A stretch of 64,000 nucleotides of DNA from Rubrivivax sp. (GTDB taxonomy: Bacteria > Pseudomonadota > Gammaproteobacteria > Burkholderiales > Burkholderiaceae_C). The number at the start of each line of letters is the position of its first letter. Within the stretch, counting starts at the first letter, position 1. The stretch is taken from NCBI GenBank assembly GCA_049274755.1, contig JBASTF010000206.1, positions 22,682-86,681 of the forward strand, read 5' to 3'. Shown here piece after piece: positions 1 to 64,000 of the stretch. Below the pieces are notes generated by a model. That model saw only the letters and a list, made by a program, of their open reading frames with translations. It had not been told where the DNA came from and searched no databases. Made by a program: the position numbers and the translations under genes.

Positions 1-22
1 CGCTCAAAAAAATTCATGCTGG

Positions 23-913
23 CTACTGAAGGGCAGTCGGATGCTGGCCGCCGTCGTACAAATCAGGCAATCCGACGGACTGAAGCACCATCGCTTGCAA
101 CATGCCAACCCTGCGGGACAAGAAGTCGTCGATCTGCATCGCAATATCCTCCGGCACCGAAAGCGCAGCGTAGGGTACTCGGCTAACCGCGGAGGCCAAC
201 CTCGTACAAACCGCGATCAATGCCGGGCGAAGCCTCACGCGTTCTTGCGCAGGGTAGCTGGCAACGCGCGAGAGCAAGAAGTTCGCCGTGGCAGGTGTGA
301 CATCAGTTGAGAAGAAGCGCTGGCCGCCTCCGCCGAGTGACCTTCCGTGGTCGATCAGCCACAGGTCACGGCGAGGGCCGAGCAGGATGTTGCCTTCGGT
401 CCGGTCGTCGTTTGCGATCAGTTGGTCGAACACAGCAGCGGCGGGAAGGCTTCCCCACTTGTCGATCAGGGCCGTCGCGACGTCGGAGGAGACGTTACTC
501 AGCGAGAGGGCGTTTTCGACGGCCCTTGTGGCGAAGCAAGTCGCGTGCTGATCGGTGCCAAACGGCCATGCGCAGCCTCTCGGCATGCGGCTGGCAGGCA
601 TGTCCAGGAGCATGGGCTCGGGCACCGGTAGCTCGATCTCCCTTGCCAACCACGCACACACGGCTTCGATACTCCTGGCGTTGACCGGCAGAACCTTGAC
701 AAACACGGGCTCGAATGGGCCGGGCCACGACCGCCACGCGCGAAGAACGACGCGAGGCGTCTGCTTCACGACCTGGATTGGAGTGGCGACGCTGCCGGAA
801 GCGAACCCATGCATCCAAGCATTGTGCGCTGACAAGAACGCCACCCCCTGACCCCAGGGCTGTCTTGGAGCAAACTTCGGTGAGCGCCATGCTTCGCTGG
901 GCACATCACCCAA
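23..913 (-). CDS. HipA-like / PI3-4-kinase-fold kinase domain protein (296 aa)
   Basis: ORF 23..913(-). The C-terminal half has 'FDQLIANDDRTEGNILLG...LWLIDHGRSLGG', which fits the catalytic-loop D..N plus DxG pattern of HipA_C-type kinases. Nothing else was recognised. Confidence 0.55.
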   Translation of the reverse strand: MGDVPSEAWRSPKFAPRQPWGQGVAFLSAHNAWMHGFASGSVATPIQVVKQTPRVVLRAWRSWPGPFEPVFVKVLPVNARSIEAVCAWLAREIELPVPEPMLLDMPASRMPRGCAWPFGTDQHATCFATRAVENALSLSNVSSDVATALIDKWGSLPAAAVFDQLIANDDRTEGNILLGPRRDLWLIDHGRSLGGGGQRFFSTDVTPATANFLLSRVASYPAQERVRLRPALIAVCTRLASAVSRVPYAALSVPEDIAMQIDDFLSRRVGMLQAMVLQSVGLPDLYDGGQHPTALQ

Positions 914-1053
914 CGGTCATTTGGGTTCCCGTTCGCAAACCGCTGGGCACAGCCTGGGCACAAAGTGGGCACAGGATGGGCACAAAGCAAAAAGCCACCC
1001 GGCTGGGTGGCTTCCGCTTCGCAGCTAACTCGTTGATCTAGCTGCTGTTTTCT

Positions 1054-1115
1054 TGGTTGCGGGGGCAAGATTTGAACTTGCGACCTTTGGGTTATGAGCC
1101 CTAGTATCCCCCGCG
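1054..1115 (-). pseudogene. Truncated initiator tRNA-fMet (CAU) remnant lacking the D-arm; possible tRNA-derived att repeat
   Basis: The reverse complement reads CGCGGGG-GATACTA-GGGCTCATAACCC-AAAGGTC-GCAAGTTCAAATCTTGC-CCCCGCA-ACCA. It has the acceptor 5' and 3' strands with the C1/A72 mismatch, the three G:C pairs flanking a CUCAUAA anticodon loop, a T-arm and CCA. About 22 nt (the D-arm) is replaced by 7 nt. Confidence 0.6.
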
Positions 1116-1956
1116 GCCTGATACTGCGTTAAAGGTTATTAATCGGCTTCTTGCTGTGCCGACAAGCACTTAGCTCATCCAGCCCCTGATCCGACCAAAA
1201 CCAAACAGTACCGCTTGGCATCTAACCGGCCGGAAAGTCCAACCTGCACACTGCAGGCTCGCCCCGACCGTTGGGGTGCAGTGTAGCTGATGCCGGCGCG
1301 CCGGTCACCCGTTCTGGCGCGCTCAAGCCTCCCATGATGACCTCGGCCATGTCCCGGGGTCATGTCTCAAGCCGAATCGCCTATGCGCGGCAACGTTCAG
1401 AGAAAGGCCTGCAGGCGAGTTGTTGCGTCTGACGTCAGCAATCCAGACACCGGTTGCGGCGAAGCGCGTCTTCCAACGGGGGGAGTCGACTTGACTTGGC
1501 GCGCCTGAGGTTCGGTATTGGCCAGCTTCGGGACCTCAACTGGTGACGTTCAGAGGGGCTGCCGGCGAACGTGGTCCCGGCGATGCCTGCGCCGACGCTC
1601 ATCTTCCCGAAACCTAGGACATGGCCTGAGTCAGGGCACAGCCGGTGGGCCATACGCCGAGCGATGGATGAGGCCGGCCACACCCAGGTTCTGTTCAGGC
1701 AGAGCTTCAACCTGGGGAGCTTCGCTGAACCAGTGGGATCCTCGCCGCTCTCCATCGGTGAATTCGTTGTTATGGGAACGATTGGTGTTCATGTTTCGCT
1801 GCCTAGGCAACGAAGCCCGTCCGCGCATCGTGTCGAGCCGAACCGTGCGCCGAGGAGCGACTCCCACGCGCTTGATTTAGGGTGAATCAACGTCTTTCCA
1901 GTGCCCCACAGCCAGATTTCGTTTCTATAGCAACGAAAACACCTAGAATCGCCTCT

Positions 1957-2280
1957 ATGTCCGACACCTCTCCATCCTTGCGAAGCTCGAAAGTGCGCCC
2001 CGTTCCCGTCGTGGTGGGCGGCGCCCTGGAGCGCTTGGGCGTCCGGGTCACGCTGGCGAGGAAGCTGCGCGGCCTGACGCAGGAGGAACTCGGCCACCTG
2101 GCCGACGTTTCCACCTCGACCGTTCGATCTCTGGAAGCAGGTGCCGATGGCGTCGCACTGGGCAATCTTCTCAAGGTGCTTCAGGCGCTGGGCCTGCTTG
2201 CTCAGGTCGAGAAGCTGCTCGATCCACATGATGATCCAGAGACGGTCGCCTACGCAGAGCGTCATTTGAGGCCTCGATGA
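1957..2280 (+). CDS. hipB: XRE-family HTH antitoxin, HipB-like
   Basis: Frame of ORF 1882..2280. The HTH core is 'LARKLRGLTQEELGHLADVSTSTVRSLEAG'. The stop overlaps the hipA start (ATGA at 2277-2280). ATG 1957 was chosen; GTG 1882 is an alternative start. Confidence 0.7.
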   Translation: MSDTSPSLRSSKVRPVPVVVGGALERLGVRVTLARKLRGLTQEELGHLADVSTSTVRSLEAGADGVALGNLLKVLQALGLLAQVEKLLDPHDDPETVAYAERHLRPR

Positions 2281-3593
2281 CGGTCGTCACGCCCGTCTGG
2301 GTCTGGCTTCCTGGCCAGGACGAGCCCAAGAGGGCCGGCGAGATCGTGGCCGGGACAGGCTCTCGCTTCATCTATCGCCCGGAGTACTTGAAGACCGCTG
2401 GGGCTGTGGCGTTGGATCCGGTCGAACTGCGGCTCTCCCGTTCGTCCAGAGGCTCTGCGATCCTGGGCTCGGACGGTTTGCCCGGCGTCATTCGGGATGC
2501 CAAGCCCGCCGGATACGGCGAAGACCGCCTCAGGGCGATCCACGGGAGCAACCTCGACGCGCTGCAACTCCTGGAACTCGGCGTTCCCGACGGTGTCGGG
2601 GCCATCGAGGCTTGCCACGACATCGACAGAAAGCTGCGATGGCGGCCCAAAGGCCTCGGTGCTCTGCAGCAGCTCACCGAAGCGCTGGAACTGGAAGAGC
2701 CCTCAAGCCGCGCACTGCGCCGCCTGAACGACGACCTGGATACAAGCGCTGGGGGGGACCGCCCCAAGGCAACCCTGGTGGACGAGGGCCGGCTGTGGCT
2801 GGTGAAGATGCAAGCACGCGGCGACCGACAAGCCATGCCGGCGCGCGAGTTCGTGACGATGCGTCTGGCCGAGCAGGCTGGCTTGAACGTGGCGCCCGTC
2901 AAGCTGCACACCTTTGGCGTGCACCAAGTCTTGATGGTGTTGCGTTTCGATCGGGAGGGTGACCCGTACAAGCCGACGCGAAAGCTCTATGCCAGCGCAC
3001 ACACGGTCCTGCGACTGCGCCTGGATTCTGTCAGGGGTGATCCCGAGCGCTCCTATCTCGGCCTGGCAGACCGGCTGCGAATCTGGACCAACGACGGCGC
3101 CGACGATCACCGCGAGCGCCTGGCAGCACAGCTGGCCGAGCTTTGGAAACGAATGGCCTTCCACGCCTTGGTGGGCAACACCGATGACCATGCGCTGAAC
3201 ACCGGGTTGCTCTTCGATCGCGTGGGGGAGGACGCGGGACGCAGGGCCTGGGGGCTCTCTCCTGCCTTCGACATCACGCCCAACATGACAGGCCCGCCGC
3301 AAAGCATCGAGGAAGGCCCGCAACTGTCACTGGCGACCGGCACGGATGGACGCTCGGGCACGAGCGTCAAGCGGCTTGCCGAGGCAGCCGATCGGATGGG
3401 GCTGGACCGCGAGCACGCTATGAGCTGGCTGCAAGACACTGCCACGCAGGTTGCCCAGCAGTGGGAGCCCATGTTGCGAGCGGCAGCCCACCCGGTCATG
3501 CCTGACCCGGCGCGCATGGCGCGGCTCGTGGACGATGTCCGTCCGTCGTTTGCGTATTCGGAGTGGCTGGCGCAGGCACGGCCGGCAGGCTGA
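2277..3593 (+). CDS. hipA: Type II toxin HipA-family serine/threonine kinase (438 aa)
   Basis: 'RLWLVKMQARGD', 'FHALVGNTDDHALNTGLLF' (HipA catalytic loop) and 'LSPAFDITP'. It is coupled to the upstream HTH gene. Confidence 0.9.
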   Translation: MTVVTPVWVWLPGQDEPKRAGEIVAGTGSRFIYRPEYLKTAGAVALDPVELRLSRSSRGSAILGSDGLPGVIRDAKPAGYGEDRLRAIHGSNLDALQLLELGVPDGVGAIEACHDIDRKLRWRPKGLGALQQLTEALELEEPSSRALRRLNDDLDTSAGGDRPKATLVDEGRLWLVKMQARGDRQAMPAREFVTMRLAEQAGLNVAPVKLHTFGVHQVLMVLRFDREGDPYKPTRKLYASAHTVLRLRLDSVRGDPERSYLGLADRLRIWTNDGADDHRERLAAQLAELWKRMAFHALVGNTDDHALNTGLLFDRVGEDAGRRAWGLSPAFDITPNMTGPPQSIEEGPQLSLATGTDGRSGTSVKRLAEAADRMGLDREHAMSWLQDTATQVAQQWEPMLRAAAHPVMPDPARMARLVDDVRPSFAYSEWLAQARPAG

Positions 3594-3908
3594 TCGATCG
3601 TCGGATGGCGTAGGCGACGTGCGTTGCGGAACCGACGCACCGCGAGCGGTCGTGCATCGACCCCTTGGACGTGACAGGAGCTTGACCAACCTTGCGCTGC
3701 GGCGGAGCCAGCTTCGGCTGCGCGCGAAGTGCGGTGCTCAGCAGATGCCCGAATTCGCCAACTCCCCCCCTCATTCAAGGGGGTCAGCTCGACTTTTCAT
3801 GTCTTATTGACTGGCGCATGGAAATTACGCCGATTGCCCAAAATAATATTCAAAGATAACTGCCTCGAAATTACAACAAAACCAGAGATCGAATTAAATT
3901 AACTTGCC

Positions 3909-3926
3909 TTAGTGCACGCGCACTAA
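3909..3926. promoter_or_regulatory. Inverted repeat TTAGTGC-N4-GCACTAA in an AT-rich upstream region (candidate operator)
   Basis: Perfect 7-bp arms read directly from the sequence. It lies about 70 nt upstream of ATG 3997, inside the only markedly AT-rich stretch (about 3780-3996) of the first 11 kb. Confidence 0.3.
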
Positions 3927-3996
3927 ATATGCTGAGTCAAGCCTGCACGAGTTACTTCTCGGCACGACTGGACAACCTACAACTGCGCGTAAAGGC

Positions 3997-4575
3997 ATGA
4001 CGAGAAAGAAGCACTTCACTCAGCTCATTGAGTTTCAGCTCACAGAGCTGACGACGATCCGGTACGTGGATCCGGATGTTCAGCACCTGCGAAATCAGGC
4101 GGATCTAGCGGGCGATCATTTGATCGACAGCACCTGCTGGACAGGCGACGGCCTGCTCGCGGTTGCAACCTGCTACCCGGTCATCTTGCGGCGCAGCACG
4201 ACCTCCCAAGGCATGTACGAGGTGATTGCCAATGGCGCACTGCTACCCGCCTTGCGCCTGAAGCATCCCGAGATTTCGGCGGTCCCGGCGCTCGTTTGTT
4301 CCCATGTCAGCAGCCACGACAAGCGCCTGCTGGCCGGAAGCGAAATGCTGGGCCTGTCGGCACTGTTCAGACACCGGGAGCGACAGGTGGAGGCCATGGC
4401 TGCCATGTGGATGGCCATGCGGGCCGCCGGCGTCAACGCGCTGTCCGGCGAATTGCAGACCACGCTGGAAAAGGCCTGCCGGGTGAACTCGCGAACGGCG
4501 GCTGCGGCCCTCAGCAGTGTCCCCCGCCAGCCGCGGTTGACCGTCATGGGTGCGTCCGCAGCGGGGCAAGCATGA
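3997..4575 (+). CDS. Hypothetical protein (192 aa), translationally coupled to the giant recombinase-domain gene
   Basis: ORF 3997..4575(+) follows the AT-rich region. Its stop overlaps the next start (ATGA 4572-4575). The only family hint is a weak ParB/Srx-like pattern ('YEVIANGALLPALRL'), so no family is assigned. Confidence 0.6.
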   Translation: MTRKKHFTQLIEFQLTELTTIRYVDPDVQHLRNQADLAGDHLIDSTCWTGDGLLAVATCYPVILRRSTTSQGMYEVIANGALLPALRLKHPEISAVPALVCSHVSSHDKRLLAGSEMLGLSALFRHRERQVEAMAAMWMAMRAAGVNALSGELQTTLEKACRVNSRTAAAALSSVPRQPRLTVMGASAAGQA

Positions 4576-7500
4576 AGCTTAACGCGCTGCCGGCATTGGC
4601 AGACAGCCTCGTGTACCAGGCCCTCGTCCACGACGTCAGGGACCACGACCTGGACACCGAAGCGCTGGACACGCTGCTGTGGCTGCTTGGCGCCCACCCG
4701 CAGTTGGTCGCCCATGCCCGTGTGTTCGAGAACCTGCGCACCCTGCTCTCTTTGCCGATGCTTGCGGACATGCATTTGTCGTGGGCGAGCAACTGGACGG
4801 CTTCGCTGCCGGCGATCCGCGAACTCCTGGTCTGGTTCTCTGCAGAGAAGAGCCGGCTCGCCGAGATCCAGCCGCTGGCTCCTCTGTTCGCTGCACCGAC
4901 CAACAAGGCGGAGCACCCGCTTGTGGGCCAACACGTCGACCGTCACCCTGTCGCGGCTGCGCTCTGGAGCCGAGCGGCCCAGGAGTTCGCGGCCGAGTAC
5001 CTGGAGTTGCAAGGCCATGTGCTGGTGATCTACGCCGAGGCGCGTAGGCGTGCAGCAGCGCAGCGGGCCGACTTCTTCACTTACGCCGGTGCCCGGGAGT
5101 TTGCGCCCTCGCCCATGAATGGCGGCCCGCTCGGCCGTGCAGTCCGCGAGCTGGCTAAGCCGGAACTGGCGCCAGCCTTGATTCAGCTTCCACGCGCGCA
5201 TTCGACGCGCCAGTTCGCGAACCTGCTGAAAACCTTCACGGCGGACTTCAGGGAAGTGGACTCCACCAGCAAGTCCAGGATGGATGACGCTCTGGCATCG
5301 ATCAAGGCCCACTTCGCCAACCTGGAGAACATGCTGAAGCGCGAAGGACTGCATGCACGGACGCGGAAGGCCGGTCAGCGCAGCGGATCCACCGGGCGGC
5401 AGGGATATGCCCCATACGCCTCTGGCTCACCCATCCTGCTGATGAATCCAGGCTCCACAAACGAGGCAGGCGGGCTCATCACTGTGGCCACAGTGCTGGA
5501 CCCTTCGCCAGAAGACGATGATCAGGTCCTCGAGGCATCGGGACTGTGCCCGCTGGAAGTGATCGAGCCGCTGCTGCACCTCTATGAGTACGAAGAGCTC
5601 GCAGCCAAGACAAGCAGCCTGAACCTCCAGCAGGCCACCATGGAGTCGCATGCCCAGGCGATGCGCTACTCAACAGACCATGCCAGTGCGGCGGACGTCA
5701 AGGCGCTTTGCCTCCTGGCCAATGGAGCCGAGCAGACTGCCCGGCATGCTGCACGTGGTGAGCGCGCCAGTGCCCAGCAGGTCTGGAAGGGCGGGCTTCT
5801 CGCCATGCAGATGTTGACTCTGGGGTGGGAGCTCGAGCGGGCCCGCGCGCTGATCGTCGAATACATCGACGACCTCACAGCTGACGCCATCGACCGCTTG
5901 CTCAGCAGGCCGATCGACCGACCACGCCTGCTGGCGCACCATGCGTCTGACGCAGAGACGCCACGGGTGGTCGGCTATCTCATTCCAGGTCTGGCGCCCA
6001 CCTACAAGACCGACCTCACACCTGCCACCGCCGCCATCGGACGGCTTCGGCACGAGGCGCTGCTACTGCCTGACGCCACGGGCGTCGGGCAACGCGCGCT
6101 GGCTCTGGCGCTGGCCGAGGGCAGGGCCAGCAAGACTGGCGACAGCTTGTTCGGCATGGAGCCCAAGACCGCCAAGGCAGCTGTCAGCCTCTTCATGGAC
6201 CAGGTTCAAAGGCAGCTGCAGCCCCCAGACTCGATGGCAAAGCGCAGCGTCCTGACGCTGGGCAAGATCGCGGGGGCCATTCCTGCTGCGATCCTCTCGA
6301 AGTGTGGCGACCAGGTGCCGGCCTGGATCATCTGCTGGCAGACCACGAAGGCCAACGAGGCGAGGCTCTTCTACTCACAGTTTTCTGTCGGCCAGCTGCA
6401 GCAGCTTTACCTCAGCGCGCTGCGGCGGCTGATGCCTCCTGGCCAAGTCTCTTCCGTAGTCGCAACGCCATTGGGACGGAGCGAGAGCCCATTGGACGCC
6501 AGCTCGGCGACCCGTGTATTGGGAGCTCGGTTCGTTGCCCGACACGACGCCGTCTTGTCGCTGGTCGAGCGTCTTCAGGCCGCGGTGAGTACTGGGCCAG
6601 ACCTCCAGAAGATCAGTGAGATCACGCGGTACCACAACAACTACGTTCTCTATACGTGGCTGCTGCAAACGATGCGCACGTCTCTGCGTGCGATCACATC
6701 GCCTACCGCGCTGCTGCACGCCGTCGAGCGCATGGCACTGGCCACAGGTCCGTTCGACCGCCCGCAGGTGGTCTACACCGCCATCAGCGACAAATCGGGC
6801 GGCCTCGAGGACCGCGCCCGCCTGGTCGCGCTGCAGGGCGATTTGCTCGACCAGCTCGATCACTTCCGTGCGCACACCGCGGTGGTCCTGGGCAGGTTGG
6901 AGATCGCAGCGGATTGGGGCAACAGCAGCGCGGAGTGCCAGCGACTGTTCTGGCTGGACAGCAACATCAGGCCAAAGCCAGTGACACCGGCGTGGCTGGA
7001 GGACTCACTGGCAGCGCTGGGCTTTCCCGCACCGGCAAACTTCAGCCGCGGCTACCTCCGAACGGAGCTGCTGCAGTCAGGCTGCCCGCCGCAGGCGATT
7101 GACGCACTGCTGGGCCATCACAGCTTCGGTGAGAACCCGAGCGCGCGTTACTCGAGCCTGGACTGGCCTCTGCAGATGAGAGTCGTCAGCACCCATCTCG
7201 ACAAGGTGCTGGGCGACCTGGGTCTTCGAGCGTTACGCAGTCACTTGCTGCCGGCTGCCGTCGACCCCGTCAGCGCGCCGTGGCGGCTACCGCCGGCCGA
7301 CCTGAAGGCACTGCCGTTGCCTCCAACGCGTATCACCCGAAAGCTGCCGGAAAGTACCCAGGACTTCGACACGGCTGCGGCACACGAACTCTGGACAGCG
7401 GTCAGCCAACAGAGTACCGAGCAAACCCGGCGGCAGGCACCCGCTCTGCTGGCCTTCCTGCGCGATGCCGACAACCCAGGCGCCAAAGCCCTGCTCTGTT

Positions 7501-10500
7501 GCGATGGGCGCCATGTGGCCGACGCCGCAAGAACGGAAAGCGCCCGCCAGCTTGAGGCATTGGTCCTGGAGCAGTACGCCAAGCGACGCGTGACTCGGCT
7601 CAATGTCATGCACTGGCTGCGGATGCTGCACAGCGCCGAGCGGCGGATGCGCGCAGCGGGACATTTGATGGTGCTGACCCGCCTCGCCTACGTCCGGGCA
7701 GAGACGCCCAGCGTCTTCGGCTCGCAGAACACCTGGACACTGCCTGCATTCCACGCCTGGCGCGCGGCGCTCGAGCGCTGGGTGCGAGAGCTGCCTTCGC
7801 GGCGAGCCGCAAGACAACAGCATCCGCTGACCTGGTGCGCGGCAGTGGTTCTTTCCGCCATCACGGGCGCCATGATGCTGGACCGGACACTCCTGCGGCA
7901 CTGGCTGCTGACGCTTTCCGGCGAAGGTGACCGGGCCTTGGCAACGGCAAATGGACACGGATGTCTGCACGTCAACCTGCCGTCGACGTTACCCGGCGGC
8001 ACTCAGTCCCGTGCGTGTTTCCTGGACCCGCTCACAGAGCTGCTGGTGTTGCGTTTGCCGTCACTGCCCCACGCCATCGGGCTGAGCGAGCTTCGGCAAC
8101 CTATGCGCGATCTGCTGTTGGGGGAAGGCGTTCCCCAGGCCTGGATTCCGCGATCCTGGAGTCCGGTGCTGCGGGCGGCCAGAACCTACTGGTCAACGCA
8201 GGCACCGCAGTTCGTCGTGCAGGCCGCAAACCGGGGTTTCGCAACCGACGCGCTGCGAATGGACTGCTGGTCGCGGTTGTTCCAGCATGAACTGCTGCTG
8301 CTACCGCTGCCAGGTCGGCTGGCAGCGGAAGAGCCATCTGACGATGGGGTAGGTGCCGCTGGCGATCTGGAAGGTACAGCCGTGGCAGGCAGCCTGGAGG
8401 AAGGTGACCATGAGACGGATCCGTTGCCGGAGGATGCGATTGCGGCTCATCCTTGGCTCGCGGATTTGAGCCATGCCCTCGACACGGACGATCTGCCTTC
8501 CGCCATGGCCAAGCTTTCGCAGGAACTCACGAAGTTCGAAGGGCACCCCACGGCCCAGCGGTATGCCACCTGGTTGATCGACAACCTAACGCAAACCCCC
8601 GGCACGGAAGACAGTCGCACGCCGCGAGGGGTCAGCCGCAACTTGCTTCGACTTGTTCCCCGCCTGTTGATCGAGTTCGGTGACACGTGGCCGGGTGACC
8701 TCCTGGCTGACGAGCGTGACCGACGTATGCAACTACTCCTTGATGCGGAATCGGCGCTTGATGGGCGGCGGGAAATGAGCGCCATGCTCGCCACTTTGCT
8801 GCCCGGCAATGATGCGCATCGCGCAGGTGGGCCGAACTGGTTTGACGATCTGGACCTTGATGGAGAGGACGGACCCCGCGTCGATGCCCGCATCGTCAGC
8901 ATCGACGCATTGGTCCGGGCACTTGCGCTTGCTCGGTCAGGGATAGAGCCGTTCATCGCCCCAGACGAGCGCGAGATCGTTGAGGTGGCCATGATGCTGG
9001 CAGGACGAACCGGTACTCGCCCTACGGAGTGGCTCGGGCTGCGACTGGTGGACGTCTCCGACCAGAAGGGTCTCGAACTGCTCATTCGCCCACACCCAGA
9101 GCGACCTCTCAAGTCAGCCAACGCTGAGAGGCGAGTGCCGGTTTCAGCGCTGCTTGGCGCAGGGGAACGGCGTCAGTTACGGGCGTGGATGGCGCGCCGT
9201 CGCGATGAGGTCGCGCATCTCCCGTTGGACCAGCAGCAACGCGCGCCGCTGTTTCACCTTGACAAGTGGCAAACCACCGCCGTCCGTGTTCAACGCTTGA
9301 CCACGCTGATCACTCGCCTGCTGCGGCAGGCCAGCGGCGACCCGCTGGTGCGCGTCTACAGCTTACGCCACTCGTTCTGCACCTGGACCTGCCTGGCCCT
9401 CACCGCCCCGGAAAGCCAACCGCTGCTGCACTTCCTGCGGGACCTTCCACTGACCCGCGCCTGGATAGGACGTGGCCTCGTGCTTCGCAGGCAGTTGCTG
9501 CCAGGGAAGATCGGCCCGGAAAGAAGATGTCTCCACGCACTCAGCCGGCTGATGGGCCATATGTCGCCAGCGGTGACACTGGCGCATTACACACATCTCG
9601 TGGACCTCCTGCAATTCGACGCAGTCAGCCGAACGTCGGCGAAGGTAGAAGCAGCCGTTCTGGTCGCAGCGTCATGCCTGCCAGCCTCAACGGCCTATGA
9701 GCGCATCGCGCGTTCAGTCCAATCCCTCGTTAAGGCTACACGGGCCTATGTCGGTGCGGCACCTGCGGCCACTCAGCCCGCCGTCCGTGTGCACGACCCC
9801 CTCGGGATGGGCTCGCCCCACTGGTCTGCGGACAAGGTCCGATCCGTTTTGAACGCATGGCTCACGAGCGCACAACCTCCCTCGCGCATCGCTACGCACT
9901 TTGGGGTCACAGAGGCCGACGTGTGCAGGATGGCAGACGCGGCGGCAGAGCTTGGGCTGCTGCTCGGGGAACCGTTGAGGTCGTCAGTTTTGGATAGCGT
10001 TCGAGCGACGTGTTGTCCGCCGATTGGGCGGTTGAACGATGCGCAGCGCAGGACGAGAGACGATCTCTTCGACCGCGCCATCCGCGTCTGGCGGGCCAAC
10101 CCGGCACTAGCAGATCAGGGGGTGCGGCTACATCTGCAGAACATAGATCAGGGCATGAACGACGTTGTGTTTACCGACGCGACCTCGCTGAAGACCTACC
10201 TGTCCTTCCTGGACGCCTGCTCGGTGGCGCCACGCGCCGTGAAGATCTGTCTGCGCCGAACCGCCGATACCGACGTGGAACTGCCCGAATGGGCGAAGGG
10301 TTACCTAGGGCCGTACAGTGAATGTGCCGTCCACGTGATCCGGCCTCGGTCACTCGACTCGGTCGAAGGTTACTTCAGGTGGATAGGCCTGAAGATCTTT
10401 GACGAAGAGGGGCGAGGATCCGGGGTTTGGTTGTCGAGGGCGTGGTTCTATTCCGCAGTTGTTGGAAGGAACTTCCTCACCGGGCGCGGCACACCCCACT

Positions 10501-10574
10501 CTCCAACGCCGGCCGGCGGGTGTGATCTCGCCGCCCGTCCGAGCGGAGTCCCAATCCCGTCGTCAATACCGTGA
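4572..10574 (+). CDS. Giant (2000 aa) protein with a C-proximal tyrosine-recombinase catalytic domain and an upstream degenerate integrase-like segment
   Basis: ORF frame 4296..10574, trimmed to ATG 4572, which overlaps the upstream stop. Nt ~9010-9600 encode 'GTRPTEWLGLRLVDV' (Arg I), 'LKSANAERRVPV' (Lys), 'VYSLRHSFCTW' (HxxR) and 'LMGHMSPAVTLAHYTHL' (His + Tyr nucleophile). Nt ~7050-7160 encode 'FSRGYLRTELLQSGCPPQAIDALLGHHSFGENPSARYSS', an integrase-C-end-like segment. The rest was not recognised. Confidence 0.8.
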   Translation: MKLNALPALADSLVYQALVHDVRDHDLDTEALDTLLWLLGAHPQLVAHARVFENLRTLLSLPMLADMHLSWASNWTASLPAIRELLVWFSAEKSRLAEIQPLAPLFAAPTNKAEHPLVGQHVDRHPVAAALWSRAAQEFAAEYLELQGHVLVIYAEARRRAAAQRADFFTYAGAREFAPSPMNGGPLGRAVRELAKPELAPALIQLPRAHSTRQFANLLKTFTADFREVDSTSKSRMDDALASIKAHFANLENMLKREGLHARTRKAGQRSGSTGRQGYAPYASGSPILLMNPGSTNEAGGLITVATVLDPSPEDDDQVLEASGLCPLEVIEPLLHLYEYEELAAKTSSLNLQQATMESHAQAMRYSTDHASAADVKALCLLANGAEQTARHAARGERASAQQVWKGGLLAMQMLTLGWELERARALIVEYIDDLTADAIDRLLSRPIDRPRLLAHHASDAETPRVVGYLIPGLAPTYKTDLTPATAAIGRLRHEALLLPDATGVGQRALALALAEGRASKTGDSLFGMEPKTAKAAVSLFMDQVQRQLQPPDSMAKRSVLTLGKIAGAIPAAILSKCGDQVPAWIICWQTTKANEARLFYSQFSVGQLQQLYLSALRRLMPPGQVSSVVATPLGRSESPLDASSATRVLGARFVARHDAVLSLVERLQAAVSTGPDLQKISEITRYHNNYVLYTWLLQTMRTSLRAITSPTALLHAVERMALATGPFDRPQVVYTAISDKSGGLEDRARLVALQGDLLDQLDHFRAHTAVVLGRLEIAADWGNSSAECQRLFWLDSNIRPKPVTPAWLEDSLAALGFPAPANFSRGYLRTELLQSGCPPQAIDALLGHHSFGENPSARYSSLDWPLQMRVVSTHLDKVLGDLGLRALRSHLLPAAVDPVSAPWRLPPADLKALPLPPTRITRKLPESTQDFDTAAAHELWTAVSQQSTEQTRRQAPALLAFLRDADNPGAKALLCCDGRHVADAARTESARQLEALVLEQYAKRRVTRLNVMHWLRMLHSAERRMRAAGHLMVLTRLAYVRAETPSVFGSQNTWTLPAFHAWRAALERWVRELPSRRAARQQHPLTWCAAVVLSAITGAMMLDRTLLRHWLLTLSGEGDRALATANGHGCLHVNLPSTLPGGTQSRACFLDPLTELLVLRLPSLPHAIGLSELRQPMRDLLLGEGVPQAWIPRSWSPVLRAARTYWSTQAPQFVVQAANRGFATDALRMDCWSRLFQHELLLLPLPGRLAAEEPSDDGVGAAGDLEGTAVAGSLEEGDHETDPLPEDAIAAHPWLADLSHALDTDDLPSAMAKLSQELTKFEGHPTAQRYATWLIDNLTQTPGTEDSRTPRGVSRNLLRLVPRLLIEFGDTWPGDLLADERDRRMQLLLDAESALDGRREMSAMLATLLPGNDAHRAGGPNWFDDLDLDGEDGPRVDARIVSIDALVRALALARSGIEPFIAPDEREIVEVAMMLAGRTGTRPTEWLGLRLVDVSDQKGLELLIRPHPERPLKSANAERRVPVSALLGAGERRQLRAWMARRRDEVAHLPLDQQQRAPLFHLDKWQTTAVRVQRLTTLITRLLRQASGDPLVRVYSLRHSFCTWTCLALTAPESQPLLHFLRDLPLTRAWIGRGLVLRRQLLPGKIGPERRCLHALSRLMGHMSPAVTLAHYTHLVDLLQFDAVSRTSAKVEAAVLVAASCLPASTAYERIARSVQSLVKATRAYVGAAPAATQPAVRVHDPLGMGSPHWSADKVRSVLNAWLTSAQPPSRIATHFGVTEADVCRMADAAAELGLLLGEPLRSSVLDSVRATCCPPIGRLNDAQRRTRDDLFDRAIRVWRANPALADQGVRLHLQNIDQGMNDVVFTDATSLKTYLSFLDACSVAPRAVKICLRRTADTDVELPEWAKGYLGPYSECAVHVIRPRSLDSVEGYFRWIGLKIFDEEGRGSGVWLSRAWFYSAVVGRNFLTGRGTPHSPTPAGGCDLAARPSGVPIPSSIP

Positions 10575-10701
10575 CAGCCTAGCCAGACCGCCGGAATTGC
10601 GTTCACAACTGAGTTGCAAACGGCCGTCCGTGATCACGCGATGACGCGATGCTGCGAAGCAGCAGGGGTTGGGCAGCCGATTGCAGTTCGTTGATGAACG
10701 A

Positions 10702-11322
10702 TTACCTCGGAAGGTCCCGTAGCGACCAAAGATTGGCGCATCGAACCCTATTCCGATCGAACAGGTCCAGGACATGGGTCTCGACGATGCCTGCCAAGGC
10801 AGCTTCCGCCAGGTTGCTTCGGACGACGTAACCAGAAATGCTGGCCAACAAGTCACTTCTGTTCGCGTTCCAGACCTTTTTCATGCAGCACGACGTGTCC
10901 ATTTCGCAGCCCAGGCCGCTGGTCAGATCGCATACATCCAGCGCACCAAGCTCTCTGAAGAGACCGTAGAAGAAAGTCAGAACTGACATCTGAAGCTCTG
11001 CCGCTCTTTCGTACATGGCCTCGATCTCTTGTGTGCCAATCTCGAGGAGAACTGAGTTCGGACCGACACGATTCAGAGCGACATCCTCAAGATCCACGAA
11101 CACAACGCCCGCGTACTTCAACGCGGGAAGGGCTTCATCCGGTAGCCTTTCGATCTGCCGCAGCACTTCAGCATCAAGGCTCGGCTTTCTGCGCAGCACC
11201 CAGCGGTCAATGTCGTCGGCAGGCGGGTTGTTCATGTTCCAGAAGCTCCTCACGGCTTGTGCTACAGACGCCTGCTTTGTCTCCTGGCGTCCACCCTCCC
11301 AATCTAAGCCCTCTTTGTCCAT
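10702..11322 (-). CDS. Hypothetical protein (206 aa)
   Basis: ORF 10702..11322(-). Codon usage is less GC3-biased than in the neighbouring genes. No motif was recognised. Confidence 0.5.
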   Translation of the reverse strand: MDKEGLDWEGGRQETKQASVAQAVRSFWNMNNPPADDIDRWVLRRKPSLDAEVLRQIERLPDEALPALKYAGVVFVDLEDVALNRVGPNSVLLEIGTQEIEAMYERAAELQMSVLTFFYGLFRELGALDVCDLTSGLGCEMDTSCCMKKVWNANRSDLLASISGYVVRSNLAEAALAGIVETHVLDLFDRNRVRCANLWSLRDLPR

Positions 11323-11839
11323 AACAGGTCAGTAGGTTGGTGGTCGAAGTTTCTCGTCGGCACCCGACCCGGAAAGATCGATCTTCACGCGGGCGTTCGC
11401 TCCCACGCTCGAACGGGTGCGCATCAGTTCCATAGCTTTCACCGCTGGAACCCGAACCTTCACCAGTCACTGTTGAACTGAGTTCAGGCCGGGCTGGACG
11501 CAACCGTCGACGCGTACGGCGCACCGCCCGAGTTGCTGATTTCGCCGTCAATTGGGGCCGTGCAGCTCGCTCGACGCGATGCCGGCAACCTGAACCACGC
11601 CGAGTCGCGGGCAACTCGCCGACGGTGGCGGTTGCTTGCCGCCTGCCCGCGAACTCACGCTCACCAGCATCAAGCTGTCGTTCAAGGCTGAATTCTGCTT
11701 TCTGCTTCGACGATTACCGGTCGTCGCAGACAACCCAATCACGAAAGCCCTTCTTCAAGGTTGGTGCGATCAGCAGCGGATGTCGAAACGGATGTCATCA
11801 GCCTGCAGCGAGCCCAGGCCCTTCCGGGCTCAAGACTCC

Positions 11840-12163
11840 TTACCGCTTCAACTGATCAAGCTTGCGTTCGATCTTGCTCCAGGCCTCGGCATCGGGCAGT
11901 GCGAGCTTCGTCTTTGTGATGGGCTGCCATTCGCGCGCCAGCTCGGCATTCAACGGCGTGAAGTGCTGCTGGCTGGCCGGGACATCTTCATCGGCGTAGA
12001 TGGCGTTCACCGGGCACTCGGGCACGCAGACTGCGCAGTCGATGCAGTCGTCTGGGTCGATGACGAGAAAATTCGGGCCTTCACGGAACGCGTCGACTGG
12101 GCACACGTCCACGCATTCCGTGTACTTGCAGCGGATGCATGCCTCGGTGACGACGAAGGTCAT
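11840..12163 (-). CDS. fdxA: 7Fe ferredoxin (ferredoxin I type)
   Basis: '[55 protein letters not shown]' shows the classic [3Fe-4S][4Fe-4S] cysteine pattern. Confidence 0.95.
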
Positions 12164-12184
12164 GACGTGCAGCGACGCGCCCGC

Positions 12185-12541
12185 TCAGCCGCAGCAGGCG
12201 CCGCCCGAGCAGCACGAGCCGCCCTTTGCGCGAGCCGACGTCGCCGTTGCGGCTGCAATGCGGGTGATCTCGATGCGCCAGACAGCCGGGCCGGCTTCCA
12301 GCACCGACCACTTGAACTGCCCGTCCGCGCAGTCGTCGAACTGGTAGTACAAGGGCTGCGGGTTGTGGTCGTTCACCAGCTGCAGCGACCCTCCGATCGC
12401 CAAAGCATCGAAGTGGCCAAAGATCAGCGGGTGGCGCTCGCGCGGCGCCATGGTGCGCAGGTCCAGTTCAAGGGTGGTTGGCGTCAGGGTTGCGGTCATG
12501 AGAGTCTTTCGGGCGGTGTGGAGCACCTGGGCGCGCGACAT
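12185..12541 (-). CDS. DUF2249-like small protein with a Cys-rich C-terminal tail
   Basis: 'LDLRTMAPRERHPLIFGHFDALAIGGSLQLVNDHNPQPLYYQF' is DUF2249-type and commonly sits next to nnrS or hemerythrin genes. The tail is 'GGSCCSGGACCG'. ATG 12499 is an alternative start. Confidence 0.7.
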   Translation of the reverse strand: MSRAQVLHTARKTLMTATLTPTTLELDLRTMAPRERHPLIFGHFDALAIGGSLQLVNDHNPQPLYYQFDDCADGQFKWSVLEAGPAVWRIEITRIAAATATSARAKGGSCCSGGACCG

Positions 12542-12614
12542 CGAACGCCTGCGGTGCGGGCGGGGAACTGAAGATCCAGGCGGGGGTGGGCGAACGAAGG
12601 GCGACCGAGCGGCA

Positions 12615-13832
12615 CTAACCGTCCTTGCCGTCCAGCCGGCTGCTCAGCAGCCATGGCAGGTATCGCCACAGGTAGAACGCAAAGGCCATCGACCAGGCCG
12701 CCGCCGCCACCGTCAGCCATGCAGCGATGTGCGCTGGCGCCACCAAGGGCAGCAGCACCCGGGCGACAGCGGCACCGGTGACGAGCCAGTAAGCGGCAAC
12801 CTCGAGCCGAGACACCGTGAGTGCACGGCCCGTGTGGCCCCTGGCCGTGCGGGTGACCATGCCGATGATGAGCCCCGCCGTGGCGCCCACCGCCAAGGCA
12901 TGGATGCCGGCCGAAGCCGCCACACCACCCACTTGTGCGGCGGCGAGCAGCCCGAAGCCGATGGGCAGCCAGGCGTAGGCGGCATGCAGCACCCACAGGA
13001 TGGGCCGTGCCCGGGTGCGCCACGGCTGCCAGTGCCACAGACGCGCGGCATGCAGCAGCGCCGAAGCCGCCAGGCCGGTGGCGGTGAACAAGTTCGCGGG
13101 CAGCAGCACCCAGGCGGTCAAGGACAAGGCCGTCACCACCAGCGTGCTGCGCTCCAGCCCAAGCGGCACCTTCAACTGCTTGCCCGGCAAGGCGGACATG
13201 GTGAACGCCGGGATCACCCGCCCCGCGATCACGCATTCGATCATCACCACCAGCGCCAACCCGGCGTGCAAAGCGCGCAGCGGAGCGATGTCCAGCCAAC
13301 CCATCGCCGCCGCGTGGAAGGCGAGGTTGGCGGTGGCCAGCAGCAGCAGGATGGCGACGAGCGGCAGGTTGCGCCGGTTGCCGGCCTTCCACAGCACGCG
13401 GGCCAGAACGAAGGCCACCCAAGGCAGCAAGACCATGTCCAGCGCGGCGTACAGCGGATAGGGCGCCCACACAGCCGACAGCCGTGCCGCCAGCCATAGC
13501 CCCGCCATCGCAGCCAGAGTGGTGCCACGCGGGGTGGCCAGGCCCGTCCAGGCCTTGCCGGCCGTGAGCAGGAAGCCGACGATCACCGCCCCGGCAAAGC
13601 CGAACAGCATTTCGTGCGCGTGCCACAACAGCGGCGGCATCGTCGAGGGCAGTGCCAGCCAGCCCAGGAGACCCGCCACCCAATACGGCACCGCCAACAG
13701 CGCAAACCAGGCGGCACCCAGGTAGAAGGGGCGAAAGCCCAGGCGGAACAGCGGCCAGCCCGGCAGCGGAAAGTGCTCGCTCGACCTTGGACCGGCTTCC
13801 AGACCCGGTGACTTGATTGAAAGATGCAGCAT
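12615..13832 (-). CDS. nnrS: NnrS family membrane protein (NO-response, haem/copper)
   Basis: 405 aa and polytopic. It has the N-terminal 'FRLGFRPFYLGAAWFALLAVPYW' signature, and nsrR lies divergently adjacent. Confidence 0.9.
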   Translation of the reverse strand: MLHLSIKSPGLEAGPRSSEHFPLPGWPLFRLGFRPFYLGAAWFALLAVPYWVAGLLGWLALPSTMPPLLWHAHEMLFGFAGAVIVGFLLTAGKAWTGLATPRGTTLAAMAGLWLAARLSAVWAPYPLYAALDMVLLPWVAFVLARVLWKAGNRRNLPLVAILLLLATANLAFHAAAMGWLDIAPLRALHAGLALVVMIECVIAGRVIPAFTMSALPGKQLKVPLGLERSTLVVTALSLTAWVLLPANLFTATGLAASALLHAARLWHWQPWRTRARPILWVLHAAYAWLPIGFGLLAAAQVGGVAASAGIHALAVGATAGLIIGMVTRTARGHTGRALTVSRLEVAAYWLVTGAAVARVLLPLVAPAHIAAWLTVAAAAWSMAFAFYLWRYLPWLLSSRLDGKDG

Positions 13833-13887
13833 GCGCGCATGTTAAAGACTCGCCCGCCTTAAAGCAATACACTTCATGCATCTTTAA
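13821..13887. promoter_or_regulatory. Candidate NsrR operator(s) in the nnrS/nsrR divergent region
   Basis: AAGATGC-N9-GCATGTT (13821-13843) is an imperfect inverted repeat resembling the AAGATGCATTT half-site and overlaps the nnrS start. 'TTAAAGcaatacacttcATGCATCTTTAA' (13859-13887) has a good right half-site. Confidence 0.35.
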
Positions 13888-13895
13888 GGATCGCC

Positions 13896-14429
13896 ATGCG
13901 TCTGTCCGAGTACACCGACTACACCCTGCGCGTGCTGATGTACTGCGCCACCCACCGCGACCGGCTCGTCACGATTGGCGAGCTGGCCGAGCAGCACGGG
14001 TTGTCGAAGAACCACCTGATGAAGGTCGTCAACGACCTGGCCCGCGAGGGCCTGCTGGAAACCACCCGCGGCCGCGGCGGTGGCCTGCGGCTGCTGGCCG
14101 AGCCCGGGTCCATCCGCATCGGCGACGTGGTGCGCGCCACCGAAACCGACTTCCGGCTGGTGGAGTGTTTCGACGCCAGCACCAACGCCTGCACGCTCAC
14201 CCCGAGTTGCCGGCTCAAGCACCTGTTCGACGATGCGCTGAAGGGCTACTTCAAGGCGCTGGACGGCGCCACGCTGGCGGACATGACGCACGGGCTGGCA
14301 CTGCCCAAGGTGGCCATCAGCGCTTTGCCGTCCGGCCGCCAGCTGCCTGCTGTGGTGGCTGTGAAGGTGTCCACGAAAGCGGCTGCAGCGACACCGCGGC
14401 GCCCGGTGCGCCCAGGCCGCGGCACTTGA
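13896..14429 (+). CDS. nsrR: Rrf2-family NO-sensing repressor NsrR
   Basis: 'MRLSEYTDYTLRVLMYCA...IGELAEQHGLSKNHLMKVVNDLAREGLLETTRGRGGGLRL', with the three-Cys cluster region 'ECFDASTNACTLTPSC'. Confidence 0.9.
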   Translation: MRLSEYTDYTLRVLMYCATHRDRLVTIGELAEQHGLSKNHLMKVVNDLAREGLLETTRGRGGGLRLLAEPGSIRIGDVVRATETDFRLVECFDASTNACTLTPSCRLKHLFDDALKGYFKALDGATLADMTHGLALPKVAISALPSGRQLPAVVAVKVSTKAAAATPRRPVRPGRGT

Positions 14430-14452
14430 ACCCAGGCAGGAGCACAGTCCCC

Positions 14453-15016
14453 ATGGCCCTCACCCTGCCCGGCCACAGCGCCCCTGCCGTCGGCTTCGAA
14501 GTGCCCCTGGAAATGCTGGCTGCCTGCCACGGGCGCGTGCAGCACCAGTGCGAGACCCTGCTGCGGCTGGTTGCCCATGTGCAGGGCCATGGTGCAGACC
14601 GCCCTGCGCAGGAGGCCGCGGCAGCCGTCATGCGCTACTTCGACACCGCCGCGCGCCACCATCACGACGACGAGGAGCAGGACTTGTTCCCCGCCCTGCT
14701 GGAGTCGATGGCCGGCTCGGACGCGGTTTGCCTGCGCGAACTGACCGCCTCGCTCTGCAGCGACCACCGCCAACTGGAACAGCGCTGGGCCGCCCTGCGG
14801 GAGCGGCTATCGCAAGTCACTCATGGCGCTGCGTCAGCGCTGGCAGCCGCGGACGTCCCAGGCTTCGTGCAGTTGTATGAACAGCACATCGCTCGCGAGG
14901 AAGCCGAGTTGCTGCCGATGGCTGCACGCTTGCTCAGCGAAGCCGAACTGGACCGCATCGGCCTGGCCATGCGGTCACGGCGCGGCGTGACCGAACCCAG
15001 CGTTCCTCAGGCCTGA
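14453..15016 (+). CDS. Hemerythrin (HHE cation-binding) domain protein
   Basis: These are the last 187 aa of ORF 13817..15016, starting at ATG 14453 just after nsrR. 'HHHDDEEQDLFPALL' and 'EQHIAREEAELLP' are His/Glu di-iron ligand patterns. Confidence 0.8.
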   Translation: MALTLPGHSAPAVGFEVPLEMLAACHGRVQHQCETLLRLVAHVQGHGADRPAQEAAAAVMRYFDTAARHHHDDEEQDLFPALLESMAGSDAVCLRELTASLCSDHRQLEQRWAALRERLSQVTHGAASALAAADVPGFVQLYEQHIAREEAELLPMAARLLSEAELDRIGLAMRSRRGVTEPSVPQA

Positions 15017-15588
15017 GGTACCTGCCAGTTGCTGAGGGCTGGCGACGCTGCCGTACCCGCCTTGGGATGCGCCGCCCGGGTGGGCCGGCCGGCGATGACC
15101 CAGTTCGCCAACTGTTCCCCCGGCCCGCAGAACGCGGTGTGCACGGCTGGGTCGGACACCGATGCACCACTCAGCGCCTTGGCGCCGAAGCCCATCAGGT
15201 GCAGGGCGTTCATGAAGTTCATCAGCGCCGCACCCACGCACAGCCACTGTTCGTGAGGTGGCACGTCTGGCACGTCGTCACGCACACGCGCCACCAGCGC
15301 AGCCAGCGCAGGCCCGTTGTAAGCCCGTGCACGGGCACGCTCGACCTCGTCTGGTGCCTGCCCCCGCTGTTGCGCGCCTGCGGCGAACAGCGCGGCGAGG
15401 TCCGAGCGCTCTGCATCACCCACCACGACAAAGCGAAACGGACGCAAACCGCCATGATCGGGCGCCCGCAAAGCCAGGGCGGCGGCCTGGGCCCACTGCG
15501 CGGCGTTCGGGCCGGGCAGTGCCAGGTACTTCGGGCCCACGGAGTAGCGCTGCCCGAGCAACGCCAGCAGTTCTTCCTCGGCACTCAC
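15007..15588 (-). CDS. Nitroreductase-family protein
   Basis: 193 aa. 'RYSVGPKYLALPGP', 'APDHGGLRPFRFVVV' and 'LMNFMNALHLMGFGAKALSG' are typical of NAD(P)H-flavin nitroreductase-fold proteins. Confidence 0.8.
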   Translation of the reverse strand: MSAEEELLALLGQRYSVGPKYLALPGPNAAQWAQAAALALRAPDHGGLRPFRFVVVGDAERSDLAALFAAGAQQRGQAPDEVERARARAYNGPALAALVARVRDDVPDVPPHEQWLCVGAALMNFMNALHLMGFGAKALSGASVSDPAVHTAFCGPGEQLANWVIAGRPTRAAHPKAGTAASPALSNWQVPQA

Positions 15589-16256
15589 CCTGACCGCCCT
15601 GCCATGTAAACGGCCGCCTGCACCCGCGAGCTGAGGTTCAGCTTGCGCAGGATGTGCTGCACGTGGATCTTCACCGTGGCTTCTGCGATGTTCAGGTCGC
15701 GCGCCACTTCCTTGTTGCTGGCGCCCTTGGCAATCAAGGCCAGGATCTCGCGCTCGCGCGGCGACAGGCTGTGGATGGGGTCCGTGTCGACAGCGGGCGG
15801 CGGCGGCGAAGCCGTGCCCTGCTCGGCCTGGAAGGCGCTCACCAGCTTGCTCGTCATCTCTGGGCTGACGACGGATACACCGGCCATCGTCTGCTGGATG
15901 GCGGTGGCCAGCATCTCGCTGTCCATGGTCTTGAGCAGGTAGCCGCGGGCGCCGCCGCGCAGGGCGGCGGCGAGGTCGCGCTCGTCTTCGCTGACGGTGA
16001 GCATCAGCACTCGGGCTTGCGGCGCCACGGCCTTGAAACCGGCCAGCGCGTCGACCCCATTCACGCCCGGCATGTGGTTGTCCAGCAGGATGACGTCAGG
16101 CTGCGTCTGCGCGGCCCGCTGGTGCGCCTCGTTGGCGTCGCCGGCTTCGGCCACCACCTGGAAACGCGCGTCGCCTGCCAGCAGCGCAATCAAGCCGCGG
16201 CGGAACAGCGTGTGGTCGTCGACCACCAGCACGCGGATGACGGCCGCGGCCGTCAT
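15585..16256 (-). CDS. narL: Nitrate/nitrite response regulator NarL (REC + LuxR HTH)
   Basis: 'IRVLVVDDHTLFRRGL', 'DVILLDNHMPGVNG' and 'LSPREREILALIAKGASNKEVARDLNIAEATVKIHVQHILRKL'. The gene overlaps the narX stop. Confidence 0.9.
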   Translation of the reverse strand: MTAAAVIRVLVVDDHTLFRRGLIALLAGDARFQVVAEAGDANEAHQRAAQTQPDVILLDNHMPGVNGVDALAGFKAVAPQARVLMLTVSEDERDLAAALRGGARGYLLKTMDSEMLATAIQQTMAGVSVVSPEMTSKLVSAFQAEQGTASPPPPAVDTDPIHSLSPREREILALIAKGASNKEVARDLNIAEATVKIHVQHILRKLNLSSRVQAAVYMAGRSG

Positions 16257-18199
16257 GCAGCCAGCCCCACGCGTTCCGGCAACTTCAGCACGACACAGGT
16301 GCCAGAGCCCGGCACCGAAGCCACTTCCACCGTGGCGCCGATGTTCTGCGCCCGCTCGCGCATGATGCGCAGGCCGACATGGGTTTCATCGGGGCCGGCG
16401 CCCGTGGTGTCGAAGCCGCAGCCGTCGTCGCGCACTTCCACGCGCCAATGCGGCGTCTGCTGCACTTCCACCCAGACTTCGCGCGCATGCGCGTGCTTGC
16501 GCACGTTGGACAGGGCTTCCTGCACCACATGCAGCACCTGCACCTGAACGTCGGCCGGCAGTGGCATGCCCTCGCCTTCGATCTCCAGGTGCGTGGCCAA
16601 GCCGGTCTGGTGCTCGAACTTCTGCAGCGTGGTCTTCAAGGCCGGCGCGATATCTTCGTTGTTCGTACGCGTGCGGAAGTGCACCAGCAGCTCACGCACG
16701 TCGCCCATGCTCTCGTGAACGCCGGCGTCCAGTTCGCCCAGGGTCTTGTCGATGCGCGCAGCATCGGCGCTCTTGATGTCGTTTCGCAAGAGGCCGAGCT
16801 GGATCTTCAGAAAGGCCAGGCTCTGCGCGATCGAATCGTGCAGTTCCCGCGCGATGAAGCTGCGCTCCTCGGCCACTGCGGTTTCGCGCTGCAGCGCGGC
16901 GGCACGCAGGCTCTCAATGGCACCCGCAAGATGGCTGGCGATGGTCTCCAGCAGGGCGCGGTCGTCATCAGACAGGGTCCGGGGCTCGCGATAGAACAGG
17001 TTGAGCTCACCCACCATGCGCTCGTGCAAGCGCACCGGCACGCTGATGACGGTCTGGAAGCCTTCGCGGGCACAGTGCCCCAGGCGTGCTGCCGGGCCGT
17101 CGGACACGATGGGGATCACGCGCGTCGCGGCGCCACCTTGGGGCTGGCCACACAGGCAGTCGCCCGTCGGAATGCAAAGCTCTTCGTCGATCACCGCCTG
17201 CGGCAGGCAGTCAGACGCCAGCAGCAGGTACTTGCGATTGGCCTCGTCCGACCAGCGCACGGCCGAGGCGTCGGCGCGGGCTACATGGCGCACCTGTCGT
17301 GCGATGCCCTGCGCCAGGGACTCCAGCGTCTCGGCGCGCGCCACGAAGGCTGCTGACTCGTAGAGCGCAGCCAAACGCGACCGCTCGGCTTCCAGATGCT
17401 CGGTCTTTTCCTTCACCTTCGATTCAAGGTTCTGGTACAGGCCCTGCAGGGTGGTCGCCATGCGGTTGAAACCGGCCGCGAGCGCGCCGAATTCGTCGTC
17501 TGCGCCCGGTTCAACGCGCGCGCCCAGATCACCCCCCTCCACGCGGGCCAGGCCGGCCTGCAACCGGGACAGCGGATTGAAGATGAACAGGTAGGCCGAA
17601 TAGAGCAAGGCAATGGCGCTGCCGATGGTCAGCGCCACCATCACGAACTGGACGGCGTTCAGGATGGCCGTGAGGCGTGACAGGTGCTGCTCGATGGCGG
17701 TGACGAAGGCATCGACGCGGGCCACGAAGGCATCGGCCTGCTGCGCAGCGCGTTGCGCATCCGGAGAGGGCAAGGCGGTCCACTGGACCTTGAGACTGGA
17801 CCAGTCGCGCTGCACGGCCTCGAATGCCTGCAGCGATCCCGGATCGTGCGGCACGAGCAGCGGGCGGGCGGGGTCGCCCTCACGCAACAGTTCCACGCTT
17901 TGGTCGAACTGCGACATGCGCTCGGCCAACTGCTGCGCGTCTTCTCGCGCCAACGTCTGCGCCATGCGCCAAGTCTGCATGCGCATGCGACCGGCCTCGT
18001 TGACAGCCGCTGCGCCGCCTTCAAGCTGCCAAGTCACCCACAGGGTCAGGCCGATGGAGGCAAATGCCATCACCAGCAAGGCGCTTCCAATGGCGCCTAG
18101 CTTGGCCGACAGACTCCAGGTGCGAGGCATGCGCGCACTGTACTGGAGGCCCGACAGAGGCCCCGCAGTCGTCAAGCTTGCAGTGAACTCAAGCGCCAT
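16253..18199 (-). CDS. narX: Nitrate/nitrite sensor histidine kinase NarX
   Basis: It has two TM segments, a periplasmic P-box-like region, HAMP and GAF-like regions, the H-box 'IARELHDSIAQSLAFLKIQ' and an HATPase C-terminus. The true start may be the internal 'MPRTWSL' (about 18130). Confidence 0.9.
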   Translation of the reverse strand: MALEFTASLTTAGPLSGLQYSARMPRTWSLSAKLGAIGSALLVMAFASIGLTLWVTWQLEGGAAAVNEAGRMRMQTWRMAQTLAREDAQQLAERMSQFDQSVELLREGDPARPLLVPHDPGSLQAFEAVQRDWSSLKVQWTALPSPDAQRAAQQADAFVARVDAFVTAIEQHLSRLTAILNAVQFVMVALTIGSAIALLYSAYLFIFNPLSRLQAGLARVEGGDLGARVEPGADDEFGALAAGFNRMATTLQGLYQNLESKVKEKTEHLEAERSRLAALYESAAFVARAETLESLAQGIARQVRHVARADASAVRWSDEANRKYLLLASDCLPQAVIDEELCIPTGDCLCGQPQGGAATRVIPIVSDGPAARLGHCAREGFQTVISVPVRLHERMVGELNLFYREPRTLSDDDRALLETIASHLAGAIESLRAAALQRETAVAEERSFIARELHDSIAQSLAFLKIQLGLLRNDIKSADAARIDKTLGELDAGVHESMGDVRELLVHFRTRTNNEDIAPALKTTLQKFEHQTGLATHLEIEGEGMPLPADVQVQVLHVVQEALSNVRKHAHAREVWVEVQQTPHWRVEVRDDGCGFDTTGAGPDETHVGLRIMRERAQNIGATVEVASVPGSGTCVVLKLPERVGLAA

Positions 18200-18608
18200 G
18201 CGTCATCCACGCGTGAAGGAAGCCGAGCGGCTGGTGCGCCAGCGCCACCGAGACCATGAACCCATACACCGCCAGTGCAGCCCCATAGCTGGCCGCGCGT
18301 GCCGTAGGCGACCGCGCCCGCTTGAGCGCCAGCGAGCCCAGCACGATGCAAAGCACCAGCAGCGTCAGCTTGGCCCCGAGCCAGGGGCTGCTCGCCGGGT
18401 TCAGCGACAGCCCGGCCCACAGCATCACCCCTGCCATGAGCAGCGCCGTGTCGATGCCATAGCTGGTCATCCGCCAGGGCTTGGCCATCGCCCAGCCCCT
18501 GCCGGCCAGCACGAGGGCGCCGCGCACCGCGAACAACGCTCCACTGGCCAGCACGAGGCCGATGTGGGCTGCCTTGATCTGCAGATACCAGCTTGCAAAC
18601 TCAGACAT
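18189..18608 (-). CDS. SirB2-like small integral membrane protein
   Basis: Four hydrophobic helices, with 'YLQIKAAHIGLVLASGALFAVRG' and 'YGIDTALLMAGVML'. ATG 18608 is preferred over the TTG at 18620. Confidence 0.55.
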   Translation of the reverse strand: MSEFASWYLQIKAAHIGLVLASGALFAVRGALVLAGRGWAMAKPWRMTSYGIDTALLMAGVMLWAGLSLNPASSPWLGAKLTLLVLCIVLGSLALKRARSPTARAASYGAALAVYGFMVSVALAHQPLGFLHAWMTHGA

Positions 18609-18648
18609 GGTGATTGGCAAGCCGCTGCAAGCGACTAAGCTCCCGGGT

Positions 18649-19053
18649 ATGGAAATCAGTCACTTCAACGACCTGCTGGCCGCCGCGCGGCAACAACCCG
18701 AGCCGCAGAGCCTTTTGCTGGTGTTTGCCGGGGCGAGCCTGCCCGCAGACGCCACGGCCGAACAACGGGCTCGCTTCGAGGCGGGCGAATCGGGTGAACT
18801 GGCGCCGCTGATGTGCGTCGACAAGGATCCGGCCAATCTGCCGGATTTCGCCGCCTTGCAGGCCGAAGCCGCGGCCATGGGCCCCGAGTGGGCGCTGGTT
18901 TTCGCCGCGGCCCTGTCTGGCCACGGACAGCGGGCGCCCGAAGCAGCGCAGGTGGAAGCCGCGCTCAACCGCATGGTCGAGGCGGTGAAGTCCGGCAACC
19001 TCAGTGGCCTGATCCCCTTTGACCGCCAGGGCGAGGCCGTGCAGCTGGACTGA
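18649..19053 (+). CDS. Conserved hypothetical protein (134 aa)
   Basis: ATG 18649 within ORF 18481..19053 ('MEISHFNDLLAAARQQPEPQSLLLVFAG...'). A strong hairpin follows the gene. Confidence 0.55.
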   Translation: MEISHFNDLLAAARQQPEPQSLLLVFAGASLPADATAEQRARFEAGESGELAPLMCVDKDPANLPDFAALQAEAAAMGPEWALVFAAALSGHGQRAPEAAQVEAALNRMVEAVKSGNLSGLIPFDRQGEAVQLD

Positions 19054-19057
19054 GGCT

Positions 19058-19089
19058 GGACGTACGACGCCGGAAGGCGTCGTACGCCT
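19058..19089 (+). terminator. GC-rich hairpin downstream of 18649..19053
   Basis: cgtacgacgcc-ggaa-ggcgtcgtacg is a perfect 11-bp stem with a GGAA loop. There is no clear U-tract. Confidence 0.4.
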
Positions 19090-19097
19090 GCCGAAGG

Positions 19098-19125
19098 CCG
19101 ACGCCCGATTTCACGGGCGTCGGCT
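19098..19125 (-). terminator. GC-rich hairpin downstream of the nar operon / carbonic anhydrase gene
   Basis: gccgacgccc-gatttcac-gggcgtcggc is a perfect 10-bp stem lying between the convergent gene ends. Confidence 0.4.
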
Positions 19126-19143
19126 GAACGGCTGCTGGCGGGA

Positions 19144-19830
19144 TCACAAGCGCGTCGACTCATCGTCCTGCCGCGCTTCGGGCGCATGCGCCCGGTACGG
19201 TCCGGTCCCCGCGTTGTCGGCCTGGGCTGCCGGCACGAAGCCACCCCGCTGCACGTCGAAGACGTGCACCTCACCGTCCTCGATCACGTAGTGCCAGCCG
19301 TGCAGGGCCAGCGTGCCGGCCTCCACGCGCTCGCGCACCATCGGGTAGTCCATCAGCCGCTCCAGCTGCAGCACCACCGCGCGCTGTTCGGTGCGCCGCA
19401 GCACATCAGGGCCGGGCTCCGCCACCGGCAAGGCGGCTTCGCGGCCGAGCTCCAGCCATTGCGACAAGTGCTTGGCCTCGGGTGAGACATCGCCATACAA
19501 GGCCCGGATCGCGCCGCAATGACTGTGGCCGCACACCACGATGCGCTGAACCGACAGGTTGAGCACGGCGAACTCGATGGCCGCCGCGGTGCCGTGGAAG
19601 CCGTGACTCTGGTCGTGTGGCGGCACGAAAGCCCCCACGTTGCGCACCAGGAACAGCTCGCCCGGGCCGGCGCCGGTCAGCAGGTAGGGCACCAGGCGCG
19701 AATCACTGCAACCGATGAACAGCGTCATCGGATGCTGGCCGTCGTCGACCAAGTGCCTGAAGTGAGAGCGGTGCAGCGGGAAGGCGTCGGTCTGGAAGCG
19801 CTGCAGCCGCTGCAGGAGTTCGTCGGGCAT
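19144..19830 (-). CDS. Beta-class carbonic anhydrase
   Basis: 'LFIGCSDSRLVP', 'LFLVRNVGAFVPP' and 'IVVCGHSHCGAIRAL' are the Cys-Asp-Arg...His-x-x-Cys zinc-ligand motifs. Confidence 0.9.
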   Translation of the reverse strand: MPDELLQRLQRFQTDAFPLHRSHFRHLVDDGQHPMTLFIGCSDSRLVPYLLTGAGPGELFLVRNVGAFVPPHDQSHGFHGTAAAIEFAVLNLSVQRIVVCGHSHCGAIRALYGDVSPEAKHLSQWLELGREAALPVAEPGPDVLRRTEQRAVVLQLERLMDYPMVRERVEAGTLALHGWHYVIEDGEVHVFDVQRGGFVPAAQADNAGTGPYRAHAPEARQDDESTRL

Positions 19831-19852
19831 GGCGGGGCGGGTCTGTTCGGCG

Positions 19853-20629
19853 TTACTGCACCAAGGGCGACTCGGCCGCCTCCAGGTCGACGCCCGTCAA
19901 GGTGGCCGCACCGGCCAGCAGTTGCAGGTACTGCCGCAGGGCGGTGGCGAAGGCCTGCTGGCGAAGACCTTGCGCGACGGCCGACTTCACGGCCTCGAAC
20001 GCCGGGTCCAGACCCGGTTCGCGCGCCAGTACCTCCACCACATGCAGCCCGAAGCGGCTGTGCACCAGACGCGGCAGCACGCCGACCTCCGGTTTGCCGA
20101 AGATCTCGCAGGCGAACTCGGGCGCACAGTCGTCGGTCGTCAACCATCCCAGGGCGCCACCATCGGCCCCGCTGGGGCAGTTCGAGGTGACCGAGGCCGC
20201 TGCCGCAAAGCGATCCTCGCCATCGGGTGCAGCGCAACGCACATCCAGCAGGCAGGCCTCGGCCCGCTGGCGAAGCGCGTTCACGTCCACACCCGGTGTC
20301 ACGGCAAACAGCACGTGGCGCAGCTGCACACGTTCACCCACGGCGTAGCGGCCACGCTGGGCCGCGTGGTGCCGGCGCAGGGCCTCGTCTGACGGCTCGG
20401 GTACATGCAGCTCGCGGTCCAGCAGGGATTCAATGGCCGTGCTGGCGTCCTCGGTCATGGCGCCGCCCAAGGGCAGCGGGTCGTCTGCCGCCAGCAGGCC
20501 GACTTGGATGGCGGCCTGGCGCAGCAGCTCGGCACAGGCCCGCTGCCGGAGGTCTTCGGTCGTCAGCGCTTCGTTGGGGTAGGCCAGCACGATGCCGTTG
20601 ACCTGGGGGAGCAAGGAAGTGGTGTTCAT
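19853..20629 (-). CDS. Parvulin-type peptidyl-prolyl isomerase (nar-associated PpiC/NifM-like)
   Basis: 258 aa. The C-terminal section 'VQLRHVLFAV...SNCPSGADGGALGWLTTDDCAPEFACEIFG...SRFGLHVVEVLARE' matches the rotamase pattern. It sits immediately downstream of narI. Confidence 0.75.
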   Translation of the reverse strand: MNTTSLLPQVNGIVLAYPNEALTTEDLRQRACAELLRQAAIQVGLLAADDPLPLGGAMTEDASTAIESLLDRELHVPEPSDEALRRHHAAQRGRYAVGERVQLRHVLFAVTPGVDVNALRQRAEACLLDVRCAAPDGEDRFAAAASVTSNCPSGADGGALGWLTTDDCAPEFACEIFGKPEVGVLPRLVHSRFGLHVVEVLAREPGLDPAFEAVKSAVAQGLRQQAFATALRQYLQLLAGAATLTGVDLEAAESPLVQ

Positions 20630-20662
20630 GGCCCGAGCTTTCTGCTGAGAGTGGGAAAGAGC

Positions 20663-21388
20663 TCAACCGACACGCCGCGGCTGGGTTTGCCCCGCGGGCA
20701 CGTTCAGCCTGCGGGCGCGCACCATCTGGTAGGGCCGCACCAGGTAAGCCAGCGTGCCGAAGCCGCTCCACACGTGCACGAGGCGGCTGAAGGGAAACAG
20801 CAGGAAGATCGTCATGCCCAGCAGCATGTGCGCCTGGAAGTGCCACTCGACACCGGCCACCAGCGCGGCATTCGGCTGCATCAGCACGATGCCCTGCAGG
20901 TACTCGGCCAGGCGCAGCATGGTCTGCGGGTCCTTCACGTGGTGCAGCGAGGCCGGCAGCGTCGACAGGCCAATGACCAGCTGCACCCACAGGATCACGA
21001 GGATGGCGATGTCGGTGCGGTGGCTGGTGAGGCGGATGCGCGGGTCGAACAGGCGGCGGTGCAGCAGCATGGTCAAGCCGATGAAGCACAGCCCCCCGGC
21101 AACGCCGCCAGCCACCACCGCGATCAACTGCTTCTGCGAGGCGGTGACGAAGATCTCGTACAGCCAGTGCGGCGTGAGCTGCCCGAAGAGGTGGCCGAAG
21201 AACAGGAACAGGATGCCGCCGTGGAACAGGTTGCTGCCCCAGCGCAGCTGCGCCTTGCGCAGCAGCTGCGAGCTGTCGCTCTTCCAGGTGTACTGGTCGC
21301 GGTCGAAGCGGGCCAGGCTGCCCATCAGGAAGACGGCCAGACAGAGGTATGGGTAGACGTTGAAGGCGAAGTTGTGGAGGGTGTTCAT
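20663..21388 (-). CDS. narI: Respiratory nitrate reductase gamma subunit
   Basis: 241 aa with five TM segments. 'RWGSNLFHGGILFLFFGH' and 'HMLLGMTIFLLFPFSRLVHVWS' carry the haem-b His ligands. Confidence 0.95.
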   Translation of the reverse strand: MNTLHNFAFNVYPYLCLAVFLMGSLARFDRDQYTWKSDSSQLLRKAQLRWGSNLFHGGILFLFFGHLFGQLTPHWLYEIFVTASQKQLIAVVAGGVAGGLCFIGLTMLLHRRLFDPRIRLTSHRTDIAILVILWVQLVIGLSTLPASLHHVKDPQTMLRLAEYLQGIVLMQPNAALVAGVEWHFQAHMLLGMTIFLLFPFSRLVHVWSGFGTLAYLVRPYQMVRARRLNVPAGQTQPRRVG

Positions 21389-22098
21389 GCGGACGCTCCC
21401 GGCGTGACTTGGGTGGCTGTGCGCACCGGCGTGCGCACGATCTGGATCGGTTGGGGCTGCCCAGGTCGCGCCTGGCCCTGGGTGGAGCAGCCGTCGAAGG
21501 CCATGGGCTCGGCCCAGCTCTCGTCCAGCTCGGGCTCGGACGGCACGGTGACCGCCTGCGCCTTCTCACCGGCCAGGTCCAGCAACGCGGCCAGCACGCA
21601 GGCGTGCGCCGCCTCGCGGCGCAACAGCGCGCTGAAGATCACCTGCAGGATGTGGGCGATCTCGCCCAGGAAAGCCTTGGCCTGCGCCGGGGGCTGGGTG
21701 GACGCGTACTGAAGCACCACCGTCAGGTGGTCCGGCAGTTCGCCCGGTGCCAGGAACAGGCCCGCCGCCTCGTAGGTCTGGCACAGGTCCACCATGGCTG
21801 GGCCGCGGTCGCGGCTGTCGCCGTGCACGTGCTCGAACAGGTGCAGCGCGGTACCGCGGCCCCGGTCGAAAAGTTCAACGTGGTCGGCTTCCACGTCCAG
21901 CGGGCGGCGACGGGCCAGTCGTGTGATCAGGGCATCCAGTTCCGCCAGGCGATCGGCGCTGAGCGCGCCCTCGTCGTGCAAGGCCGCCTGCAGCTCGGGC
22001 AGGTGGGCGCGCAGCTCGGCGTCGGGGTAGCTCAGCAGGTGGGCGAGCACACGCAGGGTCTTGGTGGCCGGCACCGGAGTGGTATTGAAGAAGCTCAT
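21385..22098 (-). CDS. narJ: Nitrate reductase molybdenum-cofactor assembly chaperone
   Basis: 'LRVLAHLLSYPDAELRAHLPELQAAL' and 'YEAAGLFLAPGELPDHLTVVLQYAS'. It lies between narH and narI with overlapping ends. Confidence 0.9.
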   Translation of the reverse strand: MSFFNTTPVPATKTLRVLAHLLSYPDAELRAHLPELQAALHDEGALSADRLAELDALITRLARRRPLDVEADHVELFDRGRGTALHLFEHVHGDSRDRGPAMVDLCQTYEAAGLFLAPGELPDHLTVVLQYASTQPPAQAKAFLGEIAHILQVIFSALLRREAAHACVLAALLDLAGEKAQAVTVPSEPELDESWAEPMAFDGCSTQGQARPGQPQPIQIVRTPVRTATQVTPGASA

Positions 22099-22100
22099 GG

Positions 22101-23624
22101 TCAGACCCCCGCCTTGATGGGAATGGTGCGCTTCTTCTCGCTGCCGAAGAGGCTGGTCTCGGTCGTGCCTTCGCTGCAGCCGTTACCGAAGCTGAAGCCG
22201 CAGCCGCCGCGCACGTTGAACGCGTTCTCGGCGTACTCACGGTGCGTCGTCGGGATGACAAAGCGGTCTTCGTAGTTGGCGATGGCCATCACTTGGTACA
22301 TCTCCTCGACCTGGTTGACGCTCAGCTTCACCTGGTCGATGGCGGCGTGGTTGGCCACGCCATCCACGTGCTTGGCGCGCTGGTAGGCGCGCATGGCCAG
22401 CATGCGTTCCAGTGCCCCCACCACCGGCACCGTGTCCCCCGCCGTCAGCAGGTTGGCCAGGTACTTGACGGGGATGCGCAACTGGTTGACATCCGGGATC
22501 TCGCCGTTGGTGCCCACGTGCCCGGCGTTCGCTGCTGCAGTGATGGGGCTGAGCGGCGGCACGTACCAGACCATCGGCAGCGTGCGGTACTCGGGGTGCA
22601 GCGGCAGCGCCACCTTCCACTCCACCGCCATCTTGTAGACGGGGCTGTTGCGGGCGGCCTCCATCCAGTTGTCCGGAATGCCGTCCAGCTTGGCCTGGGC
22701 GATGACCTTCGGGTCGTTCGGGTCCAGGAAGATGTCGAGCTGCGCCTGGTACAGATCCTTGTCGTTGACGACGCTGGCGGCTTCCTGGATGCGGTCGGCG
22801 TCGTACAGCAGCACGCCCAGGTAGCGGATGCGGCCCACGCAGGTCTCGCTGCACACCGTGGGCTGGCCGGCCTCGATGCGTGGGTAGCAGAAAATGCACT
22901 TCTCGGCCTTGCCGCTCTTCCAGTTGTAGTAGATCTTCTTGTAGGGGCAGCCGCTCACGCACATGCGCCAGCCGCGGCACTTGTCCTGGTCGATGAGGAC
23001 GATGCCGTCTTCCTCGCGCTTGTAGATGGAGCCCGAGGGACAGCTCGCGACGCACGCCGGGTTCAGGCAGTGCTCGCACAGCCGGGGCAGGTACATCATG
23101 AAGGTGTTCTCGAACTGGCCGTAGATGTCCTTCTGGATGTCGTCGAAGTTCTTGTCCTTGCTGCGCTTCGAGAACTCGCCACCCAGGATCTCTTCCCAGT
23201 TCGGGCCCCACTCAATCTTCTCCATGCGCTTGCCCGTGATCAGGCTGCGCGGCCGCGCGGTGGGCGCGTGCTGCATCTCGGGCGCCGACTGCAGGTGGTC
23301 GTAGTCGAAGGTGAAGGGCTCGTAGTAGTCGTCGATCTGCGGCAGGTTGGGGTTGGCAAAGATCTTCATCAAGAGCTTCCACTTGCCACCCTGGCGCGGC
23401 TCGATGGACCCATTGGCCTTGCGAACCCAGCCACCGTTCCACTTGTCCTGGTTCTCCCATTCCTTGGGGTAGCCGATGCCGGGCTTGGTCTCGACGTTGT
23501 TGAACCAGGCGTATTCCACGCCGGGGCGGCTGGTCCACACGTTCTTGCAGGTCACGCTGCAGGTGTGGCAGCCGATGCACTTGTCCAGGTTCAGCACCAT
23601 GCCGATCTGTGCGCGTACTTTCAT
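22101..23624 (-). CDS. narH: Respiratory nitrate reductase beta subunit
   Basis: ORF 22101..23810 trimmed to 'MKVRAQIGMVLNLDKCIGCHTCSVTCKNVW' (ATG 23624). Four Fe-S cysteine clusters are present. Confidence 0.95.
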   Translation of the reverse strand: MKVRAQIGMVLNLDKCIGCHTCSVTCKNVWTSRPGVEYAWFNNVETKPGIGYPKEWENQDKWNGGWVRKANGSIEPRQGGKWKLLMKIFANPNLPQIDDYYEPFTFDYDHLQSAPEMQHAPTARPRSLITGKRMEKIEWGPNWEEILGGEFSKRSKDKNFDDIQKDIYGQFENTFMMYLPRLCEHCLNPACVASCPSGSIYKREEDGIVLIDQDKCRGWRMCVSGCPYKKIYYNWKSGKAEKCIFCYPRIEAGQPTVCSETCVGRIRYLGVLLYDADRIQEAASVVNDKDLYQAQLDIFLDPNDPKVIAQAKLDGIPDNWMEAARNSPVYKMAVEWKVALPLHPEYRTLPMVWYVPPLSPITAAANAGHVGTNGEIPDVNQLRIPVKYLANLLTAGDTVPVVGALERMLAMRAYQRAKHVDGVANHAAIDQVKLSVNQVEEMYQVMAIANYEDRFVIPTTHREYAENAFNVRGGCGFSFGNGCSEGTTETSLFGSEKKRTIPIKAGV

Positions 23625-23652
23625 GTTCTTGCTCCTTGGCTGATCGGCGGGT

Positions 23653-26600
23653 TCAGGGGTTCTCACCCTGGCCTTGATAGGCCTCGGCGAGATGGTCATC
23701 AGCCGGGGTGTCCAGCCAGTCGACCTTGGCCATCTTGCGCACCACCACGAACTCGTCGCGATTGGTGCCGATGGTTCCGTAGTAGTTGAAGCCGTAGCTG
23801 AACTGCGCATAGCCGCCGATCATGTGGGTGGGCTTGAGCACGATGCGCGTCACGCTGTTGTGGATGCCGCCGCGCACGCCGGTGATCTGCGATCCGGGCG
23901 TGTTGATGATCTTTTCCTGCGCGTGGTACATCAGCAGCATGCCGGGGTTCACGCGCTGGCTCACCACCGCGCGGGCTGCAATGGCACCGTTGATGTTGAA
24001 GACCTCGACCCAGTCGTTGTCGACGATGCCGCTGCGTTTGGCATCGTCCTCGCTCAGCCACACCACCGGGCCGCCGCGGTTCAGCGTCAGCATCAGCAGG
24101 TTGTCGCTGTAGGTGCTGTGGATGCCCCACTTCTGGTGCGGCGTGATGAAGTTGAGCAGGATCTCCTGGTGCCCGTTCGGCTTGATGTTGTGGATGCCGG
24201 CCGTGGTCTTCAGGTCCACCGGCGGGCGGTAGCTGCTCAAGGCCTCGCCGAAGGCGATCACCCAGGGGTGGTCCAGGTAGAACTGCTGGCGGCCGGTCAG
24301 CGTGCGCCAGGGAATCATCTCGTGCACGTTGGTGTAGCCCGCGTTGTACGAGACGGTCTCGCTCTCGATGCCGCTCCAGGTCGGGCTGCTGATGATCTTG
24401 CGCGGTTGCGCCTGCACGTCGCGGTAGCGGATCTTTTCGTCCTCGCGGTACAGCGCCAGGTGGGTGTGGTCGCGACCGGTCTGCTTGCCCAGGGCCTGCC
24501 AGGCCTTCACCGCCACGTGGCCGTTGGTTTCGGGCGCGAGTTGCAGGATGACCTCGCAGGCGTCGATGTCGGTCACGATCTTCGGCATGCCCTTCGTCAC
24601 GCCTTCGGTCAACGTCTTGCCGTTCAACTGGCCGAGCTGTTCGACCTCGGTGCCGGTCTTCCAGCCGATGCCCTTGCCGCCGTTGCCCAGCTTGTCCATC
24701 AAGGGGCCCAGCGCAGTGAAACGCTTGAACACGTTCGGGTAGTCGCGCTCCACCACGGTGATCTGCGGCGCCGTCTTGCCGGGGATCAGGTCGCACTGGC
24801 CCTTCTTCCATTCCTTCACGTCGAAGGGCTGGGCCAGCTCGCCGGCGGTGTCATGCATGATGGGCGTGAGCACCACCTCCTTCTCCACGCCCAGGTGGCC
24901 GACGCACACCTCGCTGAAGGTCTTGGCGAAGCCCTTGTAGATCTCCCAGTCGGAGCGTGATTGCCACACCGGGTCCACCGCCGCGCTCAGCGGGTGGATG
25001 AAGGGGTGCATGTCGCTGGTGTTGAGGTCGTTCTTCTCGTACCAGCTGGCGGTGGGCAGCACGATGTCGCTGTACAGGCAGGTGGTGCTCATCCGGAAGT
25101 CCAGCGTCACCACCAGGTCGAGCTTGCCGACGGGTGCTTCCTTGTGCCACTTCACCTCGGTGGGCTTGGCATCGTCAGCGCCCAGGTCCTTGCCCTGGAT
25201 GCCGTTCTCGGTACCCAGCAGGTGCTTGCAGAAGTACTCGTGCCCCTTGCCCGACGAGCCCAGCAGGTTGCTGCGCCAGACAAACAGCACGCGCGGCCAG
25301 TTCTGGGGTGCGTCGGGGTCTTCGCAGCTCATCTGGACGGTGCCGTCCTTCAGCGCCTTGACGACGTAGTCCTTGGCGTCCAGGCCGGCGGCGCTGGCGT
25401 CCTTCACCACCTGCAGCGGGTTGGTCTTGAGCTGCGGCGCACTGGGCAGCCAGCCCATGCGTTCGGCGCGCACGTTGTAGTCGATCATGCTGCCGCCGAA
25501 AGCCGTCTTGTCGGCCAGCGGCGAGACGATCTCTTCCATGCCCAGCTTCTCGTAGCGCCACTGGTCGGTGTGGGCGTAGAAGAAGCTGGTGCTGTTCATC
25601 TGGCGCGGCGGGCGGCACCAGTCCAGCGCAAAGGCCAGCGCCGTCCAGCCGGTCTGCGGGCGCAGCTTTTCCTGGCCCACGTAATGCGCCCAGCCACCGC
25701 CGCTCTGGCCGATGCAGCCGCACATCATCAGCAGGTTGATGACGCCGCGGTAGTTCATGTCGGCGTGGTACCAGTGGTTCATCGCCGCGCCGATGATCAC
25801 CATGCTCTTGCCGTGCGTCTTGTGCGCGTTCTCGGCGAACTGGCGGGCCACGGTGATGATCTGGTCACGCGGCGTGCCGGTGATGCTCTCGGCCCAGGCC
25901 GGTGTGTAGGCCGCGTTGTCGTCGTAGCTCTTGGCGCCACTGCCCAGCCCGCGGTCGATGCCGTACTGCGCCACCTGCAGGTCGAACACCGTGGCCACCA
26001 GCGCTTCGCGGTGCTCACCCTCCTTGCCCAGCCGCAGGCGCACGGCAGGCACCTTGACGAAGTTGACTTCGCCGTTCTGGGTGTTGGACTTGAAATGCGG
26101 GGTGCTGACGCCGCCGAAGTACGGCAGGCCGATATCCACCACCTCATGCGCCTGCTCGCCGTCTTCGATGACGGACAACTTCAGCTTCACCTCGGTGCCG
26201 TGGCGCGCTTCCTTGCTCTCCAGGTTCCACTTGCCCTGGTCCACGCCGCCCTCAGGCGTCCAGCGGAAGCCGATGCTGCCGTTGGGCAGCACCGCGCGGC
26301 CGTTCGTGTCGAAGGCCACCGTCTTCCACTCGGGGTTGTTCTCCTGGCCGAGCTTGCCGTTGAAGTCGCTAGCGCGCAGGTAGCGGTCGGGCACCAGGGT
26401 CTTGCGGCCGTCGGGCAGCGTGTGCTCCTTGAGCATCACCAGCAGCGGCAGGTCGGTGTAGCGGCGCGCGTAGTCGTCGAAGTACGGGCTGCGCTGCTTG
26501 AAATAGAACTCGTTGAGCGCCACGTGGCCCATGGCCATGGCCAGCGCCGCATCGGTGCCCTGCTTCGGGTGCAGCCAGATGTCGGCCAGCTTGGCCACCT

Positions 26601-27459
26601 CGCTGTAGTCGGGCGTGATGGCCACCGTCTTCGCGCCCTTGTAGCGAACCTCGGTGAAGAAGTGCGCGTCGGGCGTACGGGTCTGCGGCACGTTGCTGCC
26701 CCAGGCCATGATATAGGTGCTGTTGTACCAATCGGCACTCTCGGGCACGTCGGTCTGCTCGCCCCACACCTGCGGGCTGGCGGGTGGCAGGTCGCAGTAC
26801 CAGTCGTAGAAGCTCATGCACACGCCGCCGATCAGGCTGAGGTAGCGGCTGCCGGCGGCGTAGCTGACCATGCTCATCGCCGGGATCGGCGAGAAGCCGA
26901 TCACCCGATCGGGGCCGTGCTTCTTGATCGTGTAGACGTTACTGGCCGCGATGATCTGGTTCACCTCGTCCCAGCTGCTGCGCACGAAGCCGCCCATGCC
27001 ACGCACCTTCTGGTAGTCGCGTCGGGCGGCGTCGTCCTCGACGATGCTGGCCCAGGCATCGACGGGGGTCTTGGCCACCTTCATCGCCGCGCGCCAGCGC
27101 TCGAGCAGTCGGCCGCGCACCATCGGGTACTTCACGCGGTTGGCGCTGTACAGGTACCAGCTGTAGCTGGCGCCGCGGGCGCAGCCGCGCGGCTCGTGGT
27201 TGGGCATGTCCCAGCGGGTGCGCGGGTAGTCGGTCTGCTGCGTTTCCCAGGTGACGATGCCGCCCTTGACGTAGATCTTCCAGCTGCAGCTGCCCGTGCA
27301 GTTCACGCCATGGGTGCTGCGCACGATCTTGTCGTGCGCCCAGCGGTTGCGGTAGGCATCTTCCCAGGTGCGGTCTTCACCGGTGGTGAGGCCGTGGTCG
27401 CCCGAGAAGGTCTCCTTGGGCAGCGAGAAGTGGGTGAGGCGGTCCAGAAAGTGGCTCAT
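23653..27459 (-). CDS. narG: Respiratory nitrate reductase alpha subunit
   Basis: ORF 23653..27552 trimmed to 'MSHFLDRLTHFS' (ATG 27459). 'HGVNCTGSCSWKIYVKGGIVTWE' is the FS0 cluster motif, and the protein is about 1268 aa long. Confidence 0.95.
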   Translation of the reverse strand: MSHFLDRLTHFSLPKETFSGDHGLTTGEDRTWEDAYRNRWAHDKIVRSTHGVNCTGSCSWKIYVKGGIVTWETQQTDYPRTRWDMPNHEPRGCARGASYSWYLYSANRVKYPMVRGRLLERWRAAMKVAKTPVDAWASIVEDDAARRDYQKVRGMGGFVRSSWDEVNQIIAASNVYTIKKHGPDRVIGFSPIPAMSMVSYAAGSRYLSLIGGVCMSFYDWYCDLPPASPQVWGEQTDVPESADWYNSTYIMAWGSNVPQTRTPDAHFFTEVRYKGAKTVAITPDYSEVAKLADIWLHPKQGTDAALAMAMGHVALNEFYFKQRSPYFDDYARRYTDLPLLVMLKEHTLPDGRKTLVPDRYLRASDFNGKLGQENNPEWKTVAFDTNGRAVLPNGSIGFRWTPEGGVDQGKWNLESKEARHGTEVKLKLSVIEDGEQAHEVVDIGLPYFGGVSTPHFKSNTQNGEVNFVKVPAVRLRLGKEGEHREALVATVFDLQVAQYGIDRGLGSGAKSYDDNAAYTPAWAESITGTPRDQIITVARQFAENAHKTHGKSMVIIGAAMNHWYHADMNYRGVINLLMMCGCIGQSGGGWAHYVGQEKLRPQTGWTALAFALDWCRPPRQMNSTSFFYAHTDQWRYEKLGMEEIVSPLADKTAFGGSMIDYNVRAERMGWLPSAPQLKTNPLQVVKDASAAGLDAKDYVVKALKDGTVQMSCEDPDAPQNWPRVLFVWRSNLLGSSGKGHEYFCKHLLGTENGIQGKDLGADDAKPTEVKWHKEAPVGKLDLVVTLDFRMSTTCLYSDIVLPTASWYEKNDLNTSDMHPFIHPLSAAVDPVWQSRSDWEIYKGFAKTFSEVCVGHLGVEKEVVLTPIMHDTAGELAQPFDVKEWKKGQCDLIPGKTAPQITVVERDYPNVFKRFTALGPLMDKLGNGGKGIGWKTGTEVEQLGQLNGKTLTEGVTKGMPKIVTDIDACEVILQLAPETNGHVAVKAWQALGKQTGRDHTHLALYREDEKIRYRDVQAQPRKIISSPTWSGIESETVSYNAGYTNVHEMIPWRTLTGRQQFYLDHPWVIAFGEALSSYRPPVDLKTTAGIHNIKPNGHQEILLNFITPHQKWGIHSTYSDNLLMLTLNRGGPVVWLSEDDAKRSGIVDNDWVEVFNINGAIAARAVVSQRVNPGMLLMYHAQEKIINTPGSQITGVRGGIHNSVTRIVLKPTHMIGGYAQFSYGFNYYGTIGTNRDEFVVVRKMAKVDWLDTPADDHLAEAYQGQGENP

Positions 27460-27520
27460 GAAGTCGTCCTTGGGAAAAGTCGTCTGTGCTCGAAGTTCAG
27501 CGAGGGAATCGGCGGGCAAA

Positions 27521-28912
27521 TCAACAGGGATAGGGCGCGTTGCGGCGGCCATAAGCCCACCAGGTCAACGCGATGCAGGAGAGGTAGAACACGGCGAACA
27601 TCGCCATCGCCGCCGACGCGCTGCCGGTCATCGCCAGCGAAGAGCCCACGCTCTTGGGGATGAAGAAGCCGCCATAGGCGCCGATGGCGCTGGCAAAGCC
27701 GAGCGCGGCCGCCGCCTCGACGGCACCTTCCTTGGCGGCCAGGGCCTGGGCCGAGGGCAGGCAGTCGGCTTTGCGCAGCCGCTCGGCCACGAAGAGGCAG
27801 GAGATCATTCGGAACGTGCTGCCGTTGCCAATGCCCGATGCGGCGAACAGCACACCGAAGGCCGCGAGGAAGCCAAGGAGGTGACCGCCCCGCCCCGCTG
27901 CGCCTGCGGAGGAGCCCGACGGCAGGCACCACAGCGCCGCCAGCGCGGCCAGCGCCATGGCGACGAAGATCCAGAAGGTCACCCGTGCACCACCCCAGTG
28001 GTCGGCCATCCAGCCCCCCAGCGGGCGCAACACGGCACCGATCAGCGGGCCCAGCCACACCAGGTGCAGCGCATCGGCCTGCTGGAACTGGCTTTGCACC
28101 AGCATCGGCAAGCTGGCGGCATAACCGATGAAGCTGCCGAAAGTGCCCAGGTACAGCCAGCACATCAACCAGTTGTGCTTGCGCGTGAAGATCACCGCCT
28201 GCTCGGCCAGGCCGGCGTGCGTGTCGGGCAGGTCGTCCATGCCGTACCAGGCTGCGGCCGTGCTGGCCAGGATCAGCGGCACCCAGATGAAGCCGGCGTT
28301 CTGCAGCCACATCGCTCCTTCGGCCGTCTGTTGGGCGGCACCGCCGAACACGCCGAAGACCCCGGCGCTGATGGCCAGAGGCACCAGCAGCTGCGCCAAG
28401 GCCACGCCCAGATGCCCCAAGCCGGCGTTCAGGCCCAGCGCGGTGCCGCGGCGCGCGGACGGGAAGAAGAAGCTGATGTGGGCCATCGAGCTGGCAAAGT
28501 TGCCGCCGCCCAGGCCGCACAGCAGCGCCAGCACCACCATCCACTCGAACGGCGTGTTCGGGTCCTGCACCGCCAGGCCCAGGCCGACAGCGGGCAGCAG
28601 CAGGCTGGCCGTGGCCAGCGTGGTGAAGCGGCGGCCACCAATGAGGGGCACCGCAAACGCGTAGAAGATGCGTAGCGTGGCACCGCACAGGGCCGGCAGC
28701 GCCGTCAACCAGAACAGCTGGTTGGTGCTGTAGCGGAAGCCCACGGCGGGCAGGTGCACCACCACCACCGACCACAGCATCCACACCGCAAACGCCAGCG
28801 CCAGGGCGGGGATGGACACCCACAGGTTGCGCTGGGCCACGGCACGGCCTGCACGGTCCCAGAACCCGCGGTCCTCGGGGTTCCAAGCTTGCGGCGTCGT
28901 CATGGTGTTCAT
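27521..28912 (-). CDS. narK: MFS nitrate/nitrite transporter NarK (copy 3, nearest narG)
   Basis: 463 aa. 'NLWVSIPALALAFAVWMLWS' and 'GGGNFASSMAHISFFFPSARRGTALGLNAGLGHLG' form the NNP signature. Confidence 0.9.
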   Translation of the reverse strand: MNTMTTPQAWNPEDRGFWDRAGRAVAQRNLWVSIPALALAFAVWMLWSVVVVHLPAVGFRYSTNQLFWLTALPALCGATLRIFYAFAVPLIGGRRFTTLATASLLLPAVGLGLAVQDPNTPFEWMVVLALLCGLGGGNFASSMAHISFFFPSARRGTALGLNAGLGHLGVALAQLLVPLAISAGVFGVFGGAAQQTAEGAMWLQNAGFIWVPLILASTAAAWYGMDDLPDTHAGLAEQAVIFTRKHNWLMCWLYLGTFGSFIGYAASLPMLVQSQFQQADALHLVWLGPLIGAVLRPLGGWMADHWGGARVTFWIFVAMALAALAALWCLPSGSSAGAAGRGGHLLGFLAAFGVLFAASGIGNGSTFRMISCLFVAERLRKADCLPSAQALAAKEGAVEAAAALGFASAIGAYGGFFIPKSVGSSLAMTGSASAAMAMFAVFYLSCIALTWWAYGRRNAPYPC

Positions 28913-28954
28913 GGCGCAGACGGCGTGGGAGATCGGTGGTGGTGTTGGCTGAAC

Positions 28955-30589
28955 TCAGGGGTTCTTCACGTACGCATTGGCACGCAGGTAGAACCACCAG
29001 TTCAGCACCAGGCAGACGGCGTAGAAGATGGCGAAGCCGTACATCGCGTACTGCGGCGTTCCCGCCTTGATCTGCGCGCCGATGACCACCGGCGCGATGA
29101 AGGCACCGTAAGCGGCGATGGCCGATGTCCAGCCCAGCACCGGGCCAGCCTGGGTGCGGTCGAAGATGACGCCGATGGTGCGGAAGGTGCTGCCGTTGCC
29201 GATGCCGCTGGCCAGGAACAGCAGCATGAACAGGCCCAGGAACAGCGGGAAGTACTGCTCCGGCGTGGCCGAGGCGTAGGCCTGCATCATCACGTAGCCC
29301 ACCGCCACCGAGGCGCCGGCCATCACCACCGAGATGATCTGCGTGACGATGGAGCCGCCCACCTTGTCGGAGATCCAGCCACCCACCGGGCGGATGGCCG
29401 CACCGATGAAGGGACCCATCCAGGCGTAGGTCAGCGCAGAAGGCGCGTTCGGGTTCTTCAGCACGTGCTGCATCACGCCGTTGGCATCGGGCACGTGCAG
29501 GAAGCCGAAGATCACCGTGATGGCCAGCGGCAGCGCCATCGAAAAGCCGATGAACGAGCCGAAGGTGACGATGTACAGCGCCGTCAGCGACCAGGTGTGC
29601 TTGTTGCCGAAGATGGCGAACTGCTTCTTCACGCCTTCCTTCATTTCACCGAAGGCGGCCAGCTTCATCACCATCAGCGCCAGGATCACGTCCAGCGGAA
29701 TGGCCACCCACATGCTCAGCACACCCAGACCCGTGGGCTTGGGCAGGTACAGCCACAGCATGAAGATCGCAGGCACGAAGGCCAGCGTGTACAGGTAGGT
29801 GATCTTGGCGAAGGCGGTGAGCGGGGAACCTGTGGCGGGCGACACCGTCTTCAGGTTGTTCATGCCCCACCAGCACAGCACGCTCAGCGGCACCAGCGAC
29901 AGCACCCAGGCGAAGCCCGCGTTCTGCACCCAGGTGGGCGTGCCGGCGGCGATCTTTCCGAAGATCCAGCCGCTGTCCTTGACCAGCACCATGGGCTCAC
30001 CACCGAACGCACCGAAGATGCCGACGGTCATCACCAGCGGGATGACGATCTGCATCGTCGTCACGCCGAAGTTGCCCAGGCCGGCGTTCAGGCCCAGTGC
30101 CGTGCCCTGCAGCCGCTTCGGGAAAAAGGTGCTGATGTTGGACATCGAGCTGGCGAAGTTGCCGCCGCCCACGCCCGACCACAGCGCCATCAACTGGAAG
30201 GCCCACAGCGGCCAGTCCTTGTGCTGCAGCACGATGCCGGTGCCGATGGCCGGGGCCAGCAACATGGCCGTCGTCAGGAAGATGGTGTTGCGTCCGCCGG
30301 CCAGGCGGATGAGGAACGAGGCCGGGATGCGCATCGTGGCACCCGAGATGCCGGCGATGGCCGTCAATGTGAATAGCTCGGCCTGGGTGAACGGGAACCC
30401 CAGGTTGAGCATCTGAACGGTGATGATTCCCCACATGCCCCAGACCGCGAAGCCGCACAGCAGCGCGGGCACCGAGATCCAGAGGTTGCGGTAGGCGACC
30501 TTCTTGCCGGTGGCATTCCAGAAGGTCTCGTCTTCGGGGCGCCAATCGGCGATGTCGGCGCCCTGGGTTTGGGAGGTCTTGGTGTTCAT
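28955..30589 (-). CDS. narK: MFS nitrate/nitrite transporter NarK (copy 2, long form)
   Basis: Start 'MNTKTSQTQGADIADWRPEDETFW' (ATG 30589) lies within ORF 28955..32005. 'GGGNFASSMSNISTFFPKRLQGTALGLNAGLGNFG' is present. At 544 aa it is longer than its neighbours. Confidence 0.9.
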   Translation of the reverse strand: MNTKTSQTQGADIADWRPEDETFWNATGKKVAYRNLWISVPALLCGFAVWGMWGIITVQMLNLGFPFTQAELFTLTAIAGISGATMRIPASFLIRLAGGRNTIFLTTAMLLAPAIGTGIVLQHKDWPLWAFQLMALWSGVGGGNFASSMSNISTFFPKRLQGTALGLNAGLGNFGVTTMQIVIPLVMTVGIFGAFGGEPMVLVKDSGWIFGKIAAGTPTWVQNAGFAWVLSLVPLSVLCWWGMNNLKTVSPATGSPLTAFAKITYLYTLAFVPAIFMLWLYLPKPTGLGVLSMWVAIPLDVILALMVMKLAAFGEMKEGVKKQFAIFGNKHTWSLTALYIVTFGSFIGFSMALPLAITVIFGFLHVPDANGVMQHVLKNPNAPSALTYAWMGPFIGAAIRPVGGWISDKVGGSIVTQIISVVMAGASVAVGYVMMQAYASATPEQYFPLFLGLFMLLFLASGIGNGSTFRTIGVIFDRTQAGPVLGWTSAIAAYGAFIAPVVIGAQIKAGTPQYAMYGFAIFYAVCLVLNWWFYLRANAYVKNP

Positions 30590-30609
30590 GGCGATGTTCC
30601 GGAGCAGGC

Positions 30610-31893
30610 TCAGCGCACCGCGCTGGCCGAAAGGGGAGAGGCCGGGGCGAGTGCGCCCATCAGTTCGGTCTTGCGCACCTCGGTCCAGTACATCCAGATC
30701 AGCGAGACCCAGACCACGCCGTACATCAACATGAAGGCGCTGGAGCGGATGCCGGTCAGGTCCATCAAGACGCCGAACATGATCGGCAGCACAAAGCCGC
30801 CCAGGCCGCCCGCCAGGCCCACGATGCCGCTGACGGTGCCGATGTTCCCGGGGTAGTCGTCGCCGATGTACTTGAAGACGCTGGCCTTGCCGAAGGCCCA
30901 GGCGATGCCCAGCACGAACATCAGCGCCGTGAAGACGTAGACGTTCAGGCCGATGTGGAAGGTGCGCGGTCCGTTGACCGTGAGCACGGTGAAATCGGTC
31001 TGCGGATAGCTCAGCAGGAACAGGCAGATCCAGCTGACCCACAGCACCCACCAGGTGACCTGGTGCGCGCCGAACTTGTCGGACAGCACGCCGCCCACCG
31101 CACGCAGCACGCCGCCCGGAAGGCTGAAGCAGGCGGCCAGCAGCGCGGCCGTCTGGATCGACAGGCCGAACTCGCCCACGTAGTACTGCACCATCCACAG
31201 CGCCAGCGCCACGTAGCCACCGAAGACGATGCTGTAGTACTGGCAGTACTTCAGCACCTTGGGGTCCTTCAGCATCTTCAGCTGGTCCGTGAACTTCACG
31301 TTCGAGGCGACCAGGTGCTTGGGGTCGCTGCTGCTGCCGAGCCAGAACAGGATGACCGTACCCAGCATCACCGCGGCGTACACCTGCGGCACCAGCGCCC
31401 AGCCGCCGATGGCCAGCAAGGCCGGCGCAGCGAACTTGTTGACGGCCGAGCCGGAATTGCCCGCGCCATACACACCCATCGCCATGCCCTGGCGGCTCTT
31501 CGGGAACCAGCGCGCCACGTACGGCGTGCCGACCGAGAACGACCCCCCGGCCAGACCCACGAAGAGGCCGATGACCAGGAAGTGCCAGTAGGCCGTGGCG
31601 TAACTCATCAGCCAGATGGCCGGCACGGTGGCCGCCATCAGAAGCGTCATCACGATGCGGCCGCCGTAGCGGTCGGTCCAGATGCCGAGCGGCACGCGGA
31701 TCAGGCTGCCGGTGAGCACTGGCGTGGCGGTGAGCAGGCCGAACTCGGTGGCGCTCAGGCCCAGCGTCTTCTTCAGCGGGATGCCGATGACGCCGAACAT
31801 CATCCACACCATGAAGCACACGGTGAAGGCGATGGTGCTCACGATGAGCACGGACCACGCCTGGCGTGGGATGGGGGTTGTCGGGGTGGCCAT
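30610..31893 (-). CDS. narK: MFS nitrate transporter, NarK1/NNP type (copy 1, operon-proximal)
   Basis: 427 aa. 'RVPLGIWTDRYGGRIV' and 'LAGGSFSVGTPYVARWFPKSRQGMAMGVYGAGNSG'. Confidence 0.9.
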   Translation of the reverse strand: MATPTTPIPRQAWSVLIVSTIAFTVCFMVWMMFGVIGIPLKKTLGLSATEFGLLTATPVLTGSLIRVPLGIWTDRYGGRIVMTLLMAATVPAIWLMSYATAYWHFLVIGLFVGLAGGSFSVGTPYVARWFPKSRQGMAMGVYGAGNSGSAVNKFAAPALLAIGGWALVPQVYAAVMLGTVILFWLGSSSDPKHLVASNVKFTDQLKMLKDPKVLKYCQYYSIVFGGYVALALWMVQYYVGEFGLSIQTAALLAACFSLPGGVLRAVGGVLSDKFGAHQVTWWVLWVSWICLFLLSYPQTDFTVLTVNGPRTFHIGLNVYVFTALMFVLGIAWAFGKASVFKYIGDDYPGNIGTVSGIVGLAGGLGGFVLPIMFGVLMDLTGIRSSAFMLMYGVVWVSLIWMYWTEVRKTELMGALAPASPLSASAVR

Positions 31894-32046
31894 GGAACAG
31901 ACTCGTCTTGGGTGTGACGAGACTGTCTGCCGGCAGCGCCACCGCGAACATCCGCACGGTGGCTATGCGGGGCGCGGCAGAAGAACGATGCGCGCCGTGG
32001 CGCACATAGTTCTGAAGAACTACGCCGGGGGGTTACGTCTCAGACG

Positions 32047-32060
32047 TTGATTTGGGTCAA
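32047..32060. promoter_or_regulatory. FNR/DNR-type box TTGATTTGGGTCAA
   Basis: 9/10 match to TTGAT-N4-ATCAA. It lies in the divergent region between narK1 (start 31893) and the hemerythrin gene (start 32118). Confidence 0.45.
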
Positions 32061-32117
32061 CGTGATTCGGCAGGGCCGCCGTCCAGACTGGCGCGGAATC
32101 GACCGTTACCACCCCAC

Positions 32118-32597
32118 ATGACCCGCGACCTGACCCAGCGTGCGACCGCGCTGATCGAGCACATCCAGACCCGGTTTCACGACGGCCACCGCCGGGCACT
32201 GCCGGAGTTGATGACGATGGCGACAGCCGTGGAAGCCCAGGGCATCGACAAAGGCTTGGTGGACGCCCTGCGCGCCATCGGCCACGAGCTGGAACAGCAC
32301 ATGTTCAAGGAAGAGATGCGCCTGTTCCCGATGATGGAACAGGGCGGCAACACCTTGATTGAGCGGCTGATCGAGGACCTGCACCGCGAGCACGTCGCGC
32401 ACGAGCAGGGCATGGACTGCTTTCAGGCCCGGGTCCGCGAATCGGCGCAGGCACACCGCGCCAATGCCACGCTGCAAGCACTTGCGCAAGCGGTCGAAGT
32501 CTTTGCGGATGAACTCATCAGCCACATCCACGCCGAGGACGATGAGCTCTTCCCCCTGTTCTGCGCTCCAGTGCCAACGGCTGGAACCGTACCCTGA
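32118..32597 (+). CDS. Hemerythrin-like di-iron protein (DnrN/NorA/RIC type)
   Basis: ATG 32118 in ORF 32052..32597. 'HDGHRRALPEL', 'HMFKEEMRLFPMM', 'LHREHVAHE' and 'HIHAEDDELFPLF'. Confidence 0.75.
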   Translation: MTRDLTQRATALIEHIQTRFHDGHRRALPELMTMATAVEAQGIDKGLVDALRAIGHELEQHMFKEEMRLFPMMEQGGNTLIERLIEDLHREHVAHEQGMDCFQARVRESAQAHRANATLQALAQAVEVFADELISHIHAEDDELFPLFCAPVPTAGTVP

Positions 32598-32625
32598 GCT
32601 TCAACACCTCCAAACCCGTTCGACC

Positions 32626-33120
32626 ATGACAAGCAACTTGCCCCCAGTCGCGAGCCACCCCACTGAGCCAAAAGCCCTCATCAGCCACATCCTCATGCGT
32701 TACCACGAGGTGCATCGCCGGCAACTCCCTGAGCTGATCCGCATGGCGGCCAAGGTCGAAGCCGTGCACGCCAGCCATGAGGCCGCTCCGACAGGTCTGG
32801 CCGCCTTGCTCACCTCCATGCACAGCGAGCTGCTGCAGCACATGGAGAAGGAGGAGTCCATCCTGTTCCCCATGCTGGAGCGCGGCGGCAACCCGCTTGT
32901 CGTTCATCCGATCGGGGTGATGCGCACGGAGCACGAAGAGCATGCCGAGCGGCTGCAACACCTGCTGGCGTTGACCCGGAACGCCACGCCGCCTGCGGAT
33001 GCTTGCACCACCTGGCAGCAGCTCTGCGCGGGCGTCAGGGAGTTTGTGGACGACCTGCAGCAGCACATTCGTTTGGAGAACGAGGTGCTGTTTCCGCAGT
33101 TCGAGGCGCAGCGCAGCTGA
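32626..33120 (+). CDS. Hemerythrin-like di-iron protein (second tandem DnrN/NorA/RIC-type paralogue)
   Basis: ATG 32626 in ORF 32464..33120. 'YHEVHRRQLPEL', 'HMEKEESILFPML', 'MRTEHEEHAE' and 'HIRLENEVLFPQF'. Confidence 0.75.
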   Translation: MTSNLPPVASHPTEPKALISHILMRYHEVHRRQLPELIRMAAKVEAVHASHEAAPTGLAALLTSMHSELLQHMEKEESILFPMLERGGNPLVVHPIGVMRTEHEEHAERLQHLLALTRNATPPADACTTWQQLCAGVREFVDDLQQHIRLENEVLFPQFEAQRS

Positions 33121-33129
33121 AGACGCCCC

Positions 33130-33393
33130 GTGTCCAAGAAGTTCCCGCTGAACCCGGCGCATCCGGAGCGCATCTGCTGGGGATGCGATCGGTACTGCCC
33201 TGTCGACGACATGGTCTGCGGCAATGGCAGTGTCGCGACACTCCATCCGGCCGATCTGTTCGGGAGTGACTGGGCAAACTGGTTGCCTGTCGGGGAGACG
33301 ATGGGCTTGAGCAGGCTGACTTCAGAGTCTTTGACTAGAAGTTCAGATCACTCTGACGAGCATGCGATCGATGGTTCAGGGCCATCTGCATAG
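33130..33393 (+). CDS. DUF3079-like small Cys-rich protein
   Basis: 'MSKKFPLNPAHPERICWGCDRYCPVDDMVCGNGS' matches the conserved N-terminus remembered for DUF3079. Confidence 0.65.
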   Translation: MSKKFPLNPAHPERICWGCDRYCPVDDMVCGNGSVATLHPADLFGSDWANWLPVGETMGLSRLTSESLTRSSDHSDEHAIDGSGPSA

Positions 33394-33412
33394 TGTGCAC
33401 ATGTCGTCTGCA

Positions 33413-34135
33413 TCAGGTTGCAGCAGGCCGCGCTCGAACCGACAGATGATTGAAGCCAGACGGATCCGTGGTCTCCTTGACCTCCAGGTAGGCCTGCTTG
33501 CGCACCAGTTCGCTCAGCTTGGTGAAGCCGTAGTTGCGCGGGTCAAACGACGTGTTGTTCTTGTTGATGAACGACCCCACGGCCGACAGCGACGCCCAGC
33601 CGCTGTCACGGGACGTTTCCGCGATGGCGTGGGTGAGCAGGCCCTTGAGGTCTGGCACATCCGACACCGATACAGGCGCAGCCGCTTCAGTTGGTCGCTT
33701 CAACACCTCCAGGAAGATGAACTTGTCGCAGGCCGCGATGAACGGCTCGGGCGTCTTGCGCTCGCCGAAGCCATAAACGGTCTTCCCCGCCTCGCGCATG
33801 CGCGTGGCCAGCCGGGTGAAGTCGCTGTCGCTGGAGACGAGGCAGAAGCCATCCAGGTTGCCGGCGTAGAGCAGGTCCATCGCGTCAATGATGAACGCCG
33901 AGTCGGTGGAGTTCTTGCCTTTGGTGTAGGCGAACTGCTGCATCGGCTGGATGGCGTGACGATGCAGATGCTCCTTCCAGCCAACGAGATTGGTGGTTGT
34001 CCAGTCACCGTACGCCCGCTTGACGGTGGCTGTGCCGTACTTGGCCACTTCCTCAAGTAGCTCCTTCACGACGCTGGCCGATGCGTTGTCCGCATCGATC
34101 AGCACGGCGAGCCGGGCGGTTTCGTTGTTGGCCAT
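33413..34135 (-). CDS. NYN (LabA-like) RNase domain + OST-HTH/LOTUS domain protein
   Basis: 'LAVLIDADNAS', 'VKRAYGDW', 'KNSTDSAFIIDAMDLLY' and 'FCLVSSDSDFTRLATRMREAGKTVYGFG'. The C-terminal 'GWASLSAVGSFINKNNTSFDPRNYGFTKLSELV' is OST-HTH. Confidence 0.85.
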   Translation of the reverse strand: MANNETARLAVLIDADNASASVVKELLEEVAKYGTATVKRAYGDWTTTNLVGWKEHLHRHAIQPMQQFAYTKGKNSTDSAFIIDAMDLLYAGNLDGFCLVSSDSDFTRLATRMREAGKTVYGFGERKTPEPFIAACDKFIFLEVLKRPTEAAAPVSVSDVPDLKGLLTHAIAETSRDSGWASLSAVGSFINKNNTSFDPRNYGFTKLSELVRKQAYLEVKETTDPSGFNHLSVRARPAAT

Positions 34136-34190
34136 TTATTCTCTCTCTTCTGTATTCTCGACTTCGGGCCCCAGGTTGAGGCAAGCTGCC

Positions 34191-34721
34191 TCAGCCGGCA
34201 GTGGCCCCGTTGAGTGCGGACCGAGCACCGTAGTCGTCAGCAGACAGCATGGCCGATGCCCGGTTCGCGATCTCCACCTTGGACAAGCCGCCAGCGTCCG
34301 CAGCTGTCAACCATAGCCGGCATGCGAGATCGAAGGCTCCACCGACGTACCCGCCATCGTCATCGACCCCCTCGAACACCACGCGGTCGAGTTCCAGGAA
34401 CTCTGCAAACATCGCCATCGCCTCGTCCGGGAAGCGGGGCAGCACTTCTCTCTGGACCTGCGCGACCCAGACGTCAAGTTCCCGTCCAAAGGCTGCAGCG
34501 TCCTGGCAGGCGACATATCGGTCATTGTTCTTCCATCGCTGCAGCTGCTGGTTGAACCGCGCGCTCAGGGCGGCAGGGTCGTCTTGAAGTTGCAGTCGTT
34601 CCAGTCGCTCGTAGACCGGCGCAAAGTCTTCGGCCAGCTCCAGCAGCACATGCGCCAGCGTCGGCGCGTCCTGATTCGCCAGGAAGCTGGCCATCTCTTC
34701 TTTCGCCCCGAGGGTGTCCAT
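34191..34721 (-). CDS. Hypothetical protein (176 aa)
   Basis: ORF 34191..34952 trimmed to 'MDTLGAKEEMASFLANQD' (ATG 34721). It is acidic and helical, with no motif recognised. Confidence 0.5.
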   Translation of the reverse strand: MDTLGAKEEMASFLANQDAPTLAHVLLELAEDFAPVYERLERLQLQDDPAALSARFNQQLQRWKNNDRYVACQDAAAFGRELDVWVAQVQREVLPRFPDEAMAMFAEFLELDRVVFEGVDDDGGYVGGAFDLACRLWLTAADAGGLSKVEIANRASAMLSADDYGARSALNGATAG

Positions 34722-34799
34722 CGGCACATTCTGCCGGCGCAACTTCAAGTGGTGACGCGCTGTTCCCGCAGAATGACCAGCAAAGCAGGAGTCATCGCG

Positions 34800-35054
34800 A
34801 TGCCCACCCCGATCCTGACGCGCAAGAAGACACCTCTTGACGGTGTACCTCCTGAAGTGTTCGCAGACCTCGCCGCCTTCTTCCGCCGCGTGGCTCCGCG
34901 CTGGGTGGACGAGAGCCGCAGCTTGAATCGGATGACGCTGCGACGCGCCCACCAGCGCGAGCTGGCGCGCGGCCGCCGGCGCGGCTATCGCCTCGTCACT
35001 GCGCCGGCCACTTCTGCCTCGTCAGGCCGCGTTGTCCGGCACCGCGGGCGCTGA
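34800..35054 (+). CDS. Possible small basic protein (low confidence)
   Basis: This is the tail of ORF 34584..35054 ('MPTPILTRKKTPLDGVPPEVFADLAAFFRRVAPRW...'). It lies in the gap between two minus-strand genes and overlaps the helicase 3' end by ~30 nt. No motif was recognised. Confidence 0.25.
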   Translation: MPTPILTRKKTPLDGVPPEVFADLAAFFRRVAPRWVDESRSLNRMTLRRAHQRELARGRRRGYRLVTAPATSASSGRVVRHRGR

Positions 35055-38036
35055 GTCGCCGTCTTCGCCCGGGCCTTCGCTGCGGGCCGTACCGAGACTC
35101 GCCACCAGTTCCAGCGGCTTGGGTCGGTATAGCTCGCCATCGCCACAGCCCCGGTCTACCCACTCCAGCGCCATCGTCGCGTACACGGGCGTCCAGGTAT
35201 CCGCAGAGCGCAGCTGGAGCGCAGGGTTGGGCAGGTAGTAGCCATTGCTGGCCCGCGCCCACAACTTGCGGGCGGGCTGGTACGCGCTGCTGAGCTCGGC
35301 GCGCGCCAGCACCTGGTTGACGTAGCTGCGCTTGCGGCGCTTGTCCGGCCACAACCAGGCAGGCAGCTGGGCCAGTACCTCGTGCAGTTGCTCGGCGAAG
35401 AAGCCGCGTGGGTACTTGTGCGGCTCCAGCTGGCGCGTGACACAGCGCGACCACTGGGTTTTCAAGCCGGCCAGCATCAGCGTCAGCACCCAGTACTCGC
35501 CCTGGCGCCGTTCCAGGCGAACGAGGCGACCGTCGGTCTGCACGTCCAGCGCCGGCGGGGCCAGCAGCGGGAACACTGCGGCCAGGCCCGTGCCCGCAAA
35601 GCCGGGCTCCTGCAGCGCCCGGCCCACTGCGCAGTCCCACGCGGTGTGGCCGAAGTCGTCGCGCCGCTGCGGGTCGGCGCCCTTGTCCAGCAGGGCCTGC
35701 ACCAGCGGGGCGTTTCCCGCCATGGCCGCCATCATCAGCGGCGTTGCGCCCACGGTGGTGGCGTGGTCGGGGCCGTAGGTGTCGGCCTGCTGCAGCAGAT
35801 CCTTGAACTTCTTCGCCTCCCAGGGCTGCAGGTGGCGCTGACGCGCCGCCGCCACGGTCTTGCGGGTGAGCGCCTGCAGCCCATCCCAGCGGTCGTCCTT
35901 GAAGTCGTAGCGGCTGGGCTTGACCGTACCTGCGCCATAGAACTCGCCTTCGTCCAGCAATTGCCTGGCCGCCGCAAAGTTGGCCTTGCCCAGTGCCGTG
36001 ACCCACTCGTGCTGGCCGTGCCACATCGCATAGTCGAAGATCGTCTGGCGGGGCTTGACGCTCGGTTGCTTCGGGTCCAGTGCCTTGGGCAAAAGCTCTT
36101 CGACCAGCGCCCTGCTCCAGGGCGTCCAGGGCACGGGCTTGTGCTGCAGGAAGGCGTCGCGGATGGCCTGGGCCTGCTCTTCCTTGCCCTGCAGCTGCAG
36201 CTTGCGCGCTTCCTGGGCCCACTCCTCGCGGGTGGACGCGCGCACGCCTTGCGCCACCGCTTCGCCGGCCTGCAGGCCCAGCAAGGCCAGCAGCGGGTGG
36301 CCGGGGTCGGACTCCACCACGGTCAGCGTTTGCACGGCGCGCGTCATGGCCACGTACAGGGCGTTGACGTAGAACTTGTAGAGCTCCAGCGACTTGTCGG
36401 CCTTGTCCTTGGCGCGCCGGTAGTCGAGTTCATCGGCTTCCAGATCGGCCGGGTGCACGCCGTCGCAGACCTCGGCATAGGCCTGGCGCTGGCCCGAGAC
36501 GATGTCCACCAGAAGCACGTGCGGGTACTCCAGGCCCTTGGCCTCGTGCACGCTGAAGACCAGCGGCGTGCGGAAGCGCGCTCGCGCCGCCGGCTTGTCG
36601 TCATCGCGCAGCACGATCACGGCGTGCTGGGCCGATTGGCGGGTGGCCGCATCCAGCGCCTGCACGGCCGCATCCTTGGCCGCCACCAGCACTACGCTGC
36701 CCGCCTCGGGCGCAGTGCTGCGCACCAGGAAGTTGCTCTCGCGGTCCACCGAGCCGAAGCGCGCCTGCTTGATCTTCAGCAGCCGGTTGGCCAGGTCTGT
36801 CACCGCGCGGGTGTTGCGGAAGTTAGCCTGCAGCACCTGCAGCGGCTGGTTCAGGGAGCGCTCGGCCGCATCGCCAGCCAACCCCTGCCAGAACAGGTTC
36901 TTCAGGGCCGCCCAGCTGAAGAAGTTGGGGTGCACGATCTGGTGACTGTCACCGCACAGGATGAACTGGCCCGGTGCCTTCAGCAACGCCAGCACCAGGG
37001 CCAGCTGCACGGGTGTCAGGTCCTGCACTTCGTCGATGACGATGAAGTCGTAGACCGGCCCGGCGGGCACGGCGATCTGCGTGCGCCAGGTATCGGCGAC
37101 GAGGTTGCTGTCGTAGAGATTTGCCTCGTCCAGCCAGCTGCGGTATCGCTGGAAGAGGCCGTGGGCCAGCTCGCGCTGCGTGGGCGGCAACAGGCTCTGG
37201 CGTGTGCCTAGCGCCAGGTAGTCGGCCAGCGACAGAGGTCCCCCAGGCTGCGCGCCGATGACGCCGCGGAATTCCTCGAACAGCGCCTGCGGCTCGATGT
37301 CGCCCAGCAGCCGCAAAGTCTGCCGATGGCGCGCGCACCAGCCCGCAAACGCCGGCAGCGTCACCTCGCGGCCGGGTGGCACGCGCAGGGTTTCCAGCAG
37401 CTCGCGGTAGCTGAGGAAATCGACCTCCTGCTTCGGGTTCTCGAAGCCGTGGGCGGCGTGCAAGGCGCGGGCGCTTTGCGCCAGGTAGGCAGACAGGGTG
37501 ACGTACAGCACCCGGCCCTCGGCTTCGCGCAGGCGGGCCAGCGTGACGGCTGTTTTGCCGGAGCCGGCCGAGCCGATGACCACCAGAGGCGCGGGCTGGC
37601 GGTAGGCGACGTCCTGCGCCTCGTCGAAGACGAGGGGCTTGTCCAGCAGCTCGAACTGCGTTCGGCCCGGGCCCAGCCAGCGCAGCGGGGTGGCGTCTGC
37701 GGTCAGCGCCGGCGCGGCGGCCTCGGTGGCCGGCTCGCGCTCGATCTTGGCTTCATCGACCACCGCGCCGCGCAGGAAGCGGCTCTTGTCATAGGCGTGG
37801 TTCTCGATGACCTCCAGCGCCAGGCAGACGGTGGCGGTGCCCTCGCCTTGCGCCAACCGCGCGAACTGCAGCAGCAGCCGGTTGGCGTAGTCCAGCTTGG
37901 CGCGGTAGTACGGCCCCGCGTTCAGCTTCTTGACATCGGCCGAGCGAAAGTCATCGGCTTCGATGGCCGCCTTGACCTTGTCGAAGGCAGCACGAACACG
38001 GCGGAGATCGAGGTCCTTGTATTGGAGAAAACGCAT
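35022..38036 (-). CDS. RelE/ParE-like N-terminal domain + UvrD/SF1 helicase + C-terminal ankyrin-repeat fusion protein
   Basis: ORF 35022..38063, with start probably 'MRFLQYKD' (38036). The N-terminal 'VKKLNAGPYYRAKLDYANRLLLQF' is RelE-like. Walker A is 'VVIGSAGSGKT', and 'FIVIDEVQDLTPVQL' and 'VHEAKGLEYPHVLLVD' follow. The ankyrin region is 'GATPLMMAAMAGNAPLVQALLDKGADPQRRDDFGHTAWDCA'. Confidence 0.85.
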   Translation of the reverse strand: MRFLQYKDLDLRRVRAAFDKVKAAIEADDFRSADVKKLNAGPYYRAKLDYANRLLLQFARLAQGEGTATVCLALEVIENHAYDKSRFLRGAVVDEAKIEREPATEAAAPALTADATPLRWLGPGRTQFELLDKPLVFDEAQDVAYRQPAPLVVIGSAGSGKTAVTLARLREAEGRVLYVTLSAYLAQSARALHAAHGFENPKQEVDFLSYRELLETLRVPPGREVTLPAFAGWCARHRQTLRLLGDIEPQALFEEFRGVIGAQPGGPLSLADYLALGTRQSLLPPTQRELAHGLFQRYRSWLDEANLYDSNLVADTWRTQIAVPAGPVYDFIVIDEVQDLTPVQLALVLALLKAPGQFILCGDSHQIVHPNFFSWAALKNLFWQGLAGDAAERSLNQPLQVLQANFRNTRAVTDLANRLLKIKQARFGSVDRESNFLVRSTAPEAGSVVLVAAKDAAVQALDAATRQSAQHAVIVLRDDDKPAARARFRTPLVFSVHEAKGLEYPHVLLVDIVSGQRQAYAEVCDGVHPADLEADELDYRRAKDKADKSLELYKFYVNALYVAMTRAVQTLTVVESDPGHPLLALLGLQAGEAVAQGVRASTREEWAQEARKLQLQGKEEQAQAIRDAFLQHKPVPWTPWSRALVEELLPKALDPKQPSVKPRQTIFDYAMWHGQHEWVTALGKANFAAARQLLDEGEFYGAGTVKPSRYDFKDDRWDGLQALTRKTVAAARQRHLQPWEAKKFKDLLQQADTYGPDHATTVGATPLMMAAMAGNAPLVQALLDKGADPQRRDDFGHTAWDCAVGRALQEPGFAGTGLAAVFPLLAPPALDVQTDGRLVRLERRQGEYWVLTLMLAGLKTQWSRCVTRQLEPHKYPRGFFAEQLHEVLAQLPAWLWPDKRRKRSYVNQVLARAELSSAYQPARKLWARASNGYYLPNPALQLRSADTWTPVYATMALEWVDRGCGDGELYRPKPLELVASLGTARSEGPGEDGDSAPAVPDNAA

Positions 38037-38129
38037 ACGGCACGGCTGCGGGGTCGACCGCAACGGCGATCAACAAGCATTGTCGCCGCTGGGCTTGCGG
38101 TGCCGCGCCGCGCCGGGCCGGGCCGTGGA

Positions 38130-38948
38130 TCACGGTGTCTTGGTGGCCGCTGCCCGCACGTCAATCGACGCCTGGATCTTCGACAGCGCCTCGCCCACCA
38201 CCTCCTCCGGCGCCACGGTCTCGCTGAACGCCGTGGCCAACACCCGGATGTCCTGCTTGCCGTCTGTGCTGGTCAGCGTCGCGAAGGCATAGGCCGACTG
38301 CTTGACCTTTTTCCAGTCCTCGCAGCGTGACAGGCAGATGCCGCGCGGGTCACCGGTCAGCGCGGTGTTGAAGGCGCCCTTGATGCCGGTGCTCTCGCCC
38401 AGGGCGTCGGCCATGCGGCCGAGCGCCAGGCCGCTCCAGAACGGTGTGGTGGCCGACTTCAGCGCCGCTGCTCCCAGCGCGACGGTGACGGCGGCGTTGG
38501 CGGCTTCGCCTGCTGTCGTGCTGCGGTTCGCTGCGGCAAGCGCCAGGGACTTCTCCGTCGCCTCGCCCATCGGCACCTTGGTCCCTTTGTGGAAGACCGG
38601 GCCGCCAAGCAGCACCACGTCGCCTCGGATGGCCAGCACCGCCTTGGCTTCGGAACGGTCTGGCGTGGTGCGAACGCCCTGGGCCTGCAGAGTGGAAAGC
38701 AGCGCCTGCGTGAGCGCCGGGCTGCGGTCGAACTCGACAAAGAGCGGCGCGTGCGCATCGGGCCGGAGCTCGATGCGGCCGTTCGCCTGGGCCTGGATGG
38801 CGCCGGCTGCGAGTTTGGGCGCCGGCGCCTCTGATTGCGCCAGTACGTGGGGCGCAGCCAGGGCCAGGCTCAGCGAGAGCGCAAGACGCACTGCCATAGG
38901 CTCTGCCAGGCGGCCAGTGATAGATGGGGAAGTCGTGGTTCGGGTCAT
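38130..38948 (-). CDS. Secreted/periplasmic hypothetical protein with signal peptide
   Basis: 'MAVRLALSLSLALAAPHVLAQSE' is a signal-peptide-like N-terminus. No other motif was recognised. Confidence 0.55.
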   Translation of the reverse strand: MTRTTTSPSITGRLAEPMAVRLALSLSLALAAPHVLAQSEAPAPKLAAGAIQAQANGRIELRPDAHAPLFVEFDRSPALTQALLSTLQAQGVRTTPDRSEAKAVLAIRGDVVLLGGPVFHKGTKVPMGEATEKSLALAAANRSTTAGEAANAAVTVALGAAALKSATTPFWSGLALGRMADALGESTGIKGAFNTALTGDPRGICLSRCEDWKKVKQSAYAFATLTSTDGKQDIRVLATAFSETVAPEEVVGEALSKIQASIDVRAAATKTP

Positions 38949-39041
38949 GGTGGTGTTGCTCCCTTGGTGAGTAACTGCGGAATGGATGCCCGGGGGTGCC
39001 GGCCTCGTCGGCGCGCCAGAGGCCGGCGCACAGGCCTTGAA

Positions 39042-39650
39042 CTACCGCCTGAGCATTTCTTCGTGACGCACACGCCCAGCCTCCGACGAGGCCGCCTGCG
39101 CGTCATCCTTGATCCCGAAGCGCGCCCTCACCCAGGGCTCGCAGTAAGCAGCCAGCTGGCTGGCGCTGACGTAGCGGTCTTCACCCCAGTAGGCCTTTGC
39201 CTCCGCCGCTCCGGTCATGAGCCGTGTGACCAGTTCGGGGTGCGGCCGCAGGAAGTAGATGACGTTGTGGCAGCGCAGCAGCGGAGCGACGGTCTTGCCG
39301 CTCTCCATCGCCACGGCCATCGCAGCCGCCAGGGTCTGCAGCACGGCCGAGCATTGGATGTCGCGTTGCCACTGCTCGGGCCGGTGCGAACGGCGGCTCT
39401 GCGACTTGAACTCCAGCGACAACAGCCCGTGCCCATGCCGCAGCACGGCATCGGGTTGTGCGATCAGCGGGTCAGCCACGAAGTTCTTGCGGTCCTGCTC
39501 GCTGTAGAGCAGCGCGGGGCGCGCCGTCTTGAACACCGGCAGCATGCGCCGGGTGAAATCGTCTTCGCGGTCCACCACCTGCGGGTCGAAGAAGCGGGCA
39601 GAGATGTCGCAGCCGTGCACGGCTTGGCGGTCGGTCCAGGTCAGTTCCAT
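39042..39650 (-). CDS. Hypothetical protein with a PD-(D/E)xK-like motif (202 aa)
   Basis: ORF 39042..39977 trimmed to 'MELTWTDRQ' (ATG 39650). 'QPDAVLRHGHGLLSLEFKSQ' fits D...E-x-K spacing. Confidence 0.5.
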   Translation of the reverse strand: MELTWTDRQAVHGCDISARFFDPQVVDREDDFTRRMLPVFKTARPALLYSEQDRKNFVADPLIAQPDAVLRHGHGLLSLEFKSQSRRSHRPEQWQRDIQCSAVLQTLAAAMAVAMESGKTVAPLLRCHNVIYFLRPHPELVTRLMTGAAEAKAYWGEDRYVSASQLAAYCEPWVRARFGIKDDAQAASSEAGRVRHEEMLRR

Positions 39651-39669
39651 TGAGGGCTCCTCAGGGTGT

Positions 39670-40119
39670 TCATTGATCAGGCTGTGAATCGGCTGCAGCG
39701 CTGGCAGCGCGGCTACGGGCCGGTGGGCTGGCTGCTGGAGGCGCCTTATGGGTTGTCTTCCCCGCGCCGGAAGAAGGTGTCGAGGCAGCAGTCGGCGAGC
39801 CCTTGATGACGATGCCGTTCGCGCCCAGCTCCACGGTGATGCCGTTGGGCTTGGGCGTCCCGGGTGGATAGGCTGCCGGTGCCTCTGACAACGCCGGCGG
39901 CGGCGGGGTGTGCTGCGGCTGGCGCTGGTTCCCCGGAAACAGCCACCAGACCGCCCACAAGGCGAGCGCCCCAACAACCAGGCCCCAACCGCCGTTGGTG
40001 GCGGCGTTGAGGTTCAGGCTCGAACTGCCAGCAGCCGAGGCTTGCCGTACGGAAATGTGGCGGTCACCGCCGACGTCCTCCTCTGTGAGCTCGGTGCCCA
40101 GCTTGAAGTCTCTGTCCAT
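39670..40119 (-). CDS. Single-pass membrane protein with a Pro-rich C-terminal region (149 aa)
   Basis: ORF 39670..40353 trimmed to 'MDRDFKLGTELTEED' (ATG 40119). The TM segment is 'GWGLVVGALALWAVWWLF', followed by a P/A/S-rich tail. Confidence 0.45.
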   Translation of the reverse strand: MDRDFKLGTELTEEDVGGDRHISVRQASAAGSSSLNLNAATNGGWGLVVGALALWAVWWLFPGNQRQPQHTPPPPALSEAPAAYPPGTPKPNGITVELGANGIVIKGSPTAASTPSSGAGKTTHKAPPAASPPARSRAASAAADSQPDQ

Positions 40120-40140
40120 GTCGATCCTCCTGGATCGTGA

Positions 40141-40172
40141 TGTATGAATTAGTGTGTGTACGAATGAGTGTA
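40141..40172. repeat. Tandem 16-nt direct repeat in a divergent promoter region (candidate operator)
   Basis: tgtatgaattagtgtg / tgtacgaatgagtgta are two adjacent copies with 3 mismatches. They lie between the membrane-protein gene start (40119) and the XRE gene. Confidence 0.35.
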
Positions 40173-40446
40173 CGTACCGGACAGTGCCGGGGTGCAAACA
40201 CGTGTCCAGGTCAGGTTTGGGAGTCGGGTGCGCCAGCTCAGGCTGGCGGCTGAGATGACCCAGGAGGATCTGGCCCACCGCTGCGGGCTGTTCCGCACCT
40301 ACATGAGCCGGATCGAGACGGGCGCTGCCAATCCGACCCTGACGATGATTCATGCCCTCGCGGGCAGCCTTCGCGTCCCGGTATCTGCGCTCTTCGAGGA
40401 CGACGCTGCGCCGAAAGCCCCCAGGCGTAAGGCCAGTAAGGCGTAG
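40168..40446 (+). CDS. XRE-family HTH transcriptional regulator
   Basis: 'RVRQLRLAAEMTQEDLAHRCGLFRTYMSRIETGAANPTLTMIHALAGSLRVPVSALF'. The real start is probably a downstream GTG. Confidence 0.7.
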   Translation: MYVPDSAGVQTRVQVRFGSRVRQLRLAAEMTQEDLAHRCGLFRTYMSRIETGAANPTLTMIHALAGSLRVPVSALFEDDAAPKAPRRKASKA

Positions 40447-40452
40447 CCGCCC

Positions 40453-41292
40453 TCACGGCCGGCCTCCCGCTTCCAGGCAAAGGCTGGCCGCAGATCGGCT
40501 GTAGGCCGCCAGGCCGCGCAGCCGCTCCAGCAGCGCCTGCACCTGCCAGGTCAGGGCACCGTCGGCCCAGCGGCGCACCGTGCGGGTCGGCGTCAACTGC
40601 AACAGCAGGTCGTTGTTCTCGTATTGCATGAGCTGCACGAAGGAACCACTGCGGCCGCCGGCCGCCCAACGGTAGGTATCCAGATCGAGCAATGCCCAGC
40701 GCATTGAGTCGCCCAGACGGGCGCGTGGGCCGCGGATACATGTCAGGCGGATCACGCGCTCCTCGCCCTGCCCTTCGACCGACACCGGGTTCAGGGCACA
40801 GGCGCGAAGCAGCAGGTCTTCCATCGCCCACAGGACGTCCTGGGCGCTGACGATGACCGCGCTGTCGGTATCCGGCGGGGCGGCATTCAGCAGGGGCTGC
40901 GGCGCAGCTTCGAAGGGCACCAGCGCTGGCGGCAGGCTGGTCACGCCCCCAGCCGGCATCTGACGGAGCATCCGCATCGCCGTACGCAGAGCCGCGGGCA
41001 TGAACCACTCGGTGTGACCGTCCAGCTGGTGTGGCGGCAGCGCGCGCTGCGTTGCCAATCCGCGGTGCAGCGAGCGTTCGATCTGCCGGGCGCGCAGCGG
41101 GCTGGGCAGCCAGGCCGCATGCGATGCCTGGAGGTCGAGTTCGTCCGCGAGGAACTCGGGCAGGCGCTTGACCCGTGTCATCGGCTCGACCGCCCAGCCG
41201 ATCTTGAAGCGCTGGCCGTCGTGGCGTTGCAGCAGGTACACGGCAGCGGGCTCCGTGCCGGCCTGGATGTCGGGGGTTCCCGGCGGCGTCAT
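40453..41292 (-). CDS. T5orf172 / GIY-YIG-like domain protein (279 aa)
   Basis: 'AVYLLQRHDGQRFKIGWAVEPMTRVKRL' ... 'IERSLHRGL' ... 'GHTEWFMPAAL'. The gene overlaps the upstream gene by 4 nt. Confidence 0.6.
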   Translation of the reverse strand: MTPPGTPDIQAGTEPAAVYLLQRHDGQRFKIGWAVEPMTRVKRLPEFLADELDLQASHAAWLPSPLRARQIERSLHRGLATQRALPPHQLDGHTEWFMPAALRTAMRMLRQMPAGGVTSLPPALVPFEAAPQPLLNAAPPDTDSAVIVSAQDVLWAMEDLLLRACALNPVSVEGQGEERVIRLTCIRGPRARLGDSMRWALLDLDTYRWAAGGRSGSFVQLMQYENNDLLLQLTPTRTVRRWADGALTWQVQALLERLRGLAAYSRSAASLCLEAGGRP

Positions 41293-41741
41293 GGCATCGC
41301 TCCCGGGTGCTCGTCAGTCCGGTAAACGTAGCCACCCAGCGCCCTCAGAAACGCGGCGCCGCTCATGCGACTGGCTTCGTAGAGCAGCCTGGCCGCATCG
41401 ACCAGCGGGTCGGGCCGACTCGCCTCGACCCAGATCAGGCCGGTGACCTCAAGGGAAAGGTCGTCGCGTTCGCCAATGAGCGGGCCGATCTTCACGTGGC
41501 GCACGGCGGTGTCGTCCAGCAGCGCGAGCAGCACATCGGCCTGGTCGATGGGCGACATCTCGCGCTCGGCTACCACGCCGAAGGCCACCTGGCCGCCTTC
41601 CATGTGCAAGGCGCGGTCGGCTAGCCAGGCTTCCACTCGGCGCTGAAACGCCGCCTCCTGGGACGGCGCCAGGCCACGGGCCAGTCGCACCTGCACTGCG
41701 AAGCTCTGCACGGCGGTGGGTTGGAACGGAAGGCTGCTCAC
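41289..41741 (-). CDS. Hypothetical protein (150 aa), coupled to the integrase; loosely YggL/DUF469-like
   Basis: GTG 41741 overlaps the integrase stop (GTGA), giving 'VSSLPFQPTAVQSFAVQVRLARGL...'. The family call is weak. Confidence 0.45.
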   Translation of the reverse strand: MSSLPFQPTAVQSFAVQVRLARGLAPSQEAAFQRRVEAWLADRALHMEGGQVAFGVVAEREMSPIDQADVLLALLDDTAVRHVKIGPLIGERDDLSLEVTGLIWVEASRPDPLVDAARLLYEASRMSGAAFLRALGGYVYRTDEHPGAMP

Positions 41742-43060
41742 GGCTGCGCCTCCGTCGTGGTGGACGCGGAGGCCGTCGCGCTGGCGCTGGGGCTGTGCCC
41801 AGACGCAGGTGCGGGCGCAGGTGCCGGCACCGCGTTGGTGGTGGCGAAGCGCGTGGCCAGCAAGCGGTCGATGGCCGAGCCGTCTTGCCTGGTCAGGTTC
41901 GGCACATAGCGGCTGTAGACGCGGAACAGCATCTCGGTGCTGCTGTGACCCAGCTGCCGCGCGATCCACTCCGGCGCCTCGCCCGATGCCAACCACAGCG
42001 TGGCTGCGGTGTGCCGCATCTGGTAGGCCCTGCGCTTCTTCAGGCCCAGATGCCGCAGCAGCGGGTACCAGACCCGACTGCCGAAGTTGTCGTTGTCCAG
42101 CGGCTTGCCTTCCTTGTTGCAGAAGACGTAGTCGCTGAGCTTGGCCGTGGCCGCGTGCTGGGCCTGCAGCGCCTCGAAGACGACCTGCGACATCTGGATG
42201 TCGCGCTGCGAGCTGTCGGTCTTGGTGTACTCGTCCTCGCCGAGCACGAAGGTCTCGCGGATGAGGATCAGGCGCTTGTCGAAGTCGATGTACTTCCACT
42301 TCAGGCCGTGGGCCTCGCCGGTGCGCATGCCGGTGAAGAATCGCGTGGCGAAGTAGTTGCGCCAGTCGGCCCGAACGGTGGCCAGCATCTGCTGCACCTG
42401 CTCCAGCGTGAACGGCTCGACGTCGGTCTTCCTCAGCCGCAGCGGCTTGAGGTTGAGGGTGGGCGAGACGAAGCCGTAACGGTCAGCCGCCTCGGCCAGG
42501 ATCTGCCGCATCGGCGCCAGGATGCCGTTGATGCGCTTGTTGCTCAGCTTGGCAGCAGCGCGGCCTGGCAGATCGGCGAGCTTGGTGCGGAAGGCCAGGA
42601 TGTCGGCCTTGGTGATGGTGCCGACGGGCTTGTCGCCGAAGTGCGGCAGCAGGTGGCCGTCCAGGGTGCACTTCAGGACCTTCAGGTGGGACCGGCGCCA
42701 CTCGATCTGGTGCTCGGACAGCCAGGTGGCGGTGAAGTCCTTGAACGTTGGGGTGGGGCTGGCGGCGGCGGATGCTGCGGCGGCAGGTGCCGACGTGGGC
42801 AAGGCCGGGGTACCGGGAGGTGCCGCAGGAACTGGTTCCGGAGTGTCGAATCGACCGGCCAACGGGCTGCCGGGAAAGAAGTCCCGGTAGGCAAACGTCC
42901 CCGCAGCCATCGCCGACTTGAGCTTGGCCAGCATGCTCTCGACGCGCTTGCGGTTGGCAGCCGTATCAGGCAGCGCCGTCTGCTCGCGGCACCGCACCCC
43001 CCGGTAGATGAAGTCAATCACCAGCCGGCCGGTTTCCTTGCGGGTGGTCACCTTAGCCAT
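41738..43060 (-). CDS. int: Tyrosine-type site-specific integrase (phage/P4-like, with N-terminal arm-binding domain)
   Basis: 440 aa. The N-terminus is 'GRLVIDFIYRGVRCREQTALPDT'. 'GMRTGEAHGLKWKYIDF' (Arg), 'YQMRHTAATLWL' (HxxR) and 'LGHSSTEMLFRVYSRY' (His/Tyr) are present. Confidence 0.92.
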   Translation of the reverse strand: MAKVTTRKETGRLVIDFIYRGVRCREQTALPDTAANRKRVESMLAKLKSAMAAGTFAYRDFFPGSPLAGRFDTPEPVPAAPPGTPALPTSAPAAAASAAASPTPTFKDFTATWLSEHQIEWRRSHLKVLKCTLDGHLLPHFGDKPVGTITKADILAFRTKLADLPGRAAAKLSNKRINGILAPMRQILAEAADRYGFVSPTLNLKPLRLRKTDVEPFTLEQVQQMLATVRADWRNYFATRFFTGMRTGEAHGLKWKYIDFDKRLILIRETFVLGEDEYTKTDSSQRDIQMSQVVFEALQAQHAATAKLSDYVFCNKEGKPLDNDNFGSRVWYPLLRHLGLKKRRAYQMRHTAATLWLASGEAPEWIARQLGHSSTEMLFRVYSRYVPNLTRQDGSAIDRLLATRFATTNAVPAPAPAPASGHSPSASATASASTTTEAQP

Positions 43061-43289
43061 GGGCCACCTTGCCGTTGGCCATGGGCAGGCTCAGCGCATC
43101 CGAGCCCACGAACACGCGCATGTCGCGCTCGATGGTTTCCCAGACGAAGAGGATCTTCCGGCCGCCGAATGGGCGCACGTAGTGCGTGCCCTCCAGCAGC
43201 ACGCTGTCCTTCAGCCGTTCGCGGATCGTGCGGACGTCGTACTTGATCTTGGCCGACAACTCGTCGGTCGTGAGATAGGTCGTGCTCAT
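43053..43289 (-). CDS. AlpA/excisionase-like small DNA-binding protein
   Basis: ORF 43053..43529 trimmed to 'MSTTYLTTDELSAKIKYDVRTIRERLKDSVLLEGTHYVRPFGGRKILFVWETI' (ATG 43289). The gene overlaps the int start by 8 nt. Confidence 0.6.
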   Translation of the reverse strand: MSTTYLTTDELSAKIKYDVRTIRERLKDSVLLEGTHYVRPFGGRKILFVWETIERDMRVFVGSDALSLPMANGKVAHG

Positions 43290-43422
43290 GCTACCCTCCT
43301 GTGGAGCAAACTCACCAAACATCGCGTCTTCGCGACGCTTGGTGCGAATATTAATCGACGCTTGGCGCTTGTCAAGCACGTTTGTGGACTTTTCTCCACG
43401 TTCGTTGGTTTTAGGTGGCGCC

Positions 43423-43644
43423 GTGATTCGATTCAAGCTGGGTGAACAGCTGGAGAAGAAGCAGTTCCGAGACTCGCGGCGCATCACGCTCCAAGAGGTC
43501 TCGGACGCGACCGCAATCAACCGCTCCACCCTCTCAAAGCTCTTGAATCAGAAGGGCTACAGCACGGGTACAGATGTCCTGGACCGGCTGTGCAGCTACT
43601 TCGGGTGCGGCATCGCTGACCTGGTGGAACATGTGCCTGAATGA
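43423..43644 (+). CDS. Small XRE/Cro-type HTH regulator (73 aa)
   Basis: GTG 43423 in ORF 43282..43644. 'ITLQEVSDATAINRSTLSKLLNQKGYSTGTDVLDRLCSYFGCGIADLVE'. Confidence 0.7.
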   Translation: MIRFKLGEQLEKKQFRDSRRITLQEVSDATAINRSTLSKLLNQKGYSTGTDVLDRLCSYFGCGIADLVEHVPE

Positions 43645-43708
43645 GTGCGCGACACTCGCAACAAAGCGAGCCGGAAGAGCCCGCTTGCAGGCGACGAGGT
43701 GATGTGCA

Positions 43709-46700
43709 GTGACAGTGGGGGAACGCACAGAGGACTTGCATTCCGAGTCAGCCGCCGTGCTGACCAGGCCTGCGCACGCCGGCCACGCGGGCATGCGTTT
43801 GCGCTTCGACTCTCCGGTCAGCCGCACGCGCTACCTTTGTGCGCTGACAAGCCTGCTCTTCGGCGCAAGCAGCAAAGTCACCGCCGTTTTCCACGCCGGT
43901 GCGTTGCGAGACGATCTGACCGCAGAGGAGATCGCCGATCGTCTCGTCCGCGGCGCCGTCAACGAATTGCTCTTCGACGCAACGTCCGGCGGGCGGGCGC
44001 TGCCAGTCGCAGTCGGCGCCTCGGCAGCCACCGACAGCGATGTCCACCTGCGCATCAGCTTCTCAGCTGGACCTGTCGTATCTCATCTGTGGCTGCAGGC
44101 CGATGCCGACTTGGCCGCGCCCATCGCCACACTGGCATTGCAGACCGCAAACAATGGGTTCGCTCTCGATGCTGCCCACGCGTTTGCAGGTCTTGCTCTC
44201 CGATCAGGAGGGTTCAATGACGCCGAACTCGATGGCGAGCACCCGGTCGTGTGGCATGCCAGCAAGACTTCCGACACGGCCCGCCCAGTTCACAGCGCCC
44301 TTCACGACGCGGTCTGGGCCACCTCAGCGCAGATCATTGGCAAGGCCGAACTCTGGGTCACCGGCGTACCGATCCCCGTGCCGCGCCAGCCTCAGGCCGG
44401 TTGGTGGGAACAGTACGACGAGCTCACGCGCAACCCAAAGGAGTCTCTGACGGAGCTCCAAGCGCTTCTGGCGAAGCACTTCGAGATCCCGTTTGCGTGG
44501 ACCCTCGTCGACCAGGGTGCCGCGCCAGCGGGAGCGTTCATGTCGCCGCCCGAGGCGCACGCTCTTGCGCGAATCGTGCCGCAGGCAGACCACGTAGTCC
44601 TGGCAGTTGACCTTGAACAGCCAGCTCCGCTGATTGCGGAAGTTCTGCTCCACCTCTGCGCGCACCTTCGACTCGGGCATGTCCGGCCCGGAGATGCGTG
44701 GGGCCACTGGGATACGCAGGCCTCGCTGTCACAGACGCCCCATCGCCAGTGGGATCGAGACGCCCACTCATTCCTCCGAACCCACTGCGCTCGGCCTATT
44801 CGCCGAGTCACTTCGCTCGAAGAGTGCAACGCACGTGAGAAGGCCTGGCTGGTCTTGCACGATCACATCGGGCGCATGGTGGGCCAGTCGCGAACCCTGC
44901 ACGCAGCGACCGAGCAGTACCAAGCGGCCGCCTACCAGCGCCAGGCGGCACAGCGGCTGGTGGCGCAACTGGAAGAGTACGGTGGTGCCATGCTGTGCGA
45001 CGGCGTGGGCTTGGGCAAGACCTACGTTGCGACCACCGTCGCCGTTCACTACGCCAATCAGTGGCGTGACCAGCTTGCACAGCTAGGTCGATCGGCCACC
45101 GACGACCCATTCCGCATCACAGTGCTCTCGCCCAACTCGGTGGTCAGCACCTGGCAGCGCGAGGCCATTGCGCCGCTCGCCATGCACGGTGTGCCGCTGG
45201 CCACGATTCGCGTGCTCTCGCACTCCAAGCTCTCGCGCATCGTGCCGTCGAGCGACATCCTCACCCGCAGCCGTGCGGGTGAGAGCGACATGGAGCACCT
45301 GCTCTTGTCAGACCTGGTGATCGTGGACGAGGCTCACAACTTCCGCTCCGTCGGCGCGCGCCGCACCACGGTGCTGCGCGACCTTTTGCGCCTGCAGCCG
45401 CGCAAAGACCTGCGCCGCAAGGTACTGCTGCTCACCGCAACACCCGTCAACAACAGCCTGGAAGACTTGCGCCAACAGGCGGCGCTGATGTTCGGCAAGC
45501 CGCTGCTCTTCAACGACAACCTCTCGGCCGAGAAGTACCGCTCCCGAGTTTTCAAGGATGTCGAAGAGCGTGTCGGCAAGGCAGGCAAGGTCAAGGGCGC
45601 ATCCGATGTCGCGGCACTGCTCGTCCATGGCGATGCGTCTGCGAAGTTCGCCTATGCCCCCGACTTCCGCGACGACGTTCAGTTCGGCGTGCAAGTGCCC
45701 CGTGTTGGCGATTACCTCAAGGAGCAGGAGAAGCGTCTCATCGCCCAACAGGCGGCCGTGCGCGCTGCCATCCAAAGCGGGCAGCCGCCTGCCGAGACGC
45801 CAGCACGCATCGCTGGCGAGCTGCTGGACCGGATCGTGGTTCAGCGCTCTCGGGCGCTGTGCAAGCAGATCGAACGCGAACAAGGCACCAACGTGCGCTT
45901 GCTGTTCAGGCCCGACGCCGCCACCCCCGAGAAGCTCGTCTACGAGGACGTCTACGACGACACGCACGACGTGCTCGCCCGGTTTCTTCCGCTGTTTGAG
46001 ACCGAAGGCCAAGCCGCGGATAAGGCCACCACGCCGCTCTCGCTCAAGGTCTACATGTGGGCGGACATCCGGGATGGCATCCGCAGTGCAGATGAGACAT
46101 CATCGGTTGTCGGCCTCCAGCGCGTGCTGGTTCTGAAGCGCCTGGAGTCGTCACCCGTCGCCTTTCTGATCACCCTGCTGCGGCTGTTGGCGCTGCACGC
46201 GCATCGGTTGAAGCAACTGGGAGAACTGTGCCGGGAGCTCGGTGACAGGAAGCGCGACAAGGCGCTGGCCGATGAGGTAGCGGACCTGATCGACTCGATC
46301 AAGCCGGTCGAGCGCGACCGAATCGATGCCCTACTGACGGCAGGCACACGGTCGAAGACCCGCGCGGCAGAGCTGCTGGACCGGTGGAGCAAGGCGCACA
46401 TGAGTGCCAAGGCTGCTGCCGACACCGATGACCCGCTGCCTCCGCAACTGGACCTGTTCGGCGACGAAGACGAGAAGACCACGGAGCGCCGAGAACAACT
46501 CGACCGCCTCTGGAACTTGCGCGAGCACCTCACCCGCGACCTGGCCACACTGCTCCGCGTTGCCCCTGGGCTGACCGACATCATCTTCGGGCGCTTTGCC
46601 CAAAGCGACTGGCCCCAGCGCTTCATCAACGGCGGGCAAGATGTCGACTGGCCGAAGTCTGCCGCGTGGGCGATGCGCATCGTCACCGACGCCAAGCTGC

Positions 46701-48100
46701 AGCGACTGATGGCCCGCCTGCTGCGCGCGCGTAAGGACGGGCAGAAGGTCATCGTCTTCTCGCAGTTCACCGACACACTGGCCTACCTGGGCTCCGTTCT
46801 GCGCGCGGCAACAGTGCTCGAGCGCAACGAGTGGAAGACCGTGCTGCGCGAGCTGTCGGCTGACGCGGGCCACACCGTGTCGAAGCAAGAGGTGCTCGAC
46901 CTGATCAGCCGCATCGCCGTGGTGAGCGGTGAGACCGAAGAGCGGGACGCCGTCATCCATGCCTTTGCGCCGTTCTACCGGCTGGGCCCATCCCGCCCCC
47001 GCATTGCCGGAGCGTCGCCCACAGAACAGCAGCAACTTGACGCGCAGTGGGTCAGCGGCTGGACGCAGGCACTTACGCACCCCACTGACGTGCTCTTCGC
47101 GACTGACGTTCTTGCGGAGGGCGTCAACCTGCAAGACGCGGCGCTGCTCATCAACTTCGACGTTCACTGGAACCCGGTGCGCATGATCCAACGGGCGGGC
47201 CGCATCGACCGCAGGCTGAACCCTGCTATCGAGGAGGCAACCAGCTTCCCGGACCTTGAAGAGCTGGCGCGCACGCTGGGTGCGGAGCCACCGCGCTACT
47301 GGTGGCATGCCCACCCCAGCACTGCGCCCACAACGGTGAACCTGCTCCTGCCCGACGAGCTGGAGGCCGAGCTGCAGCTCCGCGAGCGCATCGCCAACAA
47401 GACACTCGCCATCGACTTCACTCTGGGCCTGGAGCAAGGCACCGGCGCCGAGGCCGACTGGATGGCTGAGTACCGCTACCAAGGCGTCTCGGCACTCAAC
47501 GCCTGGCAGGGCGACCGGGCGATTGAGCAGATTGCAGGCTACCTACAGCGCCTGCGACGGCTGATGACTGAGCGCGGCATAGAGACCGAGTGGCTTACCA
47601 AATGGAACGGCTGGCTGAGAGAGGTCGGTGGCGAACCCGAGCACGCCATCTTGGCCTGGGCACAGCTTGGCCGTAAGGGTGGAGAGGCCAAGGAATACAC
47701 GCGCCAGATCCAGCCGAGGCTCGTTGACGGCGTTCCGCATTGGCTGTGGACGGCAGAGAAGCCGGTCGAGTGGAGCAAGAACTTTTGGCTGGTGCTTGAC
47801 AGCAATACGCATCCTGCCGCGACACGCAAAGACCTCGGCTTCACTGAAGACGCGTCACGCCCCATCGCCGCAGAAGATCTGTTGATGGCATCTCGTCGAG
47901 TGATCGAAGGGGGCGTTGCCATCGAAGAGCTTGGCCGCGAAGTGGGTCGCCCCTTCCAACAGGGCGCGTCGGCCATTGCTGCAGGCGTCTTCGGTGAAGA
48001 TGACCGTCGAGCGATCCAGATCAGAGGGTTCCGAATACTCCAGTTGCGTCATGCCGACATCACGGCAACCACACAAGATTTCAGGGAGAAAGCATGCTGA
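43709..48100 (+). CDS. SNF2-family (SF2) helicase/translocase with an unrecognised ~330-aa N-terminal extension
   Basis: 1463 aa. '[13 protein letters not shown]' (motif I), '[12 protein letters not shown]' (II), '[15 protein letters not shown]' (III), '[14 protein letters not shown]', and '[40 protein letters not shown]' (V/VI). The start (GTG 43709 or ATG 43793) is uncertain. Confidence 0.9.
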
Positions 48101-51100
48101 ACAAGGACGACTTCATACGCCACATTCTCGGCGAGGCTCCTCAGGCGAAGCCGAAGGAGGAGCCGGAGGAGTCCAGCCACATCGAAGGCTTTGACTTCGC
48201 CGACGACGCGCAGGACGCGGACGCCGCGGAGGACACCCGCTTCGTTACGCCACTCCTGCAGGCTGGATTCGGCGACGGCCAAGGCATACCCCGAGCGACT
48301 GTCATTCGCAGCACAGACGCCGTCGCTCGCCACATCCCCGACGAGGTGCGCTACTGGCCCAAGACGCCCACTCGCCCCCACCACACTCTGCTGATCGAAG
48401 CAAACCTGACGCACCGGGAACTGCTGGCCATTCCGGCCTTCAGGTCTCGTCAACTGGCCCACCTTGATATCGCCGAAGACGCCGTGGCACGCCTGGTGGC
48501 CGAAGCATTGGAGGGGTTTCAGCGAGGCGCAGAAGGTATGGACGCCTCAGCGCTCAAGGGCCTGAAGCACGAAACGCTTTGCGTGGTCTCGATCGTCGAC
48601 GAGCGCGAGGGTCACGCGGGCCGCCTGGCGTGCTTCGGCACGTTCAACGCCAAGACCGAAGGTCTGGAAACCTTCTTCTTGACCGAACACGCCCGCACTT
48701 GGGACCGCGCAGACGCGCGCGAGCGCCTGAGCCTCATCTACGAGAGGCAATTCAAGAAGCTCGGCGAGGCCAACTGGCAGGATGCCTTCACGACGACTGA
48801 CGAACGACAGCAGGCCGAGAATCTGCTGGAGGTGTGCACGAAGAAGACAGTCCTGGAAAAGGACGTGCAGGAGTCGATCCTCGACCTCCTGGATACCATC
48901 GCGCGTGGCTTTGGCCTGCGAAAGAAGGCAGACGCCCAGCGACGCTTGCGAGCGTTCCCCTTGCCGGGCGAGCACGACATCGGCATCGACGCCGAGGAAC
49001 GCGACAGCAAGTACGGAGGCACCAATCCGTTCAGCGGTGTCACGCTGCGTGATGACCACAGCCGCCTTCTCGGCTACATCGTCTACCCGCTCAAGACAAA
49101 GTCTGACGCCACGAAGTTGCGCCAGCACCTGGAGTTGAACAACCGCTTCCACAACGTGCTGGTCGTCTACCCAGACGTGAACCAGGCCAGCATCGAGCTG
49201 TGGCAAGGGCGTGAGCAACTGACCGGAAAGCTGCGCAGAGGCCAAAGTCACAAGGACGCTGCCGACGTCGTCAACCTGCTTTCACGCTTCTTCGTCGTGA
49301 GCAAGGCAAAGGTGCGAAATCCGGCGGAATTGGCACAGGAACTGGCTTACCGCGCCCGCTACCTCAGGCGACTTGCCCTCAAGCAACTCGAAGACGAGCC
49401 GGACGAAGGACCCCTCCGTAATCTGTACAACGCCTTCAAGCTAGCTCTGGTCCATGACCAGGACGAAGACGAGTTCGCCGACGCGTTCGCACAGACCATC
49501 ACTTATGGCCTATTGACCGCGCGTTGGCTTGGTAACGACCAGCTAGCGAAGACGGGTGATCGATTCACGAGGCAGAACGCGCTCAAATACCTTCCCGCGG
49601 CCAGCCCCTTCCTCAACGACCTCTTCAAGTCCGTACTCTCACTCAAGCTCGACGAACATCGCGGCCGGCTGCTCTGGCTTGTAGATGACGTCGCTGACCT
49701 CTTGGACCGTATCGACGTGACTTACGTCTTCGGCGCTGGCGATAAGGGCTCAGACACCGCGACCGACCCAGTGATCCACTTCTACGAGCCATTCCTGGCG
49801 GCCTACGACAAGGAGTTAAAGAACAAGCGGGGAGTCTTCTTCACGCCTCGTCCAGTAGTCTCCTACATCGCCCGTAGCGTACACGAGCTCTTGCAGAGGG
49901 ACTTCGGCCTCGAGGACGGCCTCGCGTCGATAGACACGTGGAGCGATGTAGCCAAACGTATTGACGGGTTCGAGATCCCGCAAGGCATTAAAGGCAGCGA
50001 TCCCTTCGTATGCATTCTTGATCCGGCAACTGGCACGGGGACCTTCATTTACGAGTGCATCCAGATCATCGAAAGCACGATGAAGGAGCGCTGGTGCCGT
50101 GAAATTGGTGTGACCTCCTGGCACGATGAGCGCGTGCTGAGCCGCTGGCGAGAATACGTTCCGGCAGCACTGTTGCCAAGAATTTTTGGATACGAGCTAA
50201 TGATGGCGTCCTACGCTGTCGCACACCTCAAGCTCTCATTCAAGTTAGCTGAAACGGGCTGTGAACTCAGTCAAGGCCCCGCAAGCCGGCTAAATGTCTA
50301 CTTGACAAACAGCCTGGAATCACCGACGAAAGCACAAGGCGAACTCGAAGGCATTTCCCCGGCGCTCGCGTCGGAGGCAAGCGCCGTCACAAGCATTAAG
50401 AGCCGCCGGCGCTTCACAGTCTTGATCGGCAACCCGCCATACGCCAACTATTCAGCCAACCTGTCTCCTGAGTCTCGAGCAATCGTCGATAAATATAGAA
50501 CCTTCAGAGGCACTCCGATCCGGGAGAGAAATCAGCTTCAATTCGAGCGCAACCTTCAGGATGACTTTGTAAAGTTCATCGCAATTGGAGAAGAAGAAAT
50601 ACGTCGAAGTAGTGCTGGAGTGCTTGGCTACATTACGAACGCAACCATGCTTGCATCGCCGTCTCTTCGGGGCATGCGGGAGCACCTCAGCAAGACATTT
50701 ACCGATCTATTCGAATTCCACTTGCACGGAGGCGTCAACGAAATCCCCGAAGACTCCCTGAATGATCAAAACGTGTTCGATATCGCGCAAGCGGTCGCCA
50801 TTCACATCCTTGTTCGCCATCCCAAAGCCAAGCTCGCGGCAACAACACCTGTCGTGCATTTCTCAGAGATGTGGGGTCCTCGACCACAGAAATACTCGCT
50901 CCTCGCGGCTGGTTCTGCGTTGACCACGGAATGGCACAAGGTCCAACCCGACCATGAGAACTGGGCCTTCGTGCCGCATGACACTTCTGCAAGTCACGAG
51001 TCACTTCGAGTTGACGACATCTTTGTACGCTTTGGGGCCGGGATAAAAACAAATCGGGATTCCGTCGCAATCGCCTTCGATAAAGACAATCTACTTGAAG

Positions 51101-52038
51101 CCATTAGCGAGTTCGACTCGCAAGTGGCCCCACGCGATGCCAGCAAGTATGTGCAGCCGATCTTGTACCGCCCGTTTGACAAGCGTGTCATCTTCTATCA
51201 CGAAGATGTCGTTGCTAGCCGGTCGCTCCCCACGATGCAGCATGTTCTGGCAGGTCCAAATCTTGGGCTCATCGCATCGAGTACCTGGACTTCACCAGAT
51301 CGATTTAGTGTAAATGTTTCGCGACTAATGGTTGAGATGAAAACCGGAACGCACGACCGCGGAACAACATATTTTCCTCTTTATCGCTATGAGAGTATTC
51401 TCGGTGGTGCGGCACAGAAGACTGCGAATCTACAACCTGATTTTCGGAAGCGCTGGGAGAGCCTTACAAGGACCCGCCTTCTCGCGAAGGGCCATGGCGA
51501 CCTTTCGCAGACAACCGGCCCTGAGGACGTTCTTTACTGGATATACGGCCTTAGTCATTCGCCGGAGTACAGGCGCAGAAACCGAGCGGCGCTTGCCCAG
51601 GGATTTCCGATAGTGCTCTTCCCGAAGACAACCCTTCTACTGGCAGATCTTGTCGCGATTGGCAAGCGCCTTGCTGCGATTCATCTCTTCGAAGAGCTTC
51701 CTGCCGCCACATCTGGGTCATTTATCGGTGAGCGGTATCCTGAGGTCGAAAAGATCGCCTATGCAGATGGCACCGTTTGGATTGATAGGCTGCGAACACG
51801 TGGTTTCGCTGGTGTGTCAGAAGCGGTGTGGGCGCTTCACATTGGAGGGTATCCGGTCTGCGAGAAGTGGCTGAAGGATCGAAAGGGTCGGAACCTATCG
51901 AAGGCGGAAGTTGACCACTATGTGAAGCTAATTGGGGTTCTCGAAGAGACGCTTGAGCTAATGAAGCAAGCTGACCTTTCAATCGCGAAGCACGGTGGAT
52001 GGCCTGATGCCTTCGTAATGCGGGCGAGCACATCATGA
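48094..52038 (+). CDS. Large N6-adenine DNA methyltransferase, PglX / Eco57I / type-ISP-like, with a type-ISP-style C-terminal domain
   Basis: 1314 aa. '[18 protein letters not shown]', '[16 protein letters not shown]', '[16 protein letters not shown]' (SAM motif I) and '[12 protein letters not shown]' (NPPY motif IV). The C-terminus has '[16 protein letters not shown]...[20 protein letters not shown]'. No nuclease motif was seen. Confidence 0.9.
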
Positions 52039-53927
52039 GCACCTCAAAGGCGTGGGCAATTGACATCAGCCTGGTGACTGATTTTGCGGCGGACGCTACT
52101 GGGCCTGTGCAGCTCTCGCTGCCATCCAGCCTCCATCTGGAGGCTGGAGCGCTTGTCGCGCTCATGGACATGGGGCGCTGCTGTGGCCTCGGCACCGTTC
52201 GTGAGCAGTCGCTGGTTGTCCTGCCAGTTAACTTCGAGCCGAACCTGCTCGTCAGCCCACAGTACGAACCGAAGGAACTGCAGGTAGAGGACCGCATCAA
52301 GTTGTTCGGACACGACGAAGCGCATCTTCGTCGGATGTTGGGCTCCATCGCCATGGCTCCGACGATGCACGCCATCGGGATGCAGAAGACGGCGGCAACA
52401 AGCAGCCCCCGCTACTGGAAGATCGCCCCGGGTCGAAACGGCATTGCCTGGCCAGAGTGGCGAAAGCGTGGCATCGCCGCCATCGGCTGGCCGGACCTGG
52501 GCGATGTCTCCACACTCTCAGAAGACGATTTTCAAGCGCGCTCGAAAGCCAAATACAACAAGGACAAGCGCAACGAAGGGCCGTATCAGGTGTGGGTGTT
52601 CCACGGAATCAAGCCCGGCGATCGAGTTATTGCCAACGACGGTAGGTCATCCATCCTTGGGATTGGCACTGTCACCGAAGGCTACCGATATCGGCTGGGT
52701 GAACATACCGTCGAGGGTGAGGACTTTGCGCACCAGATCACGGTGAAGTGGGACGACACAACAACGCGCGACATTGCAGATCAGCCCGACTGGTTGCGCA
52801 CCCTTCGCGAGCTGCCGAGGGAGCGGTTCGAAGCGCTGGTCGGCGGTGAGGGAAAAGTTCCGTTCTCGGTCACCGCCCCAAGCAACATCATCCTCTTCGG
52901 CCCGCCAGGCACTGGGAAGACGTACAACGTGCGGCGGCGCGCGCTCGAGCTGCTGGGCGACGCTACAGCGGGGGATGCACCGAACGACCACGTGCAGGCG
53001 GAGTGGGAGCGGCGGCGCCAGGCGGGTCAGATCGTGTTCTGCACGTTCCACCAGGCGTTCGCTTACGAAGAGTTTGTCGAAGGGCTGCGCGCCATCACAG
53101 ACGAGGACAGCAACGTCCACTACCGCGTCGAGCCCGGCATCTTCAAGCGCATCGCTGCAACCGCGGCACAGCAACGGAAGGACGCCTTTGTGCTCGTCAT
53201 CGACGAAATCAACCGCGCCAACATCGCGAGGGTCTTCGGTGAACTGATCACGCTGCTCGAGCCAGACAAGCGCCTCGGCAACGCGAATGAGCTGCGGGTA
53301 CAGCTTCCGTCGTCGAAGGAGTGGTTCGGTGTGCCACCCAATCTGCACGTCATTGGCACGATGAACACGGCCGACCGTTCCATTGCCTTGATGGACGTGG
53401 CGCTGCGCCGCAGGTTCACCTTCGAAGAGATGATGCCCGACGCCAGCGCCTTGAGCGATGCGCTTGCCGAAGCGAAAGTTGAGGCGCCGGTGCGCGCGCT
53501 GGTCATCAGCGTGTTTGTGAAGCTCAACGAGCGCCTTCGCTTTCTGTACGACCGCGAGCATCAGATCGGTCACGCCTATTTTTTGGGTGTGCGCTCGCTC
53601 GATGATTTGCGGGCCGTCTTCGCTGACCGCATCCTGCCGCTGCTGCAGGAGTACTTCTATGGGCAGTGGGACAAGGTTGCTCTGACGCTGGGCTACCCGA
53701 TCAAGGCGGACGGCACGCCGAAAGAGGTGCGGAGTTCAGAGCATCCGAACGGTACGTTTCTCACCACGCAGAAGCTAGACGACAAGGCCGTGCTTGGCTT
53801 TGACCACGACGACTATGTCGACCAGGTGGTGTGGGATGTGCACCCGGCTTTCCGGCCACGTGGCAAGCAAGAAGACTCCTGGCTGCAGCAGGCCTTCGAT
53901 GAGCTGGTGGGCGCCAAGGTGGCCTGA
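52035..53927 (+). CDS. mcrB: McrB-like AAA+ GTPase with an N-terminal ~250-aa extension (possible PUA/EVE-like reader)
   Basis: 'IILFGPPGTGKTY', 'VLVIDEINRANIARVFGELITLLEPDKR' and 'VIGTMNTADRSIALMDVALRRRFTFEE' (NTAD GTP-specificity motif). The N-terminal segment is 'YWKIAPGRNGIAWPEWRKRGIAAIGWPDLGD'. Confidence 0.88.
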   Translation: MSTSKAWAIDISLVTDFAADATGPVQLSLPSSLHLEAGALVALMDMGRCCGLGTVREQSLVVLPVNFEPNLLVSPQYEPKELQVEDRIKLFGHDEAHLRRMLGSIAMAPTMHAIGMQKTAATSSPRYWKIAPGRNGIAWPEWRKRGIAAIGWPDLGDVSTLSEDDFQARSKAKYNKDKRNEGPYQVWVFHGIKPGDRVIANDGRSSILGIGTVTEGYRYRLGEHTVEGEDFAHQITVKWDDTTTRDIADQPDWLRTLRELPRERFEALVGGEGKVPFSVTAPSNIILFGPPGTGKTYNVRRRALELLGDATAGDAPNDHVQAEWERRRQAGQIVFCTFHQAFAYEEFVEGLRAITDEDSNVHYRVEPGIFKRIAATAAQQRKDAFVLVIDEINRANIARVFGELITLLEPDKRLGNANELRVQLPSSKEWFGVPPNLHVIGTMNTADRSIALMDVALRRRFTFEEMMPDASALSDALAEAKVEAPVRALVISVFVKLNERLRFLYDREHQIGHAYFLGVRSLDDLRAVFADRILPLLQEYFYGQWDKVALTLGYPIKADGTPKEVRSSEHPNGTFLTTQKLDDKAVLGFDHDDYVDQVVWDVHPAFRPRGKQEDSWLQQAFDELVGAKVA

Positions 53928-55306
53928 TGCTGCGCGTCACCATCCTTGAGCGCGGCCGCATCCTGCGGTCAGACTCCGATGCTGACAGTGTCGATCTCGG
54001 GACGCCCTCGCGCCGGGTGTTGCCCCAGCGCTTGTACGACAGACTGTTTCGCATCGAGGGCGCGCGCGAAGACCGCCGGGAGGCCGCCGTCTTTCGCTGG
54101 CGCCGCAACCACTGCCTTGTTGGCCCTTGGGTCGGCGTGATGCAGATCCCAGGTCTGCAGCTCGAAATTCTGCCCAAGACCGACGATGGCGGTGCGCAGG
54201 ACAGCGATCAGGAAGTGCGCGACACCCGCTGCAACCTGATGGAGATGTTGCTGCGCGGGGGCCTGGGCGCGGTGCGCGCGCGTGGCGTTGCCGACCTCGC
54301 GCTCAAGCGCGGCAACCTGCACGACCAGTTGGTCGACACCTTCTTGGACCGAACGCTCTTCGAACTGCGGCGTGGGCTTGACCGCGGCTACGCCACGGAA
54401 GAAAGCAATCTGGCAACCCTGCGCGGCAAGCTGGTGCTGTCGCGGCAGGTGGCGCTGAATTCGGCGCAGAAGGCCCGCTTCTTCTGCCGGCACGATGTGC
54501 TGACTGAAGCGACGCTCATCTCAGTGCGGCTGAAGCAAGCTTGTCGCGTGCTGGCTGCCCGTGCGCTACCCGCACCGGTGCTGGTCAAAGCACAGCAGGT
54601 GCTGGCGCTGCTGGACGACGTTCCTGACCTGCCTTTCCGCCACCGCGAGCCCGACCCCGTGTTCACGCGCCAGAACGAGCGCTTTGCCGACATCTACAGC
54701 TTCGCCTGCATGCTGCTTGAAGGCCAGGCGCCCGATGCCCGCAGCGGCGAAGTAGAGACCTTCTCGCTGCTGTTCGACATGGAGCAGGTGTTCGAGCGCT
54801 ACATCGCTGCGTTCCTGTCCACTGAGGTGATGCAGCGCCTTGACGATGCCACTCTCTACCCGCAGGCCAAGGGGCATCGCTTCAGTCTGTACCGGGACGA
54901 GCAAGAGGCCGTGCTGCGCATGGCCCCCGACCTGCTGGTGGTGCATGAAGCAGTGGGCGGCAAGAAGACACTCATCGTCGATACCAAGTGGAAGCGGCTT
55001 TCCGAAGAAGACGGCAGCCGCCCAAGCAGGGCTGACCTGTATCAGCTGTACGCCTACCTCCACCGGTACGACTGCGAGCGTGCCTACCTGCTGTACCCGC
55101 GGGCGGCGGGCGTGGCCGTGCGCGACCTGCAGGCGCTTGCGCGCCACGCCGGCGACCATGTCGGGACCGTGGGCGTTCGTTTCGTAGACCTGAACCGGAA
55201 GCTGTGGACCCGCGAGGGCAAGAGGGCGCTTGCCGACGAGTTGGCGCTGATCATCGGTGAGGGCCTGGGCCTTGCCGAGGTAGCCACTGAGGAGGCTGCG
55301 GCGTGA
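53927..55306 (+). CDS. mcrC: McrC-like PD-(D/E)xK nuclease subunit
   Basis: 459 aa. 'LFDMEQVFERYIAAFL' and 'PDLLVVHEAVGGKKTLIVDTKWKRL...DLYQLYAYLHRY'. The start overlaps the mcrB stop. Confidence 0.85.
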   Translation: MLRVTILERGRILRSDSDADSVDLGTPSRRVLPQRLYDRLFRIEGAREDRREAAVFRWRRNHCLVGPWVGVMQIPGLQLEILPKTDDGGAQDSDQEVRDTRCNLMEMLLRGGLGAVRARGVADLALKRGNLHDQLVDTFLDRTLFELRRGLDRGYATEESNLATLRGKLVLSRQVALNSAQKARFFCRHDVLTEATLISVRLKQACRVLAARALPAPVLVKAQQVLALLDDVPDLPFRHREPDPVFTRQNERFADIYSFACMLLEGQAPDARSGEVETFSLLFDMEQVFERYIAAFLSTEVMQRLDDATLYPQAKGHRFSLYRDEQEAVLRMAPDLLVVHEAVGGKKTLIVDTKWKRLSEEDGSRPSRADLYQLYAYLHRYDCERAYLLYPRAAGVAVRDLQALARHAGDHVGTVGVRFVDLNRKLWTREGKRALADELALIIGEGLGLAEVATEEAAA

Positions 55307-57894
55307 CCCGCGCTTCCTTTGACGCGATCGTCACGCGCTTGGCTGCGTCGCCCACGGCGTGCAGCGAGCGCGAGCTGCTCGAACCTTCGCACTGGAGCCT
55401 GGGTGAGGATGCGCGGCTTCGCGAAGACATGCGCTTTCGGGAAACGCCTTGGGGGCAGTGGATGCTCGCCGATGACCTGGTGGCGAATGAGGCGGTCTAC
55501 CGCTGGCTCCATGCTGAGAAGCGTGGGTCGGTGTCACTCGGCGCCGCGCTGGAGCGCGCCGCCGAGGTTTTCGGGCGCAAGTGCGTCTTCTGTACCAGCG
55601 ACTCGCGCTTCGTGCTGCGCCGTGATGAAGTTCATCTGGCGGCTAGCGAGCTGTCTCGGCAGCCAGTCGTCGAACGTGAAGTGGGTGAGCTTGAGAAGTA
55701 CCAAACACACCTGCCGCTCCACAGCCTGAAGGCGGCAGCGGCCTCCGCGCCTGCCGGTGAGTGGGGGGCTCGTGCGCAAGTCCAGGTGATTGAGACGCTA
55801 GGTTGGGTGCGGATCGCGCTGCCCGGGCGCAAGCTCAGTGATCGCATGTTCATCGCCGCCGTCGAAGGTCACAGCATGGACGACGGCAAGAGTGGTCTCG
55901 TCGATGGCGGCTACGCGGTCTTCGAACTCTGGCCCGCGGGCACCAAGCAGAACTTGAACGTGCTGGTGCGGGGAACGTTTTCAGACCCGGAGACCGGCAG
56001 CTACGCGGTGAAGAAGTACGTTGCCGACCAGCGAGACGCAGAGGGTCACCACCACAGGATCTCACTCGTCTCGCTGAACCCGGACAAGGAGCGCTTCCCT
56101 GACATCGAGCTGCTACCCAGGAACGACGACGACATCATGGTCGTCGCCAAGGTGGTGCAGGCACTGGCGCCAAGCGACTACGAGCGGCGCCCGCTGGCCA
56201 GACGGCGTGTGGGGCGTCGAAACCTCAGCGGCAATGAGGTGGGTCTCCGCATTGCCCGTCGGGCCGCTTCGTTTTTCGACGGCGCGGGGACCGAACCTGA
56301 CGACGAGGACACCGACACAGCGCACGATACAGGCTGGCGAACACGGCTTGTGTGCCTGGACGTTGCCGCGGGCGGGCTGCATCTGGAGGTGGGCCCGCTA
56401 CACGGTCTTCCTCTGTTCGCGAAGAAGCTTCGGGTCGTGGGTGGCGCTTGGGACGCCTATGTGTTGGCTGCCAATGCCAAGGCACGCCCCACGCGCGTGC
56501 CGGTACGGCCAGGAACAGGCCCCTGGAGATGGGAAGCGGTCGGTTTCGAGGACGAGCATGAGCTTGGCCTTGGGCAGCTTTCGCACAGCACGCTGGACGA
56601 AGCATGCCCGACCGTGTTCCGCATCGACGCCGATGGTCTGGGACAGCACATCACCAGCCAGACGCTGGCTCTCGGGCAGGCGTATCACCTGCTCTTGCCG
56701 CCAGGCCTTGCTGGGGACGTCGGCACGGAATGCGGCGACGGCTGGCGGATCTGGTCGCTCGATCTCGCTGAGCAGGTCTCAACTGCGAAGCGGCAAGTTC
56801 TGTCCTCGCTGGGCCTCAGTGTTGGCGAGGCGTCTCCACGTCTTCAGTGGGCATTGGCTTCCGCCTCGGCGTGGCAGATGAGTGCACGAGGGGCGAGCTA
56901 CCCTGTCTTCGAGGCGGGCTTGGAGCTGCTGGTGGATGTTGGCGGCATCGCTCCGGACGAGGGCGACGAGACTGTGCTGTTCCTTCATGGTCCGTCTGGT
57001 GCCGATCGCCTCAAGATCTTGGGCAATGGGCTTGTATCGCTGGGTTGCCCTCAGGTGGGGCGTTGGGCTTGTGCGTTGATGCCGGGGCTGACCAGCGTGC
57101 CCGCTGCATGGCTCTTCTTCGAGGTCGCAGAGAGCGCAACTGGGCACATCGGTGCTTCGTGGACTGCCAGTGCGCCAAGCGGCCTGTCTTCGCTGGAGGC
57201 AACGGCGCCGCCGGGCTGGCCCGTCTCGCTGCGATGGCGAGTTGTCGCTGCGCATGAGGAGACGCTCGCAACGCTGCACGGTAACGATGACCACACGGTG
57301 CCTTTGGAAGGCATCTTCGCGATCCTGGAGGCCCGTGCCGCCCGCGCGCGCCTTGCCGATGTCATCGTCGACTTCCGCGAACTAGGCAGCCGCGCGATCG
57401 CGCATGATGGCCGAGCTTCGTTGAAAGACGTGCGTGAACAGCTGGCGACGCTGTGGCAGCAGCGGGCTGGCCTCGTGCATAGCCGCGCAGGGGACTGGCT
57501 GCAGCTGATGAAGCCTTGGTTTGAGCCGATCACTGCCCTGTTCGGCTACGGCATTGCTTCGCTCGAACTACCATCAGCCGGCACCGAATCGCACGACCTT
57601 GCTGCATGGCTGCTCACGGTCGACGAGCGGGCCGACGGCGTCATCATCCGTTCGCCATCACGCGTTCTCGTGCTGACGAGTGACGTTGATGCAGCGCTTC
57701 GCGAGCACCGTGCCTGGATCGACAACGCATGCGCAGCGGTAAAGGTGCGCGATGCGATCGTCACTGATGGAGCCAGCTGGACAACCCATCGCAAGGGCAG
57801 CCAACAGCTCAAGCAGCACCAGTGGAATCTCGATGATGTCATCGCAAGCGACAACATCGACGAGATGCTGGGCGACCTCGCCGAGGGTTTGTAG
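55303..57894 (+). CDS. Unknown 863-aa protein: N-terminal region + LexA/S24-peptidase-like domain + 516-aa shared C-terminal module
   Basis: GTG 55303 overlaps the mcrC stop (GTGA). 'THLPLHSLKAAAASAPAGEW...AAVEGHSMDDG...GSYAVKKYV' shows Ser...Lys dyad spacing typical of S24. The module from 'RLVCLDVAAGGL' (nt 56344) to the end is paralogous to 60861..62408. Confidence 0.8.
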   Translation: MTRASFDAIVTRLAASPTACSERELLEPSHWSLGEDARLREDMRFRETPWGQWMLADDLVANEAVYRWLHAEKRGSVSLGAALERAAEVFGRKCVFCTSDSRFVLRRDEVHLAASELSRQPVVEREVGELEKYQTHLPLHSLKAAAASAPAGEWGARAQVQVIETLGWVRIALPGRKLSDRMFIAAVEGHSMDDGKSGLVDGGYAVFELWPAGTKQNLNVLVRGTFSDPETGSYAVKKYVADQRDAEGHHHRISLVSLNPDKERFPDIELLPRNDDDIMVVAKVVQALAPSDYERRPLARRRVGRRNLSGNEVGLRIARRAASFFDGAGTEPDDEDTDTAHDTGWRTRLVCLDVAAGGLHLEVGPLHGLPLFAKKLRVVGGAWDAYVLAANAKARPTRVPVRPGTGPWRWEAVGFEDEHELGLGQLSHSTLDEACPTVFRIDADGLGQHITSQTLALGQAYHLLLPPGLAGDVGTECGDGWRIWSLDLAEQVSTAKRQVLSSLGLSVGEASPRLQWALASASAWQMSARGASYPVFEAGLELLVDVGGIAPDEGDETVLFLHGPSGADRLKILGNGLVSLGCPQVGRWACALMPGLTSVPAAWLFFEVAESATGHIGASWTASAPSGLSSLEATAPPGWPVSLRWRVVAAHEETLATLHGNDDHTVPLEGIFAILEARAARARLADVIVDFRELGSRAIAHDGRASLKDVREQLATLWQQRAGLVHSRAGDWLQLMKPWFEPITALFGYGIASLELPSAGTESHDLAAWLLTVDERADGVIIRSPSRVLVLTSDVDAALREHRAWIDNACAAVKVRDAIVTDGASWTTHRKGSQQLKQHQWNLDDVIASDNIDEMLGDLAEGL
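56344..57891 (+). repeat. Copy A of the 1548-nt (516-codon) paralogous coding module
   Basis: It aligns in register with 60861..62408. Shared anchors include RLVCLDVAAGGL, RPGTGPWRWEAVGFE, GWRIWSLDL, GRWACALM, ATAPPGWPVSLRW, DFRELG, HDLAAWLLT, SPSRVLVLT and KVRDAIVTDG. Confidence 0.85.
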
Positions 57895-60800
57895 TGGCGC
57901 CGTCCGACTATGAGTCGCTCAGCGACGAGAACAAGCGGCGCTACGGCACCGACATCGGTCGTATCGGGCCCATGCTGTTGGCGGACCGGTACGACGACCG
58001 GACGCACTTCATCTTCGAGCTGCTGCAGAACGCGGAAGATGCGATCGGCCGACGCGGCGACGCGGTCGGGCCAAGAAAGGTCACCTTCACGCTGACACCG
58101 GGCAGGCTGACGCTCTCGCACTTCGGCCGACCGTTTGACGAAGCCGATGTACGCGGCGTCTGTGGCATCGCCGAGAGTACGAAGGACAAGCACTCGATTG
58201 GCCGGTTTGGCATTGGCTTCAAGTCGGTGTACACGTTCACGAGCCGCCCAGAAGTGCACTCAGGCGAAGAAGACTTTGCCATTGAGAACTACGTTCTGCC
58301 GAAGGCGGTTGAACGCTCCACTCGCGAACCAGGCGAAACACAGATCATCCTGGCCCTGAGGCCTGACGACCCGTCCGCCGAGCAGGAGATCGAACAAGGC
58401 TTCCAGCGCCTCGGCGCCGGTGCGCTGCTGTTCCTCCAGCACATCGACGAGATCAACTGGAGTGTGGCTGGCGGCGCCTCTGGCCTCTATCTGCGGGGCG
58501 CACCCGTCCCACTCGGACCGAATGTTCAGCGCATCACTCTGATCGGCCAGGATGGCGACCAGAAAGAGGTCGATCAGCACTGGCTGGTCTTTCACAGCGA
58601 GGTGGCGACTGAGAACGCGGACAAGGTGGGGCGGGTGGAGGTCGCCTTCTCCTTGGCACGTCACCCAGAAGTCTCTGAGCGATGGACAGTCCAGCCTATC
58701 GCCGTATCTCCGTTGGTGGTGTTCTTCCCCACGGTGGTGTCGACGAATCTCGGATTCCTTGTCCAAGGGCCCTATCGAACGACGCCGAGCCGGGACAACA
58801 TACCCCGCAGTGATCCGTGGAACCAGGGGTTGGTGAAGCAGACAGCCCGCCTCGTCATCGACGCGGTTCGGTGGATGCGGGACAACGACATGCTGGACAC
58901 GACAGCACTGCGCTGCCTGCCGACTGACAGAACGAAGTTCTCGGAAGGCGCGATGTTTGCGGCCGTGTTCGATGCGGTGCGGCAGGCGTTCCTTGAGGAA
59001 GCGCTGCTGCCCCGCTTCGACGGTGGTTTCGTGTCCGCCCGCCAAGCGAGGTTGGCGCGCACGCAGGAGCTGAGAGAGCTGTTCAGCGCCGAGCAGGTTG
59101 CGTTGCTGTTTGGCACCCAGGGAAGCGCCTGGCTGTCGGGCGACATCACACAGGACAAGGCCCCGGAGCTGCGGCGGTATCTGCTGCAGGAGTTGAAGGT
59201 TCCAGAGGTGACCCCCGAGCAGATCGTGCCCAGGCTTGGTAAGGAGTTTCTCAAAGCGCAAACAGACGAGTGGATCGCAAGGCTGTACGCGTTCCTGGAT
59301 GGCCAGAAGGCCTTGTCCGAGCGAGTGGCCGCGGTGCCCTTGGTCCGCCTCGACAACGGCACCCATGTCGTGGCCCGAGTTGCAGGCCGCGCGCTGGCAT
59401 TTCTTCCGAGTGCCATCGAGACAAGCTTTCCCACGGTGCGGCGCGCCGCCTGTGCAACCCCTGCGGCCCGCAGCTTCTTGATTTCGTTGGGGCTCACCGA
59501 GCCAGATCCTGTCGATGACGTGATCTGGAACGTTCTGCCCAAGTACAAGCGGACTCGGGCCGAGAGCGAACAGGTCGACTACGCCGAAGACATCACCCGA
59601 ATACTCAAGGCCTTTGACACCGATTCGAAGGCGCAGCGGGAAAAGCTGCTCGGGGCACTGCGCGAAGCGCCGTTCGTGCAGGCGCTTGATACCGGCAGTG
59701 GGAAGCGCTCCGCGTCAAAACCAGGAAACGTCTACATCGCCACCGATCGACTGAAGGCCTTGTTCGCAGGCGTTGATGGCGTGCTGGTCGTCGATGATGA
59801 GGTCGACAGCCTTCGAGGCGAGCCCGTACGTGACCTGCTGGTTGCCTGTGGGGCCAGTCGCTACCTGGCTCCGAAGCAGATTGCGTCAGCACTGAGCACC
59901 GAGGAACTTATTCAGATGCGCGTTCGTGCCGGCCTGGAACGGGCAACTTGGGCGCACCCGATTGAGGACTTCACGGTACGAGGGCTCACCGAAGTGCTGG
60001 GCACGCTGAACATTCTGCCGCCAGAGGAGGCTCGCGCGCGAGCTGAAGTTCTCTGGGAAGCCCTTGCGGATCTGGAAGGGCGGGGAACAGGGTCGTTCTA
60101 CGGCACATACCGCTGGGGCTTCTCCCAGCAGACCAAGACCGTGCGGTTCGACGCCGCTTTCGTTCAACAGCTCAGGCGCGCCAGTTGGATTCCGGATGCC
60201 ACTGGCGATCTGGTTCGGCCGGAACTGGTGACGTTCGACTCGTTGGGGTGGAAGCCGAATCCGTTCTTGCTGGACAGGATTGCCTTCAAGCCGCCGATCA
60301 TCGATCAACTGGCGAAGCAGGCCGGCATTGAGCCAGCGGCACTGGATCTGCTGAGAAAGCTTGGCATCACCAGCCTCGCAGACCTTGCGCGCATGGGAAT
60401 CGCCAGCAAGCCCGCGGTCTCGCCAACGGTTGAGGACACGCCCGGCGGCGAGCCACACAGCAGCGATGCAAATGCGTCGGCGGCAGAAGATGCGCCCGAC
60501 TTGCCCGATGAGAATTCGGATGAGGAACGCACCGACGCCGACAGCAAGACACCAAGCCCCAGTACCGAATCCGATCCTGATACTCAGCTGAAGGACAAGG
60601 CCGACAACGAACCCGATGACGCGAATGATCGCGAGACGGAAGCAAGAGTCACCAGAGCGCCCCGCCAAACCAGCCCTGTCGTCAATCGGCAAACCAAGGC
60701 AACGACGGGTCAGAGGAAGCGCAAAGTCACCGGCCGTGATGGTCTCGCGGAACAGGCGGCCAGACTTGGCCGTCGTATCACCGCTTTCTTCGGTGAGATG

Positions 60801-62411
60801 GCAGATGCCGAAGACGATGAGAACGTTGACAGCCCGCCGCAGAGTTCGGGCTGGCAGGCACGATTGGTGTGTCTCGACGTCGCCGCCGGCGGTCTGCAGC
60901 TCGAGATTGGCCCACTGGATGGGCTGCCGAGCTTCGTGAAGAAGCTGCGCGTCGTAGGTACGGACTGGGATGCCCTCGTGTTGGCGGCGAATGTAAGGCT
61001 GCGCGCCAGCCGCACCCCAGTTCGCCCGGGAACAGGGCCATGGCGATGGGAAGCCGTTGGTTTCGAGGAAGAGCAGGACCTGGAGCTGGACAAGCTGGCG
61101 CTGAACGCACTGGGAGCGACCGAAGTTCTCGTGTTCCGCCTCGATGCGGATGGTGCGGGTCGACCCGTGGTGAGCAAGACGCTATCACCCGGACAGACAT
61201 ACCGACTCCTGCTTCCTCCTGGCCAGAGCAGCGATCTGGGTGTTGAACTCGACGCTGGCTGGCGCATCTGGTCGCTCGACCTGGCGATGCCATTCACATC
61301 GTCAACTAGAGAGCTTCTTGCCTCACTAGGGCTTGGCTTGGGTGAATCCTGGCCACGACTCGACTGGGCTGTTGTCCCGGCTTCTTCATGGCGCAGTAAC
61401 GCGCGTGGAGAGAGCTACCCGATTTTCGAATCAGGAACAGAACTGTTCGTCAACCTGAGCGGTGTTTTGCTAGAGGACGGCGACGACGCGGCGGTATTCA
61501 TGCATGGCCCAGCTACGACGGAGCAGTTTCCCGTTACCTCTGATGGACTTGTGTCCCTTGGCAAGCCCGCTGCTGGACGGTGGGCCTGTGCGCTGATGCA
61601 CTCTCGCACTAGCGTGCAGACCACCACGCTGGTGTTTGAAGTCTCACCCAGCGGGGTAGAGCACGTTTCCGCCATGTGGGCCGTCAGCGCGCCAACAGGG
61701 CTGGTCGAGATCGAGGCAACTGCCCCACCCGGCTGGCCAGTGTCGCTACGCTGGAGTGGGCTGGCGTCAAAAGAGGAGTCTCTGGCGACCCTCTACGCGG
61801 ACAACGATCGAAATATCTCCTTCGAGCGCGTTCACCCACTACTGCTGGCACGTGCTGCGCGCACACCCGTTGCCGATGTGGTAATCGACTTCCGCGAGCT
61901 GGGTCGACGCCTGATCTCGCACGATGCCCGCGCGAATTTGGCGCAGCTTCGCGAGCAAGTCTCCATGTTGTGGAAGCAACGCGCGGACCTTGTGCAAGCA
62001 CGGTCGGGGGCGTGGCAGCTTCTCATGCCTGGATGGTTCGAGCCTGTTGTGAGCCGCTTGGGCTATGGGGTCGAAGCGCTCACACTGCCTACTGATATGG
62101 ATGCGCCACACGACCTGGCAGCGTGGCTTCTCACCATCGATGAGCGCGAAAAGGGGACGATCACCCGCTCTCCATCGCGCGTTCTAGTCCTGACCACCCA
62201 AATCGACAGTGTGATGAGTGACCAGCGCGAGTGGATCGACGCTGTCTGCACTGCTGCAAAGGTGCGGGATGCGATCGTGACCGACGGCACGCGCTGGACC
62301 TGCCATCGCAAAGGCGATCGACAAATCAATCGGCGGGGCTGGAATCTGGATCACGCCGCCGAACTCGGCATCATGGACGAGATGCTGAACGATCTCACGG
62401 AGGGCTTGTGA
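57894..62411 (+). CDS. Unknown 1505-aa protein: sacsin-type GHKL ATPase head + large middle region + acidic linker + 516-aa shared C-terminal module
   Basis: GTG 57894 overlaps the previous stop (TAGTG). 'HFIFELLQNAEDAIGRRG' (Bergerat N-box) and 'IGRFGIGFKSVYTF' (G2 box). Nt ~60400-60850 form a D/E/S/P-rich linker. The C-terminal 516 aa are paralogous to 56344..57891. Confidence 0.85.
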   Translation: MAPSDYESLSDENKRRYGTDIGRIGPMLLADRYDDRTHFIFELLQNAEDAIGRRGDAVGPRKVTFTLTPGRLTLSHFGRPFDEADVRGVCGIAESTKDKHSIGRFGIGFKSVYTFTSRPEVHSGEEDFAIENYVLPKAVERSTREPGETQIILALRPDDPSAEQEIEQGFQRLGAGALLFLQHIDEINWSVAGGASGLYLRGAPVPLGPNVQRITLIGQDGDQKEVDQHWLVFHSEVATENADKVGRVEVAFSLARHPEVSERWTVQPIAVSPLVVFFPTVVSTNLGFLVQGPYRTTPSRDNIPRSDPWNQGLVKQTARLVIDAVRWMRDNDMLDTTALRCLPTDRTKFSEGAMFAAVFDAVRQAFLEEALLPRFDGGFVSARQARLARTQELRELFSAEQVALLFGTQGSAWLSGDITQDKAPELRRYLLQELKVPEVTPEQIVPRLGKEFLKAQTDEWIARLYAFLDGQKALSERVAAVPLVRLDNGTHVVARVAGRALAFLPSAIETSFPTVRRAACATPAARSFLISLGLTEPDPVDDVIWNVLPKYKRTRAESEQVDYAEDITRILKAFDTDSKAQREKLLGALREAPFVQALDTGSGKRSASKPGNVYIATDRLKALFAGVDGVLVVDDEVDSLRGEPVRDLLVACGASRYLAPKQIASALSTEELIQMRVRAGLERATWAHPIEDFTVRGLTEVLGTLNILPPEEARARAEVLWEALADLEGRGTGSFYGTYRWGFSQQTKTVRFDAAFVQQLRRASWIPDATGDLVRPELVTFDSLGWKPNPFLLDRIAFKPPIIDQLAKQAGIEPAALDLLRKLGITSLADLARMGIASKPAVSPTVEDTPGGEPHSSDANASAAEDAPDLPDENSDEERTDADSKTPSPSTESDPDTQLKDKADNEPDDANDRETEARVTRAPRQTSPVVNRQTKATTGQRKRKVTGRDGLAEQAARLGRRITAFFGEMADAEDDENVDSPPQSSGWQARLVCLDVAAGGLQLEIGPLDGLPSFVKKLRVVGTDWDALVLAANVRLRASRTPVRPGTGPWRWEAVGFEEEQDLELDKLALNALGATEVLVFRLDADGAGRPVVSKTLSPGQTYRLLLPPGQSSDLGVELDAGWRIWSLDLAMPFTSSTRELLASLGLGLGESWPRLDWAVVPASSWRSNARGESYPIFESGTELFVNLSGVLLEDGDDAAVFMHGPATTEQFPVTSDGLVSLGKPAAGRWACALMHSRTSVQTTTLVFEVSPSGVEHVSAMWAVSAPTGLVEIEATAPPGWPVSLRWSGLASKEESLATLYADNDRNISFERVHPLLLARAARTPVADVVIDFRELGRRLISHDARANLAQLREQVSMLWKQRADLVQARSGAWQLLMPGWFEPVVSRLGYGVEALTLPTDMDAPHDLAAWLLTIDEREKGTITRSPSRVLVLTTQIDSVMSDQREWIDAVCTAAKVRDAIVTDGTRWTCHRKGDRQINRRGWNLDHAAELGIMDEMLNDLTEGL
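60861..62408 (+). repeat. Copy B of the 1548-nt (516-codon) paralogous coding module
   Basis: See copy A. The length is identical and the anchors checked stay in register. About three-quarters of the first 57 residues are identical by my count. Confidence 0.85.
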
Positions 62412-63394
62412 TGCCGCTTTCGAACGTTTCCCGCGAGGAGGCAGCATCGCGACTTGTACAACGCCTCGGTAACCCGCCCGACTCGGTGGAGGCGCTGAGC
62501 GATCTGCTTCGACAGGAGGTGCATGCGCGCCAGCACGCACCCCGAGCGGCGACGCTTTTGCGACTGGCTCGACTCTTAGCCCCGGCTGTGAGCGTCGATC
62601 AGCAACGCCTTGACGAGGTCTGCGATGCGCTCGAACGCGAAAGCGATGTGGTGTTAGCGCCTGGTGGCGTCCTGTACGCGACGCCCACAAGGGTAGTGAT
62701 ACTGAAGCACGTTGCCCGGATCTTCAGCAGCGTTCCGACGCGGCCTTTGGCCGCGGTACTCGGGCGGGAGATTGTGGCAAAGGGGCCCACTCGCACTGTC
62801 ACATCGTTCGATGGCCTGACCGATGCCGTTGCATCGGTGGGGGGCGCTGACGTGTCGCCAGAAGTCTGGGCGGGCATGGACCGGACGCCGCCAGCCGATG
62901 CTGCGTTGCTCGCAAAGCTGGACCAGCGCCTTGAGTGGCAAGCGGCAGGGGCCGGATCGCTTGAACGGGATGGCAGTCTCGAGTGGCGCACTTGGCAACT
63001 GACGCCCGAGGGCATGCGCTGGAGACGCAGCGCTGAGGGACGACTCTGGTGGGCGCGCACCCGTTTCGGTGGGCATCTTCGCGCATGGACATCGGGCGGG
63101 TCCCCAGCCACAGCGCCGTTCGTTGACCTGAGCGCGGACGACGCTGACCGGGCACGCTTCGCACTTTCGCGCGAGCTCCCCGGTGCGGCTGTGTTGCGAA
63201 TCGTGCGCTCTGGATCGCGAGTGGCGCTTGAACTCCCCGGGTGGCTCCCGCGCTCAGAGTACCGATGGCTCTCGCTTCACGCCGAGCCCACACCTGAAAC
63301 CAAGGGCCTCGGTTGGGAGATCGCAGCAGACGACGAAGCAATGATCACGAAGCCTCTGGTGGAACGTCTTGGACTCGCTGTGGAGGCGACATGA
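62411..63394 (+). CDS. Hypothetical protein (327 aa), coupled on both sides
   Basis: ATG 62411 lies within ORF 62231..63394 and overlaps the upstream stop (TGATG). Its stop overlaps the next start (ATGA). No motif was recognised. Confidence 0.7.
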   Translation: MPLSNVSREEAASRLVQRLGNPPDSVEALSDLLRQEVHARQHAPRAATLLRLARLLAPAVSVDQQRLDEVCDALERESDVVLAPGGVLYATPTRVVILKHVARIFSSVPTRPLAAVLGREIVAKGPTRTVTSFDGLTDAVASVGGADVSPEVWAGMDRTPPADAALLAKLDQRLEWQAAGAGSLERDGSLEWRTWQLTPEGMRWRRSAEGRLWWARTRFGGHLRAWTSGGSPATAPFVDLSADDADRARFALSRELPGAAVLRIVRSGSRVALELPGWLPRSEYRWLSLHAEPTPETKGLGWEIAADDEAMITKPLVERLGLAVEAT

Positions 63395-64000
63395 CGAGAC
63401 GGCAACTCACCATCAAGCCGAGCTGCATGCGGGAGATCACCACGTTCCCGTCTGAACGCGCTGCTCTGCTCTGGGAAAAGATCGATGCACTCGTATCAGA
63501 CCCACTCCCAGACGGGAAGGTGAAGAAGAAGCTCAAGGGTGCAGAAGGCGTCTACCGCATGCGCGTGACTGATCACCGCGTCTTCTATCGCTTTGGCGAC
63601 CACTGGATCAGCCTGCTCGGCATTCGGCGTCGCGCGGAAGACACCTACGACGGGGTACCAGACGGAACCGCGGAGGCCCCCACGCAGGTTGACACTGATG
63701 ACGATCTTGACGCGCTGATCGCGAAGGCGCAGCCGAAGGTCTTCGAATTCAAGACGACTGCGCCGGAAACGCCTCTACCCGAATCCATCACGAAGGAGCT
63801 CTTGCGTGAGCTCCGAGTGCCCATCGCGGCGGTGCCTACGCTCTTGCGCTGCGAGACAGAAGAGGCGTTGCTCGAAGCACCCGTGCCGCCTGATGTCCTC
63901 GGACGGGTAGTCGATCGGCTCTTCCCGCCAACCATTGATCGGCTCGACCAGCAGCCAGACCTTGTTGTCCCGTCCACCATGGACCTCGTCCGATACAAGG
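63391..64000 (+). CDS. 5'-partial gene: RelE/ParE-like N-terminal domain followed by a linker; it runs off the window and is probably the start of a large helicase-type protein
   Basis: My own translation from ATG 63391 is open to the window end. It reads 'MTRRQLTIKPSCMREITTFPSERAALLWEKIDALVSDPLPDGKVKKKLKGAEGVYRMRVTDHRVFYRFGDHWISLLGIRRRAEDTY...VVPSTMDLVRYK'. It is not in the ORF track because no stop lies inside the window. Confidence 0.7.
   Translation, partial: MTRRQLTIKPSCMREITTFPSERAALLWEKIDALVSDPLPDGKVKKKLKGAEGVYRMRVTDHRVFYRFGDHWISLLGIRRRAEDTYDGVPDGTAEAPTQVDTDDDLDALIAKAQPKVFEFKTTAPETPLPESITKELLRELRVPIAAVPTLLRCETEEALLEAPVPPDVLGRVVDRLFPPTIDRLDQQPDLVVPSTMDLVRYK

What the first reader, a model, noticed from the sequence alone, without database searches (positions are those of the whole stretch)
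3997..10574. 2000-aa protein carrying a complete tyrosine-recombinase domain plus a second degenerate one, coupled to a 192-aa partner
Tyrosine recombinases are normally 300-450 aa. Here a full catalytic set (R...K...HxxR...H...Y, nt ~9010-9600) lies about 1480 aa into a 2000-aa polypeptide, with ~320 further residues after it. An earlier segment (nt ~7050-7160) reads 'RGYLRTELLQSGCPPQAIDALLGHHSFGENPSARYSS'. It resembles the C-terminal HxxR...GH...Y end of an integrase, but with the first His replaced.

The remaining ~1400 aa are unrecognised. The gene is ATGA-coupled to a 192-aa ORF and preceded by the only AT-rich, palindrome-bearing promoter-like region of this patch. It lies a few kb from a tRNA-fMet remnant and hipBA, so it may be the recombinase of an unusual integrative element or a recombinase-derived protein with a new function.
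Basis: partly seen in the sequence, partly recalled or inferred. Interest (0 to 1): 0.7.

Follow-up and report, generated by a model that had tools for sequence, protein, structure and literature searches.

The report
Fused two-part giant tyrosine recombinase
The 2000-residue protein is real: it is a natural fusion of two large proteins that most relatives encode as neighbouring genes (a DNA-cutting tyrosine recombinase and a related-looking partner that lacks a conserved cutting residue), it belongs to a large, unnamed family, and it probably moves a small genomic island.

Summary
A 192-aa ORF (3997-4575) overlaps by ATGA a 2000-aa ORF (4572-10574), which scores above Pfam's integrase cut-off at residues 1472-1605.

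It is not an assembly artefact. It is conserved end to end at 53% identity. In distant relatives the same protein is split into two adjacent genes: A (about 800-870 aa) and B (about 1000-1100 aa), preceded by a small gene.

B is a true tyrosine recombinase. R, K, R, H and Y are invariant in 98/98 sequences. A confident AlphaFold model matches IntI, XerH, XerA and lambda Int. Two further domains have no structural neighbour. In the window's clade the first catalytic His is Tyr.

A carries a second, very divergent recombinase-like segment. R706, K741, R826 and H849 are invariant, but the Tyr position is mostly His. Support for this is only marginal.

B defines a large unnamed family: 885 clusters at 50% identity with E<=1e-30. 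About 10 of the best 150 are fused forms.

The context suggests the recombination module of a roughly 10-kb island carrying toxin-antitoxin genes. It is analogous to SE, GInt and Tn554 elements, but it shows no sequence similarity to SE proteins. The att sites and mobility are not shown.

The parts
3997..4575 (+). Small partner gene (192 aa), first gene of the operon; its stop overlaps the start of the giant gene (ATGA).
   Evidence: It is 59% identical to the 194-aa partner in the Ideonella MAG locus L007. Homologues sit upstream of the A/B genes in L012, L015 and L016. It has no Pfam, NCBIfam, PADLOC, PHROG or PDB match.
4572..10574 (+). Giant ORF (2000 aa), a single-chain fusion of an A-type and a B-type protein.
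   Evidence: It is conserved over its whole length at 53% identity with P0007 and L007. Split homologues occur in L008, L009, L013, L014, L015 and L016. Fused homologues occur in about 10 other 50%-identity clusters.
4572..7250 (+). A-half (residues 1-893). It matches the separate 800-870-aa proteins encoded directly upstream of B-type genes.
   Evidence: blastp against the 851-aa protein of L009 gives 7e-30. The A-half HMM hits the gene directly upstream of B, or the fused ORF, in all 7 loci scanned. There are no Pfam hits. The AlphaFold model failed, with pLDDT 32.7 from a 4-sequence alignment.
6639..7166 (+). Divergent recombinase-like segment of the A-half. R706 is at nt 6687, K741 at 6792, R750 at 6819, N823 at 7038, R826 at 7047, H849 at 7116 and Y860 at 7149.
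   Evidence: R706, K741, R750, R826 and H849 are invariant in 15/15 diverse A sequences, and N823 is present in 14/15. Position 860 is H in 8, Y in 4, and L, F and N in one each. A PDB profile search hits XerA (4a8e) at E=0.2, aligned on box II. Two of the only four weak Pfam hits are recombinase families, PF16795 at 0.032 and PF00589 at 0.11. hhalign and hmmsearch against the B catalytic domain are not significant.
7251..7361 (+). Pro-rich linker (residues 894-930) at the A/B junction.
   Evidence: The separate A proteins end here and the separate B proteins start here (alignments).
7362..8306 (+). B N-terminal domain (residues 931-1245): helices plus a three-stranded sheet, fold unassigned.
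   Evidence: It is modelled with high confidence. Residues W1149, D1152 and R1235 are nearly invariant. Apart from recombinases, neither Foldseek search (PDB, BFVD) lists a match of high probability, and the output does not say which residues were aligned. hhalign against the other domains is not significant.
8313..8414 (+). Acidic disordered linker (residues 1248-1281).
   Evidence: pLDDT is below 50 for B residues 318-351. The segment varies in length between the two clades.
8421..9761 (+). Tyrosine-recombinase core-binding and catalytic domains (residues 1284-1730). R1483 is at nt 9018, K1514 at 9111, Y1596 (the His-I position) at 9357, R1599 at 9366, H1663 at 9558 and Y1673 at 9588.
   Evidence: Pfam PF00589 scores 33.7 bits. 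R, K, R, H and Y are invariant in 98/98 sequences, and His-I is H in 91, Y in 5 and Q in 2. The model has pLDDT 85. The top Foldseek hits are IntI 2a3v, XerH 5jjv, XerA 5hxy, lambda Int, XerD and Cre, over 350-440 aligned columns.
9819..10481 (+). B C-terminal alpha/beta domain (residues 1750-1970), function unknown. It contains the invariant W1907 and a conserved CCPP motif.
   Evidence: Model; conservation. Apart from recombinases, neither Foldseek search (PDB, BFVD) lists a match of high probability.
3760..3996 (+). Conserved upstream control region of the operon: a hairpin (CCCCCCT...GGGGGT), a sigma-70-like site at 3819-3847 and an inverted repeat at 3909-3926.
   Evidence: Blocks of this region are conserved between the window clade and the 53% clade, although the genes upstream differ. 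Promoter scan.
1057..1115 (-). tRNA-fMet-like remnant lacking the D-arm, at the left end of the conserved block. About 250 nt of conserved non-coding DNA follow it (to about 1310).
   Evidence: It scores 29.9 bits against the Rfam tRNA model. It is nearly invariant in the window, L004, L005, L006 and L007, and the region aligns at 75% identity with L007. ARAGORN does not call it.
1882..3593 (+). hipB-hipA toxin-antitoxin pair, the cargo between the conserved left end and the recombinase operon.
   Evidence: Pfam HTH_3 and HipA_C match. The 53% clade carries a different hipBA (30% identical, opposite strand) plus an AbiE-like pair at the same place.

Best explanation
The two genes form a site-specific recombination module with three components. 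These are a small accessory protein, an A component and a B component, and here A and B are fused into one 2000-aa chain.

B is the catalytic tyrosine recombinase. It has core-binding and catalytic domains, flanked by two family-specific domains of unknown function.

A looks like a very divergent recombinase-derived subunit. It keeps the Arg-Lys-Arg-His pocket residues but has no conserved tyrosine nucleophile. It probably binds DNA and assembles with B without cutting (inferred).

A dimer of the fused protein would supply the four recombinase-like units of a synaptic tetramer, only two of which could cleave (inferred). That would favour exchange of one strand pair, as proposed for SE elements.

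The module most likely integrates and excises the roughly 10-kb island it sits in. That island runs from the tRNA-fMet-like remnant through the toxin-antitoxin cargo to the end of the giant gene.

Shown: the fusion, the recombinase identity of B, the conservation pattern of A, the A-B-small gene linkage, and the block architecture.

Inferred: the A-B complex, the stoichiometry, strand bias, and mobility.
For: 1. Fusion. Separate A and B genes with overlapping stop and start codons, or a fused ORF, are found in every relative's locus examined (L008, L009, L012-L016). Fused forms of about 2000 aa recur among the best 150 representatives. The giant ORF is conserved throughout at 53% identity.

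2. B is an active-type recombinase. R1483, K1514, R1599, H1663 and Y1673 are invariant in 98/98 sequences. The Pfam hit is above the cut-off. The model has pLDDT 85.1, and the best Foldseek hits (all those with E below 0.1) are recombinases.

3. A. R706, K741, R750, R826 and H849 are invariant, while position 860 is H in 8, Y in 4, and L, F and N in one each. Weak hits to XerA and to two recombinase Pfam families support a recombinase origin.

4. Mobile-block architecture. The block L007:5387-16036 equals L001:1-10533 and L006:5362-end at 87-91% nucleotide identity. The flanks differ, and the right border lies 48 bp after the giant gene's stop.
   - Between the two clades the left end (tRNA-like remnant plus about 250 nt) and the promoter, small gene and giant gene are conserved.
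   - The middle cargo differs.
   - In relatives, chromosomal synteny with the window stops at about 11628-11860, just past the ferredoxin gene. The whole region therefore lies in variable DNA.

5. Precedent. SE and GInt elements use catalytic recombinases together with a non-catalytic recombinase-fold protein and a small protein (PMC10214605, PMC5385486).
Against: - No att sites, terminal repeats or empty site were identified.
- In the window the synteny break is about 1 kb beyond the giant gene, not 48 bp.
- In L008 and L016 an ordinary integrase lies 1-1.5 kb downstream of B, with tRNA-Arg beside it in L016. In L015 the module follows P2-like tail genes. The module could therefore be cargo of other elements.
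- The recombinase-like nature of A is not statistically secure, and its structure model failed.
- In the window clade the first catalytic His is Tyr, so activity might be altered.
- The window, L004 and L005 share the same right flank, so there is no evidence of recent movement in this clade.
Confidence: 0.55

Rival explanations
1. The module is cargo, not the mobility engine. On this reading it is an accessory recombinase system carried by various islands and prophages. It might resolve or invert DNA, or attack incoming mobile DNA as a defence or exclusion function.
For: Ordinary integrases lie next to the module in L008 and L016, with tRNA-Arg next to that integrase in L016. In L015 the module sits after P2-like tail genes T, U and D. 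Its neighbours are toxin-antitoxin and defence-like genes: hipBA, AbiE-like, HigB, an AAA_21 ATPase, a PLD nuclease and an SLFN-like helicase.
Against: There is no PADLOC match for any component. The pattern of conserved ends with variable cargo, and the sharp border 48 bp after the gene, fit an element's own recombinase. No invertible segment or pair of inverted repeats was found. Tandem accretion of islands at one site would also place foreign integrases nearby.
Confidence: 0.27
2. The window's copy is a decaying or domesticated remnant that no longer recombines DNA.
For: The first catalytic His is replaced by Tyr in this clade. The locus is in the same chromosomal place in the window, L004 and L005. 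A hipA pseudogene fragment (1431-1629) shows local decay.
Against: A 6-kb ORF is intact in at least 8 sequences from different samples and is conserved over its whole length at 53% identity, which indicates purifying selection. All the other catalytic residues are intact. Tyr or Gln at this position occurs in 7 of 98 family members.
Confidence: 0.12
3. The 2000-aa ORF is an artefact: a frameshift or misassembly joined two genes.
For: Most relatives encode A and B as two genes.
Against: The same fused ORF is present in independent assemblies from JGI, ENA, Logan and NCBI (P0001-P0007) and in the Ideonella MAG. A conserved Pro-rich linker is found at the junction. About 10 further fused clusters exist.
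Confidence: 0.01

Closest known systems
[quoted passage not shown]
   Same: Both are multi-component tyrosine-recombinase modules at one end of a small, non-conjugative integrative element. Both include a large catalytic recombinase, a large recombinase-fold protein without a catalytic tyrosine, and a small auxiliary protein. In both, the genes are translationally coupled.
   Different: SEs have four genes with two catalytic recombinases (545 and 671 aa in pAQU1) and Tfp (614 aa). Here there is one catalytic protein (about 1050 aa) and one non-nucleophile protein (about 850 aa), the small gene comes first, and the two large ones may be fused. The A, B and small-protein profiles detect no similarity to the pAQU1 SE proteins. 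SEs were reported only from Gammaproteobacteria. No terminal inverted repeats were found here.
GInts (ginABCD genomic islands; PMC5385486)
   Same: Both use an operon of recombinase-like proteins plus a small protein at the edge of an island with variable cargo. GInts are also found in Beta- and Gammaproteobacteria. GinC is an incomplete recombinase.
   Different: GInts have three recombinase-like genes of ordinary to moderate size plus ginD, placed at the 5' end and transcribed inward. Here there are two much larger proteins, or one fused protein, transcribed toward the border. Sequence relatedness could not be tested because no GInt sequences were held.
Tn554 (tnpA, tnpB, tnpC)
   Same: Both use two recombinase-type proteins of unequal size plus a small protein, all needed for site-specific transposition. 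[quoted passage not shown]
   Different: Both Tn554 recombinases carry the catalytic motif and its hosts are Firmicutes. The sizes are much smaller (361, 630 and 125 aa, from my own knowledge) and the gene order differs.
Xer-type and integron-type simple tyrosine recombinases (XerH, XerA, IntI, XerD)
   Same: They are the best structural matches to the B core-binding and catalytic domains. XerC/XerD is the classical heteromeric pair in which only one partner cleaves at a time.
   Different: Those proteins are 270-350 aa long with no extra domains. B adds about 315 aa at the N-terminus, about 250 aa at the C-terminus, and an insertion of about 35 aa between the second Arg and the second His.

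Membership tests
Tyrosine recombinase superfamily (B-half) | Catalytic-domain fold with a preceding core-binding domain | tested here: met
   The AlphaFold model has pLDDT 85.1. The top Foldseek hits in PDB and BFVD are all recombinases or integrases, aligned over 350-440 columns against targets of 270-350 residues.
Tyrosine recombinase superfamily (B-half) | Catalytic residues R-K-H-R-H-Y | tested here: inconclusive
   R1483, K1514, R1599, H1663 and Y1673 are present and invariant in the family. The first His (1596) is Tyr in the window clade and His in 91/98 relatives. Five of six residues are met, and activity was not tested.
Tyrosine recombinase superfamily (B-half) | Score above Pfam PF00589's gathering threshold | tested here: met
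   33.7 bits against a cut-off of 27.1; 30 of 36 family members scanned also match.
Tyrosine recombinase superfamily (A-half segment 690-865) | Significant sequence or structure similarity to recombinase catalytic domains | tested here: inconclusive
   The R/K/R/H residues are colinear and invariant. XerA is hit at E=0.2, PF16795 at 0.032 and PF00589 at 0.11. hhalign and hmmsearch against B are not significant, and the structure model is unusable.
Tyrosine recombinase superfamily (A-half segment 690-865) | Conserved tyrosine nucleophile | tested here: not met
   Position 860 is Y in only 4 of 15 sequences and H in 8. No other conserved Tyr lies nearby.
SE elements | Four-gene core intA-tfp-intB-srap with two catalytic recombinases | tested here: not met
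   Only a small gene, A and B are present (or small plus fused A-B). There is no ordinary-sized recombinase in the operon.
SE elements | Sequence relatedness to IntA, Tfp, IntB or Srap | tested here: not met
   HMMs of A, B and the small partner against the four pAQU1 SE proteins give no score above 2.3 bits. blastp gives no hit below E=0.7.
SE elements | 13-19-bp imperfect terminal inverted repeats and strand-biased attL x attR products | not testable with these tools
   No terminal repeats were found between the block ends. The element's ends are not defined, and recombination products need experiments.
GInt islands | ginABCD operon (three recombinase-like genes plus a small HLH protein) at the 5' end | tested here: not met
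   The gene number, sizes and order differ. Sequence comparison was not possible because no GInt sequence was at hand.
Tn554-like / RIT / BIM elements | Two (Tn554) or three (RIT) catalytic recombinases of ordinary size, or a recombinase plus an SMC-like protein (BIM) | tested here: not met
   There is only one protein with a conserved nucleophile, and both proteins are 800-1100 aa.
Known anti-phage defence systems (PADLOC-DB 2.0) | Match of any component to a defence-system model | tested here: not met
   The window proteins, the split homologues and their partners give no hit.

The most novel reading that the evidence does not exclude
The small, A and B genes define a previously unnamed class of integrative mobile element, or of element-borne recombination machine. 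It is widespread in environmental bacteria. Its recombinase is an obligate heteromer of one catalytic and one nucleophile-less recombinase-like subunit, sometimes fused into a single chain. It would therefore cut only one pair of strands and move by a strand-biased, copy-out-like route. The two B-specific domains would provide new target or partner recognition.
Probability: 0.3. Interest if true: 0.75.

Novelty: new variant of a known kind. Interest (0 to 1): 0.6.

Why it matters
Multi-component tyrosine-recombinase elements (SE, GInt, Tn554, RIT) are few and poorly understood. They matter because they move resistance and virulence genes without conjugation genes.

This locus points to a further, much larger-bodied system with hundreds of diverged clusters. 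That system has escaped naming because only about 130 residues of one protein match any profile.

A naturally fused single-chain version offers a simple way to test how catalytic and non-catalytic recombinase subunits cooperate. It could also show whether half-active tetramers explain strand-biased recombination. Site-specific recombinases with new DNA-recognition domains are also of interest as genome-engineering tools.

Tried and rejected
1. Frameshift or assembly artefact. Rejected: the same ORF is found in independent assemblies, and fused forms recur.
2. A third degenerate catalytic-like unit in B residues 1090-1240, and paralogy between A and B domains. Not supported: hhalign gives no E-value below 0.03.
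3. The small partner as a ParB/Srx-like N-terminal domain (my impression from 'YEVIANGALLPALRL'). No PDB or Pfam support.
4. A hit of the A profile to ubiquitin. This is a spurious short-motif match, with per-domain E-values of 56-110.
5. Membership in SE elements. Rejected by direct comparison with the pAQU1 SE proteins.
6. Defence-system membership. No PADLOC hit.
7. Plasmid or cultured-phage carriage. tblastn of B-type proteins found nothing in 72,556 plasmids or 50,697 phage records. Only 2 IMG/VR contigs carry the module.
8. Direct or inverted repeats shared by the block ends. None was found in the window, and the single 10-mer match in L007 is at chance level.
9. Search for an empty site.
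   - An exact look-up of the window's ferredoxin found nothing.
   - A 27-mer spanning the tRNA-like junction had no match in metagenome contigs.
   - NnrS-anchored loci gave the synteny break at about 11628 but no intact tRNA-fMet.

Full report
**1. The observation**

The window holds a 192-aa ORF (3997-4575, +). Its stop overlaps, in the sequence ATGA, the start of a 2000-aa ORF (4572-10574, +). Pfam's Phage_integrase model matches residues 1472-1605 at 33.7 bits, above the curated cut-off of 27.1. PHROG integrase families match residues 1467-1697. Nothing else in the protein matches Pfam, even when it is tiled into 300-aa pieces. NCBIfam and the PDB sequence search add nothing useful either.

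- hipB (1882-2280) and hipA (2277-3593).
- A tRNA-fMet-like remnant at 1057-1115 (-). It scores 29.9 bits against the Rfam tRNA model with the D-arm deleted, and ARAGORN does not call it.

**2. Not an artefact, but a fusion**

A word-based search of 5.8 billion proteins found eight relatives. Six are 87-92% identical, from JGI, ENA, Logan and NCBI assemblies. One is a full-length 1995-aa protein at 53% identity, and one is a contig-truncated copy. An Ideonella MAG carries the 53% form. Conservation runs through the whole length, so the ORF is a real polypeptide under selection.

Searching with the C-terminal part found two distant relatives of about 1000 aa, P0010 and P0011. In their loci the gene is preceded, with overlapping stop and start codons, by a gene of 800-851 aa and a small gene.
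- The 851-aa protein aligns to residues 27-217 and 460-893 of the window protein (7e-30).
- The 1079-aa protein aligns to residues 1437-1709 (3e-29), and also to residues 1092-1236 of the Ideonella form.

The giant protein is therefore A (residues 1 to about 893) joined by a Pro-rich linker to B (residues about 931-2000).

**3. Size of the family**

An exhaustive HMMER search of 1.84 billion cluster representatives used a B-half profile.
- It gave 3159 hits at E<=1e-3, 2332 at 1e-10 and 885 at 1e-30.
- The best 150 are almost all full-length matches of 1000-1100 aa.
- About ten of those 150 are fused forms of roughly 1750-2150 aa.
- HMMs of the A-half and B-half find an A gene directly upstream of B, or fused to it, in all seven further loci scanned (L008, L009, L012-L016).
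- A small gene precedes A in each locus whose contig reaches that far. The small proteins of the window, L007, L012, L015 and L016 are homologous to each other.
- Members are mostly singletons on short metagenomic contigs. Where they are named at all, the name is only 'integrase' or 'hypothetical protein'.
- No B-type protein was found in 72,556 plasmids or 50,697 phage records. Two were found in IMG/VR.

**4. The B-half**

In an alignment of 98 diverse B sequences, R1483, K1514, R1599, H1663 and Y1673 are invariant. The first catalytic His (position 1596) is His in 91, Tyr in 5 (including the window clade) and Gln in 2.

AlphaFold2 with this alignment gave a confident model (pLDDT 85.1, pTM 0.74). 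Foldseek against the PDB returned only recombinases among matches of high probability: IntI, XerH, XerA, lambda Int, XerD and Cre. These align over 350-440 columns, which covers both the core-binding and the catalytic domain. BFVD returned only integrases.

The model also shows three further features:
- an N-terminal domain (B 1-315);
- a disordered acidic linker;
- a C-terminal alpha/beta domain (B 820-1040).

Beyond recombinases, neither library lists a match of high probability, so these two domains have no detected structural neighbour. They show no detectable similarity to each other or to A.

**5. The A-half**

- It reads T-S-L-R706, S-D-K741-x8-R750-L-V, N823-F-S-R826-G-Y-L-R-T-E-L-L ... 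L-G-H849, then Y860.
- Across 15 diverse A sequences, R706, K741, R750, R826 and H849 are invariant, and N823 is present in 14.
- Position 860 is H in 8, Y in 4, and L, F and N in one each.
- A thus keeps pocket-like residues but has no conserved nucleophile.

Statistical support for homology is marginal.
- A 14-sequence profile against 177,635 PDB sequences gave four hits. One is the XerA recombinase (E=0.2), aligned exactly on box II.
- Scanning the 14 members against Pfam gave only four weak hits in total. Two are recombinase families (PF16795 at 0.032, PF00589 at 0.11).
- On the other hand, hhalign and hmmsearch against the B catalytic domain find nothing.
- The structure model of A, made from four sequences, failed with pLDDT 32.7.

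I regard the second domain as probable but not established.

**6. Context**

In the 53% clade, a 10.6-kb block is shared at 87-91% nucleotide identity between three contigs whose flanks differ. The block is L007:5387-16036.
- Its order is the tRNA-like remnant, hipA and hipB (minus strand), a 187-aa gene, a 247-aa AbiEii-like gene, the 194-aa partner, and the giant gene.
- The right border lies 48 bp after the giant gene's stop.

Between that clade and the window clade, two parts are conserved:
- the left end, meaning the nearly invariant tRNA-like remnant plus about 250 nt of non-coding DNA;
- the promoter region, small gene and giant gene.

The middle differs. The window has a different hipBA on the other strand, only 30% identical. 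It also has a fragment of the other clade's hipA at 1431-1629. Conserved ends with exchangeable cargo is the usual anatomy of a mobile element.

Loci anchored on the neighbouring NnrS gene show that chromosomal synteny with relatives stops at about 11628-11860, just past the ferredoxin gene. The whole region therefore lies in variable DNA. However, the break is about 1 kb beyond the giant gene. No intact tRNA-fMet, empty site or terminal repeats were found.

Other loci complicate the picture.
- In L016 an ordinary integrase and tRNA-Arg follow B.
- In Lysobacter (L008) a P4-type integrase lies 1.3 kb downstream.
- In L015 the module follows P2-like tail genes.

**7. Interpretation**

The best-supported reading is a three-component recombination module: a small accessory protein, a non-nucleophile recombinase-like subunit A, and the catalytic recombinase B. 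It most likely moves the small island it sits in. The window's version is a single-chain A-B fusion.

By analogy with Xer- and Cre-type tetramers, a dimer of the fusion would give four units of which two can cleave. That could bias the reaction towards exchange of one strand pair. This step is inferred, not shown.

The main rival is that the module is cargo of other elements with a different role, possibly exclusion or defence. No PADLOC model matches.

**8. Comparison with known systems**

The closest known kinds are SE elements (intA-tfp-intB-srap), GInts (ginABCD), Tn554 and RIT/BIM elements (PMC10214605, PMC5385486, PMC3414803). These share the idea of several recombinase-type proteins plus a small protein at one end of a non-conjugative element. 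SE Tfp and GInt GinC are recombinase-fold proteins without a full catalytic set.

The present system differs in several ways:
- composition: one catalytic protein rather than two;
- size: 850 and 1050 aa;
- gene order;
- the fused variant.

In a direct test against the SE of plasmid pAQU1, it shows no detectable sequence similarity. I found no paper describing this family.

**9. Verdict**

The finding is real and mostly well interpreted. It is a new variant of a known kind of system and belongs to a large uncharacterised family. Mobility, att sites, the fold of A and the roles of the extra domains remain to be shown.

Noticed in passing
window 1057-1115 (-), with flanks to about 1310: A 59-nt tRNA-fMet-like sequence has an intact acceptor stem, anticodon arm (CAT) and T-arm but no D-arm, and a hairpin with a T-run follows on its own strand (about 990-1016). 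It is nearly invariant across two clades whose proteins are only 53-59% identical, and about 250 nt of conserved non-coding DNA adjoin it. It could be an att-site remnant or a functional RNA.
   Followed up: partly
window 945-984 (also 899-905): Four exact GGGCACA repeats lie at 11-bp spacing just beyond the tRNA-like remnant's terminator; only 13 copies occur in the whole 64 kb. Similar phased repeats occur in L005 and, degenerate, in L006. They look like protein-binding iterons. The window and L005 diverge immediately to the left of them (about 897).
   Followed up: partly
window 1431-1629 (-): A fragment resembles the C-terminus of the hipA type found in the Ideonella-clade block (42-45% identity over 31 and 40 aa). 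This suggests the cargo region was replaced by a different hipBA.
   Followed up: partly
window 23-913 (-): A 296-aa ORF has a HipA_2-like kinase domain (Pfam E=1.6e-07). It would be a third HipA-type kinase gene or remnant within 4 kb.
   Followed up: no
window about 10620-11630, including ORF 10702-11322 (-): About 1 kb lies between the end of the giant gene and the point where synteny with relatives (L021) begins, at about 11628. It holds a 206-aa ORF with no family match, and L004 has three small ORFs there. Whether it belongs to the element is unknown.
   Followed up: partly
L007 7789-9083; L016 1774-2376: AbiE-type toxin-antitoxin genes lie upstream of the module in two unrelated loci: an AbiEii-like 247-aa gene plus a 187-aa partner in L007, and an AbiEi/DUF6088 gene in L016. 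hipBA of two different lineages occurs in the window and in L007. Toxin-antitoxin cargo therefore recurs next to the module.
   Followed up: partly
L015 675-4490 (IMG/VR contig): P2-like tail genes (tape measure, gpU, gpD) directly precede the small, A and B genes. This is the position where P2 has ogr, attP and int.
   Followed up: partly
L007 16018-16029 and L001 10515-10526: A palindrome lies at the right border of the shared block: GGGCAGCTGCCC in L007 and GGGCGACCGCCC in L001, with one compensatory pair change. It may be a terminator stem or a recombinase core site.
   Followed up: no
window 9819-10481 (residues 1750-1970): The C-terminal alpha/beta domain of B has an invariant Trp (W1907) and a conserved CCPP motif. 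It has no structural or sequence neighbour, so it is a family-specific domain of unknown role.
   Followed up: partly

Follow-up and report, generated by a model that had tools for sequence, protein, structure and literature searches.

The eight co-directional genes at the end of the analysed window, a stretch of 64,000 nucleotides from Rubrivivax sp. contig JBASTF010000206.1, are probably part of a ten-gene mobile anti-phage defence superoperon in which two independently exchanging cassettes are fused in one translationally coupled transcript. This reading draws on which genes the array holds and in what order, on their coupling and conservation, on the exchange of modules, on intact catalytic motifs and on a common protein module with variable heads; activity in defence is suggested by homology and context. 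As its halves recombine, one gene (g6) is optional and the right half follows BREX genes in one distant relative, the array is described here as a superoperon built of modules, and not as a single machine that cannot be divided.

Layout, conservation and exchange

The original prediction described eight co-directional genes with overlapping stop and start codons at every junction. The ORF check of the window recovered all eight + strand ORFs (g1–g8) and all seven junction strings (7/7) in place, with overlaps of 7, 4, 1, 4, 1, 1 and 4 nt. The features of the region, together with the two genes found further downstream in relatives, are as follows.

Tyrosine integrase: 41738..43060, − strand; Pfam Arm-DNA-bind_2, Phage_int_SAM_3 and Phage_integrase
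Putative small excisionase/AlpA-like ORF: 43053..43289, − strand; 78 aa, overlapping the integrase start; translation MSTTYLTTDELSAKIKYDVRTIRERL...
Small XRE-type helix-turn-helix ORF: 43423..43644, + strand; ~73 aa, its end lying 64 bp upstream of g1; translation ...ITLQEVSDATAINRSTLSKLLNQKGYSTGTDVLDRLCSYFGCG...
g1: 43709..48100, + strand; SNF2-family ATPase, 1463 aa, with long extensions at both termini and an ArmA/DrmD/BrxHII-like role
g2: 48094..52038, + strand; N6-adenine DNA methyltransferase, 1314 aa, with a type-ISP-like C-terminal target-recognition domain
g3: 52035..53927, + strand; McrB-type AAA+ GTPase, 630 aa, with a variable N-terminal domain
g4: 53927..55306, + strand; McrC nuclease subunit, 459 aa
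g5: 55303..57894, + strand; 863 aa, with an N-terminal helical region, a putative S24/LexA-like domain and the 565-aa C-terminal g5C module
g6: 57894..62411, + strand; 1505 aa, with a sacsin-type GHKL ATPase, TmtA-like N-terminal half followed by the g5C module and the same tail as g5
g7: 62411..63394, + strand; 327 aa, distantly related to Druantia type I DruD, chiefly through its C-terminal ~85 aa
g8: 63391..64000, + strand; N-terminal 203 aa, cut by the window end, with a RelE/ParE-like domain
g9: beyond the window, from relatives only; DruE-type YprA helicase, 1870–1957 aa (~1900 aa), PADLOC DruE1 1411 bits
g10: beyond the window, from relatives only; Cas4-like PDDEXK_1 nuclease, 383 aa

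The start of g7 at 62411 was backed by a constant length of 327 aa in ~120 homologues. Elsewhere in the window, 4 of 17 same-strand neighbour pairs overlapped in a rough, GC3-based gene list; as this list is incomplete, the probability of seven overlaps in seven by chance, of the order of 1e-4 or less, is only approximate, and chance is an unlikely explanation. Consensus scans, a weak test at 65% GC, showed no excess over shuffled sequence inside the array, with 3 promoter-like sites against 2.8 and 18 terminator-like sites against 14.3.

Full arrays in relatives comprise ten genes in the order SNF2 ATPase, type-ISP/PglX-like m6A methyltransferase, McrB, McrC, g5, g6, g7, RelE-UvrD helicase, DruE-type YprA helicase and Cas4-like nuclease, the last being a PD-(D/E)xK enzyme. 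The predicted continuation past the window edge is in line with these two further genes in relatives, and the count of eight holds for the window, with g8 truncated, but is ten in relatives. The window carries the first seven and a third of the ten genes of a complete array of roughly 33 kb; g9 lies directly past the window-end position in every relative reaching that far, and g9 and g10 are both predicted from these relatives to be present here. The order g1-g2-g3-g4-g5-(g6)-g7-g8-g9-g10 was found in Xenophilus, Ramlibacter, Rhodanobacter, Myxococcus, several Myxococcales and Polyangiaceae genomes, one Ardenticatenia genome, one Acidobacteriota genome and soil metagenomes. The expected conservation of gene order was observed. 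The overlaps recur in relatives from at least five phyla, and nearly all related loci keep overlaps of −1, −4, −7 or −8 at matching junctions down to ~40% protein identity, with the g8/g9 and g9/g10 junctions also overlapping. All intact g1-anchored contigs of sufficient extent carried g2-g3-g4-g5, and McrC directly preceded g5 in all g5-anchored loci with upstream sequence except locus L020.

The left half (g1–g4, cassette L) and the right half (g5–g10, cassette R) recombine and have discordant histories. In L014 and L015, identity to the window copies was 71–82% for McrC and 43–44% for g5, while in L004 it was 39% and 69% respectively. In L020, the one distant relative mentioned above, the right half follows BREX genes and lacks the SNF2, methyltransferase and McrBC genes. 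The overlapping stop/start at the g4/g5 boundary was kept exactly even where cassettes had been exchanged, and cassette R always adjoined a methylation-based partner among loci with upstream sequence; the two cassettes need not form one complex. A separate g6 gene was not detected in L004, L005, L013–L016, L019 or L020, suggesting that it is dispensable within the family. The proposal of a single functional unit holds for a conserved, co-transferred and coupled block; since the parts map to named systems, the halves recombine and g6 is optional, an indivisible unit was too strong a claim.

The array appears to be rare and to move horizontally on mobile elements. Its GC3 was 0.74–0.81, compared with ~0.9 for host genes and 0.90 for the integrase, and its flanks differ among relatives. 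It was absent from the PLSDB plasmids and IMG/VR viral contigs searched. The integrase, xis and XRE genes are present beside g1 as predicted but had no counterpart adjoining the array in related loci; they belong to this carrier element rather than to the conserved array. The putative excisionase, named from sequence pattern and position only, had no Pfam match, and the XRE-type protein is a possible controller. In L025 and L031, g1 is immediately preceded by another small ORF, which looks, judged by eye from its translation, like an excisionase-family HTH.

Components of the two cassettes

The first four genes were as originally named, by both profiles and motifs. Catalytic motifs were intact in the window copies of g1–g4 and g6 and in the relatives' copies of g8–g10. 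The g1 product matched Pfam SNF2-rel_dom and Helicase_C, with only weak matches to the DrmD, HmaA and BrxH models (e.g. NCBIfam DrmD 80 bits, cutoff 610); GLGKT (434), DEAH (540) and QRAGRIDR (1161) were intact, identity to relatives' copies was 73–86% and the domain search detected no nuclease domain. For g2, matches were Pfam Type_ISP_C (194 bits), Eco57I and N6_Mtase and PADLOC REase_MTase_IIG (491 bits), with motifs DPATGTGTF and NPPY and neither a nuclease nor a helicase domain detected in the domain search. Its mean pairwise identity was 0.5–0.66 in the N-terminal part and 0.22–0.45, with many gaps, in C-terminal residues 800–1300; the genes beside it were 70–90% identical to the window copies. 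g3 matched Pfam AAA_5 and NCBIfam McrB (129 bits, under the equivalog cutoff), its orthologues matched DUF8426 and McrB_lid, and Walker A (GPPGTGKT), Walker B (DE) and the NTAD (NxxD) signature were found. The N-terminal ~250–280 aa, presumably a DNA reader, were swapped in L007, L011, L014, L015, L019, L022, L027 and L032. g4 matched Pfam McrBC (205 bits) and NCBIfam McrC (71 bits) and carries the PD...D-T-K motif (MAPDLLVV...LIVDTKWK). Two segments of the array are hypervariable, namely the recognition domain of the methyltransferase and the N-terminal domain of McrB, a signature typical of restriction systems; the decay of many copies is a further defence-type signature.

The last four genes, originally considered unrecognizable, could be related to known families: S24/LexA-like for g5, sacsin-type GHKL/TmtA for g6, distant DruD for g7 and RelE-UvrD for g8. 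Whole g5 had no match in Pfam, PADLOC or NCBIfam. Residues 150–300 matched Peptidase_S24 at E=0.016, and this was the sole recurrent Pfam family across the wider g5 family (23/52 members, best E 1.2e-5). G152, S191 and K237 were invariant in 24 homologues and A151 was present in 23 of them, making A151-G152 a candidate cleavage site with Ser191 and Lys237. Foldseek gave weak LexA matches (prob 0.87). For the window copy itself, the case for an S24 domain is weak, given that E value, a negative hhalign comparison with LexA and a pairwise alignment no better than ~2 sd above shuffles. The AF2 model was of low confidence in the N-terminal half; the g5C module was modelled at pLDDT 70–88, with no PDB fold match at E < 1e-3. 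g6 matched Pfam SACS, NCBIfam P_loop_sacsin (79 bits), PADLOC TmtA over residues 32–777 (169 bits) and PDB sacsin (E=0.0014), with N-box ELLQNAEDA and GRFGIGF motifs.

The window copy of g7 had no profile match in Pfam or PADLOC searches, while its orthologues matched PADLOC DruD1 models (L015 1e-10, L013 3.7e-8, L004 1.6e-5) and hhalign aligned the same C-terminal region with DruD of P. putida pKF715A (E=0.0063); the AF2 model was poor (pLDDT 54.5) and gave no fold match. Residues 29–84 of g8 matched Pfam ParE_toxin. Full-length g8 in relatives (688 aa) fuses the RelE/ParE-like domain to a UvrD/GajB-like SF1 helicase, with UvrD-helicase, UvrD_C and PADLOC GajB matches, and g8 was 36% identical to the helicase of an ARMADA-like array on a Pseudanabaena plasmid. 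In relatives, g9 is a YprA helicase of fused DrmA/DrmB type that carries a DUF1998/MZB domain, scores 1411 bits for DruE1 against <=663 bits for other DruE types, and is 36–42% identical over most of its length to DruE of a canonical DruA-E operon.

Relation to named systems and alternative explanations

As predicted, the array as a block matches no single named system feature by feature, although its parts map to ARMADA, McrBC, Tiamat and Druantia. The DrmA/DrmB component thought to be missing for DISARM is represented past the window end by the fused helicase g9 in every relative reaching there, yet g9 is DruE-like. Searches with profile libraries distribute the genes over RM type IIG, McrBC, TmtA, GajB, DruE and DruK models, an outcome that the original prediction had set against a single unit. 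It is possible, if rather unlikely, that this is a conserved defence island of self-sufficient systems packed head to tail and travelling together, namely a type IIG/ISP-like methyltransferase with an SNF2 partner, McrBC type IV restriction, a Tiamat-like ATPase and a Druantia-like helicase system, with effects at most additive or loosely synergistic. The split among models, recombination of the halves, optional g6 and BREX in place of cassette L would fit an island, as would the occurrence of the RelE-UvrD helicase in ARMADA-like arrays and in BREX (a g8-like helicase also lies inside a BREX-1 operon), and the superoperons known from the literature, which join CoCoNuT/McrBC to other restriction systems, show that such packing is common. 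However, none of the domains detected would make g2 a stand-alone restriction enzyme, no nuclease was detected in g1, the TmtA match covers only the N-terminal half of g6, whose C-terminal module is common with g5, cassette R was never without an adjacent methylation-based partner among loci with upstream sequence, the g4/g5 overlap survives exchange, and ARMADA-type parts are spread across both cassettes (SNF2 and methyltransferase left, RelE-UvrD right).

All four ARMADA II roles (SNF2, PglX-like methyltransferase, YprA helicase and RelE-UvrD, the g8 fusion having the ArmD architecture) occur in the array, and all four ARMADA II genes are required for defence in E. coli. The Pseudanabaena plasmid has SNF2, methyltransferase, toxin-antitoxin, UvrD and YprA genes in the same relative order with no insert, and frequent association of a DISARM-like YprA cassette with McrBC is mentioned, though not described, by Bell et al. 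That these four genes do the work of a type II ARMADA system, with McrBC, g5–g7 and the nuclease as accessory passengers, is unlikely: the array departs from the strict ArmA-B-C-D order, g1 has only motif-level similarity and g2 no BLAST match to the Pseudanabaena counterparts, and g5 and g7 are as conserved and constant across relatives as the helicases. In sequence, the YprA helicase also lies far nearer type I DruE (852 bits summed) than the ARMADA-like YprA chosen for comparison (88 bits), and a separate Cas4-like nuclease replaces the fused Vsr nuclease described for ArmC. That the array is not primarily anti-phage but serves an integrative element in maintenance, exclusion or DNA repair, such as by keeping out rival plasmids or ICEs or by processing DNA of the element itself, is highly improbable. 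The adjoining integrase and xis, the ICE-type genes (DUF932) next to the array in L037, the repair helicases among YprA/MrfA relatives and an SOS link suggested by the S24/LexA-like domain would favour it, but conservation of the array does not extend to the carrier genes, the array was found on no PLSDB plasmid or IMG/VR viral contig, every recognizable component is from families with demonstrated anti-phage roles, and hypervariable recognition and McrB reader domains are typical of restriction.

Proposed mechanism and the g5C family

In the proposed superoperon, cassette L would combine an SNF2 ATPase, a sequence-specific m6A methyltransferase and McrBC, and cassette R a Druantia-type-I-like helicase-nuclease engine (g7–g10) preceded by one or two adaptors (g5, g6). 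The methyltransferase, whose rapidly evolving recognition domain would specify the motif, would mark host DNA there, probably aided by the SNF2 partner as in DISARM and ARMADA. Incoming DNA that lacks the mark, and has free ends or replication intermediates that are single-stranded, would become a substrate for the YprA and UvrD helicases, with the Cas4-like nuclease breaking it down; DruE of Druantia III unwinds dsDNA with 3' overhangs. McrBC, whose reader domain can be exchanged, would handle phages escaping through self-modified DNA. g5 and g6 may dock on the helicase core through their common module and terminal peptide, in a predicted physical complex, and supply regulatory or sensor heads: in g5 an S24 domain of LexA type that would cleave itself, perhaps in response to RecA-coated ssDNA, and in g6 a GHKL ATPase clamp.

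The new element is the 565-aa C-terminal module common to g5 and g6 (54% identical between g5 300–863 and g6 943–1505), with its conserved terminal peptide and variable N-terminal heads. The family is rare (138 clusters among 1.84 billion proteins), and its heads include LexA/S24-like, GHKL, Lhr/BrxHI helicase and SNF2-Mrr types. The extreme C-terminal peptide (...DEMLGDLAEGL in g5) is conserved in many members despite strong divergence, A4 members being 23–54% identical to g5. The g5C proteins are a previously undescribed family of putative adaptors that would link the array modules.

Genes of the array and their conservation

The eight co-directional genes and the seven overlapping stop/start junctions of the original prediction were all present exactly as quoted. 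They are referred to by their order in the array.

Genes of the array in the window
43709-48100, forward strand: g1, SNF2 ATPase
48094-52038, forward strand: g2, N6-adenine methyltransferase
52035-53927, forward strand: g3, McrB-type AAA+ GTPase
53927-55306, forward strand: g4, McrC
55303-57894, forward strand: g5, with a C-terminal module shared with g6
57894-62411, forward strand: g6, sacsin-type GHKL ATPase with the same module
62411-63394, forward strand: g7, its start at 62411 backed by homologues of a uniform 327 aa
63391 to the window end, forward strand: g8, with a RelE/ParE-like N-terminus

Elsewhere in the window, overlaps were found for 4 of 17 same-strand neighbours in a rough gene list based on GC3. 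A consensus scan, which is a weak test at 65 % GC, gave no sign that promoter-like or terminator-like sites are enriched inside the array. GC3 was 0.74–0.81 in the array compared to approximately 0.9 in adjacent host genes, indicating horizontal acquisition. Membership of the XRE regulator and xis-int operon in the unit was also considered; no counterpart was found beside the array in relatives, and this reading was rejected. In two relatives a small ORF lies immediately 5' of g1, and by eye its translation resembles an excisionase-family HTH protein.

Two further regions of the window were recorded. At 4296-10574 (forward strand) a single ORF encodes an unusually large recombinase-like protein of 2092 aa, with a GC3 of 0.74, below that of the host, and Phage_integrase (residues 1564–1697) as its sole Pfam match; a HipA-like kinase gene at 2277-3593 (forward strand) adjoins it. 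A second cluster of defence- or mobile-element-like genes is located at 33413-41292 (reverse strand), left of the integrase, and includes the following.

Genes of the second cluster
33413-34135, reverse strand: NYN+OST-HTH protein
35022-38063, reverse strand: UvrD-like SF1 helicase fused to ankyrin repeats, 1013 aa
40453-41292, reverse strand: T5orf172-domain protein

Domain matches and motifs bore out the names given earlier to the first four genes. The g1 protein has SNF2-rel_dom and Helicase_C domains with motifs I, II and VI intact, and no nuclease was detected in it. Its residues 1–400 (43709-44908) form an N-terminal extension without a family match, in which an HxxxH stretch bears a loose likeness to metallopeptidase motifs, although without their glutamate. 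The g2 protein matched Eco57I, N6_Mtase and Type_ISP_C, with an NPPY motif and a type-ISP-like recognition domain; searches showed neither a nuclease nor a helicase domain in it, and the one Pfam match of its N-terminal 550 aa was not significant (E=0.2). The g3 protein has an AAA_5 domain, GPPGTGKT and NTAD, the latter a canonical NxxD signature, and g4 matched Pfam McrBC at 205 bits and has a D...DTK motif; both scored under the NCBIfam equivalog cutoffs for Escherichia coli McrB and McrC.

Two segments, one in g2 and one in g3, were hypervariable. Mean pairwise identity was 0.22–0.45 in the g2 recognition domain versus 0.5–0.66 in the rest of g2, and the N-terminal domain of McrB is swapped for another in many loci. 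In a restriction system, these are the two places where specificity would be expected to be set. No PDB sequence match was found for the McrB N-terminal domain, which we suspect of being a PUA/EVE-like reader.

Homologues of g5 with 59–80 % identity occur in Betaproteobacteria, Gammaproteobacteria, Myxococcota and Chloroflexota. Ten reference proteins were mapped onto 37 fetched loci, and genes related to those of the array were present in 34 of these. The order g1-g2-g3-g4-g5-(g6)-g7-g8-g9-g10 was kept throughout the mapped loci, and essentially all junctions overlapped by 1, 4, 7 or 8 nt, including those in loci where g5 is only 38–45 % identical. The array is rare, with only 16 loci in a scan of one genome per species across 185,579 species, and searches found none in PLSDB plasmids (using g5 as query) or in IMG/VR viral contigs. 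Exceptions to the intact order and overlaps were decayed copies: an IS element within g8 (L001), frameshifted g1 and g2 (L004), a truncated g5 (L012), a truncated g6 (L017), internal deletions (L033) and an isolated piece of g1 lying next to an integrase fragment and what is probably a tRNA remnant (L031). That a sizeable share of related arrays is damaged suggests that the array is costly and often lost.

The predicted continuation past the window edge was found in relatives, where two further genes, g9 and g10, come after g8. In the window, g8 begins with a RelE/ParE-like domain (ParE_toxin match, residues 29–84), and at full length in relatives it is a 688-aa UvrD/GajB-like SF1 helicase matching both UvrD and GajB. 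The relatives' g9 is a DEAD/YjiV_N/MZB (DUF1998) helicase of 1870–1957 aa that scored 1411 bits on the PADLOC DruE1 model versus at most 663 bits on other DruE types. Their g10 is a 383-aa PDDEXK_1 nuclease that matches PADLOC DruK and, weakly, Cas4; it has a D...DFK motif, and its cysteines follow a Cas4-like pattern. In two loci (L037 and L004) the gene after g10 is on the opposite strand, so g10 was taken as the end of the array. Exact-sequence searches with the window's own g5, g6 and g7 matched no contig, and we infer from these relatives that g9 and g10 also complete the window's own array.

Helicases of the g8 type were also seen in two plasmid loci of other kinds. In Deinococcus sp. 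NW-56 (L036, 17971-19992) one is inserted in a BREX-1 operon, with BrxC on one side and the methylase on the other. In Pseudanabaena galeata (L035, 9678-27198) one lies ahead of YprA in an array of SNF2, methyltransferase, toxin-antitoxin, UvrD and YprA genes; of the two copies, the RelE-like N-terminus was confirmed in that of Pseudanabaena. The g8-type helicase seems to be an accessory used promiscuously by methylation-based systems.

The C-terminal module shared by g5 and g6

The last four genes had been described as unrecognizable. This held for g5 and g7 as whole proteins, neither of which was matched (Pfam, PADLOC and NCBIfam for g5; Pfam and PADLOC for g7), but not for g8, given its RelE/ParE domain and the UvrD helicase of its relatives, nor for g6, a sacsin-type GHKL ATPase whose first approximately 780 residues match the PADLOC TmtA models of Tiamat. 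Residues 300–863 of g5 and 943–1505 of g6 are 54 % identical, defining a 565-aa C-terminal module, here g5C. A g5C profile found only 138 clusters (at 50 % identity) in 1.84 billion representative proteins. The N-terminal 'head' varies: the commonest is approximately 300 aa, as in g5, and the others are the GHKL ATPase of g6, Lhr/BrxHI-type DEAD helicases, SNF2 with an Mrr nuclease, and SNF2 alone. A literature search turned up no description of g5, g6, g7 or g5C.

For the g5 head, Peptidase_S24 was the sole recurrent Pfam family, matching 23 of 52 diverse members (best E 1.2e-5), with the window's g5 at E=0.016. Residues G152, Ser191 and Lys237 of g5 are invariant and A151 is near-invariant (23 of 24 homologues), and the stretch HLPLHSLKAAAASEPAGEW ... 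EGHSMDDG ... AVKKY resembles a LexA cleavage site followed by the Ser/Lys dyad. Direct comparison with LexA was negative for the family by hhalign (E. coli LexA) and not significant for g5 by pairwise Smith-Waterman alignment, at only approximately 2 sd over shuffles. The S24 assignment was made because of the family-wide Pfam matches combined with the conserved Ser and Lys.

A profile search of the PDB with g5 returned nothing, and Foldseek found no PDB match at E<1e-3 for the AF2 models of g5, good in its C-terminal module alone (pLDDT 70–88), or of g7, which was poor; a match to HsdR was weak (prob 0.63) and is not counted here as a sign of a nuclease fold.

The g5 family is very divergent, with members of one set (A4) 23–54 % identical to g5. 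Its C-terminal end nevertheless follows approximately [DE]xFxxFLxxxxxG[VLI]-COOH over the last dozen or so residues in many members (sequences P0244-P0346). In the window, the codons of these tails (57859-57891 and 62376-62408) lead directly into the overlapping start codon of the gene that follows. The conserved tail and variable heads lead us to propose that g5C may be an adaptor for docking, anchored by its terminal peptide.

Comparison with known defence systems

The original prediction that no named system matches held in part. The array departs from DISARM, BREX, Hma and type ISP in at least one defining feature each, but its parts map to ARMADA, Druantia type I and McrBC. ARMADA Type II consists of SNF2-like ArmA, PglX-like ArmB, the YprA helicase ArmC and RelE-GajB-like ArmD in strict order (Bell et al. 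2025, PMC12458937), and has been validated in E. coli, where all four genes were required (PMC13463889). Both operons open with a SNF2/BrxHII-like ATPase followed by a PglX-like m6A methyltransferase: g1 corresponds at the level of domain and position to ArmA, a BrxHII/RapA-like SWI2/SNF2 protein, and g2 to ArmB. The RelE-like plus UvrD/GajB architecture of ArmD recurs in g8, with the UvrD part taken from relatives, and relatives also encode, outside the window, a large helicase of the YprA family with DUF1998/MZB. Both are carried on integrative elements. The array differs in having ten genes rather than four, in its order (A-B-[McrB-McrC-g5-g6-g7]-D-C-nuclease rather than A-B-C-D) and in its separate Cas4-like nuclease gene, whereas ArmC is defined with a C-terminal active Vsr-type nuclease. 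Likeness of g1 and g2 to the cyanobacterial ARMADA-like array, the sole ARMADA comparison, was at motif level or absent, and g9 resembled type I DruE much more than the YprA of Pseudanabaena, the one ARMADA-like YprA compared, with which its similarity is only at motif level.

Druantia Type I reportedly comprises DruA-DruB-DruC-DruD-DruE (Doron et al. 2018). The g9 protein of relatives, whose gene lies outside the window, is of the type I DruE kind and is 36–42 % identical over most of its length to DruE of the canonical DruA-E operon of Pseudomonas putida pKF715A (L034). The g7 protein may be DruD-like and is of similar size: its orthologues matched DruD1 models at E 1e-10 to 0.04, chiefly over the C-terminal approximately 85 aa, with the window copy unmatched, and hhalign agreed with the likeness. 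In contrast, PADLOC detected no DruA, DruB or DruC among all array genes. Identity of g5C with DruB or DruC was also considered and rejected, as hhalign against both pKF715A proteins was negative. The array further differs in placing a RelE-UvrD helicase between the DruD-like gene and DruE, and in having an explicit methyltransferase, SNF2, McrBC and Cas4-like nuclease. Marking of host DNA by m6A has been associated with type I Druantia, in which no methylase is identifiable, and the DruE of Druantia III unwinds dsDNA with 3' overhangs.

An NxxD McrB AAA+ GTPase and an adjacent McrC PD-(D/E)xK partner are both present. They do not form the free-standing two-gene McrBC unit, in agreement with the earlier reading, as g3-g4 overlaps its neighbours on both sides and this is kept in relatives. 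A DISARM-like SNF2/PglX/YprA-DUF1998 cassette has been reported as often associated with canonical McrBC, its description being deferred (green clade, Fig. 2, Bell et al. 2024, PMC11090510), and the array likewise has NxxD McrB and McrC co-directional with SWI2/SNF2, a PglX-like methyltransferase and a YprA helicase. The available text of PMC11090510 is without a gene-by-gene description and makes no mention of g5, g5C, a GHKL ATPase, a DruD-like gene or a trailing nuclease; the array may fall inside that clade.

The absence of BREX was upheld, with no PADLOC matches to PglZ or BrxC among g1-g8. Hma membership was rejected, as g1 matched HmaA over the Helicase_C motif only (59 bits) and HmaB and HmaC had no matches. 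DISARM class 1 consists of DrmD-DrmMI-DrmA-DrmB-DrmC. The array shares with it a SNF2 ATPase, an N6-adenine methyltransferase, a DEAD/DEAH helicase with DUF1998 and a nuclease, but g1 reached only 80 bits on NCBIfam DrmD, whose cutoff is 610, the helicase and DUF1998 (MZB) are fused rather than split, with DrmA matches of at most 47 bits, the nuclease is PD-(D/E)xK (PDDEXK_1) rather than PLD, and there are five extra genes. Type ISP and IIG enzymes are single polypeptides that carry a nuclease, a methyltransferase and a recognition domain, and in ISP a helicase as well; g2 was rejected as such an enzyme, as only the methyltransferase and Type_ISP_C were detected and the SNF2 ATPase is a separate gene. 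Tiamat is a single-gene system with full-length TmtA. Residues 32–777 of g6 align with TmtA models and have sacsin-type GHKL ATP-binding motifs; however, g6 is operon-embedded and optional, and its C-terminal 565 aa are g5C. Among other proteins of TmtA-like length, the g5C profile search gave one weak match only (E 7.6e-4), with its head not identified.

Overall, the array appears to be an ARMADA/Druantia-I hybrid with an embedded McrBC, and its new ingredient is the proposed adaptor family with a LexA-like head.

Modularity and proposed function

The overlaps had been taken to argue for a single functional unit. The conserved order and coupling agree with this, but the halves recombine and g6 is optional, with a separate g6 gene not detected in eight loci. 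In two loci (L014 and L015) McrC is 71–82 % identical to that of the window and g5 just 43–44 %, with the reverse pattern in L004 (McrC 39 %, g5 69 %). The left half (g1-g4) and right half (g5-g10) have discordant histories. In the most distant relative, a Deltaproteobacteria MAG (L020), the right half comes after BREX genes (a PglZ fragment and BrxD), and no SNF2, methyltransferase or McrBC was found there. At 7811-12301 of this locus, directly after the BREX genes, a BrxHI/Lhr helicase (PADLOC BrxHI, 825 bits) has a g5-type C-terminal module fused on, and a g7-like gene, a RelE-UvrD helicase and a DruE gene come after it. The locus physically joins BREX to a Druantia-like core. Helicases like g8 also occur elsewhere, one in a BREX-1 operon and one on a cyanobacterial plasmid, where the array is simpler (SNF2-methyltransferase-UvrD-YprA). 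The optional g6, the discordant halves, the BREX pairing and the g8-like helicase elsewhere together argue against an indivisible machine.

The main rival explanation is that independent systems are simply packed together. Recombination between the halves favours it and the overlaps kept at the g4/g5 boundary count against it; we consider it rather unlikely. The array is probably, although not securely, a defence superoperon whose two exchangeable cassettes cooperate and are transcribed together.

By homology, such a superoperon would provide methylation-based discrimination of self from non-self. In the proposed mechanism, g2, probably with g1, would mark host DNA, and unmarked DNA would be attacked via its ends or ssDNA intermediates by the Cas4-like nuclease together with the two helicases, one of DruE type and one of UvrD type. 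McrBC would handle phages with modified DNA, and g5 and g6 may tether regulatory heads to the core, with self-cleavage of the S24 head suggested to be set off by RecA-ssDNA. A more specific version, in which g5C plugs swappable heads (S24, GHKL, Lhr/BrxHI, SNF2-Mrr) into a Druantia-type helicase-nuclease core, the S24 head cleaves itself on RecA-coated ssDNA and the module physically bridges ARMADA-like systems or BREX to Druantia, is speculative and on balance improbable; if true, a LexA-type infection or damage switch would be built straight into a restriction complex.

Profile-based annotation tools would break such an array into unrelated 'systems'. How Druantia I, ARMADA and DISARM, which have one helicase family in common, sense infection and tell self from non-self is largely open. 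The array unites an explicit methyltransferase, ARMADA-type partners, McrBC and type-I-like DruE and DruD in what would be one conserved, translationally coupled transcript, making it a natural intermediate for testing their cooperation. The adaptor family would offer mutable handles on the wiring of sensor to effector, in the form of its variable heads, C-terminal peptide and LexA-like Ser/Lys domain.

Follow-up and report, generated by a model that had tools for sequence, protein, structure and literature searches.

Two adjacent genes in a 64,000-nt stretch of a Rubrivivax sp. contig (JBASTF010000206.1, assembly GCA_049274755.1; hereafter the window) encode large proteins that were noted to end in the same C-terminal module behind quite different N-terminal heads, which raises the question of what one module does on two such heads. 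Protein A (863 aa, GTG start, 55303..57894; all coordinates are on the plus strand of the window) contains an N-domain, an S24 peptidase domain, a junction and the module, and protein B (1505 aa, GTG start, 57894..62411) contains a GHKL ATPase head, a disordered linker, a junction and the module. Our answer, to which we give about an even chance, is that A and B, as paralogous subunits, belong to an anti-phage super-operon related to Druantia type I, in which the module is a non-enzymatic docking or regulatory unit. We observe directly that the modules are homologous, how the proteins are built, which domain fusions occur and that the gene neighbourhood is conserved; that the module physically docks to DruD/DruE, that A cleaves itself and in which direction the signal runs is what we infer.

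The two modules are indeed of equal length. R348-L863 of A and R990-L1505 of B each span 516 aa and share 290/516 identities (56.2%) without a gap, and all nine anchor peptides quoted in the earlier note are found in each protein, always 642 residues further along in B. The pairwise alignment that the note proposed, made with BLASTP, places the shared region at A 300-863 and B 943-1505 (306/565 identities, 54%; 70% positives; E = 0), with three gap positions, all within the linker. The modules are 62% identical at the nucleotide level and 39% at third codon positions; protein identity of 56% against this 39% indicates an old protein-level paralogy rather than a recent repeat or low-complexity similarity. 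The first beta-sandwich (conservation 0.77) and the junction are the best-kept parts between A and B, and the second (0.53) and third (0.48) beta-sandwiches are the lowest. In the tree, a single clade holds the B modules, with the main-clade A modules as its sister group, and the A and B copies are conserved separately across many genomes and metagenomes.

On sequence grounds, the shared unit is a genuine, previously undescribed domain family. It covers about 565 aa: a junction helix and an acidic linker lead into about four Ig-like beta-sandwiches, and an alpha/beta domain follows these. The junction peptide reported as conserved, R(I/L)..R...FF with an acidic stretch and GW..RLVCLD, is real and kept across the family, in which GxRD(L/V)(S/T)S, a helix, RFF and the acidic linker precede the module whatever the head, also in ZorD, BrxHI-like and small-head proteins. 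Profile searches of Pfam, NCBIfam, PADLOC and PDB gave no match to the module, in line with the remark that it belonged to no recognised family. The AlphaFold (AF2) model of the module (pLDDT 84) shows about four beta-sandwiches and a C-terminal alpha/beta domain, and the suggested structure and profile searches returned nothing beyond generic Ig-like arrays among the Foldseek matches listed, with no enzyme in the top 50 listed per library. The family is rare, with 166 clusters among 1.84 billion representatives in an exhaustive HMM search, and the module is the protein C-terminus in every listed match that retains sequence upstream of it. The module also aligns with residues 275-851 of a 955-aa protein (hhalign probability 96.5%, E 7e-10, 503 columns) that sits between DruA and DruD on the Nitrosococcus plasmid pNWAT01, in the order DruA-955 aa-DruD-DruE.

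The head of A begins with an N-domain (residues 1-135, 55303..55707) with a CxxC motif (C94, C97); it holds invariant residues among A orthologues, and the helix-helix-hairpin pattern in its low-confidence model is probably a winged helix. Residues 136-295 (55708..56187) form a LexA/UmuD-type S24 Ser-Lys peptidase domain with the motif HLPLHSLKAAAAS ahead of it, residues 296-344 (56188..56334) form the junction (GRRNLSG, an amphipathic helix ending in FF, and the acidic linker), and residues 345-863 (56335..57891) form the module. A itself scores below threshold against Pfam S24 (E 0.12, 12.6 bits); Peptidase_S24 is matched by 19/56 diverse family members (best E 4.3e-11), and of the S24-bearing members 43/46 keep Ser191, 43/46 Lys237, 41/46 A147 and 40/46 S148, which bears out the peptidase-like assignment. 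A orthologues are 58-77% identical and come from Myxococcota, Burkholderiales, Xanthomonadales and Chloroflexota. The LexA site motif is LPLVGRVAAG. Like A, the LexA, UmuD and CI proteins have an N-terminal helical (probably winged-helix) domain, an alanine-rich site motif (HLPLHSLKAAAAS in A), a GxSM serine and a lysine further downstream. However, the putative scissile pair of A is Ala-Ser or a similar pair where classical sites have Ala-Gly, and A carries about 570 additional C-terminal residues, namely the module. Self-cleavage of A is a prediction, and any repressor role is putative.

The head of B (residues 1-809, 57894..60320) is a GHKL ATPase region like that of TmtA (Tiamat) without the TmtA C-terminal part. 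The sacsin-type assignment is confirmed by matches that clear the cut-offs of Pfam SACS (45.9 against 32.8 bits) and NCBIfam P_loop_sacsin (79.2 against 50 bits) and by a match to PADLOC TmtA (residues 32-777, E 2.9e-50), and PDB sacsin entries 5v44-5v47 match at E about 1e-3. B resembles Tiamat in this ATP-binding region, its N-terminal ~780 residues. However, the TmtA match is confined to positions 71-850 of the 1486-position profile, and beyond about position 850 B instead has an Ala/Asp/Glu/Pro/Ser/Thr-rich linker that ends in the junction helix (residues 810-986, helix about 943-986; 60321..60851) and the second module copy (residues 987-1505, 60852..62408). The corresponding C-terminal region of TmtA has been reported to hold a PD-(D/E)xK nuclease (bioRxiv 10.1101/2024.10.26.620412). 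Tiamat is also a single-gene system, whereas B is one gene within a multi-gene operon.

The suggestion that one module serves alternative heads holds well beyond this pair. Across the family the module is carried by LexA-like S24 heads, by the N-domain alone (in ~700-aa proteins that lack S24 and join it straight to the module), by TmtA-like GHKL, ZorD SNF2+Mrr, Lhr/BrxHI-like helicase and SNF2 heads, and by small heads of ~110-160 aa without a recognisable enzyme; one protein (L018) combines an Lhr-like helicase and S24 on the module. It occurs on bona fide ZorD (PADLOC ZorD, E 1e-163) inside ZorA-ZorB-ZorC-ZorD operons (Zorya I), and on an Lhr-like helicase in the BrxHI position after PglX-PglY-PglZ-BrxD (BREX 2). 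No such module is present in canonical ZorD (about 900-1200 aa) or BrxHI, and the heads of A and B are unrelated to both. A ~340-aa gene comes next after the module-bearing ZorD and BrxHI-position genes; in the Zorya locus L022 this gene proved to be DruD-like, and in L024 and L025 the contig end cuts the gene after the module.

The gene pair lies in a defence-island operon whose proposed translational coupling was confirmed: its genes overlap by 1-7 nt, which points to a single unit of transcription and translation. The first gene encodes an SNF2-family helicase (1463 aa, 43709..48100; Pfam SNF2-rel_dom and Helicase_C) with partial DrmD/DpdE/BrxH matches and 71-86% identity in syntenic loci. 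It overlaps by 7 nt with the gene for a type IIG/ISP-like N6-adenine DNA methyltransferase whose C-terminus holds a specificity domain (1314 aa, 48094..52038; Pfam Type_ISP_C E 4.9e-57, Eco57I and N6_Mtase; PADLOC REase_MTase_IIG E 2e-147), which is joined by an ATGA overlap to that for an McrB-like AAA+ GTPase (630 aa, 52035..53927; AAA_5; NCBIfam McrB E 2e-37, below the curated cut-off). An McrC-like nuclease subunit follows (459 aa, 53927..55306; Pfam McrBC E 1.5e-60), and then A and B, whose genes adjoin with a 1-nt overlap. Downstream of B lies the DruD-like partner gene for protein C (327 aa, 62411..63394), whose ATG at 62411, a true start inferred from divergent orthologues, overlaps the B stop by 1 nt. 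C aligns with DruD over its full length (hhalign probability 97%, E 1.1e-10, 315 columns), and by this profile match it is a distant DruD homologue. The last gene, joined by an ATGA overlap, is cut by the window end after 203 codons (63391..64000); its product, a ParE/RelE-toxin and UvrD helicase (ArmD-like), is 87% identical to that of the closest relative locus (L037) and matches Pfam ParE_toxin at 23.9 bits (cut-off 23), and full-length relatives carry UvrD domains.

Downstream, the neighbourhood is constant. The gene next after that for the module protein is C-like (~330 aa) in 19/19 genome and related loci that extend far enough downstream and in every such metagenome locus, a DruE-like helicase is found in every locus long enough to show one, and the ParE/RelE-UvrD helicase usually lies between the DruD-like gene and the type-I-like DruE. 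For this operon DruE, beyond the window end, was inferred from L037 and 30 other loci. The helicase of the module loci matches PADLOC DruE1 over its full length (1575 bits) and is 36% identical (about 830 bits) to the type I DruE of Ralstonia, against 195 bits for type III. The invariant DruD-like and DruE-like neighbours (the former at 62411-63394, the latter past the window) place the A/B operon in the Druantia kind; therefore, the suspicion of an undescribed defence component holds for the module, which lies in a defence island, and not for a free-standing new system. Adjacency to McrBC, SNF2 and methyltransferase genes, about which the earlier note asked, is typical of a single clade and gives way elsewhere to Zorya I, BREX 2 or DUF499 contexts.

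Druantia type I consists of DruA-DruB-DruC-DruD-DruE (Doron et al. 2018), with Ralstonia pUW163a (L026) as our reference locus. It shares with the module loci a type-I-like DruE at the operon end, a DruD homologue upstream and variable upstream subunits without an assigned function. In the module loci, however, the ParE/RelE-UvrD gene is mostly inserted between DruD and DruE, module proteins with S24-, GHKL-, ZorD- or BrxHI-like heads replace DruA/B/C, and, in the main clade only, SNF2, methyltransferase and McrBC genes are co-transcribed upstream. DruA (DUF4338), DruB and DruC were not detectable in any module locus. Canonical DruB gave a weak match to the module (probability 21%, E 1e-3), and DruA, DruC and DruH showed no similarity to it; pNWAT01 is a natural Druantia variant with the module homologue in the DruB/DruC position. 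Druantia type III (DruH-DruE) likewise places a big protein of unknown fold without catalytic motifs upstream of DruE, although DruH of E. coli, Pseudomonas, Azotobacter and Marinobacter has no sequence similarity to the module or C. DruE is known to pair with variable subunits, DruH being proposed as a sensor or ssDNA-binding partner (10.64898/2026.05.12.722862; PMC13192584), and a functional link between Zorya and Druantia is also known (PMC13192584).

In our docking reading, the operon would run SNF2, methyltransferase, McrB, McrC, A, B, DruD-like C, ParE/RelE-UvrD helicase and type-I-like DruE, with the module taking over the role of DruA/B/C (or DruH), that of a variable partner to DruD-DruE, and tethering an exchangeable N-terminal input head to this core. 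In A, the winged-helix N-domain would be linked through a self-cleaving S24 peptidase (Ser191/Lys237) that works as a proteolytic switch and plausibly responds to ssDNA/RecA-type signals, and in B a Tiamat-like ATPase would have had its own C-terminal part swapped for the module. If docking is real, the module would serve as an adaptor through which various sensors or enzymes are connected to a common helicase-based defence core.

A tentative proposal, compatible with the docking model, is that A and B hetero-oligomerise through the module into a two-headed complex of S24 switch and GHKL ATPase, which would explain why the pair is retained. The genes are adjacent and overlapping, the B clade co-diverged with A after a single old duplication, and the first beta-sandwich and junction are the parts most conserved between them. 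However, B forms a single 50% cluster restricted to one clade and is missing from roughly 40% of the examined loci, and the module is not generally paired; many otherwise complete loci lack B, including one inside the main clade (L001), and therefore A functions without it. B is an old, optional paralogue.

We consider it unlikely that the module is instead an infection sensor whose Ig-like beta-sandwiches and alpha/beta domain recognise a phage protein or DNA structure, in the way proposed for DruH, with the heads as effectors or amplifiers that it activates. Beta-sandwich arrays are typical of binding modules, several heads are enzymes that fit as effectors (ZorD SNF2+Mrr nuclease, helicases, peptidase), the Druantia III partner DruH is a likely sensor that binds ssDNA (PMC13192584; 10.64898/2026.05.12.722862), and the second and third beta-sandwiches, the least conserved between A and B, would suit diversifying recognition surfaces. 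Yet the module is strongly conserved between phyla (A orthologues are 58-77% identical), which is unusual for a surface under arms-race selection, DruH has no sequence similarity to it, and some members carry only a ~110-160-aa head without a recognisable enzyme.

The polar residues D690, H701 and D822 could form a ligand-binding or catalytic site and are a counterpoint to a pure scaffold. Among 80 diverse members G695 is conserved in 80/80, H701 in 77/80, D822 in 72/80 and D690 in 69/80, and the module of B replaces the TmtA part with the reported nuclease. Nevertheless, that the C-terminal alpha/beta domain is an undescribed nuclease or phosphoesterase, making the module a common effector, seems improbable to us: no catalytic family emerged from the profile searches and no enzyme from the Foldseek matches listed, the conserved polar residues are very few for a 200-aa enzyme domain, and the operon already has McrC, and its relatives also DruE, as effectors. 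The most-conserved residues are mainly Gly, Pro, Trp, Phe and Leu, mostly structural, and lend no support to the effector role once suggested. A trivial origin of the A/B similarity in low complexity, recent tandem duplication or assembly error, with next to no probability and nothing found in its favour, is already refuted by the alignment, the tree and the codon-position identity, and by two copies kept separately in many genomes and metagenomes with a confidently predicted fold.

ARMADA type II comprises ArmA SNF2, ArmB PglX-like methyltransferase, ArmC YprA helicase and ArmD RelE-UvrD (PMC12458937), and it resembles the A/B operon in uniting an SNF2 helicase, a large methyltransferase, a RelE/ParE-UvrD helicase and a YprA-family helicase. 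It differs in having neither module protein nor DruD, and that paper and the supplements examined make no mention of S24, LexA, sacsin or DruD. Here the UvrD gene precedes the YprA gene, the YprA helicase is type-I DruE-like rather than ArmC-like (26% identity to E. coli ArmC over 366 aa), and the SNF2 protein and methyltransferase hardly resemble ArmA and ArmB of E. coli, the SNF2 protein showing only a weak local match to ArmA. The ParE/RelE-UvrD helicase is 27% identical to Sakai ArmD (E 2e-37), and such cassettes have been associated with McrBC (PMC11090510).

The 863-aa protein A (55303-57894, + strand) and the 1505-aa protein B (57894-62411, +) are encoded by adjacent genes and end in a common C-terminal module. 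BLASTP aligned A 300-863 with B 943-1505 at 54% identity and 70% positives over 565 residues, with gaps confined to the linker, and the segments R348-L863 of A and R990-L1505 of B, 516 aa each, align without a gap at 56.2% identity. The earlier note had proposed such a colinear 516-aa module from nine sequence anchors, and the alignment bears this out, all nine lying at a single offset of 642 residues. The DNA of the two modules is 62% identical overall and just 39% identical at third codon positions, so the similarity represents an old paralogy selected at the protein level. The gap-free alignment over 516 aa and the third-position divergence rule out a repeat artefact or low complexity as its source.

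Upstream on the same strand are an SNF2 gene (43709-48100), a methyltransferase (MTase) gene (48094-52038), an McrB-like gene (52035-53927) and an McrC-like gene (53927-55306), while the 327-aa protein C is encoded downstream (62411-63394, +). Consecutive genes overlap by 7, 4, 1, 4, 1 and 1 nt. The ORF of C nominally opens at 62231; the additional 180 nt (62231-62410, +) lie inside B in another frame, the extension looks conserved in close relatives merely through the coding sequence of B itself, and divergent C orthologues place the true start at the ATG of 62411. The McrC-like protein matches Pfam McrBC (E 1.5e-60) and the McrB-like protein AAA_5 (E 9e-16), so that both halves of the pair, an McrB AAA+ GTPase and an McrC of the DUF2357/PD-(D/E)xK kind, are present. 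Their NCBIfam equivalog scores fall under the cut-off, which marks them as divergent members of McrBC type IV restriction. The N-terminal region of the McrB-like protein is presumably its DNA-reading part.

The module was assigned to no known family in the earlier note, and our searches agree: nothing matched in Pfam (even at E up to 10), NCBIfam or PADLOC, and profiles of the module, full-length A and C found nothing among PDB sequences. An AlphaFold2 model built from a 128-sequence alignment (pLDDT 84, pTM 0.50) has about four beta-sandwich domains within module residues 1-320 and an alpha/beta domain at 325-519. When this model was compared with PDB and BFVD by Foldseek, the matches listed were only generic tandem Ig-like arrays with TM-scores of at most 0.19, from adhesins, Sidekick, complement MG domains and phage Big domains. 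Conservation across 80 diverse members falls mostly on Gly, Pro, Trp, Phe and Leu, and the conserved polar residues are N391, D690, H701 (77/80) and D822 in the numbering of A.

An HMM search of 1.84 billion cluster representatives found the module in only 166 clusters at E up to 1e-3, and in the best 150 of these 166 matches it forms the C-terminal end wherever upstream sequence exists. The proposal of alternative heads on one shared module, made in the earlier note for A and B, extends to the whole family. The dominant form is an N-domain followed by an S24 domain, and the N-domain alone heads proteins of about 700-735 aa; other members carry a small head without known relatives (P0126), a GHKL head (P0129, a single 50% cluster), SNF2 with Mrr (P0137, 1664 aa), SNF2 (P0232) or Lhr-like DEAD helicases (P0157 and P0183). 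The junction peptide described in the earlier note likewise recurs under every head type, as GxRD(L/V)(S/T)S, an amphipathic helix ending in RFF and an acidic linker, which enlarges the conserved unit to about 565 aa, slightly above the 516 aa first proposed. Together, these data show the module to be a conserved, mostly structural, multi-beta-sandwich unit that is portable between heads. Members of the A type, about 863 aa long, share 58-77% identity between Myxococcota, Burkholderiales, Xanthomonadales and Chloroflexota, and the plasmid collection contained no A homologue. A profile search with A2 returned a nearly unchanged set of 120 sequences listed, and a protein search with divergent modules as query returned only 5 proteins; no B-type protein was among the matches listed for either.

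For the head of A, residues 136-295 matched Pfam PF00717 (Peptidase_S24) at E 0.12 and 12.6 bits, below the cut-off of 23.3. The same profile was matched by 19 of 56 diverse relatives (best E 4.3e-11), which share 32-73% identity with A across the S24 region. The catalytic Ser191, in a GHSMDDG motif of the GxSM type, and the general-base Lys237 are each kept in 43/46 S24-bearing members and are invariant among the A1 sequences. S24 peptidases are further characterised by autocleavage at an Ala-Gly or Cys-Gly site N-terminal to the catalytic core. Upstream of the core, A and its relatives have the conserved motif HLPLHSLKAAAAS.P(A)GEWG, with A147 in 41/46 and S148 in 40/46, while the A151-G152 pair varies outside the main clade. 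The LexA cleavage region, LPLVGRVAAG, resembles this HLPLHSLKAAAAS motif, and in a pairwise alignment of LexA with A the GxSM motif is the sole part reliably placed. These features support the assignment of the head as a probable S24 peptidase despite the sub-threshold score of A itself. The preceding N-domain (135 aa) is conserved and contains a CxxC. A helix-helix-hairpin pattern in a low-confidence AlphaFold model of full-length A from 12 sequences (pLDDT 45.6) suggests that the N-domain may be a winged helix. Relationship of this head to DruA, DruB, DruC, DruD or DruH of Druantia was dropped after comparison. As a separate observation, locus L018 encodes one 1500-aa protein (7802-12301) consisting of an Lhr-like DEAD helicase, an S24 peptidase domain and the module, so the module can be separated from a large enzyme by an S24 domain.

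The N-terminus of B is a sacsin-type GHKL ATPase, scoring 45.9 bits against Pfam SACS (cut-off 32.8) and 79.2 bits against NCBIfam P_loop_sacsin (cut-off 50), with the sacsin entries 5v44-5v47 as the closest solved relatives. The PADLOC profile of TmtA, the protein of the Tiamat system, matched B 32-777 at E 2.9e-50 over positions 71-850 of 1486. B thus shares the sacsin-type N-terminal region of TmtA but not its C-terminal half, the profile beyond position 850 being unmatched. This half is reportedly a PD-(D/E)xK nuclease (bioRxiv 10.1101/2024.10.26.620412). In its place B has a linker rich in Ala, Asp, Glu, Pro, Ser and Thr followed by the module, and Pfam found neither a nuclease nor a DUF3883 domain in B. 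Tiamat is a single-gene system, whereas B is one gene inside a coupled operon.

We surveyed the neighbourhood of the module in a genome scan with one genome per species (18 loci) and in an independent metagenome scan (17 loci). Using tblastn with the window proteins, the genome loci showed the order SNF2-MTase-McrB-McrC-A-[B]-C, and the metagenome loci repeated this pattern, with the closest relative of the window, L037, having the complete set. B is present in L002-L010 and L013 and absent from L001, L011, L012, L014, L015, L017 and L018, so the expectation that modules occur in pairs does not hold in general. The B modules group as a single clade in a neighbour-joining tree (32/50 bootstraps), sister to the main-clade A modules, and the A and B modules of the window do not group together; B thus arose once and then co-diverged with A. 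It originated when the module was duplicated together with its junction and joined to a TmtA-like head; at least one later loss occurred (L001), and the deeper clade (L011, L012, L015, L017) never had it.

The most constant neighbours lie downstream. In both scans, a C-like gene directly follows the module gene in every locus with downstream DNA. C had no match in PADLOC or NCBIfam at E 0.01, and its profile aligned with three sequences of the Druantia protein DruD at a probability of 97% (hhalign, E 1.1e-10) over 315 columns spanning both proteins, so that the homology is a distant one. Past C, almost all loci encode a protein of about 690 aa with ParE/RelE toxin and UvrD helicase domains and a DruE-like helicase of about 1940 aa, the latter found in each locus with enough downstream DNA. 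This helicase carries DEAD, Helicase_C and MZB domains in Pfam, scores 1575 bits over the full length of PADLOC DruE1, and shares 36% identity with Ralstonia type I DruE over its whole length (~830 bits), against 195 bits to type III DruE. In the window, the first 203 codons of the ParE/RelE-UvrD gene, which resembles ArmD of the ARMADA system, occupy 63391-64000 (+), with an ATGA overlap with the stop of C; this stretch is 87% identical to L037 and matches ParE_toxin. The window ends within this gene, so the operon continues beyond it, and by comparison with L037 we infer that the window's own DruE-like gene would lie past base 64000. In a side observation, the DruD-like proteins of L015 (2236-5508) and L023 (3934-7272) are fused to about 750 further residues that include an RNA-polymerase alpha-CTD-like helix-hairpin-helix, with an added sigma-70 region 4 HTH in L015, which hints that the DruD-like partner may work on DNA.

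We then compared the operon with Druantia, the references being the plasmid loci of Ralstonia pUW163a and P. putida pKF715A (both DruA-B-C-D-E) and of Nitrosococcus pNWAT01, and E. coli YjiT/DruH with DruE. Like Druantia type I, the module loci of relatives have a DruE of the type I kind (YprA-family helicase with MZB/DUF1998), and C, like DruD, is encoded upstream of it. Unlike type I, which has DruA (DUF4338), DruB and DruC, the module loci lack these three: a tblastn search of 42 module loci and the window gave no match at E 1e-3, and Pfam found no DUF4338 in the window operon proteins. Profile comparison of the module gave a probability of 21% (E 1e-3) to canonical DruB and nothing to DruA and DruC. 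A type-I-like variant is found on Nitrosococcus watsonii pNWAT01 (L028, 3780-14529), which encodes DruA, a 955-aa protein replacing DruB and DruC, DruD and DruE. This 955-aa protein holds the DruB/DruC position without similarity to Ralstonia DruB or DruC, and the module profile matched its residues 275-851 at a probability of 96.5% (E 7e-10, 503 columns). DruH, the STY4851/ECs_5259-family partner of Druantia type III, was not found in the module loci by tblastn, and hhalign against a 4-sequence DruH profile (probability 0.1-0.2%) led us to reject a relationship with the module or C.

ARMADA type II comprises SNF2, a PglX-like MTase, a YprA helicase and a RelE-UvrD helicase (PMC12458937), and McrBC clades have been linked to ARMADA-type cassettes in the CoCoNuT paper (PMC11090510). 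The SNF2, MTase and RelE-like plus UvrD domain classes also occur in the module operon, where the ParE/RelE-UvrD protein is 27% identical to ArmD (E 2e-37). E. coli ArmA matches the window SNF2 protein across just 53 aa, and E. coli ArmB does not match the window MTase. Identification of the downstream helicase as ArmC was rejected, since it scores 103 bits to Sakai ArmC (26% identity across 366 aa) against ~830 bits to type I DruE. S24, LexA, sacsin or DruD components are not mentioned in PMC12458937, its supplements or PMC11090510. Membership of DISARM, MADS or Druantia type IV (DruF/DruL) was dropped, with only generic helicase and MTase motif matches. The system is of a known kind, a YprA/DruE-centred defence of the Druantia type I lineage, and is best described as a Druantia type-I-related system in which a module protein replaces DruA-C and an ARMADA-like UvrD helicase has been acquired; main-clade operons of this system share their transcript with SNF2, methyltransferase and McrBC genes.

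The trio of module, C-like and DruE-like genes recurs in settings unlike the window operon. L022 (763-18903) is a complete Zorya type I operon, ZorA-ZorB-ZorC-ZorD, whose ZorD (PADLOC E 1e-163) bears the module C-terminally and is followed by a C-like gene (hhalign probability 100%) and a DruE-like gene. L024/L025 provide a second Zorya example, L024 (4923-14982) being a complete type I operon with the module at the C-terminus of ZorD on a contig that stops just inside the next gene. These operons are a physical link between Zorya and Druantia. On a JGI contig, the BREX genes PglX-PglY-PglZ-x-BrxD precede an Lhr-like helicase with the module, and then a 342-aa gene, a DruE-like gene and a PDDEXK gene; L019 has DUF499 ATPase, P0126, C-like, UvrD and DruE-like genes. 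The conserved neighbours are the DruD- and DruE-like genes, which the earlier note had missed, and McrBC association as the defining context finds no support. The fusions of the module to ZorD and to the helicase in the BrxHI position appear unreported in the literature searched, and the module and its DruD-like partner are absent from the annotation libraries and literature searched.

To our knowledge, no mechanism of Druantia type I is known beyond the DruE helicase. We favour a reading, evenly balanced in likelihood as a whole, in which the module couples its heads to the DruD-DruE core, A serving as a switch and B as a clamp or sensor. The module would dock its head onto this core or regulate it, and might play the role of the 'variable subunit' with which DruE pairs (10.64898/2026.05.12.722862). 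A would act as a LexA-like proteolytic switch, in which self-cleavage near A147/S148 by Ser191/Lys237 would part the N-domain from the S24-module portion. As with LexA, CI and UmuD, cleavage could be set off by an ssDNA-RecA-type signal, for which DruE unwinding, McrBC cutting or phage replication are each possible sources. Through B, the core may gain a MORC/sacsin-like ATP-driven DNA clamp or sensor in place of the TmtA nuclease. A broader version, tentative and somewhat short of even, is that the module is a general coupling adaptor wiring parts of other immune systems onto the DruD-DruE effector core, the borrowed sensors or motors being ZorD, a BREX BrxHI-like helicase, a Tiamat-like GHKL ATPase and an SOS-type S24 switch.

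The rivals partly overlap with the docking reading. That A and B hetero-oligomerise through the module is compatible with docking and, as an explanation, doubtful; A and B are encoded side by side, and A also occurs where B is missing. Rather unlikely is the reverse arrangement, with the module as sensor and the heads as effectors. An enzymatic C-terminal domain using the conserved D690, H701 and D822 is quite improbable beside a conservation dominated by Gly, Pro, Trp, Phe and Leu, and the earlier note's view of the module as an effector finds no support in the same pattern.

The module family is a recognisable new subunit that replaces DruA/B/C beside DruD-DruE. The module and its DruD-like partner each define a protein family that current annotation libraries miss, with the result that such operons are scored as unrelated fragments: McrBC, an orphan 'TmtA' and an orphan 'DruE'. 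The natural fusions tying ZorD, a BrxHI-like helicase and a TmtA-like ATPase to the DruD-DruE core offer testable hypotheses of cross-system coupling and bear on cooperation between defence systems, such as Zorya with Druantia, and the putative self-cleaving LexA-like head suggests a proteolytic on-switch in helicase-based defence. If the module is a coupling adaptor, it would be physical, genetically encoded evidence for the integration of separate defence systems into one machine, and the A/B pair of the window would be two inputs converging on one output. A single adaptor domain joining Zorya, BREX, Tiamat-like and SOS-like parts to Druantia would surprise a specialist.

Several further observations concern the operon and its surroundings. 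Residues 126-246 of the McrB-like protein (52035-53927) match the PADLOC candidate-system models PDC-S02 (E 1.1e-15). Within the MTase gene (48094-52038), GC falls to 0.534 at 50001-52000 against ~0.65 around, over the C-terminal Type_ISP_C specificity domain, and MTase identity is just 36-39% in loci where the flanking SNF2 and McrBC genes reach 75-85%, which suggests swapping of target-recognition modules. No tRNA gene was found anywhere in the 64-kb window, and an attachment site is thus not evident. Directly 5' of the operon lie a tyrosine integrase (Arm-DNA-bind_2 and Phage_integrase, 440 aa) and a 158-aa ORF (41738-43529, -). Further candidate defence or mobile-element genes next to the operon, at 33413-41292 (-), encode an NYN and OST-HTH/LOTUS protein (33413-34135, -), a UvrD-like helicase of 1013 aa that carries ankyrin repeats (35022-38063, -) and a protein with a T5orf172 domain (40453-41292, -). 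A 2092-aa ORF with coding-like GC3 (4296-10574, +) lies towards the left end of the window.
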